Of a stretch of DNA of 64,000 bases, positions 1 through 64,000 are shown piece after piece. Positions within the stretch are counted from its first letter, which is position 1, and each line of letters opens with the position of its first letter. Below the pieces are notes generated by a model. It had not been told where the DNA came from and did no database searches. It saw nothing but the letters and a program-made list of their open reading frames with translations. The DNA is from Rebecca billardiae RCC1528 (Eukaryota > Protista > Haptophyta), in the NCBI GenBank assembly GCA_965240325.2, contig OZ251222.1, positions 2,356,001 to 2,420,000 of the forward strand, read 5' to 3'. The translations under genes were made by a program, and so were the position numbers.

Positions 1-893
1 AGCGCCTGGGCCTCCTTGTCCAGGAAAGGCAGCACGTCGTTCAGGTACTCCTTCCAGCACACGCCACGGCACTGCTTGCCGCGACCATTCTCATGCGTGC
101 GGCCGTGAGTGCCCGTGGCAAAATAGAGCGGCGTGATGCCGCGAGAGCAGGCGCCGGCGTAGCCATGGATCACGCAGTCACCTGCCTGGACCTGGTTCAG
201 CTTGCGCTTGGGCTCGTCACGCAGCGTCCACGACATCACCGTGCTCCGGTTCGTGACGTCGAACTTGAAGTACTTCGAGTCGGTGAAGAACAGCCTGTCA
301 ACCATCGCCTTGACTCTCTGCAGCCACCGTGCGAACGCCACCCGCTTCTTCGCCTGCTGAGCCGTGATCTGCTTCCTCACCTTGAGCGGCTCCCAATCCA
401 TCTTCTTCCGCGCCGCGCGGCGTAGCGTCTCGTCGGAGACGTCGAGCGCGGACGCATCGAGCGATCCAGCACCGACGGCGCGGCACGCAGCCTTCCGCAC
501 ACTCTGACCAGCCGGCCCGGCGCTGAGCTCGGACGTAAGCGCCGCCTGCGCCTTGGCACTGAGGCGTGGGCGTGGACCGCGCTTCGGCTTCCCGTCAGCA
601 TCGATGTGCCAGCCCTCCGTGTGCCAGTCCATGAACCACTTCTTCATCGTCTTCTCGGTGACCTCGGCCGACCGCGCCGCCCTCTGGAAAGCTGAGGCCA
701 ACGGAGAGCCTTCATTGAGGCACAGCACGCACGCGCCGATCGCATGGTGAAACCTCTCCGCAGGGCCCAGGGCCTTCGGGTTGTAATCCAGAGCAATACA
801 CTCCCGCGATACCCGCCTGTTCGGAGCGTAGCCGACGCGGTGGGCGCCTTTGCGCCCGCGCCGATCTTTGGGCGCGGTCGGCGCGCGGCCCAT
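1..893 (-). CDS. Tc1/mariner-family transposase, 5' part (truncated by window edge)
   Basis: ATG at 893-891; same sequence as the N-terminal part of ORF 11053..12354 (offset 11461). Confidence 0.9.
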   Translation of the reverse strand, partial: MGRAPTAPKDRRGRKGAHRVGYAPNRRVSRECIALDYNPKALGPAERFHHAIGACVLCLNEGSPLASAFQRAARSAEVTEKTMKKWFMDWHTEGWHIDADGKPKRGPRPRLSAKAQAALTSELSAGPAGQSVRKAACRAVGAGSLDASALDVSDETLRRAARKKMDWEPLKVRKQITAQQAKKRVAFARWLQRVKAMVDRLFFTDSKYFKFDVTNRSTVMSWTLRDEPKRKLNQVQAGDCVIHGYAGACSRGITPLYFATGTHGRTHENGRGKQCRGVCWKEYLNDVLPFLDKEAQA

Positions 894-1371
894 CAGCCGC
901 CGCCGGCTGCTTGGCCACGACCGAAGATGAGTGCACGTTACGTCCCGAGCCGCCCAAAGTTGATCTTACAGCTGACGAAGCGGTGTGGCCTCTATTCGAA
1001 CTCGTTCCGTCCATGGCGAGCGCCCCATCGACGCAGCCGCCGCGTGCGCTGGGGCCGCACGCCCTCGCGGATGTGCGCTGGGCACGAGCTCGGCGCCACG
1101 GGTTGAGCTCGTCGAGCTATGACAAGCGGCGTGGCGCAAGTCCAACCCAGTGGAGGCCCCAACTGCCGGCCCCGCCGCCGCGCGGGAGCGTCCGATTAAC
1201 CTCAGCTGCTCTGCGCAAGATGTGGGCTCCTGTGCCCCACCAACTCGCCGGAGGCGGACGACGCGCTGGGATCGCTGCACGGCGGGAATATCCCCGACCC
1301 ATGTGGACCGACGCCGGCCTCGCTCGCCGTCGCCCTCGCCCTCGTTCCGACTTTTCTACTACCTGCTCACT
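1..1371 (-). mobile_element. Element A, copy 0 (right part only): IS630/Tc1/mariner-type DNA transposon
   Basis: Matches 11462-12832 wherever compared; ends CTGCTCACT (1363-1371) followed by TA (1372-1373). Confidence 0.9.
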
Positions 1372-1373
1372 TA

Positions 1374-2163
1374 GGGACCCACAAATTTAGTTGCCGGCTG
1401 CAGCAGGCACGACTTTGTCTCAGCCCGCACGCCCGCTACGCGCCGACCCGGGCAGAGCCCATCCGCCCGCGCATGCACCAGGCCCAGCCGCGTCAGTACA
1501 TACCCACCCGGCCGCGGCACCCGCGCTCTGTGCGCCACGGTGTCGATGCGCCCGGCAGTCGGTGCGCATGCACGAGCCAGCCGGCGGGCAGCTACGGGCT
1601 GGTTTTCGGCGTGGAGCGCGGTCGTGTGAGCTGCATTAATTCAGCTGACCCCCGGCTTTTGTGCATTCGGGAGTCGTGCTGCTACGGTGGGCGTGCCACG
1701 CGCCAACTCGACGCTGGCAAAATTAGGCGACGAAAGTGCACGCGCAGCCACACGCAGCCCATATTGATGCTCTCGGAGCAGGCTCGGGCATGCACTCGAT
1801 CGGCTCTGGCTGACGGCAGCGCCAAGCTGGCGGCGCGGCGCGAGGGTGCATGCGTGGCGTGGGCGGAGCTACGTCGCACACGCACCGCGCGGCGCGCGGC
1901 TCAGCGCACGGAGGCTGCCGACAGCCGGCGGCACGCAGGCAGGTCTGCTCGCCGCCAGTCGAGCTCGCCGGCCGCCGGGTACCAAACGTCAACCCAGGAT
2001 GCACAGCCACGCCTATTTGCGAGGACTCGAGCAATCGGGTCCGGGCGCACCTCATGTGCACGGCAGTGGAGTGGGCCAAGTACGCCCCTGGTATGGTGGC
2101 GCGCCGCTGCTTTGCTGCGCTGATATGGCGAACAATGTCGGGAGGCTTAAACTTGTGAGGGAC
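1374..2163. mobile_element. Segment B (790 bp), TA-flanked, probable non-autonomous element with imperfect TIRs
   Basis: TA on both sides; left end GGGACCCACAAATTTA vs reverse complement of right end GTCCCTCACAAGTTTA (11/16); cleanly absent at junction 22625-22628. Confidence 0.6.
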
Positions 2164-2176
2164 TAAGTGAGCAGCC

Positions 2177-5100
2177 TCGGCTGAGGCCGTGAGCTGCCGT
2201 AGGCTGATCTGACCCGACAAAAGTCGGCGCGCGAGCGCGCGCGCGCGCGGCGCGGCGCCGCCCCGCTGGCACGTGGGCTCGGTGTGCCTGGGCCGCGCCG
2301 AGTGCCCCGCACCCGGATCTCGCCCAGCTAGCTCGTCCTCGCCGCGCTCTGAGGCCCCCGTAGCAGTCGTAGCTGCTCGCCGCCGCCGCAGATCGTGAAG
2401 ACCAGCTGCTGTCAGCTGCTCGCTCTGAGCCGGGACATGGGGCCGCGTGGAGGAGGCGCCGTGCGGCCGGGCGCGCGCGTGCGCGTCGAGCGGCCCCTGG
2501 GCGCACTGCTCACGCGTCGGCGCGCCCGCCCGGCGCGCGCATCATCGCTCAGTCGCGCCGCTCTGCTGAGCTAGCCGCCGCTGGTCGCAGCCGTCGGCTG
2601 AGGCCGTGAGCTGCCGTAGGCTGATCTGACCCGACAAAAGTCGGCGCGCGAGCGCGCGCGCGCGCGGCGCGGCGCCGCCCCGCTGGCACGTGGGCTCGGT
2701 GTGCCTGGGCCGCGCCGAGTGCCCCGCACCCCGATCTCGCCCAGCTAGCTCGTCCTCGCCGCGCTCTGAGGCCCCCGTAGCAGTCGTAGCTGCTCGCCGC
2801 CGCCGCAGATCGTGAAGACCAGCTGCTGTCAGCTGCTCGCTCTGAGCCGGGACATGGGGCCGCGAGGAGGAGGCGCCGTGCGGCCGGGCGCGCGCGTGCG
2901 CGTCGAGCGGCCCCGGGGCGCACTGCTCACGTGTCGGCGTGCCCGCCCGGCGCGCGCATCATCGCTCAGTCGCGCCGCTCTGCTGAGCTAGCCGCCGCTG
3001 GTCGCAGCCGTCGGCTGAGGCCGTGAGCTGCCGTCAGCTGATCTGACCCGACAAAAGTCGGCGCGAGCGCGCGCGCGCGCGCGGCGCCGCGCCGCCCCGC
3101 TGGCACGTGGGCTCGGTGTGCCTGGGCCACGCAGAGCACCCCGCACCCGGATCTCGCCCAGCTAGCTCGTCCTCGCCGCGCTCTGAGGCCCCCGTAGCAG
3201 TCGTAGCTGCTCGCCGCCGCCGCAGATCGTGAAGACCAGCTGCTGTCAGCTGCTCGCTCTGAGCCGGGACATGGGGCCGCGAGGAGGAGGCGCCGTGCGG
3301 CCGGGCGCGCGCGTGCGCGTCGAGCGGCCCCGGGGCGCACTGCTCACGCGTCGGCGTGCCCGCCCGGCGCGCGCATCATCGCTCAGTCGCGCCGCTCTGC
3401 TGAGCTAGCCGCCGCTGGTCGCAGCCGTCGGCTGAGGCCGTGAGCTGCCGTAAGCTGATCTGACCCGACAAAAGTCGGCGCGCGAGCGCGCGCGCGCGGC
3501 GCGCCGCGCCACCTCGCTGGCACGTGGGCTCGGTGCGCCTGGGCCGCGCCGAGCACCCCGCACCCGGATCTCGCCCAGCTAGCTCGTCCTCGCCGCGCTC
3601 TGAGGCCCCCGTAGCAGTCGTAGCTGCTCGCCGCCGCCGCAGATCGTGAAGACCAGCTGCTGTCAGCTGCTCGCTCTGAGCCGGGACATGGGGCCGCGTG
3701 GAGGAGACGCCGTGCGGCCGGGCGCGCGCGTGCGCGTCGAGCGGCACCCGGGCGCACTGCTCACGTGTCGGCGCGCCCGCCCGGCGCGCGCATCATCGCT
3801 CAGTCGCGCCGCTCTGCTGAGCTAGCCGCCGCTGGTCGCAGCCGTCGGCTGAGGCCGTGAGCTGCCGTAAGCTGATCTGACCCGACAAAAGTCGGCGCGC
3901 GAGCGCGCGCGCGCGGCGCGCCGCGCCACCTCGCTGGCACGTGGGCTCGGTGCGCCTGGGCCGCGCCGAGCGTCCCGCACCCCGATCGCGCCCAGCCCGC
4001 GCGTCCTCGCCGCGCTCTGAGGTCCCCGTAGCAGTCGTAGCTGCTCGCCGCCGCCGCAGATCGTGAAGACCAGTTGCTGTCAGCTGCTCGCTCTGAGCCG
4101 GGACATGGGGCCGCGAGGAGGAGGCGCCGTGCGGCCGGGCGCGCGCGTGCGCGTCGAGCGGCCCCGGGGCGCACTGCTCACGCGTCGGCGTGCCCGCCCG
4201 GCGCGCGCATCATCGCTCAGTCGCGCCGCTCTGCTGAGCTAGCCGCCGCTGGTCGCAGCCGTCGGCTGAGGCCGTGAGCTGCCGTCAGCTGATCTGACCC
4301 GACAAAAGTCGGCGCGAGCGCGCGCGCGCGCGCGGCGCCGCGCCGCCCCGCTGGCACGTGGGCTCGGTGTGCCTGGGCCACGCAGAGCACCCCGCACCCG
4401 GATCTCGCCCAGCTAGCTCGTCCTCGCCGCGCTCTGAGGCCCCCGTAGCAGTCGTAGCTGCTCGCCGCCGCCGCAGATCGTGAAGACCAGCTGCTGTCAG
4501 CTGCTCGCTCTGAGCCGGGACATGGGGCCGCGAGGAGGAGGCGCCGTGCGGCCGGGCGCGCGCGTGCGCGTCGAGCGGCCCCGGGGCGCACTGCTCACGC
4601 GTCGGCGTGCCCGCCCGGCGCGCGCATCATCGCTCAGTCGCGCCGCTCTGCTGAGCTAGCCGCCGCTGGTCGCAGCCGTCGGCTGAGGCCGTGAGCTGCC
4701 GTCAGCTGATCTGACCCGACAAAAGTCGGCGCGAGCGCGCGCGCGCGCGCGGCGCCGCGCCGCCCCGCTGGCACGTGGGCTCGGTGTGCCTGGGCCACGC
4801 AGAGCACCCCGCACCCGGATCTCGCCCAGCTAGCTCGTCCTCGCCGCGCTCTGAGGCCCCCGTAGCAGTCGTAGCTGCTCGCCGCCGCCGCAGATCGTGA
4901 AGACCAGCTGCTGTCAGCTGCTCGCTCTGAGCCGGGACATGGGGCCGCGAGGAGGAGGCGCCGTGCGGCCGGGCGCGCGCGTGCGCGTCGAGCGGCCCCG
5001 GGGCGCACTGCTCACGCGTCGGCGTGCCCGCCCGGCGCGCGCATCATCGCTCAGTCGCGCCGCTCTGCTGAGCTAGCCGCCGCTGGTCGCAGCCGTCGGC

Positions 5101-8100
5101 TGAGGCCGTGAGCTGCCGTAAGCTGATCTGACCCGACAAAAGTCGGCGCGCGAGCGCGCGCGCGCGGCGCGCCGCGCCACCTCGCTGGCACGTGGGCTCG
5201 GTGCGCCTGGGCCGCGCCGAGCACCCCGCACCCGGATCTCGCCCAGCTAGCTCGTCCTCGCCGCGCTCTGAGGCCCCCGTAGCAGTCGTAGCTGCTCGCC
5301 GCCGCCGCAGATCGTGAAGACCAGCTGCTGTCAGCTGCTCGCTCTGAGCCGGGACATGGGGCCGCGTGGAGGAGACGCCGTGCGGCCGGGCGCGCGCGTG
5401 CGCGTCGAGCGGCACCCGGGCGCACTGCTCACGTGTCGGCGTGCCCGCCCGGCGCGCGCATCATCGCTCAGTCGCGCCGCTCTGCTGAGCTAGCCGCCGC
5501 TGGTCGCAGCCGTCGGCTGAGGCCGTGAGCTGCCGTCAGCTGATCTGACCCGACAAAAGTCGGCGCGAGCGCGCGCGCGCGCGCGGCGCCGCGCCGCCCC
5601 GCTGGCACGTGGGCTCGGTGTGCCTGGGCCACGCAGAGCACCCCGCACCCGGATCTCGCCCAGCTAGCTCGTCCTCGCCGCGCTCTGAGGCCCCCGTAGC
5701 AGTCGTAGCTGCTCGCCGCCGCCGCAGATCGTGAAGACCAGCTGCTGTCAGCTGCTCGCTCTGAGCCGGGACATGGGGCCGCGAGGAGGAGGCGCCGTGC
5801 GGCCGGGCGCGCGCGTGCGCGTCGAGCGGCCCCGGGGCGCACTGCTCACGCGTCGGCGTGCCCGCCCGGCGCGCGCATCATCGCTCAGTCGCGCCGCTCT
5901 GCTGAGCTAGCCGCCGCTGGTCGCAGCCGTCGGCTGAGGCCGTGAGCTGCCGTAAGCTGATCTGACCCGACAAAAGTCGGCGCGCGAGCGCGCGCGCGCG
6001 GCGCGCCGCGCCACCTCGCTGGCACGTGGGCTCGGTGCGCCTGGGCCGCGCCGAGCACCCCGCACCCGGATCTCGCCCAGCTAGCTCGTCCTCGCCGCGC
6101 TCTGAGGCCCCCGTAGCAGTCGTAGCTGCTCGCCGCCGCCGCAGATCGTGAAGACCAGCTGCTGTCAGCTGCTCGCTCTGAGCCGGGACATGGGGCCGCG
6201 TGGAGGAGACGCCGTGCGGCCGGGCGCGCGCGTGCGCGTCGAGCGGCACCCGGGCGCACTGCTCACGTGTCGGCGCGCCCGCCCGGCGCGCGCATCATCG
6301 CTCAGTCGCGCCGCTCTGCTGAGCTAGCCGCCGCTGGTCGCAGCCGTCGGCTGAGGCCGTGAGCTGCCGTAAGCTGATCTGACCCGACAAAAGTCGGCGC
6401 GCGAGCGCGCGCGCGCGGCGCGCCGCGCCACCTCGCTGGCACGTGGGCTCGGTGCGCCTGGGCCGCGCCGAGCGTCCCGCACCCCGATCGCGCCCAGCCC
6501 GCGCGTCCTCGCCGCGCTCTGAGGTCCCCGTAGCAGTCGTAGCTGCTCGCCGCCGCCGCAGATCGTGAAGACCAGTTGCTGTCAGCTGCTCGCTCTGAGC
6601 CGGGACATGGGGCCGCGAGGAGGAGGCGCCGTGCGGCCGGGCGCGCGCGTGCGCGTCGAGCGGCCCCGGGGCGCACTGCTCACGCGTCGGCGTGCCCGCC
6701 CGGCGCGCGCATCATCGCTCAGTCGCGCCGCTCTGCTGAGCTAGCCGCCGCTGGTCGCAGCCGTCGGCTGAGGCCGTGAGCTGCCGTCAGCTGATCTGAC
6801 CCGACAAAAGTCGGCGCGAGCGCGCGCGCGCGCGCGGCGCCGCGCCGCCCCGCTGGCACGTGGGCTCGGTGTGCCTGGGCCACGCAGAGCACCCCGCACC
6901 CGGATCTCGCCCAGCTAGCTCGTCCTCGCCGCGCTCTGAGGCCCCCGTAGCAGTCGTAGCTGCTCGCCGCCGCCGCAGATCGTGAAGACCAGCTGCTGTC
7001 AGCTGCTCGCTCTGAGCCGGGACATGGGGCCGCGAGGAGGAGGCGCCGTGCGGCCGGGCGCGCGCGTGCGCGTCGAGCGGCCCCGGGGCGCACTGCTCAC
7101 GCGTCGGCGTGCCCGCCCGGCGCGCGCATCATCGCTCAGTCGCGCCGCTCTGCTGAGCTAGCCGCCGCTGGTCGCAGCCGTCGGCTGAGGCCGTGAGCTG
7201 CCGTCAGCTGATCTGACCCGACAAAAGTCGGCGCGAGCGCGCGCGCGCGCGCGGCGCCGCGCCGCCCCGCTGGCACGTGGGCTCGGTGTGCCTGGGCCAC
7301 GCAGAGCACCCCGCACCCGGATCTCGCCCAGCTAGCTCGTCCTCGCCGCGCTCTGAGGCCCCCGTAGCAGTCGTAGCTGCTCGCCGCCGCCGCAGATCGT
7401 GAAGACCAGCTGCTGTCAGCTGCTCGCTCTGAGCCGGGACATGGGGCCGCGAGGAGGAGGCGCCGTGCGGCCGGGCGCGCGCGTGCGCGTCGAGCGGCCC
7501 CGGGGCGCACTGCTCACGCGTCGGCGTGCCCGCCCGGCGCGCGCATCATCGCTCAGTCGCGCCGCTCTGCTGAGCTAGCCGCCGCTGGTCGCAGCCGTCG
7601 GCTGAGGCCGTGAGCTGCCGTAAGCTGATCTGACCCGACAAAAGTCGGCGCGCGAGCGCGCGCGCGCGGCGCGCCGCGCCACCTCGCTGGCACGTGGGCT
7701 CGGTGCGCCTGGGCCGCGCCGAGCACCCCGCACCCGGATCTCGCCCAGCTAGCTCGTCCTCGCCGCGCTCTGAGGCCCCCGTAGCAGTCGTAGCTGCTCG
7801 CCGCCGCCGCAGATCGTGAAGACCAGCTGCTGTCAGCTGCTCGCTCTGAGCCGGGACATGGGGCCGCGTGGAGGAGACGCCGTGCGGCCGGGCGCGCGCG
7901 TGCGCGTCGAGCGGCACCCGGGCGCACTGCTCACGTGTCGGCGCGCCCGCCCGGCGCGCGCATCATCGCTCAGTCGCGCCGCTCTGCTGAGCTAGCCGCC
8001 GCTGGTCGCAGCCGTCGGCTGAGGCCGTGAGCTGCCGTAAGCTGATCTGACCCGACAAAAGTCGGCGCGCGAGCGCGCGCGCGCGGCGCGCCGCGCCACC

Positions 8101-10933
8101 TCGCTGGCACGTGGGCTCGGTGCGCCTGGGCCGCGCCGAGCGTCCCGCACCCCGATCGCGCCCAGCCCGCGCGTCCTCGCCGCGCTCTGAGGTCCCCGTA
8201 GCAGTCGTAGCTGCTCGCCGCCGCCGCAGATCGTGAAGACCAGTTGCTGTCAGCTGCTCGCTCTGAGCCGGGACATGGGGCCGCGAGGAGGAGGCGCCGT
8301 GCGGCCGGGCGCGCGCGTGCGCGTCGAGCGGCCCCGGGGCGCACTGCTCACGCGTCGGCGTGCCCGCCCGGCGCGCGCATCATCGCTCAGTCGCGCCGCT
8401 CTGCTGAGCTAGCCGCCGCTGGTCGCAGCCGTCGGCTGAGGCCGTGAGCTGCCGTCAGCTGATCTGACCCGACAAAAGTCGGCGCGAGCGCGCGCGCGCG
8501 CGCGGCGCCGCGCCGCCCCGCTGGCACGTGGGCTCGGTGTGCCTGGGCCACGCAGAGCACCCCGCACCCGGATCTCGCCCAGCTAGCTCGTCCTCGCCGC
8601 GCTCTGAGGCCCCCGTAGCAGTCGTAGCTGCTCGCCGCCGCCGCAGATCGTGAAGACCAGCTGCTGTCAGCTGCTCGCTCTGAGCCGGGACATGGGGCCG
8701 CGAGGAGGAGGCGCCGTGCGGCCGGGCGCGCGCGTGCGCGTCGAGCGGCCCCGGGGCGCACTGCTCACGCGTCGGCGTGCCCGCCCGGCGCGCGCATCAT
8801 CGCTCAGTCGCGCCGCTCTGCTGAGCTAGCCGCCGCTGGTCGCAGCCGTCGGCTGAGGCCGTGAGCTGCCGTCAGCTGATCTGACCCGACAAAAGTCGGC
8901 GCGAGCGCGCGCGCGCGCGCGGCGCCGCGCCGCCCCGCTGGCACGTGGGCTCGGTGTGCCTGGGCCACGCAGAGCACCCCGCACCCGGATCTCGCCCAGC
9001 TAGCTCGTCCTCGCCGCGCTCTGAGGCCCCCGTAGCAGTCGTAGCTGCTCGCCGCCGCCGCAGATCGTGAAGACCAGCTGCTGTCAGCTGCTCGCTCTGA
9101 GCCGGGACATGGGGCCGCGAGGAGGAGGCGCCGTGCGGCCGGGCGCGCGCGTGCGCGTCGAGCGGCCCCGGGGCGCACTGCTCACGCGTCGGCGTGCCCG
9201 CCCGGCGCGCGCATCATCGCTCAGTCGCGCCGCTCTGCTGAGCTAGCCGCCGCTGGTCGCAGCCGTCGGCTGAGGCCGTGAGCTGCCGTAAGCTGATCTG
9301 ACCCGACAAAAGTCGGCGCGCGAGCGCGCGCGCGCGGCGCGCCGCGCCACCTCGCTGGCACGTGGGCTCGGTGCGCCTGGGCCGCGCCGAGCACCCCGCA
9401 CCCGGATCTCGCCCAGCTAGCTCGTCCTCGCCGCGCTCTGAGGCCCCCGTAGCAGTCGTAGCTGCTCGCCGCCGCCGCAGATCGTGAAGACCAGCTGCTG
9501 TCAGCTGCTCGCTCTGAGCCGGGACATGGGGCCGCGTGGAGGAGACGCCGTGCGGCCGGGCGCGCGCGTGCGCGTCGAGCGGCACCCGGGCGCACTGCTC
9601 ACGTGTCGGCGCGCCCGCCCGGCGCGCGCATCATCGCTCAGTCGCGCCGCTCTGCTGAGCTAGCCGCCGCTGGTCGCAGCCGTCGGCTGAGGCCGTGAGC
9701 TGCCGTAAGCTGATCTGACCCGACAAAAGTCGGCGCGCGAGCGCGCGCGCGCGGCGCGCCGCGCCACCTCGCTGGCACGTGGGCTCGGTGCGCCTGGGCC
9801 GCGCCGAGCGTCCCGCACCCCGATCGCGCCCAGCCCGCGCGTCCTCGCCGCGCTCTGAGGTCCCCGTAGCAGTCGTAGCTGCTCGCCGCCGCCGCAGATC
9901 GTGAAGACCAGTTGCTGTCAGCTGCTCGCTCTGAGCCGGGACATGGGGCCGCGAGGAGGAGGCGCCGTGCGGCCGGGCGCGCGCGTGCGCGTCGAGCGGC
10001 CCCGGGGCGCACTGCTCACGCGTCGGCGTGCCCGCCCGGCGCGCGCATCATCGCTCAGTCGCGCCGCTCTGCTGAGCTAGCCGCCGCTGGTCGCAGCCGT
10101 CGGCTGAGGCCGTGAGCTGCCGTCAGCTGATCTGACCCGACAAAAGTCGGCGCGAGCGCGCGCGCGCGCGCGGCGCCGCGCCGCCCCGCTGGCACGTGGG
10201 CTCGGTGTGCCTGGGCCACGCAGAGCACCCCGCACCCGGATCTCGCCCAGCTAGCTCGTCCTCGCCGCGCTCTGAGGCCCCCGTAGCAGTCGTAGCTGCT
10301 CGCCGCCGCCGCAGATCGTGAAGACCAGCTGCTGTCAGCTGCTCGCTCTGAGCCGGGACATGGGGCCGCGAGGAGGAGGCGCCGTGCGGCCGGGCGCGCG
10401 CGTGCGCGTCGAGCGGCCCCGGGGCGCACTGCTCACGCGTCGGCGTGCCCGCCCGGCGCGCGCATCATCGCTCAGTCGCGCCGCTCTGCTGAGCTAGCCG
10501 CCGCTGGTCGCAGCCGTCGGCTGAGGCCGTGAGCTGCCGTAGGCTGATCTGACCCGACAAAAGTCGGCGCGCGAGCGCGCGCTCGCGCGGCGCGGCGCCG
10601 CCCCGCTGGCACGTGGGCTCGGTGTGCCTGGGCCGCGCCGAGTGCCCCGCACCCCGATCTCGCCCAGCTAGCTCGTCCTCGCCGCGCTCTGAGGCCCCCG
10701 TAGCAGTCGTAGCTGCTCGCCGCCGCCGCAGATCGTGAAGACCAGTTGCTGTCAGCTGCTCGCTCTGAGCCGGGACATGGGGCCGCGTGGAGGAGGCGCC
10801 GTGCGGCCGGGCGCGCGCGCGCGCGTCGAGCGGCCCCGGGGCGCACTGCTCACGCGTCGGCGTGCCCGCCCGGCGCGCACATCATCGCTCAGTCGCGCCG
10901 CTCTGCTGAGCTAGCCGCCGCTGGTCGCAGCTG
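2177..10933. repeat. 417-bp tandem satellite, 21 monomers, with a 1668-bp higher-order repeat
   Basis: Exact 417-bp period in the sequence and ORF track; variant order a b c d e c c d c d e c c d e c c d e c z. Confidence 0.97.
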
Positions 10934-11052
10934 TCGTGAGACGTGACGTTAGACGTAGAGTAAGCTATAGCCTATAGGCTGATATGATATGACTCGAGAT
11001 CTACTATACTGAGCAGCTAATAAACTATACCATCATTGTCCGACACTGCTCT

Positions 11053-12354
11053 TCAGCGCACGCGCTGCTCACCCTTGGTCTCGACGCAGTCCTGCAGCCG
11101 ACGCCGATAGGATTTGAACAGCGCCTGGATGAACTTCTTGTCGTTCCGTACCTCCTCGAACTTAGCCTTCACCACCTCCTCGAACTCCTTGAAGGTTGGC
11201 CGCTGCTTGCTCGGGTTGTCGGTGCACCACTTGTGCTTCCATGCGTTGAGAAGCTGCTCCACGCGCGCCCAGACATGCTCAATGAGCGACAAGTCGGCGC
11301 TGTTCGGCGGCCAGCTACGGCCCGGCTGACCCTCGGTCGACTTGGGGCCAAGGTGTCCCTCGGGGCCAAACCGCTCGTCGAGCCATTGGCGCACAGCCAG
11401 CGCCGTGTGGGGTGAGGCACTGTCCTGCTGGAAGATCATCTGTCTGATGAAGTTGCCGAAGAGCGCCTGGGCCTCCTTGTCCAGGAAAGGCAGCACGTCG
11501 TTCAGGTACTCCTTCCAGCACACGCCACGGCACTGCTTGCCGCGACCATTCTCATGCGTGCGGCCGTGAGTGCCCGTGGCAAAATAGAGCGGCGTGATGC
11601 CGCGAGAGCAGGCGCCGGCGTAGCCATGGATCACGCAGTCACCTGCCTGGACCTGGTTCAGCTTGCGCTTGGGCTCGTCACGCAGCGTCCACGACATCAC
11701 CGTGCTCCGGTTCGTGACGTCGAACTTGAAGTACTTCGAGTCGGTGAAGAACAGCCTGTCAACCATCGCCTTGACTCTCTGCAGCCACCGTGCGAACGCC
11801 ACCCGCTTCTTCGCCTGCTGAGCCGTGATCTGCTTCCTCACCTTGAGCGGCTCCCAATCCATCTTCTTCCGCGCCGCGCGGCGTAGCGTCTCGTCGGAGA
11901 CGTCGAGCGCGGACGCATCGAGCGATCCAGCACCGACGGCGCGGCACGCAGCCTTCCGCACACTCTGACCAGCCGGCCCGGCGCTGAGCTCGGACGTAAG
12001 CGCCGCCTGCGCCTTGGCACTGAGGCGTGGGCGTGGACCGCGCTTCGGCTTCCCGTCAGCATCGATGTGCCAGCCCTCCGTGTGCCAGTCCATGAACCAC
12101 TTCTTCATCGTCTTCTCGGTGACCTCGGCCGACCGCGCCGCCCTCTGGAAAGCTGAGGCCAACGGAGAGCCTTCATTGAGGCACAGCACGCACGCGCCGA
12201 TCGCATGGTGAAACCTCTCCGCAGGGCCCAGGGCCTTCGGGTTGTAATCCAGAGCAATACACTCCCGCGATACCCGCCTGTTCGGAGCGTAGCCGACGCG
12301 GTGGGCGCCTTTGCGCCCGCGCCGATCTTTGGGCGCGGTCGGCGCGCGGCCCAT
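11053..12354 (-). CDS. IS630/Tc1/mariner DDE transposase, 433 aa (DD47E)
   Basis: GPRPR linker, FFTDSK (first D), FQQDSASPH (second D) and WPPNSADLSLIEHVW (E) match Tc1 motifs GRPR, FSDE, FQQDNA and WPxxSPDLNPIE. Confidence 0.95.
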   Translation of the reverse strand: MGRAPTAPKDRRGRKGAHRVGYAPNRRVSRECIALDYNPKALGPAERFHHAIGACVLCLNEGSPLASAFQRAARSAEVTEKTMKKWFMDWHTEGWHIDADGKPKRGPRPRLSAKAQAALTSELSAGPAGQSVRKAACRAVGAGSLDASALDVSDETLRRAARKKMDWEPLKVRKQITAQQAKKRVAFARWLQRVKAMVDRLFFTDSKYFKFDVTNRSTVMSWTLRDEPKRKLNQVQAGDCVIHGYAGACSRGITPLYFATGTHGRTHENGRGKQCRGVCWKEYLNDVLPFLDKEAQALFGNFIRQMIFQQDSASPHTALAVRQWLDERFGPEGHLGPKSTEGQPGRSWPPNSADLSLIEHVWARVEQLLNAWKHKWCTDNPSKQRPTFKEFEEVVKAKFEEVRNDKKFIQALFKSYRRRLQDCVETKGEQRVR

Positions 12355-12834
12355 CAGCCGCCGCCGGCTGCTTGGCCACGACCGAAGATGAGTGCACGTT
12401 ACGTCCCGAGCCGCCCAAAGTTGATCTTACAGCTGACGAAGCGGTGTGGCCTCTATTCGAACTCGTTCCGTCCATGGCGAGCGCCCCATCGACGCAGCCG
12501 CCGCGTGCGCTGGGGCCGCACGCCCTCGCGGATGTGCGCTGGGCACGAGCTCGGCGCCACGGGTTGAGCTCGTCGAGCTATGACAAGCGGCGTGGCGCAA
12601 GTCCAACCCAGTGGAGGCCCCAACTGCCGGCCCCGCCGCCGCGCGGGAGCGTCCGATTAACCTCAGCTGCTCTGCGCAAGATGTGGGCTCCTGTGCCCCA
12701 CCAACTCGCCGGAGGCGGACGACGCGCTGGGATCGCTGCACGGCGGGAATATCCCCGACCCATGTGGACCGACGCCGGCCTCGCTCGCCGTCGCCCTCGC
12801 CCTCGTTCCGACTTTTCTACTACCTGCTCACTTA

Positions 12835-13624
12835 GGGACCCACAAATTTAGTTGCCGGCTGCAGCAGGCACGACTTTGTCTCAGCCCGCACGCCCGCTAC
12901 GCGCCGACCCGGGCAGAGCCCATCCGCCCGCGCATGCACCAGGCCCAGCCGCGTCAGTACATACCCACCCGGCCGCGGCACCCGCGCTCTGTGCGCCACG
13001 GTGTCGATGCGCCCGGCAGTCGGTGCGCATGCACGAGCCAGCCGGCGGGCAGCTACGGGCTGGTTTTCGGCGTGGAGCGCGGTCGTGTGAGCTGCATTAA
13101 TTCAGCTGACCCCCGGCTTTTGTGCATTCGGGAGTCGTGCTGCTACGGTGGGCGTGCCACGCGCCAACTCGACGCTGGCAAAATTAGGCGACGAAAGTGC
13201 ACGCGCAGCCACACGCAGCCCATATTGATGCTCTCGGAGCAGGCTCGGGCATGCACTCGATCGGCTCTGGCTGACGGCAGCGCCAAGCTGGCGGCGCGGC
13301 GCGAGGGTGCATGCGTGGCGTGGGCGGAGCTACGTCGCACACGCACCGCGCGGCGCGCGGCTCAGCGCACGGAGGCTGCCGACAGCCGGCGGCACGCAGG
13401 CAGGTCTGCTCGCCGCCAGTCGAGCTCGCCGGCCGCCGGGTACCAAACGTCAACCCAGGATGCACAGCCACGCCTATTTGCGAGGACTCGAGCAATCGGG
13501 TCCGGGCGCACCTCATGTGCACGGCAGTGGAGTGGGCCAAGTACGCCCCTGGTATGGTGGCGCGCCGCTGCTTTGCTGCGCTGATATGGCGAACAATGTC
13601 GGGAGGCTTAAACTTGTGAGGGAC
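12835..13624. mobile_element. Segment B, copy 2 (790 bp)
   Basis: Same ends and length as 1374-2163; TA at 12833-12834 and 13625-13626. Confidence 0.6.
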
Positions 13625-13637
13625 TAAGTGAGCAGCC

Positions 13638-16600
13638 TCGGCTGAGGCCGTGAGCTGCCGTAGGCTGATCTGACCCGACAAAAGTCGGCGCGCGAGCGCG
13701 CGCGCGCGCGGCGCGGCGCCGCCCCGCTGGCACGTGGGCTCGGTGTGCCTGGGCCGCGCCGAGTGCCCCGCACCCGGATCTCGCCCAGCTAGCTCGTCCT
13801 CGCCGCGCTCTGAGGCCCCCGTAGCAGTCGTAGCTGCTCGCCGCCGCCGCAGATCGTGAAGACCAGCTGCTGTCAGCTGCTCGCTCTGAGCCGGGACATG
13901 GGGCCGCGTGGAGGAGGCGCCGTGCGGCCGGGCGCGCGCGTGCGCGTCGAGCGGCCCCTGGGCGCACTGCTCACGCGTCGGCGCGCCCGCCCGGCGCGCG
14001 CATCATCGCTCAGTCGCGCCGCTCTGCTGAGCTAGCCGCCGCTGGTCGCAGCCGTCGGCTGAGGCCGTGAGCTGCCGTAGGCTGATCTGACCCGACAAAA
14101 GTCGGCGCGCGAGCGCGCGCGCGCGCGGCGCGGCGCCGCCCCGCTGGCACGTGGGCTCGGTGTGCCTGGGCCGCGCCGAGTGCCCCGCACCCCGATCTCG
14201 CCCAGCTAGCTCGTCCTCGCCGCGCTCTGAGGCCCCCGTAGCAGTCGTAGCTGCTCGCCGCCGCCGCAGATCGTGAAGACCAGCTGCTGTCAGCTGCTCG
14301 CTCTGAGCCGGGACATGGGGCCGCGAGGAGGAGGCGCCGTGCGGCCGGGCGCGCGCGTGCGCGTCGAGCGGCCCCGGGGCGCACTGCTCACGTGTCGGCG
14401 TGCCCGCCCGGCGCGCGCATCATCGCTCAGTCGCGCCGCTCTGCTGAGCTAGCCGCCGCTGGTCGCAGCCGTCGGCTGAGGCCGTGAGCTGCCGTCAGCT
14501 GATCTGACCCGACAAAAGTCGGCGCGAGCGCGCGCGCGCGCGCGGCGCCGCGCCGCCCCGCTGGCACGTGGGCTCGGTGTGCCTGGGCCACGCAGAGCAC
14601 CCCGCACCCGGATCTCGCCCAGCTAGCTCGTCCTCGCCGCGCTCTGAGGCCCCCGTAGCAGTCGTAGCTGCTCGCCGCCGCCGCAGATCGTGAAGACCAG
14701 CTGCTGTCAGCTGCTCGCTCTGAGCCGGGACATGGGGCCGCGTGGAGGAGGCGCCGTGCGGCCGGGCGCGCGCGTGCGCGTCGAGCGGCCCCTGGGCGCA
14801 CTGCTCACGCGTCGGCGCGCCCGCCCGGCGCGCGCATCATCGCTCAGTCGCGCCGCTCTGCTGAGCTAGCCGCCGCTGGTCGCAGCCGTCGGCTGAGGCC
14901 GTGAGCTGCCGTAGGCTGATCTGACCCGACAAAAGTCGGCGCGCGAGCGCGCGCGCGCGCGGCGCGGCGCCGCCCCGCTGGCACGTGGGCTCGGTGTGCC
15001 TGGGCCGCGCCGAGTGCCCCGCACCCCGATCTCGCCCAGCTAGCTCGTCCTCGCCGCGCTCTGAGGCCCCCGTAGCAGTCGTAGCTGCTCGCCGCCGCCG
15101 CAGATCGTGAAGACCAGCTGCTGTCAGCTGCTCGCTCTGAGCCGGGACATGGGGCCGCGAGGAGGAGGCGCCGTGCGGCCGGGCGCGCGCGTGCGCGTCG
15201 AGCGGCCCCGGGGCGCACTGCTCACGTGTCGGCGTGCCCGCCCGGCGCGCGCATCATCGCTCAGTCGCGCCGCTCTGCTGAGCTAGCCGCCGCTGGTCGC
15301 AGCCGTCGGCTGAGGCCGTGAGCTGCCGTCAGCTGATCTGACCCGACAAAAGTCGGCGCGAGCGCGCGCGCGCGCGCGGCGCCGCGCCGCCCCGCTGGCA
15401 CGTGGGCTCGGTGTGCCTGGGCCACGCAGAGCACCCCGCACCCGGATCTCGCCCAGCTAGCTCGTCCTCGCCGCGCTCTGAGGCCCCCGTAGCAGTCGTA
15501 GCTGCTCGCCGCCGCCGCAGATCGTGAAGACCAGCTGCTGTCAGCTGCTCGCTCTGAGCCGGGACATGGGGCCGCGAGGAGGAGGCGCCGTGCGGCCGGG
15601 CGCGCGCGTGCGCGTCGAGCGGCCCCGGGGCGCACTGCTCACGCGTCGGCGTGCCCGCCCGGCGCGCGCATCATCGCTCAGTCGCGCCGCTCTGCTGAGC
15701 TAGCCGCCGCTGGTCGCAGCCGTCGGCTGAGGCCGTGAGCTGCCGTAAGCTGATCTGACCCGACAAAAGTCGGCGCGCGAGCGCGCGCGCGCGGCGCGCC
15801 GCGCCACCTCGCTGGCACGTGGGCTCGGTGCGCCTGGGCCGCGCCGAGCACCCCGCACCCGGATCTCGCCCAGCTAGCTCGTCCTCGCCGCGCTCTGAGG
15901 CCCCCGTAGCAGTCGTAGCTGCTCGCCGCCGCCGCAGATCGTGAAGACCAGCTGCTGTCAGCTGCTCGCTCTGAGCCGGGACATGGGGCCGCGTGGAGGA
16001 GACGCCGTGCGGCCGGGCGCGCGCGTGCGCGTCGAGCGGCACCCGGGCGCACTGCTCACGTGTCGGCGCGCCCGCCCGGCGCGCGCATCATCGCTCAGTC
16101 GCGCCGCTCTGCTGAGCTAGCCGCCGCTGGTCGCAGCCGTCGGCTGAGGCCGTGAGCTGCCGTAAGCTGATCTGACCCGACAAAAGTCGGCGCGCGAGCG
16201 CGCGCGCGCGGCGCGCCGCGCCACCTCGCTGGCACGTGGGCTCGGTGCGCCTGGGCCGCGCCGAGCGTCCCGCACCCCGATCGCGCCCAGCCCGCGCGTC
16301 CTCGCCGCGCTCTGAGGTCCCCGTAGCAGTCGTAGCTGCTCGCCGCCGCCGCAGATCGTGAAGACCAGTTGCTGTCAGCTGCTCGCTCTGAGCCGGGACA
16401 TGGGGCCGCGAGGAGGAGGCGCCGTGCGGCCGGGCGCGCGCGTGCGCGTCGAGCGGCCCCGGGGCGCACTGCTCACGCGTCGGCGTGCCCGCCCGGCGCG
16501 CGCATCATCGCTCAGTCGCGCCGCTCTGCTGAGCTAGCCGCCGCTGGTCGCAGCCGTCGGCTGAGGCCGTGAGCTGCCGTCAGCTGATCTGACCCGACAA

Positions 16601-19600
16601 AAGTCGGCGCGAGCGCGCGCGCGCGCGCGGCGCCGCGCCGCCCCGCTGGCACGTGGGCTCGGTGTGCCTGGGCCACGCAGAGCACCCCGCACCCGGATCT
16701 CGCCCAGCTAGCTCGTCCTCGCCGCGCTCTGAGGCCCCCGTAGCAGTCGTAGCTGCTCGCCGCCGCCGCAGATCGTGAAGACCAGCTGCTGTCAGCTGCT
16801 CGCTCTGAGCCGGGACATGGGGCCGCGAGGAGGAGGCGCCGTGCGGCCGGGCGCGCGCGTGCGCGTCGAGCGGCCCCGGGGCGCACTGCTCACGCGTCGG
16901 CGTGCCCGCCCGGCGCGCGCATCATCGCTCAGTCGCGCCGCTCTGCTGAGCTAGCCGCCGCTGGTCGCAGCCGTCGGCTGAGGCCGTGAGCTGCCGTCAG
17001 CTGATCTGACCCGACAAAAGTCGGCGCGAGCGCGCGCGCGCGCGCGGCGCCGCGCCGCCCCGCTGGCACGTGGGCTCGGTGTGCCTGGGCCACGCAGAGC
17101 ACCCCGCACCCGGATCTCGCCCAGCTAGCTCGTCCTCGCCGCGCTCTGAGGCCCCCGTAGCAGTCGTAGCTGCTCGCCGCCGCCGCAGATCGTGAAGACC
17201 AGCTGCTGTCAGCTGCTCGCTCTGAGCCGGGACATGGGGCCGCGAGGAGGAGGCGCCGTGCGGCCGGGCGCGCGCGTGCGCGTCGAGCGGCCCCGGGGCG
17301 CACTGCTCACGCGTCGGCGTGCCCGCCCGGCGCGCGCATCATCGCTCAGTCGCGCCGCTCTGCTGAGCTAGCCGCCGCTGGTCGCAGCCGTCGGCTGAGG
17401 CCGTGAGCTGCCGTAAGCTGATCTGACCCGACAAAAGTCGGCGCGCGAGCGCGCGCGCGCGGCGCGCCGCGCCACCTCGCTGGCACGTGGGCTCGGTGCG
17501 CCTGGGCCGCGCCGAGCACCCCGCACCCGGATCTCGCCCAGCTAGCTCGTCCTCGCCGCGCTCTGAGGCCCCCGTAGCAGTCGTAGCTGCTCGCCGCCGC
17601 CGCAGATCGTGAAGACCAGCTGCTGTCAGCTGCTCGCTCTGAGCCGGGACATGGGGCCGCGTGGAGGAGACGCCGTGCGGCCGGGCGCGCGCGTGCGCGT
17701 CGAGCGGCACCCGGGCGCACTGCTCACGTGTCGGCGCGCCCGCCCGGCGCGCGCATCATCGCTCAGTCGCGCCGCTCTGCTGAGCTAGCCGCCGCTGGTC
17801 GCAGCCGTCGGCTGAGGCCGTGAGCTGCCGTAAGCTGATCTGACCCGACAAAAGTCGGCGCGCGAGCGCGCGCGCGCGGCGCGCCGCGCCACCTCGCTGG
17901 CACGTGGGCTCGGTGCGCCTGGGCCGCGCCGAGCGTCCCGCACCCCGATCGCGCCCAGCCCGCGCGTCCTCGCCGCGCTCTGAGGTCCCCGTAGCAGTCG
18001 TAGCTGCTCGCCGCCGCCGCAGATCGTGAAGACCAGTTGCTGTCAGCTGCTCGCTCTGAGCCGGGACATGGGGCCGCGAGGAGGAGGCGCCGTGCGGCCG
18101 GGCGCGCGCGTGCGCGTCGAGCGGCCCCGGGGCGCACTGCTCACGCGTCGGCGTGCCCGCCCGGCGCGCGCATCATCGCTCAGTCGCGCCGCTCTGCTGA
18201 GCTAGCCGCCGCTGGTCGCAGCCGTCGGCTGAGGCCGTGAGCTGCCGTCAGCTGATCTGACCCGACAAAAGTCGGCGCGAGCGCGCGCGCGCGCGCGGCG
18301 CCGCGCCGCCCCGCTGGCACGTGGGCTCGGTGTGCCTGGGCCACGCAGAGCACCCCGCACCCGGATCTCGCCCAGCTAGCTCGTCCTCGCCGCGCTCTGA
18401 GGCCCCCGTAGCAGTCGTAGCTGCTCGCCGCCGCCGCAGATCGTGAAGACCAGCTGCTGTCAGCTGCTCGCTCTGAGCCGGGACATGGGGCCGCGAGGAG
18501 GAGGCGCCGTGCGGCCGGGCGCGCGCGTGCGCGTCGAGCGGCCCCGGGGCGCACTGCTCACGCGTCGGCGTGCCCGCCCGGCGCGCGCATCATCGCTCAG
18601 TCGCGCCGCTCTGCTGAGCTAGCCGCCGCTGGTCGCAGCCGTCGGCTGAGGCCGTGAGCTGCCGTCAGCTGATCTGACCCGACAAAAGTCGGCGCGAGCG
18701 CGCGCGCGCGCGCGGCGCCGCGCCGCCCCGCTGGCACGTGGGCTCGGTGTGCCTGGGCCACGCAGAGCACCCCGCACCCGGATCTCGCCCAGCTAGCTCG
18801 TCCTCGCCGCGCTCTGAGGCCCCCGTAGCAGTCGTAGCTGCTCGCCGCCGCCGCAGATCGTGAAGACCAGCTGCTGTCAGCTGCTCGCTCTGAGCCGGGA
18901 CATGGGGCCGCGAGGAGGAGGCGCCGTGCGGCCGGGCGCGCGCGTGCGCGTCGAGCGGCCCTGGGGCGCACTGCTCACGCGTCGGCGTGCCCGCCCGGCG
19001 CGCGCATCATCGCTCAGTCGCGCCGCTCTGCTGAGCTAGCCGCCGCTGGTCGCAGCCGTCGGCTGAGGCCGTGAGCTGCCGTAAGCTGATCTGACCCGAC
19101 AAAAGTCGGCGCGCGAGCGCGCGCGCGCGGCGCGCCGCGCCACCTCGCTGGCACGTGGGCTCGGTGCGCCTGGGCCGCGCCGAGCACCCCGCACCCGGAT
19201 CTCGCCCAGCTAGCTCGTCCTCGCCGCGCTCTGAGGCCCCCGTAGCAGTCGTAGCTGCTCGCCGCCGCCGCAGATCGTGAAGACCAGCTGCTGTCAGCTG
19301 CTCGCTCTGAGCCGGGACATGGGGCCGCGTGGAGGAGACGCCGTGCGGCCGGGCGCGCGCGTGCGCGTCGAGCGGCACCCGGGCGCACTGCTCACGTGTC
19401 GGCGCGCCCGCCCGGCGCGCGCATCATCGCTCAGTCGCGCCGCTCTGCTGAGCTAGCCGCCGCTGGTCGCAGCCGTCGGCTGAGGCCGTGAGCTGCCGTA
19501 AGCTGATCTGACCCGACAAAAGTCGGCGCGCGAGCGCGCGCGCGCGGCGCGCCGCGCCACCTCGCTGGCACGTGGGCTCGGTGCGCCTGGGCCGCGCCGA

Positions 19601-20726
19601 GCGTCCCGCACCCCGATCGCGCCCAGCCCGCGCGTCCTCGCCGCGCTCTGAGGTCCCCGTAGCAGTCGTAGCTGCTCGCCGCCGCCGCAGATCGTGAAGA
19701 CCAGTTGCTGTCAGCTGCTCGCTCTGAGCCGGGACATGGGGCCGCGAGGAGGAGGCGCCGTGCGGCCGGGCGCGCGCGTGCGCGTCGAGCGGCCCCGGGG
19801 CGCACTGCTCACGCGTCGGCGTGCCCGCCCGGCGCGCGCATCATCGCTCAGTCGCGCCGCTCTGCTGAGCTAGCCGCCGCTGGTCGCAGCCGTCGGCTGA
19901 GGCCGTGAGCTGCCGTCAGCTGATCTGACCCGACAAAAGTCGGCGCGAGCGCGCGCGCGCGCGCGGCGCCGCGCCGCCCCGCTGGCACGTGGGCTCGGTG
20001 TGCCTGGGCCACGCAGAGCACCCCGCACCCGGATCTCGCCCAGCTAGCTCGTCCTCGCCGCGCTCTGAGGCCCCCGTAGCAGTCGTAGCTGCTCGCCGCC
20101 GCCGCAGATCGTGAAGACCAGCTGCTGTCAGCTGCTCGCTCTGAGCCGGGACATGGGGCCGCGAGGAGGAGGCGCCGTGCGGCCGGGCGCGCGCGTGCGC
20201 GTCGAGCGGCCCCGGGGCGCACTGCTCACGCGTCGGCGTGCCCGCCCGGCGCGCGCATCATCGCTCAGTCGCGCCGCTCTGCTGAGCTAGCCGCCGCTGG
20301 TCGCAGCCGTCGGCTGAGGCCGTGAGCTGCCGTAGGCTGATCTGACCCGACAAAAGTCGGCGCGCGAGCGCGCGCTCGCGCGGCGCGGCGCCGCCCCGCT
20401 GGCACGTGGGCTCGGTGTGCCTGGGCCGCGCCGAGTGCCCCGCACCCCGATCTCGCCCAGCTAGCTCGTCCTCGCCGCGCTCTGAGGCCCCCGTAGCAGT
20501 CGTAGCTGCTCGCCGCCGCCGCAGATCGTGAAGACCAGTTGCTGTCAGCTGCTCGCTCTGAGCCGGGACATGGGGCCGCGTGGAGGAGGCGCCGTGCGGC
20601 CGGGCGCGCGCGCGCGCGTCGAGCGGCCCCGGGGCGCACTGCTCACGCGTCGGCGTGCCCGCCCGGCGCGCACATCATCGCTCAGTCGCGCCGCTCTGCT
20701 GAGCTAGCCGCCGCTGGTCGCAGCTG
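13638..20726. repeat. 417-bp tandem satellite, 17 monomers
   Basis: Variant order a b [c/a] b c d e c c d e c c' d e c z. Confidence 0.97.
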
Positions 20727-20845
20727 TCGTGAGACGTGACGTTAGACGTAGAGTAAGCTATAGCCTATAGGCTGATATGATATGACTCGAGATCTACTAT
20801 ACTGAGCAGCTAATAAACTATACCATCATTGTCCGACACTGCTCT

Positions 20846-22147
20846 TCAGCGCACGCGCTGCTCACCCTTGGTCTCGACGCAGTCCTGCAGCCGACGCCGA
20901 TAGGATTTGAACAGCGCCTGGATGAACTTCTTGTCGTTCCGTACCTCCTCGAACTTAGCCTTCACCACCTCCTCGAACTCCTTGAAGGTTGGCCGCTGCT
21001 TGCTCGGGTTGTCGGTGCACCACTTGTGCTTCCATGCGTTGAGAAGCTGCTCCACGCGCGCCCAGACATGCTCAATGAGCGACAAGTCGGCGCTGTTCGG
21101 CGGCCAGCTACGGCCCGGCTGACCCTCGGTCGACTTGGGGCCAAGGTGTCCCTCGGGGCCAAACCGCTCGTCGAGCCATTGGCGCACAGCCAGCGCCGTG
21201 TGGGGTGAGGCACTGTCCTGCTGGAAGATCATCTGTCTGATGAAGTTGCCGAAGAGCGCCTGGGCCTCCTTGTCCAGGAAAGGCAGCACGTCGTTCAGGT
21301 ACTCCTTCCAGCACACGCCACGGCACTGCTTGCCGCGACCATTCTCATGCGTGCGGCCGTGAGTGCCCGTGGCAAAATAGAGCGGCGTGATGCCGCGAGA
21401 GCAGGCGCCGGCGTAGCCATGGATCACGCAGTCACCTGCCTGGACCTGGTTCAGCTTGCGCTTGGGCTCGTCACGCAGCGTCCACGACATCACCGTGCTC
21501 CGGTTCGTGACGTCGAACTTGAAGTACTTCGAGTCGGTGAAGAACAGCCTGTCAACCATCGCCTTGACTCTCTGCAGCCACCGTGCGAACGCCACCCGCT
21601 TCTTCGCCTGCTGAGCCGTGATCTGCTTCCTCACCTTGAGCGGCTCCCAATCCATCTTCTTCCGCGCCGCGCGGCGTAGCGTCTCGTCGGAGACGTCGAG
21701 CGCGGACGCATCGAGCGATCCAGCACCGACGGCGCGGCACGCAGCCTTCCGCACACTCTGACCAGCCGGCCCGGCGCTGAGCTCGGACGTAAGCGCCGCC
21801 TGCGCCTTGGCACTGAGGCGTGGGCGTGGACCGCGCTTCGGCTTCCCGTCAGCATCGATGTGCCAGCCCTCCGTGTGCCAGTCCATGAACCACTTCTTCA
21901 TCGTCTTCTCGGTGACCTCGGCCGACCGCGCCGCCCTCTGGAAAGCTGAGGCCAACGGAGAGCCTTCATTGAGGCACAGCACGCACGCGCCGATCGCATG
22001 GTGAAACCTCTCCGCAGGGCCCAGGGCCTTCGGGTTGTAATCCAGAGCAATACACTCCCGCGATACCCGCCTGTTCGGAGCGTAGCCGACGCGGTGGGCG
22101 CCTTTGCGCCCGCGCCGATCTTTGGGCGCGGTCGGCGCGCGGCCCAT
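20846..22147 (-). CDS. IS630/Tc1/mariner transposase, 433 aa
   Basis: Translation identical to 11053..12354. Confidence 0.95.
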   Translation of the reverse strand: MGRAPTAPKDRRGRKGAHRVGYAPNRRVSRECIALDYNPKALGPAERFHHAIGACVLCLNEGSPLASAFQRAARSAEVTEKTMKKWFMDWHTEGWHIDADGKPKRGPRPRLSAKAQAALTSELSAGPAGQSVRKAACRAVGAGSLDASALDVSDETLRRAARKKMDWEPLKVRKQITAQQAKKRVAFARWLQRVKAMVDRLFFTDSKYFKFDVTNRSTVMSWTLRDEPKRKLNQVQAGDCVIHGYAGACSRGITPLYFATGTHGRTHENGRGKQCRGVCWKEYLNDVLPFLDKEAQALFGNFIRQMIFQQDSASPHTALAVRQWLDERFGPEGHLGPKSTEGQPGRSWPPNSADLSLIEHVWARVEQLLNAWKHKWCTDNPSKQRPTFKEFEEVVKAKFEEVRNDKKFIQALFKSYRRRLQDCVETKGEQRVR

Positions 22148-22638
22148 CAGCCGCCGCCGGCTGCTTGGCCACGACCGAAGATGAGTGCACGTTACGTCCC
22201 GAGCCGCCCAAAGTTGATCTTACAGCTGACGAAGCGGTGTGGCCTCTATTCGAACTCGTTCCGTCCATGGCGAGCGCCCCATCGACGCAGCCGCCGCGTG
22301 CGCTGGGGCCGCACGCCCTCGCGGATGTGCGCTGGGCACGAGCTCGGCGCCACGGGTTGAGCTCGTCGAGCTATGACAAGCGGCGTGGCGCAAGTCCAAC
22401 CCAGTGGAGGCCCCAACTGCCGGCCCCGCCGCCGCGCGGGAGCGTCCGATTAACCTCAGCTGCTCTGCGCAAGATGTGGGCTCCTGTGCCCCACCAACTC
22501 GCCGGAGGCGGACGACGCGCTGGGATCGCTGCACGGCGGGAATATCCCCGACCCATGTGGACCGACGCCGGCCTCGCTCGCCGTCGCCCTCGCCCTCGTT
22601 CCGACTTTTCTACTACCTGCTCACTTAAGTGAGCAGCC

Positions 22639-25600
22639 TCGGCTGAGGCCGTGAGCTGCCGTAGGCTGATCTGACCCGACAAAAGTCGGCGCGCGAGCGC
22701 GCGCGCGCGCGGCGCGGCGCCGCCCCGCTGGCACGTGGGCTCGGTGTGCCTGGGCCGCGCCGAGTGCCCCGCACCCGGATCTCGCCCAGCTAGCTCGTCC
22801 TCGCCGCGCTCTGAGGCCCCCGTAGCAGTCGTAGCTGCTCGCCGCCGCCGCAGATCGTGAAGACCAGCTGCTGTCAGCTGCTCGCTCTGAGCCGGGACAT
22901 GGGGCCGCGTGGAGGAGGCGCCGTGCGGCCGGGCGCGCGCGTGCGCGTCGAGCGGCCCCTGGGCGCACTGCTCACGCGTCGGCGCGCCCGCCCGGCGCGC
23001 GCATCATCGCTCAGTCGCGCCGCTCTGCTGAGCTAGCCGCCGCTGGTCGCAGCCGTCGGCTGAGGCCGTGAGCTGCCGTAGGCTGATCTGACCCGACAAA
23101 AGTCGGCGCGCGAGCGCGCGCGCGCGCGGCGCGGCGCCGCCCCGCTGGCACGTGGGCTCGGTGTGCCTGGGCCGCGCCGAGTGCCCCGCACCCCGATCTC
23201 GCCCAGCTAGCTCGTCCTCGCCGCGCTCTGAGGCCCCCGTAGCAGTCGTAGCTGCTCGCCGCCGCCGCAGATCGTGAAGACCAGCTGCTGTCAGCTGCTC
23301 GCTCTGAGCCGGGACATGGGGCCGCGAGGAGGAGGCGCCGTGCGGCCGGGCGCGCGCGTGCGCGTCGAGCGGCCCCGGGGCGCACTGCTCACGTGTCGGC
23401 GTGCCCGCCCGGCGCGCGCATCATCGCTCAGTCGCGCCGCTCTGCTGAGCTAGCCGCCGCTGGTCGCAGCCGTCGGCTGAGGCCGTGAGCTGCCGTCAGC
23501 TGATCTGACCCGACAAAAGTCGGCGCGAGCGCGCGCGCGCGCGCGGCGCCGCGCCGCCCCGCTGGCACGTGGGCTCGGTGTGCCTGGGCCACGCAGAGCA
23601 CCCCGCACCCGGATCTCGCCCAGCTAGCTCGTCCTCGCCGCGCTCTGAGGCCCCCGTAGCAGTCGTAGCTGCTCGCCGCCGCCGCAGATCGTGAAGACCA
23701 GCTGCTGTCAGCTGCTCGCTCTGAGCCGGGACATGGGGCCGCGAGGAGGAGGCGCCGTGCGGCCGGGCGCGCGCGTGCGCGTCGAGCGGCCCCGGGGCGC
23801 ACTGCTCACGCGTCGGCGTGCCCGCCCGGCGCGCGCATCATCGCTCAGTCGCGCCGCTCTGCTGAGCTAGCCGCCGCTGGTCGCAGCCGTCGGCTGAGGC
23901 CGTGAGCTGCCGTAAGCTGATCTGACCCGACAAAAGTCGGCGCGCGAGCGCGCGCGCGCGGCGCGCCGCGCCACCTCGCTGGCACGTGGGCTCGGTGCGC
24001 CTGGGCCGCGCCGAGCACCCCGCACCCGGATCTCGCCCAGCTAGCTCGTCCTCGCCGCGCTCTGAGGCCCCCGTAGCAGTCGTAGCTGCTCGCCGCCGCC
24101 GCAGATCGTGAAGACCAGCTGCTGTCAGCTGCTCGCTCTGAGCCGGGACATGGGGCCGCGTGGAGGAGACGCCGTGCGGCCGGGCGCGCGCGTGCGCGTC
24201 GAGCGGCACCCGGGCGCACTGCTCACGTGTCGGCGCGCCCGCCCGGCGCGCGCATCATCGCTCAGTCGCGCCGCTCTGCTGAGCTAGCCGCCGCTGGTCG
24301 CAGCCGTCGGCTGAGGCCGTGAGCTGCCGTAAGCTGATCTGACCCGACAAAAGTCGGCGCGCGAGCGCGCGCGCGCGGCGCGCCGCGCCACCTCGCTGGC
24401 ACGTGGGCTCGGTGCGCCTGGGCCGCGCCGAGCGTCCCGCACCCCGATCGCGCCCAGCCCGCGCGTCCTCGCCGCGCTCTGAGGTCCCCGTAGCAGTCGT
24501 AGCTGCTCGCCGCCGCCGCAGATCGTGAAGACCAGTTGCTGTCAGCTGCTCGCTCTGAGCCGGGACATGGGGCCGCGAGGAGGAGGCGCCGTGCGGCCGG
24601 GCGCGCGCGTGCGCGTCGAGCGGCCCCGGGGCGCACTGCTCACGCGTCGGCGTGCCCGCCCGGCGCGCGCATCATCGCTCAGTCGCGCCGCTCTGCTGAG
24701 CTAGCCGCCGCTGGTCGCAGCCGTCGGCTGAGGCCGTGAGCTGCCGTCAGCTGATCTGACCCGACAAAAGTCGGCGCGAGCGCGCGCGCGCGCGCGGCGC
24801 CGCGCCGCCCCGCTGGCACGTGGGCTCGGTGTGCCTGGGCCACGCAGAGCACCCCGCACCCGGATCTCGCCCAGCTAGCTCGTCCTCGCCGCGCTCTGAG
24901 GCCCCCGTAGCAGTCGTAGCTGCTCGCCGCCGCCGCAGATCGTGAAGACCAGCTGCTGTCAGCTGCTCGCTCTGAGCCGGGACATGGGGCCGCGAGGAGG
25001 AGGCGCCGTGCGGCCGGGCGCGCGCGTGCGCGTCGAGCGGCCCCGGGGCGCACTGCTCACGCGTCGGCGTGCCCGCCCGGCGCGCGCATCATCGCTCAGT
25101 CGCGCCGCTCTGCTGAGCTAGCCGCCGCTGGTCGCAGCCGTCGGCTGAGGCCGTGAGCTGCCGTCAGCTGATCTGACCCGACAAAAGTCGGCGCGAGCGC
25201 GCGCGCGCGCGCGGCGCCGCGCCGCCCCGCTGGCACGTGGGCTCGGTGTGCCTGGGCCACGCAGAGCACCCCGCACCCGGATCTCGCCCAGCTAGCTCGT
25301 CCTCGCCGCGCTCTGAGGCCCCCGTAGCAGTCGTAGCTGCTCGCCGCCGCCGCAGATCGTGAAGACCAGCTGCTGTCAGCTGCTCGCTCTGAGCCGGGAC
25401 ATGGGGCCGCGAGGAGGAGGCGCCGTGCGGCCGGGCGCGCGCGTGCGCGTCGAGCGGCCCCGGGGCGCACTGCTCACGCGTCGGCGTGCCCGCCCGGCGC
25501 GCGCATCATCGCTCAGTCGCGCCGCTCTGCTGAGCTAGCCGCCGCTGGTCGCAGCCGTCGGCTGAGGCCGTGAGCTGCCGTAAGCTGATCTGACCCGACA

Positions 25601-28600
25601 AAAGTCGGCGCGCGAGCGCGCGCGCGCGGCGCGCCGCGCCACCTCGCTGGCACGTGGGCTCGGTGCGCCTGGGCCGCGCCGAGCACCCCGCACCCGGATC
25701 TCGCCCAGCTAGCTCGTCCTCGCCGCGCTCTGAGGCCCCCGTAGCAGTCGTAGCTGCTCGCCGCCGCCGCAGATCGTGAAGACCAGCTGCTGTCAGCTGC
25801 TCGCTCTGAGCCGGGACATGGGGCCGCGTGGAGGAGACGCCGTGCGGCCGGGCGCGCGCGTGCGCGTCGAGCGGCACCCGGGCGCACTGCTCACGTGTCG
25901 GCGTGCCCGCCCGGCGCGCGCATCATCGCTCAGTCGCGCCGCTCTGCTGAGCTAGCCGCCGCTGGTCGCAGCCGTCGGCTGAGGCCGTGAGCTGCCGTCA
26001 GCTGATCTGACCCGACAAAAGTCGGCGCGAGCGCGCGCGCGCGCGCGGCGCCGCGCCGCCCCGCTGGCACGTGGGCTCGGTGTGCCTGGGCCACGCAGAG
26101 CACCCCGCACCCGGATCTCGCCCAGCTAGCTCGTCCTCGCCGCGCTCTGAGGCCCCCGTAGCAGTCGTAGCTGCTCGCCGCCGCCGCAGATCGTGAAGAC
26201 CAGCTGCTGTCAGCTGCTCGCTCTGAGCCGGGACATGGGGCCGCGAGGAGGAGGCGCCGTGCGGCCGGGCGCGCGCGTGCGCGTCGAGCGGCCCCGGGGC
26301 GCACTGCTCACGCGTCGGCGTGCCCGCCCGGCGCGCGCATCATCGCTCAGTCGCGCCGCTCTGCTGAGCTAGCCGCCGCTGGTCGCAGCCGTCGGCTGAG
26401 GCCGTGAGCTGCCGTAAGCTGATCTGACCCGACAAAAGTCGGCGCGCGAGCGCGCGCGCGCGGCGCGCCGCGCCACCTCGCTGGCACGTGGGCTCGGTGC
26501 GCCTGGGCCGCGCCGAGCACCCCGCACCCGGATCTCGCCCAGCTAGCTCGTCCTCGCCGCGCTCTGAGGCCCCCGTAGCAGTCGTAGCTGCTCGCCGCCG
26601 CCGCAGATCGTGAAGACCAGCTGCTGTCAGCTGCTCGCTCTGAGCCGGGACATGGGGCCGCGAGGAGGAGGCGCCGTGCGGCCGGGCGCGCGCGTGCGCG
26701 TCGAGCGGCCCCGGGGCGCACTGCTCACGCGTCGGCGTGCCCGCCCGGCGCGCGCATCATCGCTCAGTCGCGCCGCTCTGCTGAGCTAGCCGCCGCTGGT
26801 CGCAGCCGTCGGCTGAGGCCGTGAGCTGCCGTAAGCTGATCTGACCCGACAAAAGTCGGCGCGCGAGCGCGCGCGCGCGGCGCGCCGCGCCACCTCGCTG
26901 GCACGTGGGCTCGGTGCGCCTGGGCCGCGCCGAGCACCCCGCACCCGGATCTCGCCCAGCTAGCTCGTCCTCGCCGCGCTCTGAGGCCCCCGTAGCAGTC
27001 GTAGCTGCTCGCCGCCGCCGCAGATCGTGAAGACCAGCTGCTGTCAGCTGCTCGCTCTGAGCCGGGACATGGGGCCGCGTGGAGGAGACGCCGTGCGGCC
27101 GGGCGCGCGCGTGCGCGTCGAGCGGCACCCGGGCGCACTGCTCACGTGTCGGCGCGCCCGCCCGGCGCGCGCATCATCGCTCAGTCGCGCCGCTCTGCTG
27201 AGCTAGCCGCCGCTGGTCGCAGCCGTCGGCTGAGGCCGTGAGCTGCCGTAAGCTGATCTGACCCGACAAAAGTCGGCGCGCGAGCGCGCGCGCGCGGCGC
27301 GCCGCGCCACCTCGCTGGCACGTGGGCTCGGTGCGCCTGGGCCGCGCCGAGCGTCCCGCACCCCGATCGCGCCCAGCCCGCGCGTCCTCGCCGCGCTCTG
27401 AGGTCCCCGTAGCAGTCGTAGCTGCTCGCCGCCGCCGCAGATCGTGAAGACCAGTTGCTGTCAGCTGCTCGCTCTGAGCCGGGACATGGGGCCGCGAGGA
27501 GGAGGCGCCGTGCGGCCGGGCGCGCGCGTGCGCGTCGAGCGGCCCCGGGGCGCACTGCTCACGCGTCGGCGTGCCCGCCCGGCGCGCGCATCATCGCTCA
27601 GTCGCGCCGCTCTGCTGAGCTAGCCGCCGCTGGTCGCAGCCGTCGGCTGAGGCCGTGAGCTGCCGTCAGCTGATCTGACCCGACAAAAGTCGGCGCGAGC
27701 GCGCGCGCGCGCGCGGCGCCGCGCCGCCCCGCTGGCACGTGGGCTCGGTGTGCCTGGGCCACGCAGAGCACCCCGCACCCGGATCTCGCCCAGCTAGCTC
27801 GTCCTCGCCGCGCTCTGAGGCCCCCGTAGCAGTCGTAGCTGCTCGCCGCCGCCGCAGATCGTGAAGACCAGCTGCTGTCAGCTGCTCGCTCTGAGCCGGG
27901 ACATGGGGCCGCGAGGAGGAGGCGCCGTGCGGCCGGGCGCGCGCGTGCGCGTCGAGCGGCCCCGGGGCGCACTGCTCACGCGTCGGCGTGCCCGCCCGGC
28001 GCGCGCATCATCGCTCAGTCGCGCCGCTCTGCTGAGCTAGCCGCCGCTGGTCGCAGCCGTCGGCTGAGGCCGTGAGCTGCCGTCAGCTGATCTGACCCGA
28101 CAAAAGTCGGCGCGAGCGCGCGCGCGCGCGCGGCGCCGCGCCGCCCCGCTGGCACGTGGGCTCGGTGTGCCTGGGCCACGCAGAGCACCCCGCACCCGGA
28201 TCTCGCCCAGCTAGCTCGTCCTCGCCGCGCTCTGAGGCCCCCGTAGCAGTCGTAGCTGCTCGCCGCCGCCGCAGATCGTGAAGACCAGCTGCTGTCAGCT
28301 GCTCGCTCTGAGCCGGGACATGGGGCCGCGAGGAGGAGGCGCCGTGCGGCCGGGCGCGCGCGTGCGCGTCGAGCGGCCCCGGGGCGCACTGCTCACGCGT
28401 CGGCGTGCCCGCCCGGCGCGCGCATCATCGCTCAGTCGCGCCGCTCTGCTGAGCTAGCCGCCGCTGGTCGCAGCCGTCGGCTGAGGCCGTGAGCTGCCGT
28501 AAGCTGATCTGACCCGACAAAAGTCGGCGCGCGAGCGCGCGCGCGCGGCGCGCCGCGCCACCTCGCTGGCACGTGGGCTCGGTGCGCCTGGGCCGCGCCG

Positions 28601-31600
28601 AGCACCCCGCACCCGGATCTCGCCCAGCTAGCTCGTCCTCGCCGCGCTCTGAGGCCCCCGTAGCAGTCGTAGCTGCTCGCCGCCGCCGCAGATCGTGAAG
28701 ACCAGCTGCTGTCAGCTGCTCGCTCTGAGCCGGGACATGGGGCCGCGTGGAGGAGACGCCGTGCGGCCGGGCGCGCGCGTGCGCGTCGAGCGGCACCCGG
28801 GCGCACTGCTCACGTGTCGGCGCGCCCGCCCGGCGCGCGCATCATCGCTCAGTCGCGCCGCTCTGCTGAGCTAGCCGCCGCTGGTCGCAGCCGTCGGCTG
28901 AGGCCGTGAGCTGCCGTAAGCTGATCTGACCCGACAAAAGTCGGCGCGCGAGCGCGCGCGCGCGGCGCGCCGCGCCACCTCGCTGGCACGTGGGCTCGGT
29001 GCGCCTGGGCCGCGCCGAGCGTCCCGCACCCCGATCGCGCCCAGCCCGCGCGTCCTCGCCGCGCTCTGAGGTCCCCGTAGCAGTCGTAGCTGCTCGCCGC
29101 CGCCGCAGATCGTGAAGACCAGTTGCTGTCAGCTGCTCGCTCTGAGCCGGGACATGGGGCCGCGAGGAGGAGGCGCCGTGCGGCCGGGCGCGCGCGTGCG
29201 CGTCGAGCGGCCCCGGGGCGCACTGCTCACGCGTCGGCGTGCCCGCCCGGCGCGCGCATCATCGCTCAGTCGCGCCGCTCTGCTGAGCTAGCCGCCGCTG
29301 GTCGCAGCCGTCGGCTGAGGCCGTGAGCTGCCGTCAGCTGATCTGACCCGACAAAAGTCGGCGCGAGCGCGCGCGCGCGCGCGGCGCCGCGCCGCCCCGC
29401 TGGCACGTGGGCTCGGTGTGCCTGGGCCACGCAGAGCACCCCGCACCCGGATCTCGCCCAGCTAGCTCGTCCTCGCCGCGCTCTGAGGCCCCCGTAGCAG
29501 TCGTAGCTGCTCGCCGCCGCCGCAGATCGTGAAGACCAGCTGCTGTCAGCTGCTCGCTCTGAGCCGGGACATGGGGCCGCGAGGAGGAGGCGCCGTGCGG
29601 CCGGGCGCGCGCGTGCGCGTCGAGCGGCCCCGGGGCGCACTGCTCACGCGTCGGCGTGCCCGCCCGGCGCGCGCATCATCGCTCAGTCGCGCCGCTCTGC
29701 TGAGCTAGCCGCCGCTGGTCGCAGCCGTCGGCTGAGGCCGTGAGCTGCCGTCAGCTGATCTGACCCGACAAAAGTCGGCGCGAGCGCGCGCGCGCGCGCG
29801 GCGCCGCGCCGCCCCGCTGGCACGTGGGCTCGGTGTGCCTGGGCCACGCAGAGCACCCCGCACCCGGATCTCGCCCAGCTAGCTCGTCCTCGCCGCGCTC
29901 TGAGGCCCCCGTAGCAGTCGTAGCTGCTCGCCGCCGCCGCAGATCGTGAAGACCAGCTGCTGTCAGCTGCTCGCTCTGAGCCGGGACATGGGGCCGCGAG
30001 GAGGAGGCGCCGTGCGGCCGGGCGCGCGCGTGCGCGTCGAGCGGCCCCGGGGCGCACTGCTCACGCGTCGGCGTGCCCGCCCGGCGCGCGCATCATCGCT
30101 CAGTCGCGCCGCTCTGCTGAGCTAGCCGCCGCTGGTCGCAGCCGTCGGCTGAGGCCGTGAGCTGCCGTAAGCTGATCTGACCCGACAAAAGTCGGCGCGC
30201 GAGCGCGCGCGCGCGGCGCGCCGCGCCACCTCGCTGGCACGTGGGCTCGGTGCGCCTGGGCCGCGCCGAGCACCCCGCACCCGGATCTCGCCCAGCTAGC
30301 TCGTCCTCGCCGCGCTCTGAGGCCCCCGTAGCAGTCGTAGCTGCTCGCCGCCGCCGCAGATCGTGAAGACCAGCTGCTGTCAGCTGCTCGCTCTGAGCCG
30401 GGACATGGGGCCGCGTGGAGGAGACGCCGTGCGGCCGGGCGCGCGCGTGCGCGTCGAGCGGCACCCGGGCGCACTGCTCACGTGTCGGCGCGCCCGCCCG
30501 GCGCGCGCATCATCGCTCAGTCGCGCCGCTCTGCTGAGCTAGCCGCCGCTGGTCGCAGCCGTCGGCTGAGGCCGTGAGCTGCCGTAAGCTGATCTGACCC
30601 GACAAAAGTCGGCGCGCGAGCGCGCGCGCGCGGCGCGCCGCGCCACCTCGCTGGCACGTGGGCTCGGTGCGCCTGGGCCGCGCCGAGCGTCCCGCACCCC
30701 GATCGCGCCCAGCCCGCGCGTCCTCGCCGCGCTCTGAGGTCCCCGTAGCAGTCGTAGCTGCTCGCCGCCGCCGCAGATCGTGAAGACCAGTTGCTGTCAG
30801 CTGCTCGCTCTGAGCCGGGACATGGGGCCGCGAGGAGGAGGCGCCGTGCGGCCGGGCGCGCGCGTGCGCGTCGAGCGGCCCCGGGGCGCACTGCTCACGC
30901 GTCGGCGTGCCCGCCCGGCGCGCGCATCATCGCTCAGTCGCGCCGCTCTGCTGAGCTAGCCGCCGCTGGTCGCAGCCGTCGGCTGAGGCCGTGAGCTGCC
31001 GTCAGCTGATCTGACCCGACAAAAGTCGGCGCGAGCGCGCGCGCGCGCGCGGCGCCGCGCCGCCCCGCTGGCACGTGGGCTCGGTGTGCCTGGGCCACGC
31101 AGAGCACCCCGCACCCGGATCTCGCCCAGCTAGCTCGTCCTCGCCGCGCTCTGAGGCCCCCGTAGCAGTCGTAGCTGCTCGCCGCCGCCGCAGATCGTGA
31201 AGACCAGCTGCTGTCAGCTGCTCGCTCTGAGCCGGGACATGGGGCCGCGAGGAGGAGGCGCCGTGCGGCCGGGCGCGCGCGTGCGCGTCGAGCGGCCCCG
31301 GGGCGCACTGCTCACGCGTCGGCGTGCCCGCCCGGCGCGCGCATCATCGCTCAGTCGCGCCGCTCTGCTGAGCTAGCCGCCGCTGGTCGCAGCCGTCGGC
31401 TGAGGCCGTGAGCTGCCGTAGGCTGATCTGACCCGACAAAAGTCGGCGCGCGAGCGCGCGCTCGCGCGGCGCGGCGCCGCCCCGCTGGCACGTGGGCTCG
31501 GTGTGCCTGGGCCGCGCCGAGTGCCCCGCACCCCGATCTCGCCCAGCTAGCTCGTCCTCGCCGCGCTCTGAGGCCCCCGTAGCAGTCGTAGCTGCTCGCC

Positions 31601-31812
31601 GCCGCCGCAGATCGTGAAGACCAGTTGCTGTCAGCTGCTCGCTCTGAGCCGGGACATGGGGCCGCGTGGAGGAGGCGCCGTGCGGCCGGGCGCGCGCGCG
31701 CGCGTCGAGCGGCCCCGGGGCGCACTGCTCACGCGTCGGCGTGCCCGCCCGGCGCGCACATCATCGCTCAGTCGCGCCGCTCTGCTGAGCTAGCCGCCGC
31801 TGGTCGCAGCTG
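22639..31812. repeat. 417-bp tandem satellite, 22 monomers
   Basis: Variant order a b c d e c c d c [d/c] d e c c d e c c d e c z. Confidence 0.97.
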
Positions 31813-31931
31813 TCGTGAGACGTGACGTTAGACGTAGAGTAAGCTATAGCCTATAGGCTGATATGATATGACTCGAGATCTACTATACTGAGCAGCTAAT
31901 AAACTATACCATCATTGTCCGACACTGCTCT

Positions 31932-33233
31932 TCAGCGCACGCGCTGCTCACCCTTGGTCTCGACGCAGTCCTGCAGCCGACGCCGATAGGATTTGAACAG
32001 CGCCTGGATGAACTTCTTGTCGTTCCGTACCTCCTCGAACTTAGCCTTCACCACCTCCTCGAACTCCTTGAAGGTTGGCCGCTGCTTGCTCGGGTTGTCG
32101 GTGCACCACTTGTGCTTCCATGCGTTGAGAAGCTGCTCCACGCGCGCCCAGACATGCTCAATGAGCGACAAGTCGGCGCTGTTCGGCGGCCAGCTACGGC
32201 CCGGCTGACCCTCGGTCGACTTGGGGCCAAGGTGTCCCTCGGGGCCAAACCGCTCGTCGAGCCATTGGCGCACAGCCAGCGCCGTGTGGGGTGAGGCACT
32301 GTCCTGCTGGAAGATCATCTGTCTGATGAAGTTGCCGAAGAGCGCCTGGGCCTCCTTGTCCAGGAAAGGCAGCACGTCGTTCAGGTACTCCTTCCAGCAC
32401 ACGCCACGGCACTGCTTGCCGCGACCATTCTCATGCGTGCGGCCGTGAGTGCCCGTGGCAAAATAGAGCGGCGTGATGCCGCGAGAGCAGGCGCCGGCGT
32501 AGCCATGGATCACGCAGTCACCTGCCTGGACCTGGTTCAGCTTGCGCTTGGGCTCGTCACGCAGCGTCCACGACATCACCGTGCTCCGGTTCGTGACGTC
32601 GAACTTGAAGTACTTCGAGTCGGTGAAGAACAGCCTGTCAACCATCGCCTTGACTCTCTGCAGCCACCGTGCGAACGCCACCCGCTTCTTCGCCTGCTGA
32701 GCCGTGATCTGCTTCCTCACCTTGAGCGGCTCCCAATCCATCTTCTTCCGCGCCGCGCGGCGTAGCGTCTCGTCGGAGACGTCGAGCGCGGACGCATCGA
32801 GCGATCCAGCACCGACGGCGCGGCACGCAGCCTTCCGCACACTCTGACCAGCCGGCCCGGCGCTGAGCTCGGACGTAAGCGCCGCCTGCGCCTTGGCACT
32901 GAGGCGTGGGCGTGGACCGCGCTTCGGCTTCCCGTCAGCATCGATGTGCCAGCCCTCCGTGTGCCAGTCCATGAACCACTTCTTCATCGTCTTCTCGGTG
33001 ACCTCGGCCGACCGCGCCGCCCTCTGGAAAGCTGAGGCCAACGGAGAGCCTTCATTGAGGCACAGCACGCACGCGCCGATCGCATGGTGAAACCTCTCCG
33101 CAGGGCCCAGGGCCTTCGGGTTGTAATCCAGAGCAATACACTCCCGCGATACCCGCCTGTTCGGAGCGTAGCCGACGCGGTGGGCGCCTTTGCGCCCGCG
33201 CCGATCTTTGGGCGCGGTCGGCGCGCGGCCCAT
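31932..33233 (-). CDS. IS630/Tc1/mariner transposase, 433 aa
   Basis: Translation identical to the other copies. Confidence 0.95.
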   Translation of the reverse strand: MGRAPTAPKDRRGRKGAHRVGYAPNRRVSRECIALDYNPKALGPAERFHHAIGACVLCLNEGSPLASAFQRAARSAEVTEKTMKKWFMDWHTEGWHIDADGKPKRGPRPRLSAKAQAALTSELSAGPAGQSVRKAACRAVGAGSLDASALDVSDETLRRAARKKMDWEPLKVRKQITAQQAKKRVAFARWLQRVKAMVDRLFFTDSKYFKFDVTNRSTVMSWTLRDEPKRKLNQVQAGDCVIHGYAGACSRGITPLYFATGTHGRTHENGRGKQCRGVCWKEYLNDVLPFLDKEAQALFGNFIRQMIFQQDSASPHTALAVRQWLDERFGPEGHLGPKSTEGQPGRSWPPNSADLSLIEHVWARVEQLLNAWKHKWCTDNPSKQRPTFKEFEEVVKAKFEEVRNDKKFIQALFKSYRRRLQDCVETKGEQRVR

Positions 33234-33713
33234 CAGCCGCCGCCGGCTGCTTGGCCACGACCGAAGATGAGTGCACGTTACGTCCCGAGCCGCCCAAAGT
33301 TGATCTTACAGCTGACGAAGCGGTGTGGCCTCTATTCGAACTCGTTCCGTCCATGGCGAGCGCCCCATCGACGCAGCCGCCGCGTGCGCTGGGGCCGCAC
33401 GCCCTCGCGGATGTGCGCTGGGCACGAGCTCGGCGCCACGGGTTGAGCTCGTCGAGCTATGACAAGCGGCGTGGCGCAAGTCCAACCCAGTGGAGGCCCC
33501 AACTGCCGGCCCCGCCGCCGCGCGGGAGCGTCCGATTAACCTCAGCTGCTCTGCGCAAGATGTGGGCTCCTGTGCCCCACCAACTCGCCGGAGGCGGACG
33601 ACGCGCTGGGATCGCTGCACGGCGGGAATATCCCCGACCCATGTGGACCGACGCCGGCCTCGCTCGCCGTCGCCCTCGCCCTCGTTCCGACTTTTCTACT
33701 ACCTGCTCACTTA

Positions 33714-34503
33714 GGGACCCACAAATTTAGTTGCCGGCTGCAGCAGGCACGACTTTGTCTCAGCCCGCACGCCCGCTACGCGCCGACCCGGGCAGAGCCC
33801 ATCCGCCCGCGCATGCACCAGGCCCAGCCGCGTCAGTACATACCCACCCGGCCGCGGCACCCGCGCTCTGTGCGCCACGGTGTCGATGCGCCCGGCAGTC
33901 GGTGCGCATGCACGAGCCAGCCGGCGGGCAGCTACGGGCTGGTTTTCGGCGTGGAGCGCGGTCGTGTGAGCTGCATTAATTCAGCTGACCCCCGGCTTTT
34001 GTGCATTCGGGAGTCGTGCTGCTACGGTGGGCGTGCCACGCGCCAACTCGACGCTGGCAAAATTAGGCGACGAAAGTGCACGCGCAGCCACACGCAGCCC
34101 ATATTGATGCTCTCGGAGCAGGCTCGGGCATGCACTCGATCGGCTCTGGCTGACGGCAGCGCCAAGCTGGCGGCGCGGCGCGAGGGTGCATGCGTGGCGT
34201 GGGCGGAGCTACGTCGCACACGCACCGCGCGGCGCGCGGCTCAGCGCACGGAGGCTGCCGACAGCCGGCGGCACGCAGGCAGGTCTGCTCGCCGCCAGTC
34301 GAGCTCGCCGGCCGCCGGGTACCAAACGTCAACCCAGGATGCACAGCCACGCCTATTTGCGAGGACTCGAGCAATCGGGTCCGGGCGCACCTCATGTGCA
34401 CGGCAGTGGAGTGGGCCAAGTACGCCCCTGGTATGGTGGCGCGCCGCTGCTTTGCTGCGCTGATATGGCGAACAATGTCGGGAGGCTTAAACTTGTGAGG
34501 GAC
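33714..34503. mobile_element. Segment B, copy 3; ends the array
   Basis: Same 790 bp; followed by TATACAAG and then unique DNA. Confidence 0.6.
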
Positions 34504-34665
34504 TATACAAGTTGTTTTCTCTGACTCAGTCTGAGTCCCGAACTGGCGCACATAGCTTTTCAGTGTCGTCGACAGCCAGCCGTGCGCCTGGGCTCGTCTT
34601 TTTATAAGTATTGTTTTTCGTCATCGCTCGTCGTGGTGATTTGGAATTCGAACGCGGCATCAACG

Positions 34666-36009
34666 ATGGGTGCTTCTTGCCGACGAGCTCTCGTGGTGTT
34701 GGCGTTTGCGTCCGCGAACTGCGCGATCGAGCCGCCTCCGATCGACGCCGACATGGCGATGGTACTTGCCGAGGCGCGGTTGCGGCTGCGCGAGGAGCTC
34801 GTGCTCGTGCACGGCCCTGTCAGCCCGCTCCCTCCCACGACGGTCGTGATCGCAGGCCTCACGCGCAAGTGCGAGGACCCGAAGATCGTGCGGAACGCCA
34901 TGCAGCCGTGCGCCGACGGTAACGCGAGTGTGCTGGCTTTGCTGCAGATGTACGACGAGGGGCGCGCGCCTGCGCAGGCCTGGTGGGGTGGCAAGCAGTA
35001 CACGGAGGACCAGGCAAACCACACTGCCTTCTCCTTTTCGGACTGCGCCCAAAACATTGTGGACGCGGTGCGTGGCACGGCATGCCGACTGATCCTCGCC
35101 CGACAGTGGTTCGCGAGCACACACCCGAGCGGTCTCGAGGTTGGCCCGTGCAGTCAGCACGCCGCGACGGCGGCGCAGGGCTCGGCAGACCCACGCGTGC
35201 GGGTGATTCTGCAGACGCTCGCTATTGGACGAGCGTACGCGTGGGCGCGGCAGCACCTGCCGCACACGTCGGTGTACGTGCGCGCGCGGCTCGATGCAGC
35301 GCTCTGTGCGCCGCCTCTGCCGCAACCCGCGCTGCGCGCGGCGCGCGCCACGCTCGTCGCGACGCTGTACGAGCAGGACTCGGTCACGGGCACGCGCTGG
35401 CTGTCGGACGCCTATGCAGCCATGTCTGCGGACGTGGCCGCACGCTACTTCGAGGCGTGGCGTGTGTGGAGGCCGTTCAACTGCTCCAATGTGTGCTACG
35501 CGGGCGCGGGCTCGAACGCGTGCGATGGGCTCAGGCCCCTGCTCTCGATGCTGTGCACGGGCGAGACGCCCCTCACTAAGTGGATGTGCGACGCGCGCTG
35601 GGGCGGTCGGGTTGGTGGGCCGGGCGGGCGCGGCGGCGGCGCCACCAACGCTGTGCACGCACTCACGCCTGACTGGCGGTTCATCGGGGATCGGAAGCTG
35701 GGGTACATGATCTTCCGCCGATGGCTTCCCCCGGTCGCATACATGGCGCGCATCTACGCCAACATGTGCCCGAGCTGCTGGCCGCAATGCGTGCATGCAC
35801 AGACAGCACGGGCATGGCTGTGTCGCGGCAACAAAGACAAAGCGCGCGACAAGTGTAAACGCTACGCCAAGATGCGACTGAACGAGCCGCGCCCGTGCCC
35901 CACGGCGTTCCACTCGGAGTTCTGCGTCTTGGACAACATGGAGCGCACAACTGACGTCGCTATCCCGCCCGCCGACCCGACGGTGAGGGTCCTCCACTCG
36001 TCAGAATGA
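34666..36009 (+). CDS. Secreted/Golgi protein, putative glycosyltransferase-like
   Basis: ATG 34666 gives a signal-like MGASCRRALVVLAFASANCA; VYVRARLD (RxRxD) and WLSDAYA motifs recall algal GT-like proteins; Cys-rich C-terminus. Function is inference. Confidence 0.6.
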   Translation: MGASCRRALVVLAFASANCAIEPPPIDADMAMVLAEARLRLREELVLVHGPVSPLPPTTVVIAGLTRKCEDPKIVRNAMQPCADGNASVLALLQMYDEGRAPAQAWWGGKQYTEDQANHTAFSFSDCAQNIVDAVRGTACRLILARQWFASTHPSGLEVGPCSQHAATAAQGSADPRVRVILQTLAIGRAYAWARQHLPHTSVYVRARLDAALCAPPLPQPALRAARATLVATLYEQDSVTGTRWLSDAYAAMSADVAARYFEAWRVWRPFNCSNVCYAGAGSNACDGLRPLLSMLCTGETPLTKWMCDARWGGRVGGPGGRGGGATNAVHALTPDWRFIGDRKLGYMIFRRWLPPVAYMARIYANMCPSCWPQCVHAQTARAWLCRGNKDKARDKCKRYAKMRLNEPRPCPTAFHSEFCVLDNMERTTDVAIPPADPTVRVLHSSE

Positions 36010-36388
36010 GCTACAGTAGCACCTGCTGGCGGGGCTCAACCGGATCTGCTGGCATTATCGACAGTAGACAATGATCGGCTACGCCGATCTTCGGGTAGTG
36101 AACAACGAAGTTGACGGCGCACGGCCCTATAGTGGCTAGTTGTCGCGTTCTGTCTTCGTCACGAATCACGCAGCTTGTGAATGTGAGCAGCAGCCGGCTT
36201 GTGACGACACGGTCGGACGGTCGGACGGTGCCATGCGCCGAATGCAGCCGAGTCACTGGCGAGTCCGACAGCCGGGCGGCGGCGCCGGGGGTGCACGCGA
36301 GCTCGCACGCGCGTTGTGTGCGCAGCCGCGCTGCGTGCAGAGCAGCCACTCAGCGCCGCGCCCGACCACTACGCGAGAAGCCGCTGCG

Positions 36389-37120
36389 TCAGCCGCGCGC
36401 AGCGGCAGCAGCGGCGCCTCCGCAGCGCGCGCCGAGCCGCCGCCTCCCGCCCGCCTCACGGCCGCGGCCGCGGCGCGCGAGCGACTTGCGGCTTGCGGCG
36501 GCGGCGGGCAGCGGCGGCGCGGCGAGCGCGCACAGCGGCCCCTCGAGCGTGCGGCCCGGAGCGCCGCCGCGTACGTCGGGTCGCGCGCCGCGCGCCGTCG
36601 CCCACACGGCAGCAGCCCCGCGTGCGCCGCCGTCTGCCACGAGGGCGCGGGGCACGGTGGTGCACACATTTTGGAGGCGCGCGCCGTCGAGGCGCGGGAC
36701 GGGCGGGAGGGCGGACGGGGGCGGGAGGAGCGGCGGCGGCGGCGGCGGCGCGTTGCGCGAGCCGCAGCGTACGCCCGCGCCGATCTTGAATCTCGACGGC
36801 GGCGGTGCGGCGGCCGTGGCGGCGCGTGCGCGCGCGTTGACCAACGGCGGCAGCAGCTGCGCCACCTCGTACGCGCGCAGCATCGGCGCGTCCGGTCGCA
36901 TCACCTGCAGTCGGCCGCCAGCAGCGGCCGAGGCGGCGGCGGCACGCGGGCGGCCGCCGCCGGCGAGGGTGAGGACGGACATGCCATCCGGCGCACCTCC
37001 CTCGACTGCGCCGCCACCATCGCCCTCGCTCCCTTCAGCCGCCGCCCTCGACGCCTCCGCCTCCGCCTCCGCCGCACCGACGCCGCGGCGCCCGCACCAC
37101 ACAGCCACGAGCCCTTGCAC
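36389..37120 (-). CDS. Hypothetical protein (Ala/Gly/Pro-rich, boundaries uncertain, possibly spliced)
   Basis: 243-aa ORF with some globular-looking stretches (RLQVMRPDAPMLRAYEVAQLLPPLV); no family recognised. Confidence 0.35.
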   Translation of the reverse strand: MQGLVAVWCGRRGVGAAEAEAEASRAAAEGSEGDGGGAVEGGAPDGMSVLTLAGGGRPRAAAASAAAGGRLQVMRPDAPMLRAYEVAQLLPPLVNARARAATAAAPPPSRFKIGAGVRCGSRNAPPPPPPLLPPPSALPPVPRLDGARLQNVCTTVPRALVADGGARGAAAVWATARGARPDVRGGAPGRTLEGPLCALAAPPLPAAAASRKSLARRGRGREAGGRRRLGARCGGAAAAAARG

Positions 37121-37755
37121 CGATCGCGCGTCTCCTCACGCGCAAACTTTTCGCGATCATCAGAGTCTGTCCAGGACTGCGGTACAGAGAGCTCTTATTG
37201 ATTGCAGATAGAGCACAACGCGTCGATTGACACCCGCATTGGCTTTGAATCAGTTTGCAATAAGGGGTGAGGAATCTTGAAAGTGACAATCGCAATCACT
37301 TGCCCTTTCCCCTCAGGCTGTCTAGGACACACTGATGACCACACTTCTTTCATCAGAGAGCTCTTAATCCTCGCAGATAGAGATTTCGAATCCCACCCGC
37401 ATTGGGCCAAGAAGGCCACGGCCATTTGTGCTATTCAGCGAGGGAATTGTCCTATTAGTATCTATGCCTGCAGAAAGAGATTAATACGAGCAGGGGAATC
37501 GGATAGTACGAACGCAATCAAGCGTCATCAAGGGGGTTGAATGCCATTCACTAGCAGCTCTCCCCCTGCTACAAGTACAAAATCCCCACCAGCATCACGC
37601 GCGCCATAATCTTTTTTGATTTTGCGGAGCACGTGCGCCGCCCCCCCCGGCTTTCGCTCACGCTCAGACCTTTCGGGGGGGGGCGTGCGCCATAAGCTAG
37701 TAGTTAGCTTAGTAATGTAGCTAGCAGTCGTAAGCTACAATACTGCTACTTATTC

Positions 37756-37778
37756 TATATATATATATATATATATAT
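37756..37778. repeat. (TA)n microsatellite
   Basis: Seen directly. Confidence 0.9.
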
Positions 37779-37894
37779 GTGTGTCTGTGTGTCGTATAGT
37801 ATATTATATACTATCACACACCCATATATATATTTAACGACGTGGCAGCATCGGACAAGCGTCAGGCTCAGAGTGCAACAGACACATATATGTG

Positions 37895-39879
37895 TAAACT
37901 TTTCTGAGGATAGCGCACCAGCAATTTCCCTTGACCGCCATCCGGGCCGAAGTGGCGCAAAATGGCGGATGCCCCGTTTGGGCGCCCTTCCGCGCCTTCG
38001 AGCGGCTCGTGCGCGTCGGGAAGTGCGCCAAAGCGTATCCGGAGCATGCTCCATCGCCGAGTCGCACCGCTGGGCCCTCGCATGCGAGCCCACGCCGACG
38101 TCTGAGTGCGCCTCGCTGCGCACGGTACAGCTTGACGGTACACGGCACGATTCGGCCCGCGAGCAGCCTCGTGCGCGCGACCGAGCCAGAGGTGGTCGTC
38201 AAGAGTAGCACGAGCGGCGGCACACGAGCGGGGCTGGTCGTTGCCGAATATCTGACGCACCAATCGACCTCGCTCAGCGCCATATGCTCGTTTGTGCACG
38301 TGTTGGAAAGGATGAGCAGCTGCGTGCAAACGCCCAGCGCGCAGATGAAGCGTGGGCGAGCGAAGGGGCGGCGAGGGCCGGCGCGTGCGCGCGCGTAAAT
38401 TCGAGCCTCCCCATACGCATCGAAACACACCGCGCTCGCTCGTCGAGCTGCGCACGGGTATCGGTGCGCGCGCGCCAACGCGGCGCGCCGTGCTCGAGCC
38501 CGGCGGATGCACACCTGCTTGCGCGCGCACGCGCGCGTGATGGACCGAGGAGGTCGCGCGAGCATGCGCGATGTGTCTGGATGGAGCGTGTAGGAGGCGT
38601 AGACTGCGCTCCGCACGCGCTCCGCCACCGTGCACCGCGCTGCCCCTCGCCCACGCGGTCGCCGCCGAGCCCAGATTCAAACGCGTGCGAGCGCTCGAGC
38701 GCACCTCCGAGCAGCAGTCGCAGCTATCGTGTCGAAGGCGTGGCGAGAGGCAGATGTGCATGGCAAGTCGCGCAATGGGGGTGCCCATCACGCGCACACA
38801 CTCGCGCACGCTCGCCGCACCACCTCGTCGCGCCCACGTGCAGCGCGCGGGGCGCGCTTCGCGCCCGGAGCAGCTGCCGAGCGGCTCCCGCGCGCAGTGC
38901 GCGCGTCGAGTAGGGCTCAGCCAATGGTCCGAGGGCGAGCCGCCCGAGCGTCGTGCGTGACGCACATGGACCTAGTACAACGCCGCGTACCACTCGCTGC
39001 CACCATAGGGCCCGTACCAGCGAGCTGTAGCCGCCGCAGACACCCAAAAGCTGCCCAACGGTCAGCGCGCGACAGCCGACGAGCGCCCGACGCGCGCGTC
39101 CACCACCGCGATGAGCACGGACGAGCGCGCGCGCCCGTGTCGTAGCTTAGATGGGGTCCCCCGATCGCACGCACCACCGCGCTGCCACGCCTTCGACCAT
39201 CTTGTGTCACCATGTGGCCGCTCGCCGCTCGCGCCGAGCGGCTGGCGGCGCAGCTGCACGACCGGCAAACAGTCAGCGCGCGGCAAGGGTGGAGTCCGGC
39301 GAGGGTCGGCCGGACTGTCCGGCGCCACCAAGGTGGACCGCGCGGTGATCACCGACGCGCTCGTCACCACGCTCGAGGCCATGGAGGCCGCCCAGGAGGA
39401 GAAATGCTCACTGCGTCTGCCTGTGCACAGCCTTTGCAGTGCTCCTTTGCACGCGCACGCAGCGGCGAAGAGCGAAAGCGTTTATCGGGACCTAGTCCGG
39501 GGCTCAAGGGTACCACCATCAAAGAATGGAATGCGCGCAAAGGTCCCGATACAAATATTTTGTGTCGCCCGTGCCGCGCGCGCGCGAGCACGGTCAATGC
39601 GGCTCCTTGCACATCTGCTGCAGATCGGCTCGTGCGCGACGAGCGCAGCGAGGAGGAAGGTGCGCGCTCGCGAGCTGGCGCACCTGGGAGTCCTCGCGGC
39701 CTCCGAGCAGAAAGAGCGCGTCGAGCGCCGCGGCGCAGGTCGCACGGTCGCGATCTCGCGAGAGCGGTCGTGCGACGACGGGCCACTCCATCGCGCGTTT
39801 CGCCGTCTGAACGCGGCCTCCGTAAAATCCGGATGGCGGTCAAGGGAAATTGCTGGTGCGCTATCCTCAGAAAAGTTTA
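37895..39879. mobile_element. Non-autonomous TIR DNA transposon (~2 kb), probable TA target duplication
   Basis: Perfect 51-bp inverted repeats TAAACTTTTCTGAGGATAGCGCACCAGCAATTTCCCTTGACCGCCATCCGG at 37895-37945 and 39829-39879; GC-rich interior in AT-rich flanks; no transposase recognised. Confidence 0.85.
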
Positions 39880-41681
39880 ATCATATATCTTACTTCGTTA
39901 ATATATCTTACTTCTAAGCAGAGTCGTCGCGTACTTATTATTACTAAATACTAATACTGAGTCCGTGTAACGGAGTGATGCGCTCGCCGTAAGTATAAAG
40001 TATAAGCATCACCTATGACAGCCGCCGTATATAGCCCTGAAAATAGCAGCAGGCTAATATGACCGCGTTCCGCGGTCCTTTTCTGCGTAGAATCAACGCA
40101 GTTGGGGGCCCGCGGTGGCCGTGCAATCGCGGCTCTCCGCCGTAGTCGTGGCAGTCCGCCAGTTGAAGTCGGTTCTGAGATGACTGAAGCTATTAGTCCG
40201 ACCGTCGCCCTGCCTGCGACCGCGAGACTCATCATTCACACTTCACACAATCACAGCAGCGGACCGGAGACCGCACCCGGCACCCGTCAAATCGGACGTC
40301 CGTCTGACAACTAGCTGCCAAATGTCCAACTGGCTGATCAGCTCGGATCCGACCCGTTCGCGATCGTGCCATCGGCATCGGACGTCCGTCTGACAACTAT
40401 TATTACTAGCTGCCTGCTGAAACTGTCCAACTCTGGCTGATCAGCTCGGATCCGACCCGTCCGCGACTCGTGCCGAGTGAGTCGTGCCGCGGAGCTCGGA
40501 GTACTGAAGGAGTCGGGTGTGACAGCAGGGTGCTTTAGCGCTGCGGCCCGTGCCAGCCAACGACCAGACGTACTCTGGCCACTTGACCCGTTGCACGGGT
40601 GAGAGTGACCGTACTCGCCCTGCTAGGTACCGCGCGCGCCGCGCGACTCGGGCCCGGGGTGATGGAGAGCGGATGGCGACAGCAGCAGCAGTCCTCATGA
40701 AGACGATGAAGCTGGCAGCACGGGTGCACGAGGTGGCAGGCGAAAACGCGCCGACGAGACCGCATTTGACACACCTGAGCCGCACGCGCGTGCCGTCGCC
40801 GAGCGCGAGCGCTGCCGAAACAAACGCAACGCTACCGCGCGCGCCACGACGGCGCGGCACTAGCTAGCTGATGCAGGCCGTACTGCCGGCACTGCTTCTG
40901 CGATCATGCGCCACGGTCGCAGCTGACTGCGTGAGCAGCAAGCGGGAGGCGGGTCCGGAGGCACGTGCAGGCGCGCTCGCAGCCAGGGGTTGGTCCCACC
41001 CATCCGCCATCGTGCGGGGCACGTCACCTCCGATCCGGATGTGGCCCAGTCCGGACGTCACGCGATCCGGGACGACGAATACGATTCGTCGCTCGTAACG
41101 AACCGTTACGTTAAAGTCACGTCCGGCTCACGTCCGGATCGCACTTTACTTAGGGAATATCGTGGGCGCAGTGTTTTCTCGATCGCCGAATGAACGTCTC
41201 TATGCGGTCTCAAAAATCGAAACTCGGTCTCCACCTGCCTGAAAATCGCCCCGGCCCCGTCCCTTATTTCTTTGGTCAAACATCTTTTTGATACGTAGTT
41301 AGGGCCCGCACTGCGGGCTCCACGCTGCGCGCTCCGCCCTGCACCGCGGGCCAAGACGGCGGATGCTGATCGAGTTATAAGTATATAGCTAGGGGGACAG
41401 GGCTGCCGGTGGCAGCGCACTGCTGACCTGGTTGGAAGGCGCGGACGCATTATTCTATGTGTCCGTGCAGGCGTGCGCTGCACTCTGAGCCTGCTGACGC
41501 TTGCCCGTTGCATATGATACTGATTACTGTCACGTCGTTCAATCTAGAGAGAGAGCGAGAGCGAGAGAGAGAGAGTCGCGTCGTAGTTATTAGTGCTAAA
41601 AATACTGCTCCGCCTACGAATTATGACTACCCCCATGTACAATAAATCATGCTGCACGCTGAGGCCTGAGCCTGAAGAAGT

Positions 41682-42851
41682 TCAGACTTCGACAGCAGTG
41701 AGTTGGGGGGGGTACTCATAGCCAAAGCACTCATAGTCCTGCCTGTAGTAGCTTGCAAGCTGCAAGAGGAGTTCGTCGTGATGACGAGATGACCCGGAAC
41801 GATCCATCGTAGCCGGGTCACTCGGGAGATGCCCAGCATTCTTGTCGCTCATTGACGCCGCTGCACGTGTTTGGGTGCGGCCCGCCGCAGAGTCCGACAA
41901 GCCACGCCGTGCTGCTGTGGCGATCCCAGTGTGTTCGCTCATGCTAGTCAGCACGTGCCGCAGCTTGGTCGAGGTCGTCTTACCTCGATTCAGTCGAGCC
42001 GCGAGACTCCCGCGCGGCTGGCCGCGCGCCAGCAGCTGGCCGTATCGCCGCTCGAATTCGCTGACTCCGGCCTCCAGCTGCTCGACACGGATTGCGGCGG
42101 TGAGTGCATACGGGTAGATGGAGACAAAGAAGGCCTGGGAGAAGGCGTGCATGAGGTGTCGGCGGATGAGAGGAGACGAGCGCTTGTGCGCGGCAGCGGT
42201 CGTGGCTAGCCCGCCATTGCACAGCCACTGCACGTACCCATGGAGTGCGGCATGCGGATCGCGCGCGTACAGCCAGCCCGGGCATGATGCGTTCCAGAGC
42301 TGCTGGTCCAGGCTGCCACCTTTGCGTCGGTGCGCATCCTGGCACGCGCTTGACATGCGCTTGCGTACGGTGTCGTAGGCCGAGAGCGCGCGGTCGAGCG
42401 GATCGCGCACAAGAGCCAACGCGGGGACGGTCTGCCCATGAGCGGATCGACGCTCAAGCTCGGCCAGGAAGCCCCGCTTGCGCGAGGGGGACATTGTACG
42501 AGACACCGCCAGGGCGTGCTTGAAGGTTGTGGATGCACACTTTGGCACCTCGACGTAGACGCTGGCGCCTGCGCGCGTGGCGTTGAGCTTGCGACCGTAC
42601 GGGCTCAGAAACAAGCCCGTCCGGCGGACGAGATGATGCGTGACTTCATCCTCGACGACAACCATGTCGCGCGCATGCGCTGCATGTGGTGGTGCGTGCT
42701 GTCCAAAGAAGAAGCGGCAGGCTGGGCTGATGCGTGGATCGACAGCCATGTATGATGGTCCGCGCACAGACCCAGAAGTCGCGCTGTTATATGGCTCTGA
42801 CGTGGAGAACACGGCGATGAGGAGGCCCCCAATGAGGCCGCCATTCCTCAT
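41682..42851 (-). CDS. Membrane-anchored carbohydrate sulfotransferase (Sulfotransfer_2-like)
   Basis: N-terminal anchor, 5'-PSB motif VPKCASTT, 3'-PB motif VRDPLDRALSAY and C-terminal YYRQDYECFGY. Confidence 0.88.
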   Translation of the reverse strand: MRNGGLIGGLLIAVFSTSEPYNSATSGSVRGPSYMAVDPRISPACRFFFGQHAPPHAAHARDMVVVEDEVTHHLVRRTGLFLSPYGRKLNATRAGASVYVEVPKCASTTFKHALAVSRTMSPSRKRGFLAELERRSAHGQTVPALALVRDPLDRALSAYDTVRKRMSSACQDAHRRKGGSLDQQLWNASCPGWLYARDPHAALHGYVQWLCNGGLATTAAAHKRSSPLIRRHLMHAFSQAFFVSIYPYALTAAIRVEQLEAGVSEFERRYGQLLARGQPRGSLAARLNRGKTTSTKLRHVLTSMSEHTGIATAARRGLSDSAAGRTQTRAAASMSDKNAGHLPSDPATMDRSGSSRHHDELLLQLASYYRQDYECFGYEYPPQLTAVEV

Positions 42852-44001
42852 GAGGCGGGCGACTCCATGCTGATGCTCACACTGTACTCATTCTACGGTT
42901 TACCATTATTATGGTTGTATAACCGCTCGGTTATGCGGGTATAACTCACCGGTAGCCCTCATGAGGGCGGGCTGGCAGCCAGGGTCCGGCTGCCTGGAGG
43001 TTTTCCGGTCGTCAAGCCGAGCCAGGCCCGGATTGGGCGCGGGTCTGGATTTGCTCAGCAGCTGCTCGGCAAGCGATGCGCGTCTGGGTGCGGCCGCGCT
43101 CGCTGGCTGCACCCGCGGCGCTGCGGCCGGCGTGGCTGCTCTGGTCACCGCTGCGCTGGTGGCTGCTCCTCCTCTGGGAAGAGACGCACACAGCTCAGGC
43201 AGGCGACGACAGGCAGTAAAGTACAGTTACAAAGTACAGATCGAGTGTACTGTGCAGATACTGGGGCCGCGCCTGGCCCTGCTCACAAGGTGTACTGTAT
43301 GTGTTCGAGGCAGGCAAAGGCTCTGTGCCACAACCGGGGTAGGTGGCGGCAGCCAGGGGCTGGCGGCAGCCGAGAGGGGCCGCTTTCCCCCGCCCCGCTG
43401 CTGCGAAGGCGGCGGGGGTGCGCTGCGCTTGCCTCCGCAGGCCAAGGGGGTTCAATCAACGCAGGCGAGCAGCGCGCAGTTTACGCCGGGCATGTGGACC
43501 TGCCCACCCTTCATCTTCCAGTTCGGCTTCCCTTCGGCTGGGGCTCGATCAGTCGACGCGGCGTCGCTCACAGCGCAGGCAGGTGTTTGGCGCGGCTGCA
43601 CTCTCGAGGTGGCTGGGATACGACATCCAGGTGCAGCACCCTCCCCGTGTGGTGTCAGAGCGCACTCTGACTCTCCGGAGCGCGTGCCTCCGAGCGCGGG
43701 GCGGCCGCTTGCTGCAATGGCCGCCTCGATGAGGTGCGGCAACGCGCCCCTCACCTGCCTGTGCCGGTCTGTTTTGTGGCGGTGTCTTTGTGCAGTGTTG
43801 GATGGCGTCAATCACGCCTTAACCAAGTGTGCACGTTAAAACATAGTAGTAAACTGTAGTAGCGCTGCACTCGTCACTACTGCATCACCTCAGCCGACGC
43901 GGCACACGCGGCCGTCAACAGCGTGTGATTGCGACGTGACGGGATGGCGGGCGAAAGCATCACTGTGGAAGTACTCTGAGTACTGGCAGGCTGCTCAGAA
44001 C

Positions 44002-44580
44002 TCAGAAGTTGTCCCTTGGGGCCTTGATGGGCAAACTCTTCCCGTCCGCACTCATGACGCCCTCGAGCGGAGTCCACGTTGGCTCCACAACATCGTCCTG
44101 GCCGAACCGACTGATGGGGCGCGGAACAGTTGCCTCGGTGGGCCGCAGCTTGAGCACGACGTCAACGCAGCCGTATCGGCCGTCGTTCGAGCCAATGGCT
44201 CCCATGACACCGTCGAACGACATCGACGTGCACGTAATCATCTGCCTTTCCCAGTTGGTGAATCCCGCGCCGCGCTTGTCTTTGAATATGACAGCAGAGG
44301 TCGCCACAAGCTCGTCACCCACGCACACGCGCCCGTTTGAGTCCGCATTGCCACCTTGAAGCAACTCGGCGACACGCACACCTTTCTCTTCGCCGGCCAC
44401 GTTCTCCTCAAAGACGATGCCCAGCGGCTTGTTCAGTCGCACCGTGTACTCGCCAGCTGCGCGAACACGAGACCGTGGCGCGACTGAACGGCGGGCTGCG
44501 GTTGTGGGCTGCAACGAGGCAATGGTCGCCGTGCAGCAAGGCAGGACGAGCAGGGCGACTCTCGCCACGCGGAGCAACAT
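44002..44580 (-). CDS. PDZ-domain protein, probably plastid-targeted
   Basis: Signal+transit-like N-terminus (MLLRVARVALLVLPCCTA...), PDZ motifs KPLGIVFEE, GGNA and VCVGDELVA. Confidence 0.8.
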   Translation of the reverse strand: MLLRVARVALLVLPCCTATIASLQPTTAARRSVAPRSRVRAAGEYTVRLNKPLGIVFEENVAGEEKGVRVAELLQGGNADSNGRVCVGDELVATSAVIFKDKRGAGFTNWERQMITCTSMSFDGVMGAIGSNDGRYGCVDVVLKLRPTEATVPRPISRFGQDDVVEPTWTPLEGVMSADGKSLPIKAPRDNF

Positions 44581-44725
44581 GTGCGGTGAGGCGGGTTGAC
44601 TCCGCAGGCGCGTTCGCCCTCGTCCGCACGCGGGAGTCGAGAGGAATCCTGTGATCCGGCCGCGGGTAAACTTGGGAAACCGCCGTGCTCTTGACACTTG
44701 TTCTTGTACTACTACAGTACGCACG

Positions 44726-46531
44726 ATGGAGGCCGCGCTCGGCGAGGCCGCCTTCACAGTTGACGATGCGCTAGACATGATCCCCTTGGGGCGCTTCCAT
44801 GTGAAGCTCTTCGTTGTCTGTGGATTCGCGTGGATGGTTGACGCGATGGAAGTGCTGCTTCTCGCGTTCGTGGGGCCGGCCGTACGCTGCGAGTGGGGCG
44901 TGACCGACTTTCAGGCGGCGATGATGGCCACGATTGTGTTTGCGGGCATGTCGGTGGGGAGTGTCTTCTGGGGGGCCGTCGCCGATGCCTACGGGCGGCG
45001 CACGTCGCTGCTGATCTCCACCGCCGTCATCTTCGTGGCGGGGCTTGCGTGCGCCTTCGCACCCTCGTTTGGCGCTTTGCTCACTGCGCGCATGGTGGTC
45101 GGCATCGGCGTCTCGGGCGTGCCGGTCGCCTTCAGCCTGCTCATGGAGTTCCTGCCGGTGAAGGCGCGTGGGCGGCTCGGGATCGCGCTGTGCTTCTGGT
45201 GGTCGGCCGGCGCCATGGCCGAGGCGGGCTTGGCGCGGCTCGTGATGCCGACGCTCGGCTGGCGCTGGCTCCTTGCGCTCTCAACGTTCCCTGTGGTGTT
45301 CCTGCTGCTGCTCGCGCCGTGCATCCCCGAGTCCGCACGCTTCTACGCGTCGCAGGGGCGGATGGAGGAAGCGGAGCGCGTCGTAAAGGCAGCGATGGAG
45401 GCGAACGGCGTCACGATGCCCGCCCGCGAGCTGCAGCGACCAGCGCGCACGCAGGCGGACACGAGCGCATCTGTGGCGGACCTCTTTGCGCCAGGCCTGC
45501 GCCGACTGACGATCTCCCAATGGGCCCTCTGGTTCTGCGGCGCGTTCAGCTACTACGGCTCCGTGCTCCTCACCACCGAGCTGCTCTCCGCAGACCCCTG
45601 CTCATACCGCCACGCGTCGCCCGTGGACAATGCCGAGCAAGACGTCTGCAGGCCGCTCACCGACGAAGATTACAACGCCAACTTTGTCGCGACTGCCGGA
45701 GAGCTCCCTGGCCTCCTGCTGACGTTCATGGTGATCGACGTGATAGGTCGAAGGCGAACGATCGGTTGGCCCAGCTTGCTCCTCGCGCTCGCGCTGGCCC
45801 TCATCATCCCGTGCACGGCGGGCACATTCCAGGATGCCATGCTGTTCATCATGCGCGCAACAGTTGCGTCCCTCTTTCAGGCCATGTACGTGTACACGGG
45901 CGAGGTGTACCCATCGAGCGTGCGCGCGCTGGGCATCGGCTGGTGCTGCTCGTTCTCTCGGCTGGGCGGCATGAGCACGCCGTTCGTGGCGCAGGTGCTG
46001 AGCCGCACCTCGACGCGCTTCGCACTCGCCGTGTACTCTTTCGTGGCACTAGTGTGCGCAGCCCTGGCGTTCACTCTGCAGATCGAGACAACAGGGCGAC
46101 CGATGCTCGACACGGTCGACCAGCTGCTCGAGGAGCTCGGCCGGCACAGCAGCAGCAAGAAGCCCTCGCGATGGCTGGCGCTCGCTGTGCCCGAGCCCTC
46201 GGCAGCCACCTCGGCCGGAGACTCCAGGGGGCGAGGGGCGCCTGGCGTGTGGAATGGCACGAGAGCGCAGCCCGAGCATGGCACGAGCGAAATGCAGCCA
46301 GCAGACTTGTCAACGGCTGGCAGTCCCGCACGGCATCCTGTCTCTGCCGAGCCTGGCTCATCCGGGGGCAAGGTGGCCGTCGCACGCGATGCAGAGGCTC
46401 GCCCCGCACTTGACGTGTGGCGGAACGCCACAGCAAGCCGAGAAGCACAGCCAGCACATGCACAGGTCGAGCTGCAGCCAGCAGCAGAATCGTCACCGGC
46501 GGATGGAGCGGCACTGAGTCCGACATCCTGA
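44726..46531 (+). CDS. MFS transporter, SVOP / organic cation transporter-like
   Basis: AWMVDAMEVLLL, ADAYGRR, IPESARF, DVIGRRRT and YTGEVYPSSVRALGIG; about 12 hydrophobic segments. Confidence 0.93.
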   Translation: MEAALGEAAFTVDDALDMIPLGRFHVKLFVVCGFAWMVDAMEVLLLAFVGPAVRCEWGVTDFQAAMMATIVFAGMSVGSVFWGAVADAYGRRTSLLISTAVIFVAGLACAFAPSFGALLTARMVVGIGVSGVPVAFSLLMEFLPVKARGRLGIALCFWWSAGAMAEAGLARLVMPTLGWRWLLALSTFPVVFLLLLAPCIPESARFYASQGRMEEAERVVKAAMEANGVTMPARELQRPARTQADTSASVADLFAPGLRRLTISQWALWFCGAFSYYGSVLLTTELLSADPCSYRHASPVDNAEQDVCRPLTDEDYNANFVATAGELPGLLLTFMVIDVIGRRRTIGWPSLLLALALALIIPCTAGTFQDAMLFIMRATVASLFQAMYVYTGEVYPSSVRALGIGWCCSFSRLGGMSTPFVAQVLSRTSTRFALAVYSFVALVCAALAFTLQIETTGRPMLDTVDQLLEELGRHSSSKKPSRWLALAVPEPSAATSAGDSRGRGAPGVWNGTRAQPEHGTSEMQPADLSTAGSPARHPVSAEPGSSGGKVAVARDAEARPALDVWRNATASREAQPAHAQVELQPAAESSPADGAALSPTS

Positions 46532-46675
46532 TCATCTCGGAGTCGCGCGCAGCATGGCGGGCCGCCGGCGGGGTGACTCGGGCTCATGGACCGCCCCGCT
46601 GCCGCTGGCCCGCGCTCGTCCGCGTCCGAGCCGCCGGGCCCGGGGCCCCTGGGGCGGAAAGTCGGCGCGGCCGGA

Positions 46676-46790
46676 TAGAGAGAGAGAGAGAGAGAGAGAC
46701 GAGAGAGAGAGAGAGAGCTGAGAGAGAGATGACTAGAGATCTGAGAGTGACTAACGGACGAGACGGAAACGGAGAGCAGCAAGGAGAGAG

Positions 46791-46825
<35 letters not shown>
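46676..46825. repeat. Interrupted (GA)n microsatellite
   Basis: Seen directly; a shorter GA run lies at about 41545-41575. Confidence 0.85.
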
Positions 46826-46829
<4 letters not shown>

Positions 46830-47095
46830 ATTATTCACGCGGGTCACGTCAGCCTCAGCGCGCTTAATGACCGTCGTCGGTACTTCGGAGCCCTACGGCT
46901 ACGGCGACACCGGGGCCGCCGAACTGCGTCATGTGAGTGATGTCATGTCGTGCGGCCCGCATGTCGCGCCTCGCAGGTGCGCCACTGGAGCAACTGCTCG
47001 TGTCCGTGTCGTGCCAAGAGTACGTCCACGCGTAGGCCGCAATGGTGTACACGTACCACCTGCAACACCTGGGCAGCGGTCCTGTTCATCGCAGC

Positions 47096-47725
47096 TCATA
47101 TGCCCTTGGCTGTCAGCCAGCGCGTCTGTGCCGTGGCAAACTCAAACCACGATAGCACCATGTCGCTGTTGGTGTCAATGTCCTTCAGCTCGTCTGCCGC
47201 CTCGTCCTCCAATGGCGTGACACCGAAGAAAGCACCAACCTATACAGACGCGACCGGCGAGACAGGGAAGTGGCGCGCGTGTCAGACGCGCGCTCGTCGG
47301 CCGGGTGCCCGGTGCACGGGCCGGTGGCGGCAGGCCGCGCCGCGCACCTCCTTGAGCATGGTCCAAAATTCTTGCTTGTTGATGAAGCCGCTCTTATCCC
47401 TGTCGTAGGCGAGGAACACGTCACAGACACGATCCTGAACTTCGACAGGTAGTCGTCGGAACTGGGGTGGAGCGCTGCGCAAGAGTGCAGCGCTTGGCGA
47501 GCCCTGGCGCGCAGACTCCCTGGCGCGGACCGCAAAGTACTCAGCAGACCACTCGGCAACATTTGTCGGTCGCTCTGCCATCACCGCCTTCGTGTAGTCC
47601 TTCAGCACCTGCTGCAGATCGCGATGAAGAGGGATGCGCTCGCCGTCATACAGCATGTCATCGGTCGGCGGGAGCAATGGGTGCTCCTTGCCGCGATGGT
47701 CGACGAACGTCTGGTCTGGCTCCAT
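47096..47725 (-). CDS. RIIa dimerization/docking domain + two EF-hands (ropporin / radial-spoke-like); exons 47725-47348 and 47239-47096
   Basis: LQQVLKDYTKAVMAERPTNVAEWSAEYF (RIIa D/D), EF loop DRDKSGFINKQE; a phase-0 108-bp GT-AG intron restores a second EF loop DTNSDMVLSWFE and a TGA stop. Confidence 0.85.
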
Positions 47726-47855
47726 GCTGCTCGAGAAAAACGACTAGCTTGTCGACGACGAAACAGTCGCGCGCGCGCGATTTTGCCTCGCGTCCTTTTT
47801 CCGCCGGCCAAAAATGAAAAATCGACGACGAGCCTCCTTCCGCGGGCGCAGGCTG

Positions 47856-48907
47856 AGGCCGCTCGAGCGACTTCGTGTCTGGCGAGGCAGATCGCGCCAG
47901 TGCGTGGCGAGGCAGACGCTCGCCTGCCTCGCCGCTTGGCGAGGCAGCTAAGCTAGTAAAGCCGCGGCCGAACTTTACGAAAGCCAAATGTCTGCCGGTG
48001 CGCCGCCCGTCTTTTGCGCACGGTGACAAGGGCGCGCGAGGGCGCTTCCTCACGATCCCGAAGAGCGCTGCGCGCGGCGTCGCGTTGGCGGCGGCAGCGG
48101 CGCTGGGGTGTATCTTGCCCATTCTGCGTGGCGGCGCGCTCTCATGACGCCTCGGCCGCCGCCACGCCATGCGCGACCGGGCGTGTCGCCTTCTTGACGG
48201 GCAGTGCACACGCCCTTGCAACCGCACAGCCGTGAAGAGCCGAGAGCGTCCGTCGCGAGCACGCCGCCCACGCGGGATGCGTTGCCAGGGCTATTCGTAT
48301 GACACTGGGTGCTCGCGCTCTGGCATGTGCGAGCCAGGATGACCATGGGTAGCAGCTACGATGAGCACTGCTAACCTGCATTTCAGCCGATGACATCCTC
48401 TCGTTCAGCGATCTTGACTGCTCTGAACGCATGGCGAACTCGGCGAAGCGCATGCGCAAGGTGGCTTCGGTGACAGCATAACGCATCCCGCGTGGGCGGC
48501 GTGCTCGCGACGGACGCTCTCGGCTCTTCACGGCTGTGCGCTTGCAAGGGCGTGTGCACTGCCCGTCAAGAAGGCGACACGCCCGGTCGCGCATGGCGTG
48601 GCGGCGGCCGAGGCGTCATGAGAGCGCGCCGCCACGCAGAATGGGCAAGATACACCCCAGCGCCGCTGCCGCCGCCAACGCGACGCCGCGCGCAGCGCTC
48701 TTCGGGATCGTGAGGAAGCGCCCTCGCGCGCCCTTGTCACCGTGCGCAAAAGACGGGCGGCGCACCGGCAGACATTTGGCTTTCGTAAAGTTCGGCCGCG
48801 GCTTTACTAGCTTAGCTGCCTCGCCAAGCGGCGAGGCAGGCGAGCGTCTGCCTCGCCACGCACTGGCGCGATCTGCCTCGCCAGACACGAAGTCGCTCGA
48901 GCGGCCT
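47856..48907. mobile_element. Foldback-type non-autonomous element: ~428-bp TIRs, 196-bp spacer, 7-bp TSD
   Basis: Arms 47856-48283 and 48480-48907 are near-perfect inverted repeats; direct repeat CAGGCTG at 47849-47855 and 48908-48914. Confidence 0.85.
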
Positions 48908-49120
48908 CAGGCTGGCGGGCTGGTGGGCGTGCGCACCCAAGGGTGGTCGCGCACCCGTGCCGACCGCGAACGTGCCGAGTTGTAGAGTGGCCGAGTTAGC
49001 CCCCCGGACCGGACTCTCGCTCCTGCCAGCAGCACGCTCTTTCGTCAGCGGAGGCGCTCCAGAGTCAGGGCCTCCAGCAAGGGGGGCGACGCCACACCAG
49101 CGGCACAGTAGGGGGCGAAG

Positions 49121-50146
49121 ATGCCACTCAATCGCCCCCACTTTACGATAGACCCGCCGTCGGTGCAGATGCCTCCGACGCTGGAGAAGGAAGACTCTTT
49201 CGACCTCACAGAGACCGGCACCTTCACGAAGGAGTCGCTCACGTTGCACGGCCGTAGCGGGCTTGAGGGGCGCACGGAATTCAACCTCGACGACCTCGAG
49301 GTGCAGCGCACGCTCGGCGCGGGTGCGAGCAGCACGGTGAGGTTGGTGAAGGATAAAAACTCCGAAACCACCATGGCGCTCAAGGAGCTCAACGTCATGT
49401 GCGACGCGGACACGATGCACATGACGATGAATGAGATCCAGATTCTGCACAAGGCCCACTCCGACCACCTCGTGAGGTTCATCGATGCGTTCTTCGACAA
49501 CGGCCGCATCTACCTTGCGCTCGAGTTCTGCGACGCGGGCTCCCTCGACGACGTCATCAAGCTCACACCCAAGGACGCCTCGCCGCGCATACCCGAGAAT
49601 CAGATGTCCGAGATCGTTTGCCAGTCGCTCGAGGGGCTCGCGTACTTGCACCAGGAGCAGAAGCAGGTGCACCGCGACCTCAAGCCGGCGAACGTGATGC
49701 TGACGAAGCGCGGGGAGGTGAAGCTCGGCGACTTCGGCATCAGCAAGCAGCTGGACAACACCCTCGCCCTCGCCGTCACGCAGTGCGGCACGACGGCGTA
49801 CATGTCACCCGAGCGGATCAAGGGTGCCAACTACGGGTACGACGCCGACATCTGGGCGATGGGCCTGATCATCCTCGAGATGGTCTCGGGCGAGTACCCG
49901 TACCCGCAGGCGCGCAACTTCATGCAGATGGTCATGCGCATCTGTGAGGGGCCCGTGCCCACCGTGGAGGCTGGCCTGGTCTCGAGCGCGTGTGAGGAGT
50001 TTGTGGCGACGTGCCTCGCAAAGGAACCGAGAGACAGGCCGGCCGCGAGCAAGCTCATGACGCACGAGTGGCTCATCTCGCGTCCTTCGTCCCCGGAGAC
50101 GCTCGCGGAATACCTGGAGGGGCTTCACAAGAAAAAGGACGAGTGA
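49121..50146 (+). CDS. MAP kinase kinase (STE7/MAP2K family)
   Basis: LGAGASSTV, ALKEL, HRDLKPAN, DFG and GTTAYMSPERI; activation loop T-x5-T (TLALAVT) as in plant-type MAP2Ks. Confidence 0.92.
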   Translation: MPLNRPHFTIDPPSVQMPPTLEKEDSFDLTETGTFTKESLTLHGRSGLEGRTEFNLDDLEVQRTLGAGASSTVRLVKDKNSETTMALKELNVMCDADTMHMTMNEIQILHKAHSDHLVRFIDAFFDNGRIYLALEFCDAGSLDDVIKLTPKDASPRIPENQMSEIVCQSLEGLAYLHQEQKQVHRDLKPANVMLTKRGEVKLGDFGISKQLDNTLALAVTQCGTTAYMSPERIKGANYGYDADIWAMGLIILEMVSGEYPYPQARNFMQMVMRICEGPVPTVEAGLVSSACEEFVATCLAKEPRDRPAASKLMTHEWLISRPSSPETLAEYLEGLHKKKDE

Positions 50147-51397
50147 TCGGCCGCTGGCCCACTGCGGTGTCGGGCCCTTGCCCGCCGATCCGCATACGTG
50201 CCGCGCGATGCCTGCGTGCAAGTCGACTGATGATGCACACTTGCAGCGCGGCCCGTGACCCTGGCGGCGCGGCACGCGGGTTGGCCGACCGCTTTGAGCT
50301 CATGTGGGTACGACTGCGTGTGGGACGCCAACGCGTTCGCGACCACAGACTGCCCGTCGACGAACGCCGTGTTCTTCTGATCGCGGCCGTGGCGAGTTGG
50401 CGTGACGCATGGCCGCTGATTCGCGGTCCGACCCCTTCGGGCCGCTCAGTGGCTCAGTCATTCGTAGGCCAGGCTGCAGGCCCCGCGACCCGCGTCAAAG
50501 TTCTGTTCTACACCGTATTATTAGATCGAGTTACAGTTCATCATCACTAAGCTATATATATGATATATATATTATTACTAAGAATTCAGAAAGTCAACTG
50601 AGCGGGCTGTCGGCGCACCGGGCCCGCCCGCGGCCCGTAGGCCGTAAGCTACTGTACCCACGACCCGCCTGCGGTACCGGGAGTACCGTTACCGCGCGTA
50701 GTACTAAGTAAGCTAGCTACGCCATGCAGCACTAACACTCACTAACAGTCTGCATGTCCGCACTTCCGATTCAGAAGTCCCGGCGGATGAGTTGGAGCTC
50801 CGAGGGCTGCTCCGAGAAGGCTCAGATGTATCATTATCATACAGAAGGCAGGTTACCCGGCTCGGATTATTGTCGATTGCACCTGTCAATAATTTAAGCT
50901 AGACACATATATATATATATTAAAATATTTACATTGCAGCCTGACCGCGCCGCGAATCTGACTGACGGACTGCGCAAGTTACAAACAAAGGCAAAGTGAG
51001 ACTCCGGTGCCACCGACCGCTCAGCATCATCCGGGTCGGCGCGGCGGCGGGGCACTTACTTGGGCAGTTGCACCAACCATGACGCATCCCGACTCACTGT
51101 TACGACCACTCGTCTAATCGGAGCCAGCGCCGCCCGGCGTCGGGCCCGGGCCGCCCATGAATCCATGATTCAGATTCGCTCTACCGCCATAGTAATATCA
51201 GGCTCAGTTATCAGTATCACGCGGGTCGCCGTTCAGCCCGCGTGTGCGCTGCCATGCCGCATGCGCCGTCTAAACGTCCGGGTCACGTCGTCCGATAATT
51301 AAGTAATATGCGCTACTGCTCCGTCGCGGTCTCGGCGGGAGTGTCTGACTCTGAAGACGTAGCAGGCTTAGCCGACTCAATGATGACTGTCTGATTA

Positions 51398-51502
<105 letters not shown>

Positions 51503-52162
51503 TGACTGACCCGCGCCCGCCATATATATTTCAATGAATATTACGATTGATTTTTACACCGTACTCATTATCTATATGATTTAACGACACAGGTAGGACG
51601 AACTGTTATAGGCTTAAGCTTATTAGCATATATATATTGTATTTGCTGAGCGCACCGCAGTTATAATTAATTCGCGGTACCGGTCTGACGCGTGACCGTA
51701 CGCGGCTGGCACGCCGCCTGCCGACACAGCGACACTTACTTATTACTTACTACTGTAGTCTGTGAGTCTGACAGGCCGTTACATTGTACAGCCGTATTAC
51801 AGTAGTAAGCCAAAGAAACGGGTCGCCAGTATCATACATTTACCGTATTAGATGTATTCCGCAGACCGTTACTAGTGACCGGCCACTTAGTGCCTCACTG
51901 CCCGGTCAGCCGCATTGGCGTGGCCGTGAGGCGGCTGTGGCGTCAGCCGTCACGGCACTCACAGCCGTCAGCCCTTCACAGCGGGCCAAGCTTGGAGAGC
52001 TGCCGCTGCTGGCCAATACCCGGGCAGAGCGCAGCAGGCGGGCCAGATGTCGGGACGCATTTCTCCGCACGACCTCACCTTGTGCGAAACTGTCGCATCG
52101 GGTGAAGACCCTGACCCCAAGAAATGAACGGCTGGGATACCAGGGTTTGCGACGAGGAATGC

Positions 52163-52639
52163 CTACTCGTCCTCCTCCTTGACGTAGTAAAAGAACTGCG
52201 CCATGGGTGCGGCGACAGAGATGACGAGGAGCCCAACCACCACCGTGGAGTACTTGAACTTGCCGCCCTCCGTGACCTCCTTCTTCTTGTACGTGCCCTC
52301 GACCTGCTTCTCGTACTCCGTCACCTGCGGCTTGGCTGAGCGCTCCTCCAGGTATTTGCGCTGCTCGGGCCGAAGTTCCTCCTCATCAACTTTGAATTCG
52401 CTCGAGATGGCCGCGACGGACGTCGAGGGCAGCGAGATGTCAGCAGGCGCAGCAATGGCTGGCGCGCTCGCCGCGAGCCCGGCCGCAACGATCGCGCTGG
52501 CAAGGACCTTACGCGGCCCATCCATGCCGAGCGTCATAAGAGGCTGCGCGCGAGCCACAGGCGCGGTCACCGCCGGCATGAATGCCGAGCCACTGCGCAC
52601 CATCGCAGCGGGCGCGACAAGGAGCAGCGCGCAGAGCAT
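52163..52639 (-). CDS. Unknown plastid (likely thylakoid membrane) protein
   Basis: Signal peptide ending SAF, transit-like region, hydrophobic AxA lumen-type signal (AIVAAGLAASAPAIA), charged domain and a C-terminal TM helix. Confidence 0.75.
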   Translation of the reverse strand: MLCALLLVAPAAMVRSGSAFMPAVTAPVARAQPLMTLGMDGPRKVLASAIVAAGLAASAPAIAAPADISLPSTSVAAISSEFKVDEEELRPEQRKYLEERSAKPQVTEYEKQVEGTYKKKEVTEGGKFKYSTVVVGLLVISVAAPMAQFFYYVKEEDE

Positions 52640-52820
52640 GATGACGATGTGCTTCGCAGTCGTTCGGCTTGGTCGTCGGCCGAGACAGTGGTGAGGTCGC
52701 TCGAGAGCTCCTCGGCGGCGAAATAATAAAATACGTCCACAGCCGGACTGGCAGCCGGACAAGGGAGTCGCAGGTGTGCAACACGAGTACACACTCGAGA
52801 ACTTTGCACGCCGGGCCACG

Positions 52821-53339
52821 ATGTCGACGATGATTGCGCAGGCGCTCGTTGCGGGCGCTCTCGCCCTGCACTCACCATCGCCGCGGTCGCGCGTGCGCGG
52901 AGGAGATCTGGGCGGCATTCGACCGTCGCCAGTGAGCACCCGGCCACCGGCCGTACACGATGCTGTCGGTGCACTGCCGCTGAACACAGTTGCGAGCGCC
53001 ATGCTTATGACGCCACTTGCTGCTGTTGCGTCGGATGGGGCGGCGGAGCAGGCAGCCCTGGCCAAGGCAATCCTCGATCCAACTCTGACCCTCTTCACCG
53101 GTCTGTTTCTCGTTCGCATTGTGCTGAGCTGGTATCCCCAGCTGTTGAACAGGATGCCCTTCAAGGCGCTTGCGCTCCCGGTCGAGCCCTTCCTTCGCCT
53201 CCTTCGCGGCGTTGTTGAGCCTATTGGCGGCGCGGATATCACCCCGATCATCTGGCTGGCGACGTGCTCGTTCTTCCGTGAGATCCTACTCGGACCCCAG
53301 GGTATCCTCACGCTCATCGCAACGCAGAGGATGGCGTGA
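52821..53339 (+). CDS. CCB3: YGGT-family plastid protein, cytochrome b6 heme ci assembly factor CCB3-like
   Basis: LFLVRIVLSWYP, EPFLRLLRGVVEPIGGADITPIIW and REILLGPQGIL; N-terminal targeting peptide. Confidence 0.82.
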   Translation: MSTMIAQALVAGALALHSPSPRSRVRGGDLGGIRPSPVSTRPPAVHDAVGALPLNTVASAMLMTPLAAVASDGAAEQAALAKAILDPTLTLFTGLFLVRIVLSWYPQLLNRMPFKALALPVEPFLRLLRGVVEPIGGADITPIIWLATCSFFREILLGPQGILTLIATQRMA

Positions 53340-53702
53340 ACGGAGACATCAAACACTTGCAGGACAAATCCTTTGATGTCTCTGACTCTGTAAGCTACAC
53401 GCCGCGCAGACACGCCATCCTTTAACAGGGCACGGTACAGACTTGTCAATGGTGCGTAGCCTGATGAGTGCGGAGGCCGGGTGCGTGTACGTATATTCAG
53501 CTGCTCTGCGCACTCACTCAGCGCGGGCCACAATTGACAGGGCCGCTCGCGGCTCGGGCACCGTTCTGATGACTGATCAACGTGCGGTTCAACGTGCCCG
53601 CTGCAATATTATTCGATTAATCGACAATATATTATAAACTGTACTTTTAAAAACACGACGACACTGCTAGACAGCTAGTGATGCGAGACGCGCCTGTTGA
53701 AA

Positions 53703-54681
53703 TCATGGCGGCTTGGCAGCCCCGCTAGCCCGTCGCGCTGGACGCAAGTTCAGGTGCAGCCTGAGACGATCGCGGAGCTCCTGTGCGCGTCCATCGGTGG
53801 GCAGGCCGCAGCGATCGAGCTCCCATTTCAGTTGTGCGACTCGGAGCCGGTTGATCTCGGTAGCTGTCAGCGCAGAGGAGTCGAGCTCCGTGTCTTGCGA
53901 ATCCAAGGCCAACGCCACGCCCGTGGGGGAGGCCTCGGGCGTAGGATCTGCAGGGGAGTCAGCGGCGAGTGTGTCAGCGGTGGGGTTTGGAAGTGTGCGC
54001 CTCCGCTCGAAGCTCTTCTGCCTGTCCATGGCCTCGTTGGCGAGCCTGTCCGCCACGCTATTATCTTCGCGCATGACGTGCTGGAACTCGAAACGGCCGG
54101 CGAAGGCCTTGCGCGCAATGGAAAGAACCTTCGCATGCACGTCCTTCAGGTTCTCGGCGCGCACCTGGTACATGCCGTTGAGCTGCCGCACGACGAGCTG
54201 GCTGTCACCCTTGAAGACGACACGATCTACGCTAAGTGTGCTGCGCAGCTTGGCGGCGGTCATCACAGCAGCCAATGCGCCGTTGTACTCAGCCTCGTTG
54301 TTCGTCTGAGACCCGAGGTACACGCCAAGCTGACGGATCCAAGCCCCTGTGGCCTGGTCGATGACCACAACACCGCAGCCGGCAGGACCGGGATTGCCGC
54401 GAGACCCGCCATCAAAGTAAACTTGGAGCTGCGTGAGCCTGAGTGCGTCGTGCGCGGCGCGGGATGGAGGGAGTGAGCATGCGGGTCAGCACCTGGATTC
54501 GTACACTGGCGGGCGGCCAATCTGCCGACTGTGCTCGCCTGGAACAGGGGCCGAGCACGGCGCAGCGTGCATCCGGTCACCTGACATTGGCTCGAATGCA
54601 ATGCCTCGTCGCGGGACCGCCGAGAAGGCGGCAGGCGACGCGCGCGCCGCAAGCAGTCGTGTATCCGACGGATGGGATCAT
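53703..54681 (-). CDS. RNase HI-like protein with C-terminal SAP domain (5' exons inferred)
   Basis: YFDGGSRGNPGPAG (54420-54379), TNNEAEY, GDSQLV, HVMREDNSVADRLAN; SAP-like LRVAQLKWELDRCGLPTDGRAQELRDRL. An in-frame stop upstream requires short introns, so the start at 54681 is tentative. Confidence 0.85.
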
Positions 54682-54920
54682 CGCACACGCCCATGCGCCG
54701 AGGACGACGGGGAGCATCCGTCAGCAGTGCACCGATCAGGAGGACGGCACGAACGGCGCAGCAGCCATCGAATTCGTCGCTGGCGATGTCCCTTCGGCCG
54801 GCGAGTGGTGGCATCACGTCGCCACACGTCCCGACCGTGAGCGCTCGTGTCCCCGCGAGCGCGGCACCGCGAAGAAGAGCGCACGCCGAAGCGTCTAGCG
54901 CGAGGGTGCGCTGCGCGGCG

Positions 54921-56509
54921 ATGGCCGACGAGCACTGGCGCTTCGCCCAGCAGCTTGCATCCAATGGTGTGTACGCGCGTCGGCGGGATGCACGCGCGTG
55001 CGTGTGCGGCGCGCGGCGCGCAACGCACGAAGCTGATGAAGTCGCGCGTCGCGCTTGACTCACCGGCTCCGCTCTCCAGACAAGAAGACGCGCGACAAGG
55101 CGATCAAGGTACTCAGTGGCTACCTCTCGCTCCGCGCCGACCCCTCCGAGCTCGATCTGCTCAAGATCTGGAAGGCCCTCTTCTTTTGCATGTGGCACTC
55201 GGACAAGCCCCTCGTGCAGCACGAGCTTGCACAGACGGTCGCGCGCTTGGTGCACGCGATGCCGACGGAGGAGAGCGCGCGGCTTTTCCTGCAGACATTC
55301 TGGCACACCATGTCGCGCGAATGGCACTCCATCGACCACCACCGCCTCAACAAGTTCCTCACGCTCGTGCGCCGCGTGCTCCGAGAGACTTTTGTGCACC
55401 TGCGGACAGGCGGCTGGGATGGCGACGTGGTCGAGGCGACCGTGCTCATGATCGCGGAGGGTCCATTGAGCCCACACGTGCACGCGTCGCAGGTAGGGAT
55501 CCGCACGCACGTCTGCGACGTGTACCTGGACGAGCTCTGCGCGGTCGGCTGGCCGAGCACCGCCGTCCTGCACACACTGCTGCAGCCGTGCCTCACGCTG
55601 CTGCAGCGCTCCAAGCAGCGCGTCGTCGCTGAGCGCGTGGCGGATGCGGTCTTCTCGCGCTTGCTCGAGTGGGACGGGGGAGGCGGCCACGCGGCGAACG
55701 GCGGCGCCGAGGACGAGGGCGAGGGCGAGGACGAGGACGAGGGCGAGGGCGAGGACGAGGACGACGACGAGGGCGAGGACGCCGAGCGACACCCTCCGCC
55801 CTTCGACGCGGCCGAGCTCGCGCGCGCACTCCTCGCGCTCGCGTCGGACTCGACAACGGCTGAGCTGAACCGCCAACTGGCGTACGATCTGCACGGCCGC
55901 TTCGAGGCGCTCGGCACCGGCGGTGCGCGCGCCGGGCGACAGATGGCGGCGCGCGCCGACGAGGGCGCCCGCCGCGCAGCCCCTCGCGAGGGGTCCGCCC
56001 CGGGGCTGGCCTCGCTGCAACGCACACTCGATGACCTGCTCAAGCCAGCTGCGCGCCGTCGGCCTGAGATGGCCAAGAAGCGCCCTCGCGGCGGCGGCGA
56101 CGCGGGCGAGGCCGTGACGCCGGAGGCAGCTCTGCGGCTCGTCAAGCATCGGCGCAACGAGTCACCCGCGAGCGCACCGGCACATCTTCCCAGCCGAAAG
56201 GCTGCCGCTGCGGCTGCCAAGCGCGCTGAGCTTGAGCCAACCAATCGGGACGACGCGGACCGCGTGGGCGCGGAGCGCGCGACGCCGACGAGCACGCCGC
56301 GCCAGGAGCGGCGGCCCAGAGTGACGTGGTCGCCGAAGGACGAGGTGCGCACCTACGTGAAGGACCGCTCGCGCAGCAGCCCCGGCATGGCCCAGCGCGC
56401 TTTCGCCCTGCGGGCATTTTCGCCTCCTCCGCGCGGACGGCGCAAGTCCTTGTCGCCACGTGGCGGCAAGAAGGCGAATCGGCAGCATCAGGGCCGGCGC
56501 CGTCCCTGA
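54921..56509 (+). CDS. RRP1: RRP1/Nop52 nucleolar rRNA-processing protein; exons 54921-54966 and 55080-56509
   Basis: A 113-bp GT-AG intron joins FAQQLASN|DKKTRDKA; LLKIWKALFFCMWHSDKPLVQHEL and REWHSIDHHRLNKF; acidic tract; RVTW motif near the C-terminus. Confidence 0.92.
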
Positions 56510-56992
56510 CTCCGGGACCGGTGTGCCCCGACTCCGGCGACTCCCGAGCCTGCCCAAGGGACCGGGTGGGGTGCCAGCGATCATCAATGAGGCGAATTGC
56601 CCGGACAGCTAGGCCGTCCGGCCCGGACCGGGTCGCCGGCGCCCGTCACCGCCGGACAACGCAGCTCTTCAGTCTTCGCCTTCGAGTTCGACGGTGACGG
56701 GTGTCGCCTCACCCGACACTGTCGGGTGACCGGTGAGTCACCGCCTGTCAGCGTCACCGGTCAGGCTTCTGGTCACGGCCCGACGCCAACGGCGGCCCGT
56801 CTGCCGTCACCGACTGACCAGCGTCGGTGTGTTCCGTAGTCAGGAATCACAATATCTCGTCGTCATAAACTGTACCCTGGTAGGCAGCGCGGCTGGACAC
56901 ACCGCCGGACCGTCTCAGACAGCTAGTCGTCGTCTGAGGCACCGGCAACTCGCGAGGAACTCGCGAGATTCCGGCTAGTATGCCATGCTCCC

Positions 56993-57940
56993 TCAGACGT
57001 GCGAGAGGCCGTGCGTGGTGGGCAGATTCCAATTCATCCCGTCGCCGTTCGCCGTCTTCAGCCGCGGGAGTGTCCACGCGAGGCTGCACGGCGGCGCTAG
57101 GAGCACCTCCTCCACGTTGTTCTTGAGGCCGCGGTTGAACGGGTTGGTCCACGGCTGGCCGAGCCGGCGCGCGTCGCGCCGGTCTGCGGCGTTGATGTAG
57201 AACTCGAGTGTCGTCTGCCCGGTGCACGTGAGGAAGAGGTGCCACAGCGCGAAGAAGCTCAGCGCAAGCATCGCCGAGAAGGCGAGGATGAGCTGAAAGA
57301 AGGCGGGGGTGCCGGGGCGTGCAGGCAGCGCCGTGAACGAGAAGAGGCCGATGCGGCGGCGGCGGTGCAGCGTGTGCAGCTCCGGGCCGAGGAGGCGCGG
57401 GATCATCGCGGTGGAGAGCACGAACGCGCAGCCGACGAGGAGGTAAAATATGAACAGCAGAAAGTGTCGGTAGTTGTTATACCCCACGCAGTTGTTCACC
57501 CACGGGCAGTGGTGGTCCATCTTCAGCACACAACGCCGGCACACGCTGCAGTGGTGCGAGCGCGGCGGCTTGGGCGCGCGGCAGCGCGAGCACCAGCGCC
57601 AGATGTGGTCACTGCGCGCGTCCTGGGGCTGGCGGCCTTCGGGCATGGGCGTGTCCTTCGGCGGCCACCCGGGCGAGATGTAAGCGCAGCGCAGATAGTT
57701 GAAGAGGAGGTTGAGCAGGATCCACAAACCGACCGCCAGGTTGGCGAGCGCGCCGGTGGTGCCAGTGTACGGGAGCACGTACTCGGGGAGCATCACGGTC
57801 AAGTACATGTACACGTTGAAGCTGATGAGCCCCAGCAGCACGAGAACGAACACTGGCCCGACGATCCGCATGAACCCCCCGACGCACTTGTCGAGGAACA
57901 TGACGGTGCTGAAAATGCAGCGCTCGAGCTTGCGCAGCAT
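56993..57940 (-). CDS. DHHC-type protein S-palmitoyltransferase
   Basis: CSRCRAPKPPRSHHCSVCRRCVLKMDHHCPWVNNCVG, TTLE, NPFNRG; four TM segments. Confidence 0.95.
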   Translation of the reverse strand: MLRKLERCIFSTVMFLDKCVGGFMRIVGPVFVLVLLGLISFNVYMYLTVMLPEYVLPYTGTTGALANLAVGLWILLNLLFNYLRCAYISPGWPPKDTPMPEGRQPQDARSDHIWRWCSRCRAPKPPRSHHCSVCRRCVLKMDHHCPWVNNCVGYNNYRHFLLFIFYLLVGCAFVLSTAMIPRLLGPELHTLHRRRRIGLFSFTALPARPGTPAFFQLILAFSAMLALSFFALWHLFLTCTGQTTLEFYINAADRRDARRLGQPWTNPFNRGLKNNVEEVLLAPPCSLAWTLPRLKTANGDGMNWNLPTTHGLSHV

Positions 57941-58196
57941 TGCCGGGCTTGGTCTACAGGCACGCGCGGCGCGCGCGCATGCGAGGACCAGCCGCCCAGG
58001 AATCGACTTTCGCCGGCGCCCCTCCCCGTCCATGACTGCGGCCACGATGCGCGAGCGCAGGGCCCTCAGCGCGTGTGCAAGGCGGCGCGGGCCCAACGCC
58101 AGCGACTCCCGCGTGTCAGGCTTGCAGCCGGACCGAATTCAAGAATCACCGGACGGTTTGACCACGCCGATGGCAGGGCAGTCACTACAAAAAATC

Positions 58197-59615
58197 CCCG
58201 CCAGCGGAGCATCGGGCAAGACCCAGACCCTCCGCCGGCGGAGATTTTTGTGGCCACGAAAAATCCCCGCTGGCGGAGCATGGAATGCTCCGCTGGCGGA
58301 GCCTGGGCTTGCAGGATTGACACAACAAACTAGTTATACCAGAAGTCTGTCAACCACCGAACAGCAGTCACCTCCGCTGGTGGAGCTCGCTAATGAGCCA
58401 TGCCTTTGTAAACTAATACACTCGGCACTTGAACTGAGCTCCGCTGGCGGAGCTTCGGGGGCGCCGAATGCCATTCTTGATGACCCACCTGACTTGAACT
58501 GAGCTCCGCTGGCGGAGCGTCGGTGGTCAGCGCCGTGTGTCATATTGGAGAAATAATGCTAAGCCTTTCAACGCATTCATACTCTGCGCTGTGCCACACA
58601 TTCAACCTCCGCTGGCGGAGCTCACTGGCCTATTCGACTTGAACTGAGCTCCACTGGTGGAGCCTCGGCTGCGCCGAATGTCCTAATGTCCTTAATCGAT
58701 GACCCACTCTCGACTTGAGCTGAGCTCCCCTGGCGGAGCTTTGGTGGCGCCGCATGCCATATTGGAGTAACGCGGAAGCGTCAACCGTAGTCATATCTAT
58801 ATTGAGACTCAACCTCCGCTGGCGGAGCTCGCGGACCTACTAGTATTCAACTTTAACTGAGCTCCGCTGGCGGAGCCTCGGCTGTGTCGAATGTCCTTAT
58901 CGATGGCCGACGTCTTGACTTGAGCTGAGCTCCGCTGGCGGAGCTTTGGTGGCGCAGCATGCCATTTATGGGAATAATGTGAAGCCGTTAACCATAATCA
59001 TATCCATATTGACACTCAACCTCCGCTGGCGGAGCTCACGGACCTATTCGACTTGAGCTGAGCTCCGCTGGCGGAGCTTTGGTGGCGCCGCATATCATAT
59101 TGGAGTAATGCGAAGCCGTCAACCGTAATCATATATCCATATTGATACTCAACCTCCGCTGGCGGAGCTCACGGACCTATTCGACTTGAACTGAGCTCCG
59201 CTGGCGGAGCCTCGGCTCCGCCGAATGTCCTTATCGATGGCCCACGTCTTGACTTGAGCTGAGCTCCGCTGGCGGAGCTTTGGTGGCGCCGCATGTCATA
59301 TTGGAGTAATGCAAAGCCGTTAACTACCGTAATCATATCCATATTGACACTCAACCTCCGCTGGCGGAGCTCGCGGGCCTATTCAACTTGAACTGAGCTC
59401 CGCTGGCGGAGCCTCGGCTGCGCCGAATGTCCTTATCGACATCTGGCCCACGACTTGACTTGAGCTGAGCTCCGCTGGCGGAGCTTTGGTGGCGCCGAAT
59501 GTCATATTGGAGTAATGCGAAGTCGTTAACCGTAATACTATCCATATTGACACTCAACCTCCGCTGGCGGAGCTCACGGACGTATTCAACTTGAACTGAG
59601 CTCCGCTGGCGGAGC
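58197..59615. repeat. Subterminal array of the near-palindrome CTCCGCTGGCGGAG (>20 copies), in ~200-bp three-part units
   Basis: Units begin at about 58606, 58813, 59020, 59153, 59355 and 59558; the unit at 59020 lacks its middle part. Confidence 0.92.
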
Positions 59616-60219
59616 CTCTGCTTGTGGTTTGCTGCAATTGGGGCTGGGCAGCCTGGGCTCAGCATGGGGCAGCTGTTCACAGCCCAGGCGGGGCGTCACC
59701 GCCTGTGAGCCGTCGGTGGGCAGGGCCGACGGCGTCGCAGAGCTCATGCGTGGGAGCAGCGCGTCGAGGAAGCGATCAAGGTCGAGAAGGAAGGGGCAAG
59801 CAGCAGGGGCTGCCTGTACGTTTGTACATGCCTCCACACCGGTGCACATCACCCTTGCTCACTGCAGTCGTGAACAGTGCTGCCACTCATCTCATCATCG
59901 CTCACCATGCAGTGACGGCCGAGCTGCGGCGAACTCTCACAGGCACCGAACACGCATCGGCTGTGCCCGCTGGTGCTGGCATGCGCTGTCCTCTACTTGC
60001 TGTCGGACAGCAAGGAGACGGCACAGCCGCATCTGCGAGCGGGCGAGGTGATGCTGTCCAGTGTCCTCTGCTCAGCGAGGCTGAGAGGCTGAGCACGGAT
60101 CACGGATAGTGAGCCCTGGTATCTCAACGCATCCAGGAGAGCAGTTGGTGCATGCCTGTGCTCAGACGTGCAGGACCAACCATCCGGTGCTGATTCAAGC
60201 ACCCGCGCCAACAGCGGCG

Positions 60220-61110
60220 GCACTCAACTCCACGCTGCTGATGCGGCCGCACAGCTGCAGGGATGGTACCACGGCGGGCGACGGCGGGCGCTGCAGCTGG
60301 CAGCTCGGTGGTGCCTGCCCGATGGGCCTGGGCGCCGGGCGCACCGAGCGCGATGACGCCTCTCGCATCGCCCAGCGCGCTGGAGCCGCTGTCATCCGAC
60401 GCTGCTGTGCCCGCGCCCAGCTTGGGCTGCAGCAGCTGCGCTCGACTCCGCGCCGAGTGCGGCGGCAGCAGCGGGGATGGTGCCACCGCGGGCTGCGGCA
60501 GGCGCTGCAGCTGGCAGCTCGGTGGTGCGCGCCCGATGGGCCTGGGCGCTGGGCGCAGCGAGCGCGGTGACGTTGCTCGCCTCGCCCAGCGCGCTGGAGC
60601 CGCTGCCACCGGGCGCTGCTGTGCCCGCGTCGAGCGTGGGCTGCCGCAGCTGCGCTCGACTCCGCGCCGAGTGCGGTGGCAGCAGGGATGTTGCCACGTC
60701 GGGCGGCGGCTATCACTTTGGCTGGCAGCTCGGTGGTGCCTGCCCGAGGGGCCTGGGCGGTGGACGCACCGAGCGCGATGACGTTGCTCGCCTCGCCCAG
60801 CGCGCTGGAGCCGTTTGCCATCCGGCGCTGCGGTGTCCGCGCCCAGCCGGAGCAGCACGAGGTGCGCTCGACTCCGCACCCGTGCGGCGGCAGCAGCAGG
60901 GATTGTACCACGGCGAGCGGCGGCAGTCGCTGCAGCTGGTAGCTCGACGGTGCCTGCCCAAGGGGCCTGGGCGACGGACGCGCCGAGCGAGCTGACGCCC
61001 CTCGCTTCCCCTATCACGCTCGAGCCGCTGCCATTTGATGCTGCTGAACCGTTCGGGCAGCTGCGGACTGTGCGCTCGACTCCACGCCGCGTGCGGCCGC
61101 AGGCAGCAGC
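60220..61110. repeat. ~214-bp GC-rich tandem repeat (~4 copies) in the left arm
   Basis: Recurrent GCAGCTCGGTGGTGC...GGGCCTGGGCG...GCGCTGGAGCCG; ORF starts offset by 214 (60263 and 60477). Confidence 0.8.
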
Positions 61111-61969
61111 AGCAGCAGGCTGGTAATTAACAGCTGCTGCTCAGATCTCCGTGACTGCTCGGTTGCTGCGTATGAGCCAGGTGAGTGAGCCGCTGAGTCG
61201 CAGGGGCCGCGTGAATTGACTTGCGACCGCACGCCGGTATATAGGCTTAAGACGGCGTACGTCCGAGTCCCGATCAGCAGCGCAGGAGTTTTGAGAACGC
61301 GGTGACGAGTCACACGCAGCTACTCTTCTTATGATGGCGCTATACTTTTTTCTGTACGTAGTAGTAGTAGGTTACGACTACGCTGCCGGCCTCGCCCTCA
61401 GCATTACATTGACGGCGTATGGTAGCGCAGGTCCGCCTGATGACCGTTTTATTGCGCGTCTTCATGATGATGATGACGATATGACGATAACGACTCCTCC
61501 GACTCCTGAGTCACATAAGTGTGACACCGCCACTGGATGACACGGGCTACTTACGTACTCAGCTCAGATCATGCGCGCCTGCTACTCGTAGTCGGGCTCC
61601 GGTCAGCGGGGAGCGCGCGGCGCATCATCATCATCAGTCGCGCTATCTGATGCATATCCGCGGCGCAGTGATGTCGTAGTACTGATGATGCGTGCGCTGA
61701 GATCTGGGCCGCGGCACTTCGGCGCGCCTTGCTCGGCCTCACCGACGCCGGGCCGTACTTGTTCGCGCGCCCGGCGCCGGGCTAGCTCAAAGAGCTGACC
61801 GCAGCGGCCCCCGTGCCCCGGAAGGCCTGCGGCCCTCACAGGTCATTGGCAGGCAGCAGTGTCCGGGGCTGAGGCCTGCCGGGTTCTCCCCGATTCGAAT
61901 TCACCAATGTGACCGATGGTACCGCCTGCTGCCGTCAGCCGGCGGAAGAAGTGTCACAACGGCTGCTGC

Positions 61970-62915
61970 TGGCCAGCATATCGGACGCGTGCATCGGCGT
62001 CACCGCATTGGGCGCGTCTGCCGCCCAGGCCCCTCGCGCGCACACAACCGAGCTGATCGCTGCATCCACCTCCGCCGCAGCCAGTGGCGCCTTCCCTGCT
62101 GCTGCAGCCACAATCGGCGCGGAGTCCAGCGCAGCTGCTGCTGCCTAGGCCGGTCACGCCCCTCGGGCGCGCACCACCGAGCTGCCAGCTGCATCGACCG
62201 CCACCACCCGCCGAGGCATCATCCCTCCCACTGGCGCGGAGTCGAGCGCAGCTGCCAGCTGTGACAGCTAGCTGCCCCGGCGGGGCGCGGAGCCGCGGAC
62301 ACCGCAGCGCCGGATGGCAGCGGCTCCAGCGCGCTGGGCGAGGCGAGCAACGTCATCGCGCTCGGTGCGTCCACCGCCCAGGCCCCTCGGGCAGGCACCA
62401 CCGAGCTGCCAGCCAAAGTGATAGCCGCCGCCCGCGTGGTACCATCCCTGCTGCTGCCGCCGCACTCGGCGAGGAGTTGAGTGCAGCTGCGGCAGCCCAA
62501 GCTGGGCGCGGGCAGCGCAGCGCGCGATGGCAGCGGCTCCAGCGCGCTGGGCGAGGCGAGCAGCGTCACCGCGCTCGCTGTGCCCAGCGCCCAGGCCCAT
62601 CGGGCGCGCACCACCGAGCTGCCAGCCGCAGCGCCTGCCGCAGCCCGCGGTGGCACCATCCCCGCTGCTGCCGCCGCACTCGGCGCGGAGTCGAGCGCAG
62701 CTGCTGCAGCCCAAGCTGGGCGCGGGCACAGCAGCATCGGATGACAGCGGCTCCAGCGCGCTAGGCGATGCGAGAGGCGTCATCGCGCTCGGTGCGCCCG
62801 GCGCCCAGGCCCCTCGGGCAGGCACCACCGAGCTGCCAGCTGCAGCGCCCGCCGTCGCCCGCCGTGGTACCATCCCTGCAGCTGTGCGGCCGCATCAGCA
62901 GCGTGGAGTTGAGTG
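61970..62915. repeat. Inverted copy of the ~214-bp tandem repeat in the right arm
   Basis: Reverse complement of the 60220-61110 units; the innermost copies are diverged. Confidence 0.8.
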
Positions 62916-63520
62916 CCGCCGCTGTTGGCGCGGGTGCTTGAATCAGCACCGGATGGTTGGTCCTGCACGTCTGAGCACAGGCATGCACCAACTGCTCTCC
63001 TGGATGCGTTGAGATACCAGGGCTCACTATCCGTGATCCGTGCTCAGCCTCTCAGCCTCGCTGAGCAGAGGACACTGGACAGCATCACCTCGCCCGCTCG
63101 CAGATGCGGCTGTGCCGTCTCCTTGCTGTCCGACAGCAAGTAGAGGACAGCGCATACCAGCACCAGCGGGCACAGCCGATGCGTGTTCGGTGCCTGTGAG
63201 AGTTCGCCGCAGCTCGGCCGTCACTGCATGGTGAGCGATGATGAGATGAGTGGCAGCACTGTTCACGACTGCAGTGAGCAAGGGTGATGTGCACCGGTGT
63301 GGAGGCATGTACAAACGTACAGGCAGCCCCTGCTGCTTGCCCCTTCCTTCTCGACCTTGATCGCTTCCTCGACGCGCTGCTCCCACGCATGAGCTCTGCG
63401 ACGCCGTCGGCCCTGCCCACCGACGGCTCACAGGCGGTGACGCCCCGCCTGGGCTGTGAACAGCTGCCCCATGCTGAGCCCAGGCTGCCCAGCCCCAATT
63501 GCAGCAAACCACAAGCAGAG

Positions 63521-64000
63521 GCTCCGCCAGCGGAGCTCAGTTCAAGTTGAATAGGCCCGTGAGCTCCGCCAGCGGAGGTTGAGTGTCAATATGGATAGTA
63601 TTACGGTTAACGACTTCGCATTACTCCAATATGACATTCGGCGCCACCAAAGCTCCGCCAGCGGAGCTCAGCTCAAGTCAAGTCGTGGGCCATCGATAAG
63701 GACATTCGGCGCAGCCGAGGCTCCGCCAGCGGAGCTCAGTTCAAGTTGAATAGGCCCGCGAGCTCCGCCAGCGGAGGTTGAGTGTCAATATGGATATGAT
63801 TACGGTAGTTAACGGCTTTGCATTACTCCAATATGACATGCGGCGCCACCAAAGCTCCGCCAGCGGAGCTCAGCTCAAGTCAAGTGGGCCATCGATAAGG
63901 ACATTCGGCGCAGCCGAGGCTCCGCCAGCGGAGCTCAGTTCAAGTTGAATAGGCCCGCGAGCTCCGCCAGCGGAGGTTGAGTGTCAATATGGATATGATT
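63521..64000. repeat. Inverted copy of the CTCCGCCAGCGGAG subterminal array
   Basis: Reverse complement of about 59136-59615 with small indels. Confidence 0.9.

Follow-up and report, generated by a model that had tools for sequence, protein, structure and literature searches.

The array of repeats at positions 1 to 34505 of the window (the whole 64,000-nucleotide stretch of Rebecca billardiae contig OZ251222.1 that was analyzed) raises two questions: what is the mobile unit of a transposon that carries its own satellite DNA, and how did its copies come to lie head to tail? The answer that we consider likely is that the array represents a young two-module family of the IS630/Tc1/mariner superfamily and grew by double insertion, by unequal recombination, or by both.

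Organization of the array

Four copies of an element, A, one of them truncated by the window edge, and three copies of a second module, B, are arranged in the order A0-B-A1-B-A2-A3-B-flank. This order and the copy number are as read from the assembled contig, and the right outer edge of the array is the only one within the window.

1 to 1371, minus strand: A0, the right part of an A copy, 100% identical to 11462 to 12832
1 to 893, minus strand: A0 transposase ORF, partial, truncated by the window start
1363 to 1371: A0 right tip, CTGCTCACT
1374 to 2163, no strand: module B copy 1, 790 bp, noncoding, TA at 1372-1373 and 2164-2165
2166 to 12832, minus strand: A1, complete, 10,667 bp (left tip, 21 monomers, core, right tip)
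2166 to 10936: A1 satellite, 21 monomers plus 14 nt, monomer-variant order ABCDECCFCDECCDECCDECG
10937 to 12832: A1 core, 1,896 bp
11053 to 12354, minus strand: A1 transposase gene, 433 amino acids (D205, D311, E359; DD47E)
12835 to 13624, no strand: module B copy 2, TA at 12833-12834 and 13625-13626
13627 to 22625, minus strand: A2, complete, 8,999 bp (17 monomers plus core)
13627 to 20729: A2 satellite, 17 monomers plus 14 nt, monomer-variant order ABHBCDECCDECIDECG
20730 to 22625: A2 core
20846 to 22147, minus strand: A2 transposase
22617 to 22636: A2/A3 joint, a perfect 20-bp palindrome, CTGCTCACT-TA-AGTGAGCAG (right tip, one TA, left tip)
22628 to 33711, minus strand: A3, complete, 11,084 bp (22 monomers plus core)
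22628 to 31815: A3 satellite, 22 monomers plus 14 nt (the A1 monomers plus one recombinant, J)
31816 to 33711: A3 core
31932 to 33233, minus strand: A3 transposase
33714 to 34503, no strand: module B copy 3, the outer array edge, TA at 33712-33713 and 34504-34505

Each A has 9-bp inverted ends (AGTGAGCAG/CTGCTCACT), both adjoining TA, and a core of 1,896 bp, as the earlier note had described (~1.9 kb with 9-bp terminal inverted repeats [TIRs]). A 9-bp inverted match placed precisely at the two ends that TA bounds is very unlikely to arise by chance (P of ~4e-6). The A cores are 100% identical between copies, as are the three copies of B. TA is found at all joints; wherever B is present, it has a TA on either side, and the B-free A2/A3 joint has a single TA. 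The A2/A3 joint is the sole direct TIR-TA-TIR stack and has intact tips with exactly one target duplication, the criterion for double insertion (PMC5932611). Of the earlier claim that at least four copies are stacked at TA, the four copies (one cut) and the TA joints were confirmed, but direct stacking is confined to A2/A3, and three of the four joints in view contain B. The outer end of the array is B, followed by unique DNA from 34506 (starting TACAAG). Within the window, we found no insertion with unique DNA on both flanks and a matching empty site.

A belongs to the IS630/Tc1/mariner superfamily

Three copies have an intact, single-exon, minus-strand transposase ORF, and that of the fourth is cut by the window start. 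Its catalytic residues are invariant among the aligned relatives, in which the D-to-E spacing ranges from 32 to 46 residues; the spacing here is 47 residues instead of the 34 of the strict Tc1 family (DD34E), to which A does not belong. A HMMER search yielded 401 relatives. The protein matched the NCBIfam IS630 model (E value, 6.7e-12), and a profile built from its family matched the Sleeping Beauty catalytic domain (7e-39), Mos1 (3e-17), and the Tc3 DNA-binding domain. The AF2 structure predicted from the single sequence was of poor quality, and one predicted from the alignment (pLDDT, 83.5) was used; its best Foldseek matches were Mos1, matched over its full length, Sleeping Beauty, and SETMAR, with TM scores by target of 0.75 to 0.81 to the catalytic domains. 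A single-sequence PDB search likewise gave no match, and matches came with the alignment-based profile. The only match in a word-index protein search was the transposase itself, and a scan of JGI metagenomes revealed no relative of it.

With its helix-turn-helix and RNase-H-like DDE/D domains and its terminal inverted repeats, A is a member of the IS630/Tc1/mariner superfamily. The cores and the IS630, Sleeping Beauty, and Mos1 matches bear out the earlier description of a Tc1/mariner element whose intact transposase is identical in the three complete copies. A is apparently autonomous and very young, and we infer that the family is currently active. The note's author had recognized no described family, and none emerged from the searches made, Repbase and Dfam lying outside their scope. 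One candidate, Luffy (Mariner-3 of Tisochrysis lutea), was rejected: none of four transposase peptide strings was found in the supplements of the paper, and the printed fragment is unlike by eye. The codon GC3 of the transposase gene (0.83) is similar to that of host genes, and that of the ORFs in B is flat. The host alga has a GC-rich genome.

The 417-bp satellite lies inside A

The earlier note had placed 7 to 9 kb of a 417-bp satellite just inside the left TIR, and the blocks of 21, 17, and 22 monomers do start there: the first monomer begins at the very left tip of A, and the last is followed by 14 nt of another. The satellite lies inside the ends of A, is derived from the element, and varies in copy number among the copies, as is characteristic of a transposon-borne satellite. 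To the question of whether it occurs only inside A, the answer within the window is yes, with no copies elsewhere. The edge monomer variants A, B, and G are common to all three arrays. Because the same diverged edge monomers recur in all three, we conclude that the satellite was copied along with A. The arrays have diverged from each other via unequal exchange, and monomer J is a recombinant of D and C. Each monomer carries a CCGAC-AAAA-GTCGG box, a putative transposase-binding site.

The satellite probably arose when 417 bp of module a (the A-type, transposase module), beside the tip 3' of the gene, was duplicated in tandem. The probable trigger was unequal exchange of the tip with a 14-nt segment that resembles it and lies 417 bp toward the interior. 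The resulting array, now of 17 to 22 copies here, shifts copy number fast through further unequal exchange and, being inside the tips, is copied whenever module a moves.

Distant relatives pair the transposase module with a second module

B is 790 bp long and noncoding, with TA flanks and imperfect inverted ends, GGGACCCACAAATTTAG and CTTAAACTTGTGAGGGAC, that match at 12 of 17 positions; the repeat of A is perfect and unusually short. No match to B was found among known RNA families or tRNA-derived elements, its codon GC is flat, giving no coding signal, and its fold signal is not strong (z, -2.3; -1.4 for the b module of L031). Matches to a 17-mer of its end in JGI metagenomes, 24 in number, were all attributed to chance.

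In five families with transposases only 26 to 41% identical, a TIR-bounded module of 746 to 793 bp (b) lies beside the transposase module (a); in four of the families, TA flanks it on either side. These relatives are represented by short contigs from metagenomes or draft assemblies, which may have collapsed repeated modules.

L031: flank-b(792)-a-a-b-a, TA at every joint
L033: b(793)+a, TA at both joints; contig ends overlap, a+b unit
L036: a-TA-b(768)
L037: a-TA-b(746)-TA
L034: b-like tip 30 nt past the stop codon

No alignment was obtained between B and the relatives' b modules. The tips of modules a and b are dissimilar, tip similarity between families is weak, and the inverted repeats of the relatives' b modules are much better than those of their a modules. 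No satellite-type tandem repeats were found in the relatives, only microrepeats of 5 to 9 bp inside the b module of L037. Because the layout a-TA-b, with b of 746 to 793 bp, is shared by such distant relatives, it appears ancestral to the clade; because the relatives have b-type modules and no satellite, B is a conserved partner and the satellite is lineage specific. The view that A with its 9-bp TIRs is the whole mobile element is therefore probably wrong, as it omits a module that distant relatives retain next to their transposase module. The mobile unit may be A, A-B, or B-A-B.

Contigs of a public run (X1), together with Logan contigs L003 to L006, served as independent data. They contain the A core at 99.9 to 100% identity, B where covered, and both A-to-B and A-to-A joints. 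A joint from B to the left end of A is not listed in the X1 contigs, a lack that an A-B unit fits better than B-A-B.

Origin of the array

A family of the kind that we consider likely would have two TA-delimited modules: a, with the transposase and 9-bp tips, and b, 790 bp and noncoding, with imperfect tips of its own. Its clusters could grow as new modules enter a TA beside a resident tip, leaving one TA per joint, or by unequal recombination between repeated modules. We infer both this mode of growth and the choice of tips by the transposase; that one transposase serves the tips of both a and b is a guess. The claim that the element inserts next to its own ends draws on the double-insertion signature at A2/A3, but most joints are equally explained by unequal exchange or by composite or concatemer forms.

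It is possible, though doubtful, that B-A-B moves as a unit, an LTR-like composite comparable to a bacterial composite transposon with direct IS copies, using the tips of B only, with arrays arising by unequal crossing-over between Bs and A-A joints by loss of one B. The tips of B are inverted and adjoin TA, the b repeats of the relatives are the better ones, the outer edge is b both here and in L031, and a b-a-b that had been collapsed would yield a contig that looks circular, as that of L033 does. Such a composite leaves the perfect 9-bp tips of A beside TA unexplained, however, and requires scar-free loss of B at the exact A-A joints here and in L031; nor is a joint from B to the left end of A listed in X1. 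Conversely, A alone might be mobile through its 9-bp tips, with B an incidental MITE, and targeting of TA at its own ends might build arrays that seed heterochromatin or a centromere. The tip-TA-tip joint of A2 and A3, its tips intact, recurs in X1; L031 too has an a-a joint; and A3 is nearly equal to A1 yet lies beside A2, as expected if a copy resembling A1 had entered the TA that separated A2 from B. We nevertheless regard this explanation as unlikely, since b-type modules in five to six deeply diverged families indicate that B is not incidental and since the array terminates in B. Heterochromatin or centromere seeding by the array found no support: likely coding sequence begins ~80 bp beyond it and recognizable genes lie 7 to 23 kb away, which argues against a centromeric satellite. 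Positions 34506 to 64000 contain no remnants of A, B, or the satellite.

Integration of an excised a+b circle, or of a rolling-circle product, as a multimer would yield head-to-tail units, and all 14 joints in the window and the relatives are head to tail. The overlapping contig ends of L033 delimit an a+b unit, and rolling-circle replication has been proposed for Bari1 arrays (PMC5932611). Satellite length differs among the units, though, one unit is without B, and collapsed assembly accounts for L033 equally well, so that we give this origin little credence. Still less probable is the inflation of one or two true copies by misassembly of identical repeats. The complete identity of the A cores and of the B copies would invite it, but the three satellite arrays differ in a structured manner, including a recombinant monomer, and both joint types occur in separate public data. 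Site-specific insertion of core plus B into an older 417-bp satellite array, suggested by blocks that are all whole monomers plus 14 nt, was rejected as extremely improbable: the blocks start with the tip-bearing monomer and all end with one and the same edge monomer, the 14 nt that such an insertion would have duplicated agree at just 8 of 14 positions, no satellite lies outside A in the window, and the ends are marked by the palindrome at the A-A joint.

More tentatively, the two-module family may be part of an undescribed, widespread Tc1/IS630 clade in which a transposase module is obligately paired with a noncoding, ~750- to 790-bp TIR module across a single TA. Such elements would preferentially enter the TA at their own tips and thereby build head-to-tail arrays, and in this alga one module would also have converted its subterminal region to a satellite, possibly with a transposase-binding box per monomer. 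If the obligate-pair reading is true, the family would offer a natural and still active case of satellite DNA being generated and dispersed by a transposon. The conversion of transposons to satellites has mostly been deduced from ancient, degraded copies; in this array, the two steps, formation of an internal array from the element's own end and stacking with one TA per joint, are visible in identical, intact-looking copies. The conserved partner may indicate an undescribed end organization in Tc1-like elements. If the transposase is active, end choice, self-targeted insertion, and the effect of repeated binding sites on transposition could be tested at the bench.

Comparison with known systems

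Satellite carriage and head-to-tail stacking, presented in the earlier note as oddities, already have precedents. P elements and hobo form head-to-tail tandems by double insertion followed by unequal exchange (McGurk and Barbash 2018, PMC5932611). The array resembles theirs in its intact tips, exactly one target duplication (here TA), young identical copies, and location outside pericentric heterochromatin; it differs in its two alternating module types, 9- to 11-kb units, and internal satellite. A further difference is that distant relatives show the same syntax, which points to a trait of the family and not to a chance event. Bari1 of Drosophila melanogaster is likewise a Tc1-like element, present in tens of head-to-tail copies (PMC4877112, PMC5932611). 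Unlike the array studied here, its cluster is heterochromatic and fixed, its joints are missing inverted-repeat nucleotides and have no target duplication, and it has neither a partner module nor an internal satellite. Transposon-borne satellites are known from the Xenopus Tc1/mariner MITE miDNA4, tandem-repeat MITEs, and Helitrons (reviewed in PMC12628747). As in these, the array lies inside the ends, varies in copy number, and spreads with the element, but A encodes its own intact transposase, its arrays reach 9 kb, and its monomer is its own subterminal 417 bp, beginning at the tip. We found no literature on composite or two-module eukaryotic Tc1 elements, most subscription journals, like Repbase and Dfam, being outside the scope of the search.

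Bacterial composite transposons consist of a segment flanked by two direct copies of a small module that carries ends, and in dimers of the (IS30)2 type, the right end adjoins the left end across a spacer as long as the target duplication. Both features have counterparts here, in the B copies and in the abutted ends with their TA spacer; this element, however, is eukaryotic and Tc1-like, and the segment between the B copies has its own tips and carries the transposase gene. Sleeping Beauty, a Tc1 element of the IR/DR type, has inverted repeats of ~230 bp and a DD34E transposase. A shares with it the transposase fold, the DDE triad, the presumed TA target, and perhaps the presence of multiple binding sites per arm, and it differs in its 9-bp tips, its DD47E spacing, and the repetition of one arm 17 to 22 times.

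A cluster of two TA-bounded modules

The window is of eukaryotic DNA with a high GC content, 60-68% where the genes lie and ~75% in the satellite. Encoded in its right half are an MFS transporter, a protein resembling sulfotransferases, and a DHHC palmitoyltransferase. Repeated blocks make up positions 1-34505. A 417-bp tandem repeat, the satellite, occupies three stretches of the window, and the copies of the 2.7 kb separating these stretches are 100% identical. Reading of the boundaries revealed two kinds of module, both flanked by TA on each side. Module A, which carries the transposase and the satellite, begins with AGTGAGCAG and ends with CTGCTCACT, the exact reverse complement. Module B is 790 bp long, with GGGACCCACAAATTTAG at its left end and CTTAAACTTGTGAGGGAC at its right end (inverted match, 12/17), and its three copies are identical. 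The modules follow one another as A0-B-A1-B-A2-A3-B, and unique DNA begins at 34506.

Modules and transposase genes of the cluster
ends at 1371: A0, copy of module A cut by the window start
1374-2163: module B
2166-12832: A1, complete copy of module A
11053-12354, minus strand: transposase ORF, 433 amino acids
12835-13624: module B
13627-22625: A2, complete copy of module A
20846-22147, minus strand: transposase ORF, 433 amino acids
22628-33711: A3, complete copy of module A
31932-33233, minus strand: transposase ORF, 433 amino acids
33714-34503: module B

At the point where A2 meets A3, CTGCTCACT-TA-AGTGAGCAG forms a perfect 20-bp palindrome. Joints that contain B read CTGCTCACT-TA-[B]-TA-AGTGAGCAG, exactly the pattern expected if B had inserted into that TA or, conversely, if the A2/A3 joint had lost a B without leaving a scar. 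The earlier note had described A accurately as a satellite-carrying Tc1/mariner element but left out B, and the direct stacking that it reported occurs at one joint only. Where a b module (B or its counterpart in relatives) meets unique DNA, the TA of the joint is accompanied by a further TA, giving TATA, in four separate cases (window 34504-34507; relatives L031:206-209 and L037:2661-2665; and the public run X1), which hints at a TATA-like target preference.

The transposase is a divergent Tc1-like DDE enzyme

The 433-residue protein matched Pfam weakly, and a word-index search returned no close relatives. An exhaustive HMMER search recovered 401 relatives, the nearest 37% identical and the majority 25-35% identical and about 350-370 amino acids long. 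NCBIfam assigned the protein to the IS630 transposases (E 6.7e-12), and a profile built from 34 relatives matched the Sleeping Beauty catalytic domain (7e-39), Mos1 (3e-17), and the Tc3 DNA-binding domain. D205, D311, and E359 are invariant in the alignment of relatives; the catalytic spacing is 47 residues here versus 32-46 in the aligned relatives. An alignment-based AF2 model (pLDDT 83.5) had its best structural matches in full-length Mos1 and in the catalytic domains of Sleeping Beauty and SETMAR. GC content by codon position (0.62/0.48/0.83) resembles that of host genes, and the ORFs within B have flat codon GC, indicating that B is noncoding. The protein is a Tc1-like DDE transposase, intact and from a divergent branch. 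It falls outside the Tc1 family sensu stricto, which is DD34E, and Luffy, the active mariner of Tisochrysis lutea, encodes a different protein.

Two contigs (L001 and L002; Logan ERR14847151 and ERR14847148) encode a second transposase, P0002, of 438 amino acids, 35-37% identical and of the DD41E type; both are too short for ends or a b module to be visible. Because P0002 was found in the same sequencing study as element A, the organism probably hosts a sister transposase family.

Module layout in distant relatives

We compared the layout in fetched contigs encoding distant transposase relatives, which are mutually 26-41% identical. The metagenome scaffold L031, with a transposase 28% identical to that of the window, reads flank-TA-b (792 bp)-TA-a (2,200 bp)-TA-a-TA-b-TA-a, with identical a copies and good inverted ends on b. 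A contig from another sample (L032) reads a-b-a. In L033 (transposase 27% identical), the contig ends overlap, giving a 3,217-bp unit of b (793 bp), TA, a, and TA. L036 and L037 encode DD35E and DD36E transposases, respectively (28% and 27% identical), and in both a b module of 768 and 746 bp, respectively, starts about 350 bp past the stop codon. Their module borders are 25-26-nt inverted repeats, 92% complementary; TA precedes b in both and follows it in L037, and the right flank in L036 is TT and then TA. In L034, TA and a b-like tip lie 30 nt past the stop codon, where the contig ends.

The b modules of the relatives aligned neither with B nor with one another beyond a weak resemblance of the tips. 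They contained no coding signal, no RNA-structure signal was found in the two modules folded (B of the window and b of L031), and the region of B had no Rfam match. Module a of the examined relatives carried no satellite. From the presence of b beside a in distant relatives, none with a satellite, we conclude that B is a conserved partner of the clade rather than a chance MITE and that the satellite is a late addition in the family of this alga. The assemblies of the relatives are all short, however, and in them a collapsed b-a-b would resemble a-b or a circle.

The satellite is built from the end of the element

With the left tip as the starting point, the arrays of A1, A2, and A3 contain exactly 21, 17, and 22 monomers, each array being followed by the first 14 nt of another monomer. 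The left tip sits inside the first monomer, and GGTCGCAGC occupies its place in later monomers. The 14-nt remnant behind the last monomer is similar to the tip region, suggesting that the first duplication might have arisen by exchange of tip sequence with a similar stretch 417 bp further inward. Ten monomer variants (lettered A-J, distinct from the modules) were distinguished. All three arrays begin with variants A and B and finish with G, with an interior higher-order pattern of C-D-E-C; the A3 array equals the A1 array plus one monomer, J, a D/C recombinant. Given these shared edges and the recombinant, the array predates the making of these copies. Unequal exchange has altered it since then, with no change among the cores (the 1,896-bp nonsatellite parts), which stayed identical. 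The satellite was not found elsewhere in the window.

A palindromic box, CCGAC-AAAA-GTCGG, is present in every monomer (2217-2230 and then once per monomer), and AAAAGTCGG is found once more, inverted, 17-25 nt from the opposite tip. The box is a candidate binding site. A similar box, CCGACCAAAAGTCG, lies at L036:9-24, the start of that contig.

Independent data and the mobile unit

We looked for the joints in X1, one public run in the form of contigs. The core and B are present there with zero differences, as is the A-to-B joint, and at an A-to-A joint a contig passes from 33713 via AGTGAGCAGCCTCGG into satellite. No B-to-A_left joint is listed in X1. The flank beyond the right end of B differs from that in the window, whose own unique flank is nearly absent from the run. 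Five further accessions yielded short contigs with the core at 99.9-100% identity. These separate data, which bear on the joints rather than on the number of units, speak against the joints being inventions of assembly. Contig depths are not copy numbers, but the ratio of satellite to core depth did not suggest that satellite is in large excess outside A.

A may move alone because its tips are real. A composite unit moving by the outer tips of B also fits, the outer edge of the array being B, and an A-B unit fits the content of run X1 better than the composite does.

One contig (L003:1887-2245; Logan ERR14847150) follows the core at 100% identity, leaves it 12 nt short of the satellite (window 10949), and continues with TA and GGTGGGTCCC..., a b-like tip, and then 359 bp unrelated to the window. 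It is either a nested insertion or a variant of the element that lacks the satellite arm.

Formation of the cluster

TA sites number in the millions in a genome this large. Since all seven joints lie at a tip-flanking TA, independent random insertion cannot have produced them. The cluster could have formed by insertion directed to the TA adjoining a resident tip, by one or a few tip-targeted insertions followed by unequal recombination, or by integration of a concatemer. Insertion of the element next to its own ends, as proposed in the earlier note, is one of these possible routes. McGurk and Barbash described head-to-tail P-element and hobo dimers with exactly one target duplication per joint, and a hobo dimer that, in one strain only, had grown to 13-19 copies (PMC5932611). 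The A2/A3 joint, with a single TA between intact tips, fits that pattern. A3 is nearly identical to A1 yet adjoins A2, a position explained more easily by an A1-like copy inserting into the A2/B TA than by unequal crossing-over; alternatively, one B was lost scar-free from this joint.

Orientation is head-to-tail at all joints in the window and the relatives. Read from the outer edge inward in the orientation of the transposase, window 22628-34505 and L031:1-6254 share the order flank-b-a-a-b-a, which may be a coincidence or a trace of how arrays begin.

Satellites within transposons have been described in the Xenopus Tc1/mariner MITE miDNA4, other repeat-bearing MITEs, and Helitrons (review PMC12628747), as have tandem clusters of the Tc1-like element Bari1 (PMC4877112). 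In contrast to these, the carrier here is apparently autonomous, the monomer is the element's own end, intact tips are kept at the joints, and there is a conserved partner module. The searchable literature, Repbase and Dfam lying outside the search, contained no description of such a layout, and its novelty is limited to that extent. The locus is best read as a variant that joins a transposon-borne satellite to a tandem array of transposons, both of them known kinds; its newest part is the conserved two-module architecture, which is unexplained.

Neighboring sequence

We found nothing in support of the idea that the cluster could seed a centromere. The array ends ~80 bp from a codon-biased ORF, and recognizable genes lie 7-23 kb away.

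34582-36009, plus strand: codon-biased ORF, 475 amino acids, GC3 0.81, starting 77 bp from the array edge

This ORF had no Pfam match; the atlas clusters closest to it consist of hypothetical proteins from haptophytes and giant viruses. Run X1, in which the transposon is present, almost lacks the ORF. A perfect (AT)50 microsatellite lies at 51401-51501 in a GC-poor stretch (53% GC). At 58598-64000, blocks of 199-214-bp tandem units in opposite orientations make a large modular palindrome, as in these examples.

60252-61034 versus 62294-62884: opposed tandem blocks
59050-59622 versus 63514-64000: opposed tandem blocks

Follow-up and report, generated by a model that had tools for sequence, protein, structure and literature searches.

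The long terminal inverted repeats (TIRs) of Galileo (P superfamily) and of Foldback-like elements contain tandem repeats with multiple THAP-domain binding sites; for Galileo, binding was demonstrated by footprinting (PMC3688188). Sleeping Beauty, a Tc1 element of the IR/DR type, has inner transposase sites (12DR) that are not cleaved (PMC5224488), and the DTC84 and pearl MITEs of bivalves show core repeats within the transposon (PMC3879986). A composite-like organization, i.e., LTDR-INT-LTDR, has so far been described for the KolobokP transposons (PMC9587614). The 'Luffy' element of Tisochrysis lutea comprises 2,567 bp with 14-bp ends, TA and a 463-aa ORF (PMC10138859).

Here, we investigate a 417-bp tandem repeat within a 64-kb window, i.e., the whole stretch of DNA analysed (contig C1, 2356001-2420000), of a GC-rich genome of 72 Mb in 41 contigs. 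We assign a probability of about 0.5 to the reading that this repeat is non-coding satellite DNA restricted to one part, the inner module (E), of a modular Tc1/mariner transposon, in which E is placed between direct repeats (X).

Like Galileo, the transposon carries tandem units that each contain a subterminal motif, which corresponds to the idea of the original prediction. In contrast to Galileo, where both inverted arms carry the repeats, the array is one-sided, in a single orientation, part of a Tc1/mariner element and known from sequence. Sleeping Beauty is a member of the same superfamily, and Tc1 elements normally have additional binding sites apart from the cleaved tip. It has, however, two sites per end in inverted repeats of ~230 bp, and DTC84 and pearl, which are non-autonomous MITEs, have up to 5 short repeats, whereas the X/E element is autonomous and its inner module contains 5-22 copies of the 417-bp unit on one side. 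The 9-mer AAGTCGGAA from the right edge of E also occurs in the published Sleeping Beauty DR string, which we take as a lead only. Variable copy number, ordered variants that are fixed at the array edges and a palindrome per unit are shared with DTC84 and pearl, but the 417-bp satellite has not spread outside its element.

With regard to layout, the similarity to KolobokP concerns the INT between long direct repeats with short inverted ends of their own, the solo repeats and the multimers of the form (LTDR-INT)n-LTDR. While KolobokP combines a Kolobok transposase with a His-Me finger nuclease, the transposase of E is of the DD47E Tc1/mariner type and its sole long ORF, i.e., no nuclease was seen in E. 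We thus consider the layout KolobokP-like without regarding the element as a member. Also unlike KolobokP, the X-E joints consist of a single TA, INT-TA-INT joints without the repeat occur and the INT holds a satellite. The figures of 'Luffy' differ from those of the X/E element, a comparison made by published figures alone and thus a lead only.

Organization of the window

Tandem Repeats Finder reports a single '71-copy' array of the 417-bp repeat (2171-31815). This call actually merges three arrays (21, 17 and 22 monomers), with every monomer exactly 417 bp long and a 2.7-kb or 1.9-kb unit between the arrays that recurs at 100% identity. Reading the joints yields the order E0-TA-X-TA-E1-TA-X-TA-E2-TA-E3-TA-X-TA-TA-host DNA. 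Within E, AGTGAGCAG is followed by the array, an AT-richer spacer of 116 bp, an ORF of 433 aa on the minus strand, ~480 bp and CTGCTCACT.

Copy E0 (1..1371, minus strand) is cut by the window start and shows a partial transposase ORF (1-893), its right-edge 24-mer at 1347-1370 and the terminal ...CTGCTCACT; it is 100% identical to 32341-34505. It is followed by the first X module (1374..2163, plus strand), a direct repeat of 790 bp with a single TA on each side (1372-1373, 2164-2165) and imperfect inverted ends of its own (GGGACCCACAAATTTAG... / ...CTTAAACTTGTGAGGGAC). Copy E1 (2166..12832, minus strand) starts with AGTGAGCAG and terminates with CTGCTCACT; its 21 monomers (2171-10936) are separated by the 116-bp spacer from the transposase ORF (11053-12354, minus strand). 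The second X module (12835..13624, plus strand) has E-X and X-E joints that are covered by short-read contigs. Next to it, window copy E2 (13627..22625, minus strand) has 17 monomers (13632-20729) and its transposase ORF at 20846-22147 (minus strand).

The joint to the following copy (22617..22636) lacks an X and forms a perfect 20-bp palindrome, CTGCTCACT-TA-AGTGAGCAG. Such E-TA-E joints are also present on contigs C7 and C30 and as an X-skipping joint in a short-read contig. Copy E3 (22628..33711, minus strand) comprises 22 monomers (22633-31815), the 116-bp spacer and an intact Tc1/mariner-type transposase ORF of 433 aa (31932-33233, minus strand) with D205, D311 and E359. The multimer is closed by an X module (33714..34503, plus strand), followed by TA-TA and unique host DNA. 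Other arrays of ~200-214 bp are found within the same window.

The mobile unit

Genome-wide, all 22 right E edges that were read show CTGCTCACT-TA, followed by X in 16 cases and by another E in 6, and to the left of each E copy, X-TA or E-TA is found. At 23/23 genomic E copies, the neighbour is the 790-bp repeat X or another E. Each cluster, in turn, has X on both sides, and its host flanks are (T/C)ATA|X...X|TATA. X-E-X clusters are found at at least 6 loci, examples being those on contigs C10, C17, C33, C35 and C39; larger ones are X-EEEE-X on C7, X-EEE-X on C30 and X-E-X-E-X on C3. X also occurs without E, i.e., as solo X on C8, C10 and C13 and as an X-TA-X dimer on C1, with flanks as observed for the clusters. 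The TA at the host junctions (...TA|X...X|TA...) was found for 12 loci. Contigs from a public short-read run, which is possibly from the same sample as the assembly and hence not fully independent, reproduce the E-X, X-E and E-TA-E joints as well as an X end with a different flank.

Since X brackets all clusters with constant host flanks, the unit that meets host DNA is X...X, and E is not a free-standing transposon but an inner module within the composite X-TA-E-TA-X. This changes what can be said about the 'right end' of the original prediction: its 24-mer is real and present in four copies, but it marks an inner-module edge that always abuts X or E and not the end of a mobile unit. It also bears on the idea that the monomers are copies of functional termini. 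The ends of the mobile unit are the X ends, and the X-end motifs are missing from the monomer (best-match test, P=0.39 and 0.60), which argues against it. Likewise, there is no need for an array that compensates for a 9-bp TIR, given that the composite has imperfect X inverted repeats of ~20 bp. The E edges may nevertheless be real transposase substrates, as suggested by the perfect 9-bp inverted repeat beside the TA, the recurrent E-TA-E joints and the INT-TA-INT joint of a metagenome relative (see below).

Structure and extent of the satellite

The 60 monomers in the window, all of exactly 417 bp, fall into 10 sequence types. Among 38 monomer variants genome-wide, 43/417 columns are variable, i.e., about 90% are constant. 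The array keeps a fixed phase relative to the module edge: the periodicity starts at base 6 of E, where the edge reads AGTGA|GCAGCC-TCGG, and the joint between monomers is ...GCAGCCGTCGG. The first monomer is of type a and, together with the module edge, spans 2166..2593 (plus strand).

A genome-wide 28-mer count yields 232 monomers, which agrees to within 3 with the total inside the 23 E copies, and no independent array outside E was found by it. A transposon-derived satellite is expected to form arrays independent of the transposon; here, the 232 monomers are all accounted for within E. Each E copy has 5-22 monomers, none of the 23 being below 5, whereas identity over the 1.9-kb gene part is 99-100% among 23/23 copies.

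In the three window copies, the ordered series of monomer types is nearly identical, with 'ab' at the edge and 'g' beside the spacer on the ORF side, while the interior is variable ('cdec' blocks). This polarity from edge to ORF recurs at other genomic loci. Such polarised arrays with a variable interior and 5-22 units in otherwise identical copies show the behaviour of unequal exchange.

The proposal that the satellite is an amplified subterminal segment is supported by the phase from base 6 of E and by the confinement of all 232 monomers to E. Since the amplified stretch extends to 5 bp from the edge, each monomer repeats the subterminal sequence of this edge by descent. We infer that the array originated when the segment that lies between the 116-bp spacer, which follows the stop codon, and the far module edge was amplified in tandem, and that it grows by unequal exchange. 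Array length would then shift through exchange in the interior, while the edge monomers stay fixed.

With 74-76%, the GC content of the monomers exceeds that of their surroundings (~64%). A coding array is ruled out by stops in all six frames, although 417 = 3 x 139. An Rfam search with the monomer gave no match, and no unusual fold is observed (z-scores +0.55 and +0.68). We also considered an internal half-period of ~208 bp, for which autocorrelation shows only a weak peak (shift 206, z ~2.8), and homology of the monomer to X or to the unique part of E, for which the alignment is not significant.

Transposase

The 433-aa ORF alone gives a weak DDE_3 match; a word-based protein search returned nothing beyond the ORF itself and a single-sequence PDB search no match. 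A full library search yielded 401 relatives with the domains HTH_Tnp_Tc3_2, HTH_32 and DDE_3, and 36 of these were used to build a profile. This profile matches the catalytic domain of SB100X, i.e., Sleeping Beauty (E 5.7e-39), and Mos1 (1e-15), while its positions 26-146 match the DNA-binding domain of Tc3 (E 1.9e-6) as well as that of SETMAR. The catalytic triad D205, D311 and E359 has DD47E spacing and is invariant or nearly so in the 36-sequence alignment.

Triad and profile matches together identify a divergent Tc1/mariner transposase. By its DDE/D triad in an RNase H-like domain, its N-terminal paired-like HTH, the TA duplicated at its ends and its terminal inverted repeats, the element belongs to the IS630-Tc1-mariner superfamily. 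The ORF is intact in 23/23 genomic copies at 99-100% identity, which indicates that the E family is young.

Relatives and a possible role of array position and period

An intact paralogue on contig C11 (locus L078, 37% aa identity) has the layout X2 (808 bp)-TA-E2-TA-X2 and TATA as its outer flank. X and X2 have conserved X-type inverted ends. With regard to the E-type edges, E and the paralogue module E2 have only TA-AGT in common, and the latter is essentially without inverted repeat. A metagenome relative (locus L080, 34% identity) reads Y (795 bp)-TA-INT-TA-INT-TA-Y-TA-INT with TATA outside. Since E, the C11 paralogue and L080 share the modular design with single-TA joints (including INT-TA-INT), we regard it as family-wide. 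Further paralogues are found on C29 and C20 (33% identity). Contigs of the C11 paralogue's counterparts and of the relatives L076, L077, L079 and L082 are too short for ends or arrays to be read.

No tandem array was found in L080, which is a complete element; the satellite characterises the E/E2 branch. In the paralogue module E2, the array has a period of 415 bp with 7.3 copies and begins 115 bp after the stop codon, compared to 417 bp and 116 bp in E, and it halts 307 bp before the module edge. We tried whether the monomers of the two modules are homologous and rejected this: GC repeats dominate the local alignment, and the in-register rotation test ranks 268/417. Conservation of offset and period without sequence similarity points to either long retention or a constraint beyond that on a purely passive satellite. 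It is the most interesting point of the comparison and keeps some functional reading alive.

One such reading, which we consider rather unlikely overall, is that the array functions via its length or period and not via transposase motifs. Downstream of the gene, it might serve as a chromatin element or as a terminator/insulator; alternatively, it might supply the homology for unequal exchange and multimer growth. The near-equal offsets and periods in dissimilar sequences are what such a constraint would leave behind, and ~416 bp could fit two nucleosomes; autocorrelation, however, gives no clear internal dimer of ~208 bp. At least 5 monomers are retained in every copy, while the range of 5-22 implies that the total length is not fixed. 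The GC content above that of the surroundings and the other ~200-214 bp arrays of the window are consistent with this reading. Multimers are common, neighbours differ in array length, and multimerisation by unequal crossover has been proposed for KolobokP (PMC9587614). A homology tract for this purpose would, however, add to what the 1.9-kb gene part and X already supply.

Motifs in the monomer and proposed transposase binding

The 24-mer GTGAGCAG-GTAGTAG-AAAAGTCGG occurs exactly four times in the window (1347-1370, 12808-12831, 22601-22624, 33687-33710), always on the minus strand, while shuffles yield 0. The motifs reported for the first monomer are present as described, i.e., GTGAGCTG at 2189-2196, the motif at 2219-2227 within the hairpin CCGACAAAAGTCGG (CCGAC-AAAA-GTCGG, 2214-2227), CTGCTCGC at 2373-2380 and 2416-2423, and CTGCTCAC at 2506-2513. 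Their reported constancy, with the exception of GTAG, also holds for the 10 window types and the 38 genome-wide variants. The respective five motif blocks without variable column correspond to P=0.035, which is weak evidence because just 43/417 columns vary at all.

We also compared the 40-bp right edge with the monomer. The best ungapped match, A(G/C)AAAAGTCGG, is reached by 1/300 dinucleotide shuffles, and the exact 9-mer AAAAGTCGG by 0/2000. Besides its presence in every monomer, AAAAGTCGG lies at distances of 17 bp and 54 bp from the two E edges. In contrast, a gapped local alignment of monomer and right edge is not significant (P ~0.07-0.085). For GTGAGCAG with at most one mismatch, the monomer has 4 matches vs 0.87 expected from shuffles (P=0.009), but 10.4% of real 8-mers from the unique part of E also reach at least 4 matches. 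Since ordinary E 8-mers score alike, this enrichment largely reflects the word bias of E DNA. That is, of the predicted motif enrichment over shuffles, one word, A-N-AAAAGTCGG (~1/300), exceeds chance, while the full motif series does not.

If the E edges are substrates, AAAAGTCGG would be a plausible site. The subterminal sequence repeated in the monomers includes A-N-AAAAGTCGG as the sole word that it has in common with the opposite edge beyond chance. Since the X ends, which define the mobile unit, are missing from the monomer, the monomers would not be copies of the working termini but at most inner, non-cleaved docking sites. The TIR-like 8-mers of the monomer are within the yield of the GC-rich words of E.

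A rival reading takes the monomer as a transposase-binding unit, with the array as a multi-site platform for synapsis, titration or recruitment to resident copies. AAAAGTCGG near both E edges and in every monomer, beyond chance, is in accordance with it, as are the motif blocks without variable column (P=0.035). However, it is the X ends that are conserved and adjoin host DNA, and these are missing from the monomer; the TIR-like 8-mers are unexceptional compared to real 8-mers of E. The family profile matches paired-like DNA-binding domains (Tc3, SETMAR), and precedents for multiple or inner sites exist in the THAP sites of Galileo (PMC3688188) and the 12DR of Sleeping Beauty (PMC5224488). The array is found on one side only and in a single orientation, and a complete relative (L080) goes without any array; both speak against this reading. 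Beside this, it had been suggested that arrays could attract insertions, but none was seen within them: all are unbroken with a constant spacing of 417 bp. Retention of position and period in the paralogue despite total monomer divergence would be expected for sites that co-evolve with the DNA-binding domain, but a comparison of the paralogue monomer with its own E2 and X2 end motifs is not significant (best P=0.06). A binding role of the monomers is thus unproven and not favoured by the tests run, and we consider it doubtful; presumably, the satellite has none.

A bolder version would treat the ~416-bp array as a conserved functional component in a new Tc1/mariner lineage that is modular and has direct repeats at its ends, i.e., as a one-sided platform of inner docking sites that co-evolves in sequence with its transposase and whose position and period are fixed. 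We would give this little credence; if true, the platform would govern synapsis, the regulation of copy number or self-targeted insertion at module edges (E-TA-E, X-TA-X).

An assembly artefact, with repeats collapsed or mis-joined into near-identical copies and arrays, is highly improbable, since, despite 100% identity of copies over 2.7 kb, array patterns differ in ordered ways among copies, the same design is found at at least 9 loci, each with its own host flank, and contigs of the short-read run (maybe from the same sample) reproduce the E-X, X-E and E-TA-E joints.

Implications

Should the monomers be bound by transposase, the X/E element would be the first of the Tc1/mariner group with an array of inner sites on the scale of a satellite, and it would offer a natural system in which the influence of additional sites on synapsis, titration and local re-insertion can be studied. 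The case is also useful under the satellite reading that we prefer, in which no binding occurs: the repeat is still confined to its parent transposon, with 232 monomers in 23 young copies, its array copy number changes fast (5-22 per copy), and array position and period persist in paralogues whose arrays no longer show any sequence similarity. Together, these features offer a clean starting point for asking how satellites are seeded by transposons and whether there is selection on the length or period of an array. As a further observation, contig C1 also shows an inverted array junction with a gap.

Composite design in related elements

The layout of the Tc1/mariner composite X-TA-E-TA-X, in which an inner module E with the transposase ORF and a 417-bp satellite array is bracketed by direct repeats X, is found again in a paralogue on another contig (G000:C11:79000-88000; 37% amino acid identity). 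Within this locus (L078), the modules X2 (2403-3210), E2 (3213-8466) and a second X2 (8468 onward) are arranged as X2-TA-E2-TA-X2. E2 carries a tandem array of its own (5132-8159; 7.3 copies of 415 bp), which starts 115 bp after the stop codon. We found this paralogous element as a single copy genome-wide. Two further intact paralogues, each with 33% amino acid identity and a 437-aa open frame, are located at G000:C29:738919-739698 and G000:C20:1683511-1684290.

A relative (34% amino acid identity) is also located on a metagenome scaffold of 6254 bp (L080). Here, modules Y (795 bp) and INT (2.2 kb) follow each other as Y-TA-INT-TA-INT-TA-Y-TA-INT, with TATA at the outer flank; no satellite is present. 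The Y module contains a 152-aa ORF on the minus strand.

Tandem and inverted E copies

Where two E modules meet across a TA, the joint (E-TA-E) reads as a perfect palindrome of 20 bp, at window 22617-22636 as well as on contigs C7 and C30. The C7 cluster comprises 4 tandem E copies with 5 monomers each, spaced by 3999 bp, and that of C30 comprises 3 copies with 7 monomers each; array length is equal among the E copies inside each cluster.

Comparing G000:C1:2329005-2337973 with window 34504-34540, we find that the host flank bordering the window's multimer on its right, TATACAAGTTG..., recurs at a reverse-oriented E copy (C1:2329795-2331692). The 8-monomer array of the reverse copy (minus strand) stands opposite a 3-monomer plus-strand array, with a gap of 1.7 kb between them. 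Facing arrays and shared flank together look like a large inverted duplication centred in the satellite.

Further sequence features

The right edge of E (window 1347-1371), opposite its array, contains the 9-mer AAGTCGGAA that is also part of the Sleeping Beauty DR string GAAGTCGGAAGTTTACA given in 5 papers, which is probably a coincidence.

The window also contains further tandem arrays, at 58598-59622, 60252-61034, 62294-62884 and 63514-64000, with repeat periods between roughly 200 and 214 bp. Those of 214 bp (at 60252 and 62294) and the outer ones resemble the mirrored arms of a foldback-type element in which the palindrome GAGCTCCGCTGGCGGAGCTC is abundant. Finally, DNA of otherwise 64% GC is interrupted by a perfect (AT)50 microsatellite (window 51401-51501) and, at 46677-46825, by an extended, imperfect (AG)71 tract.
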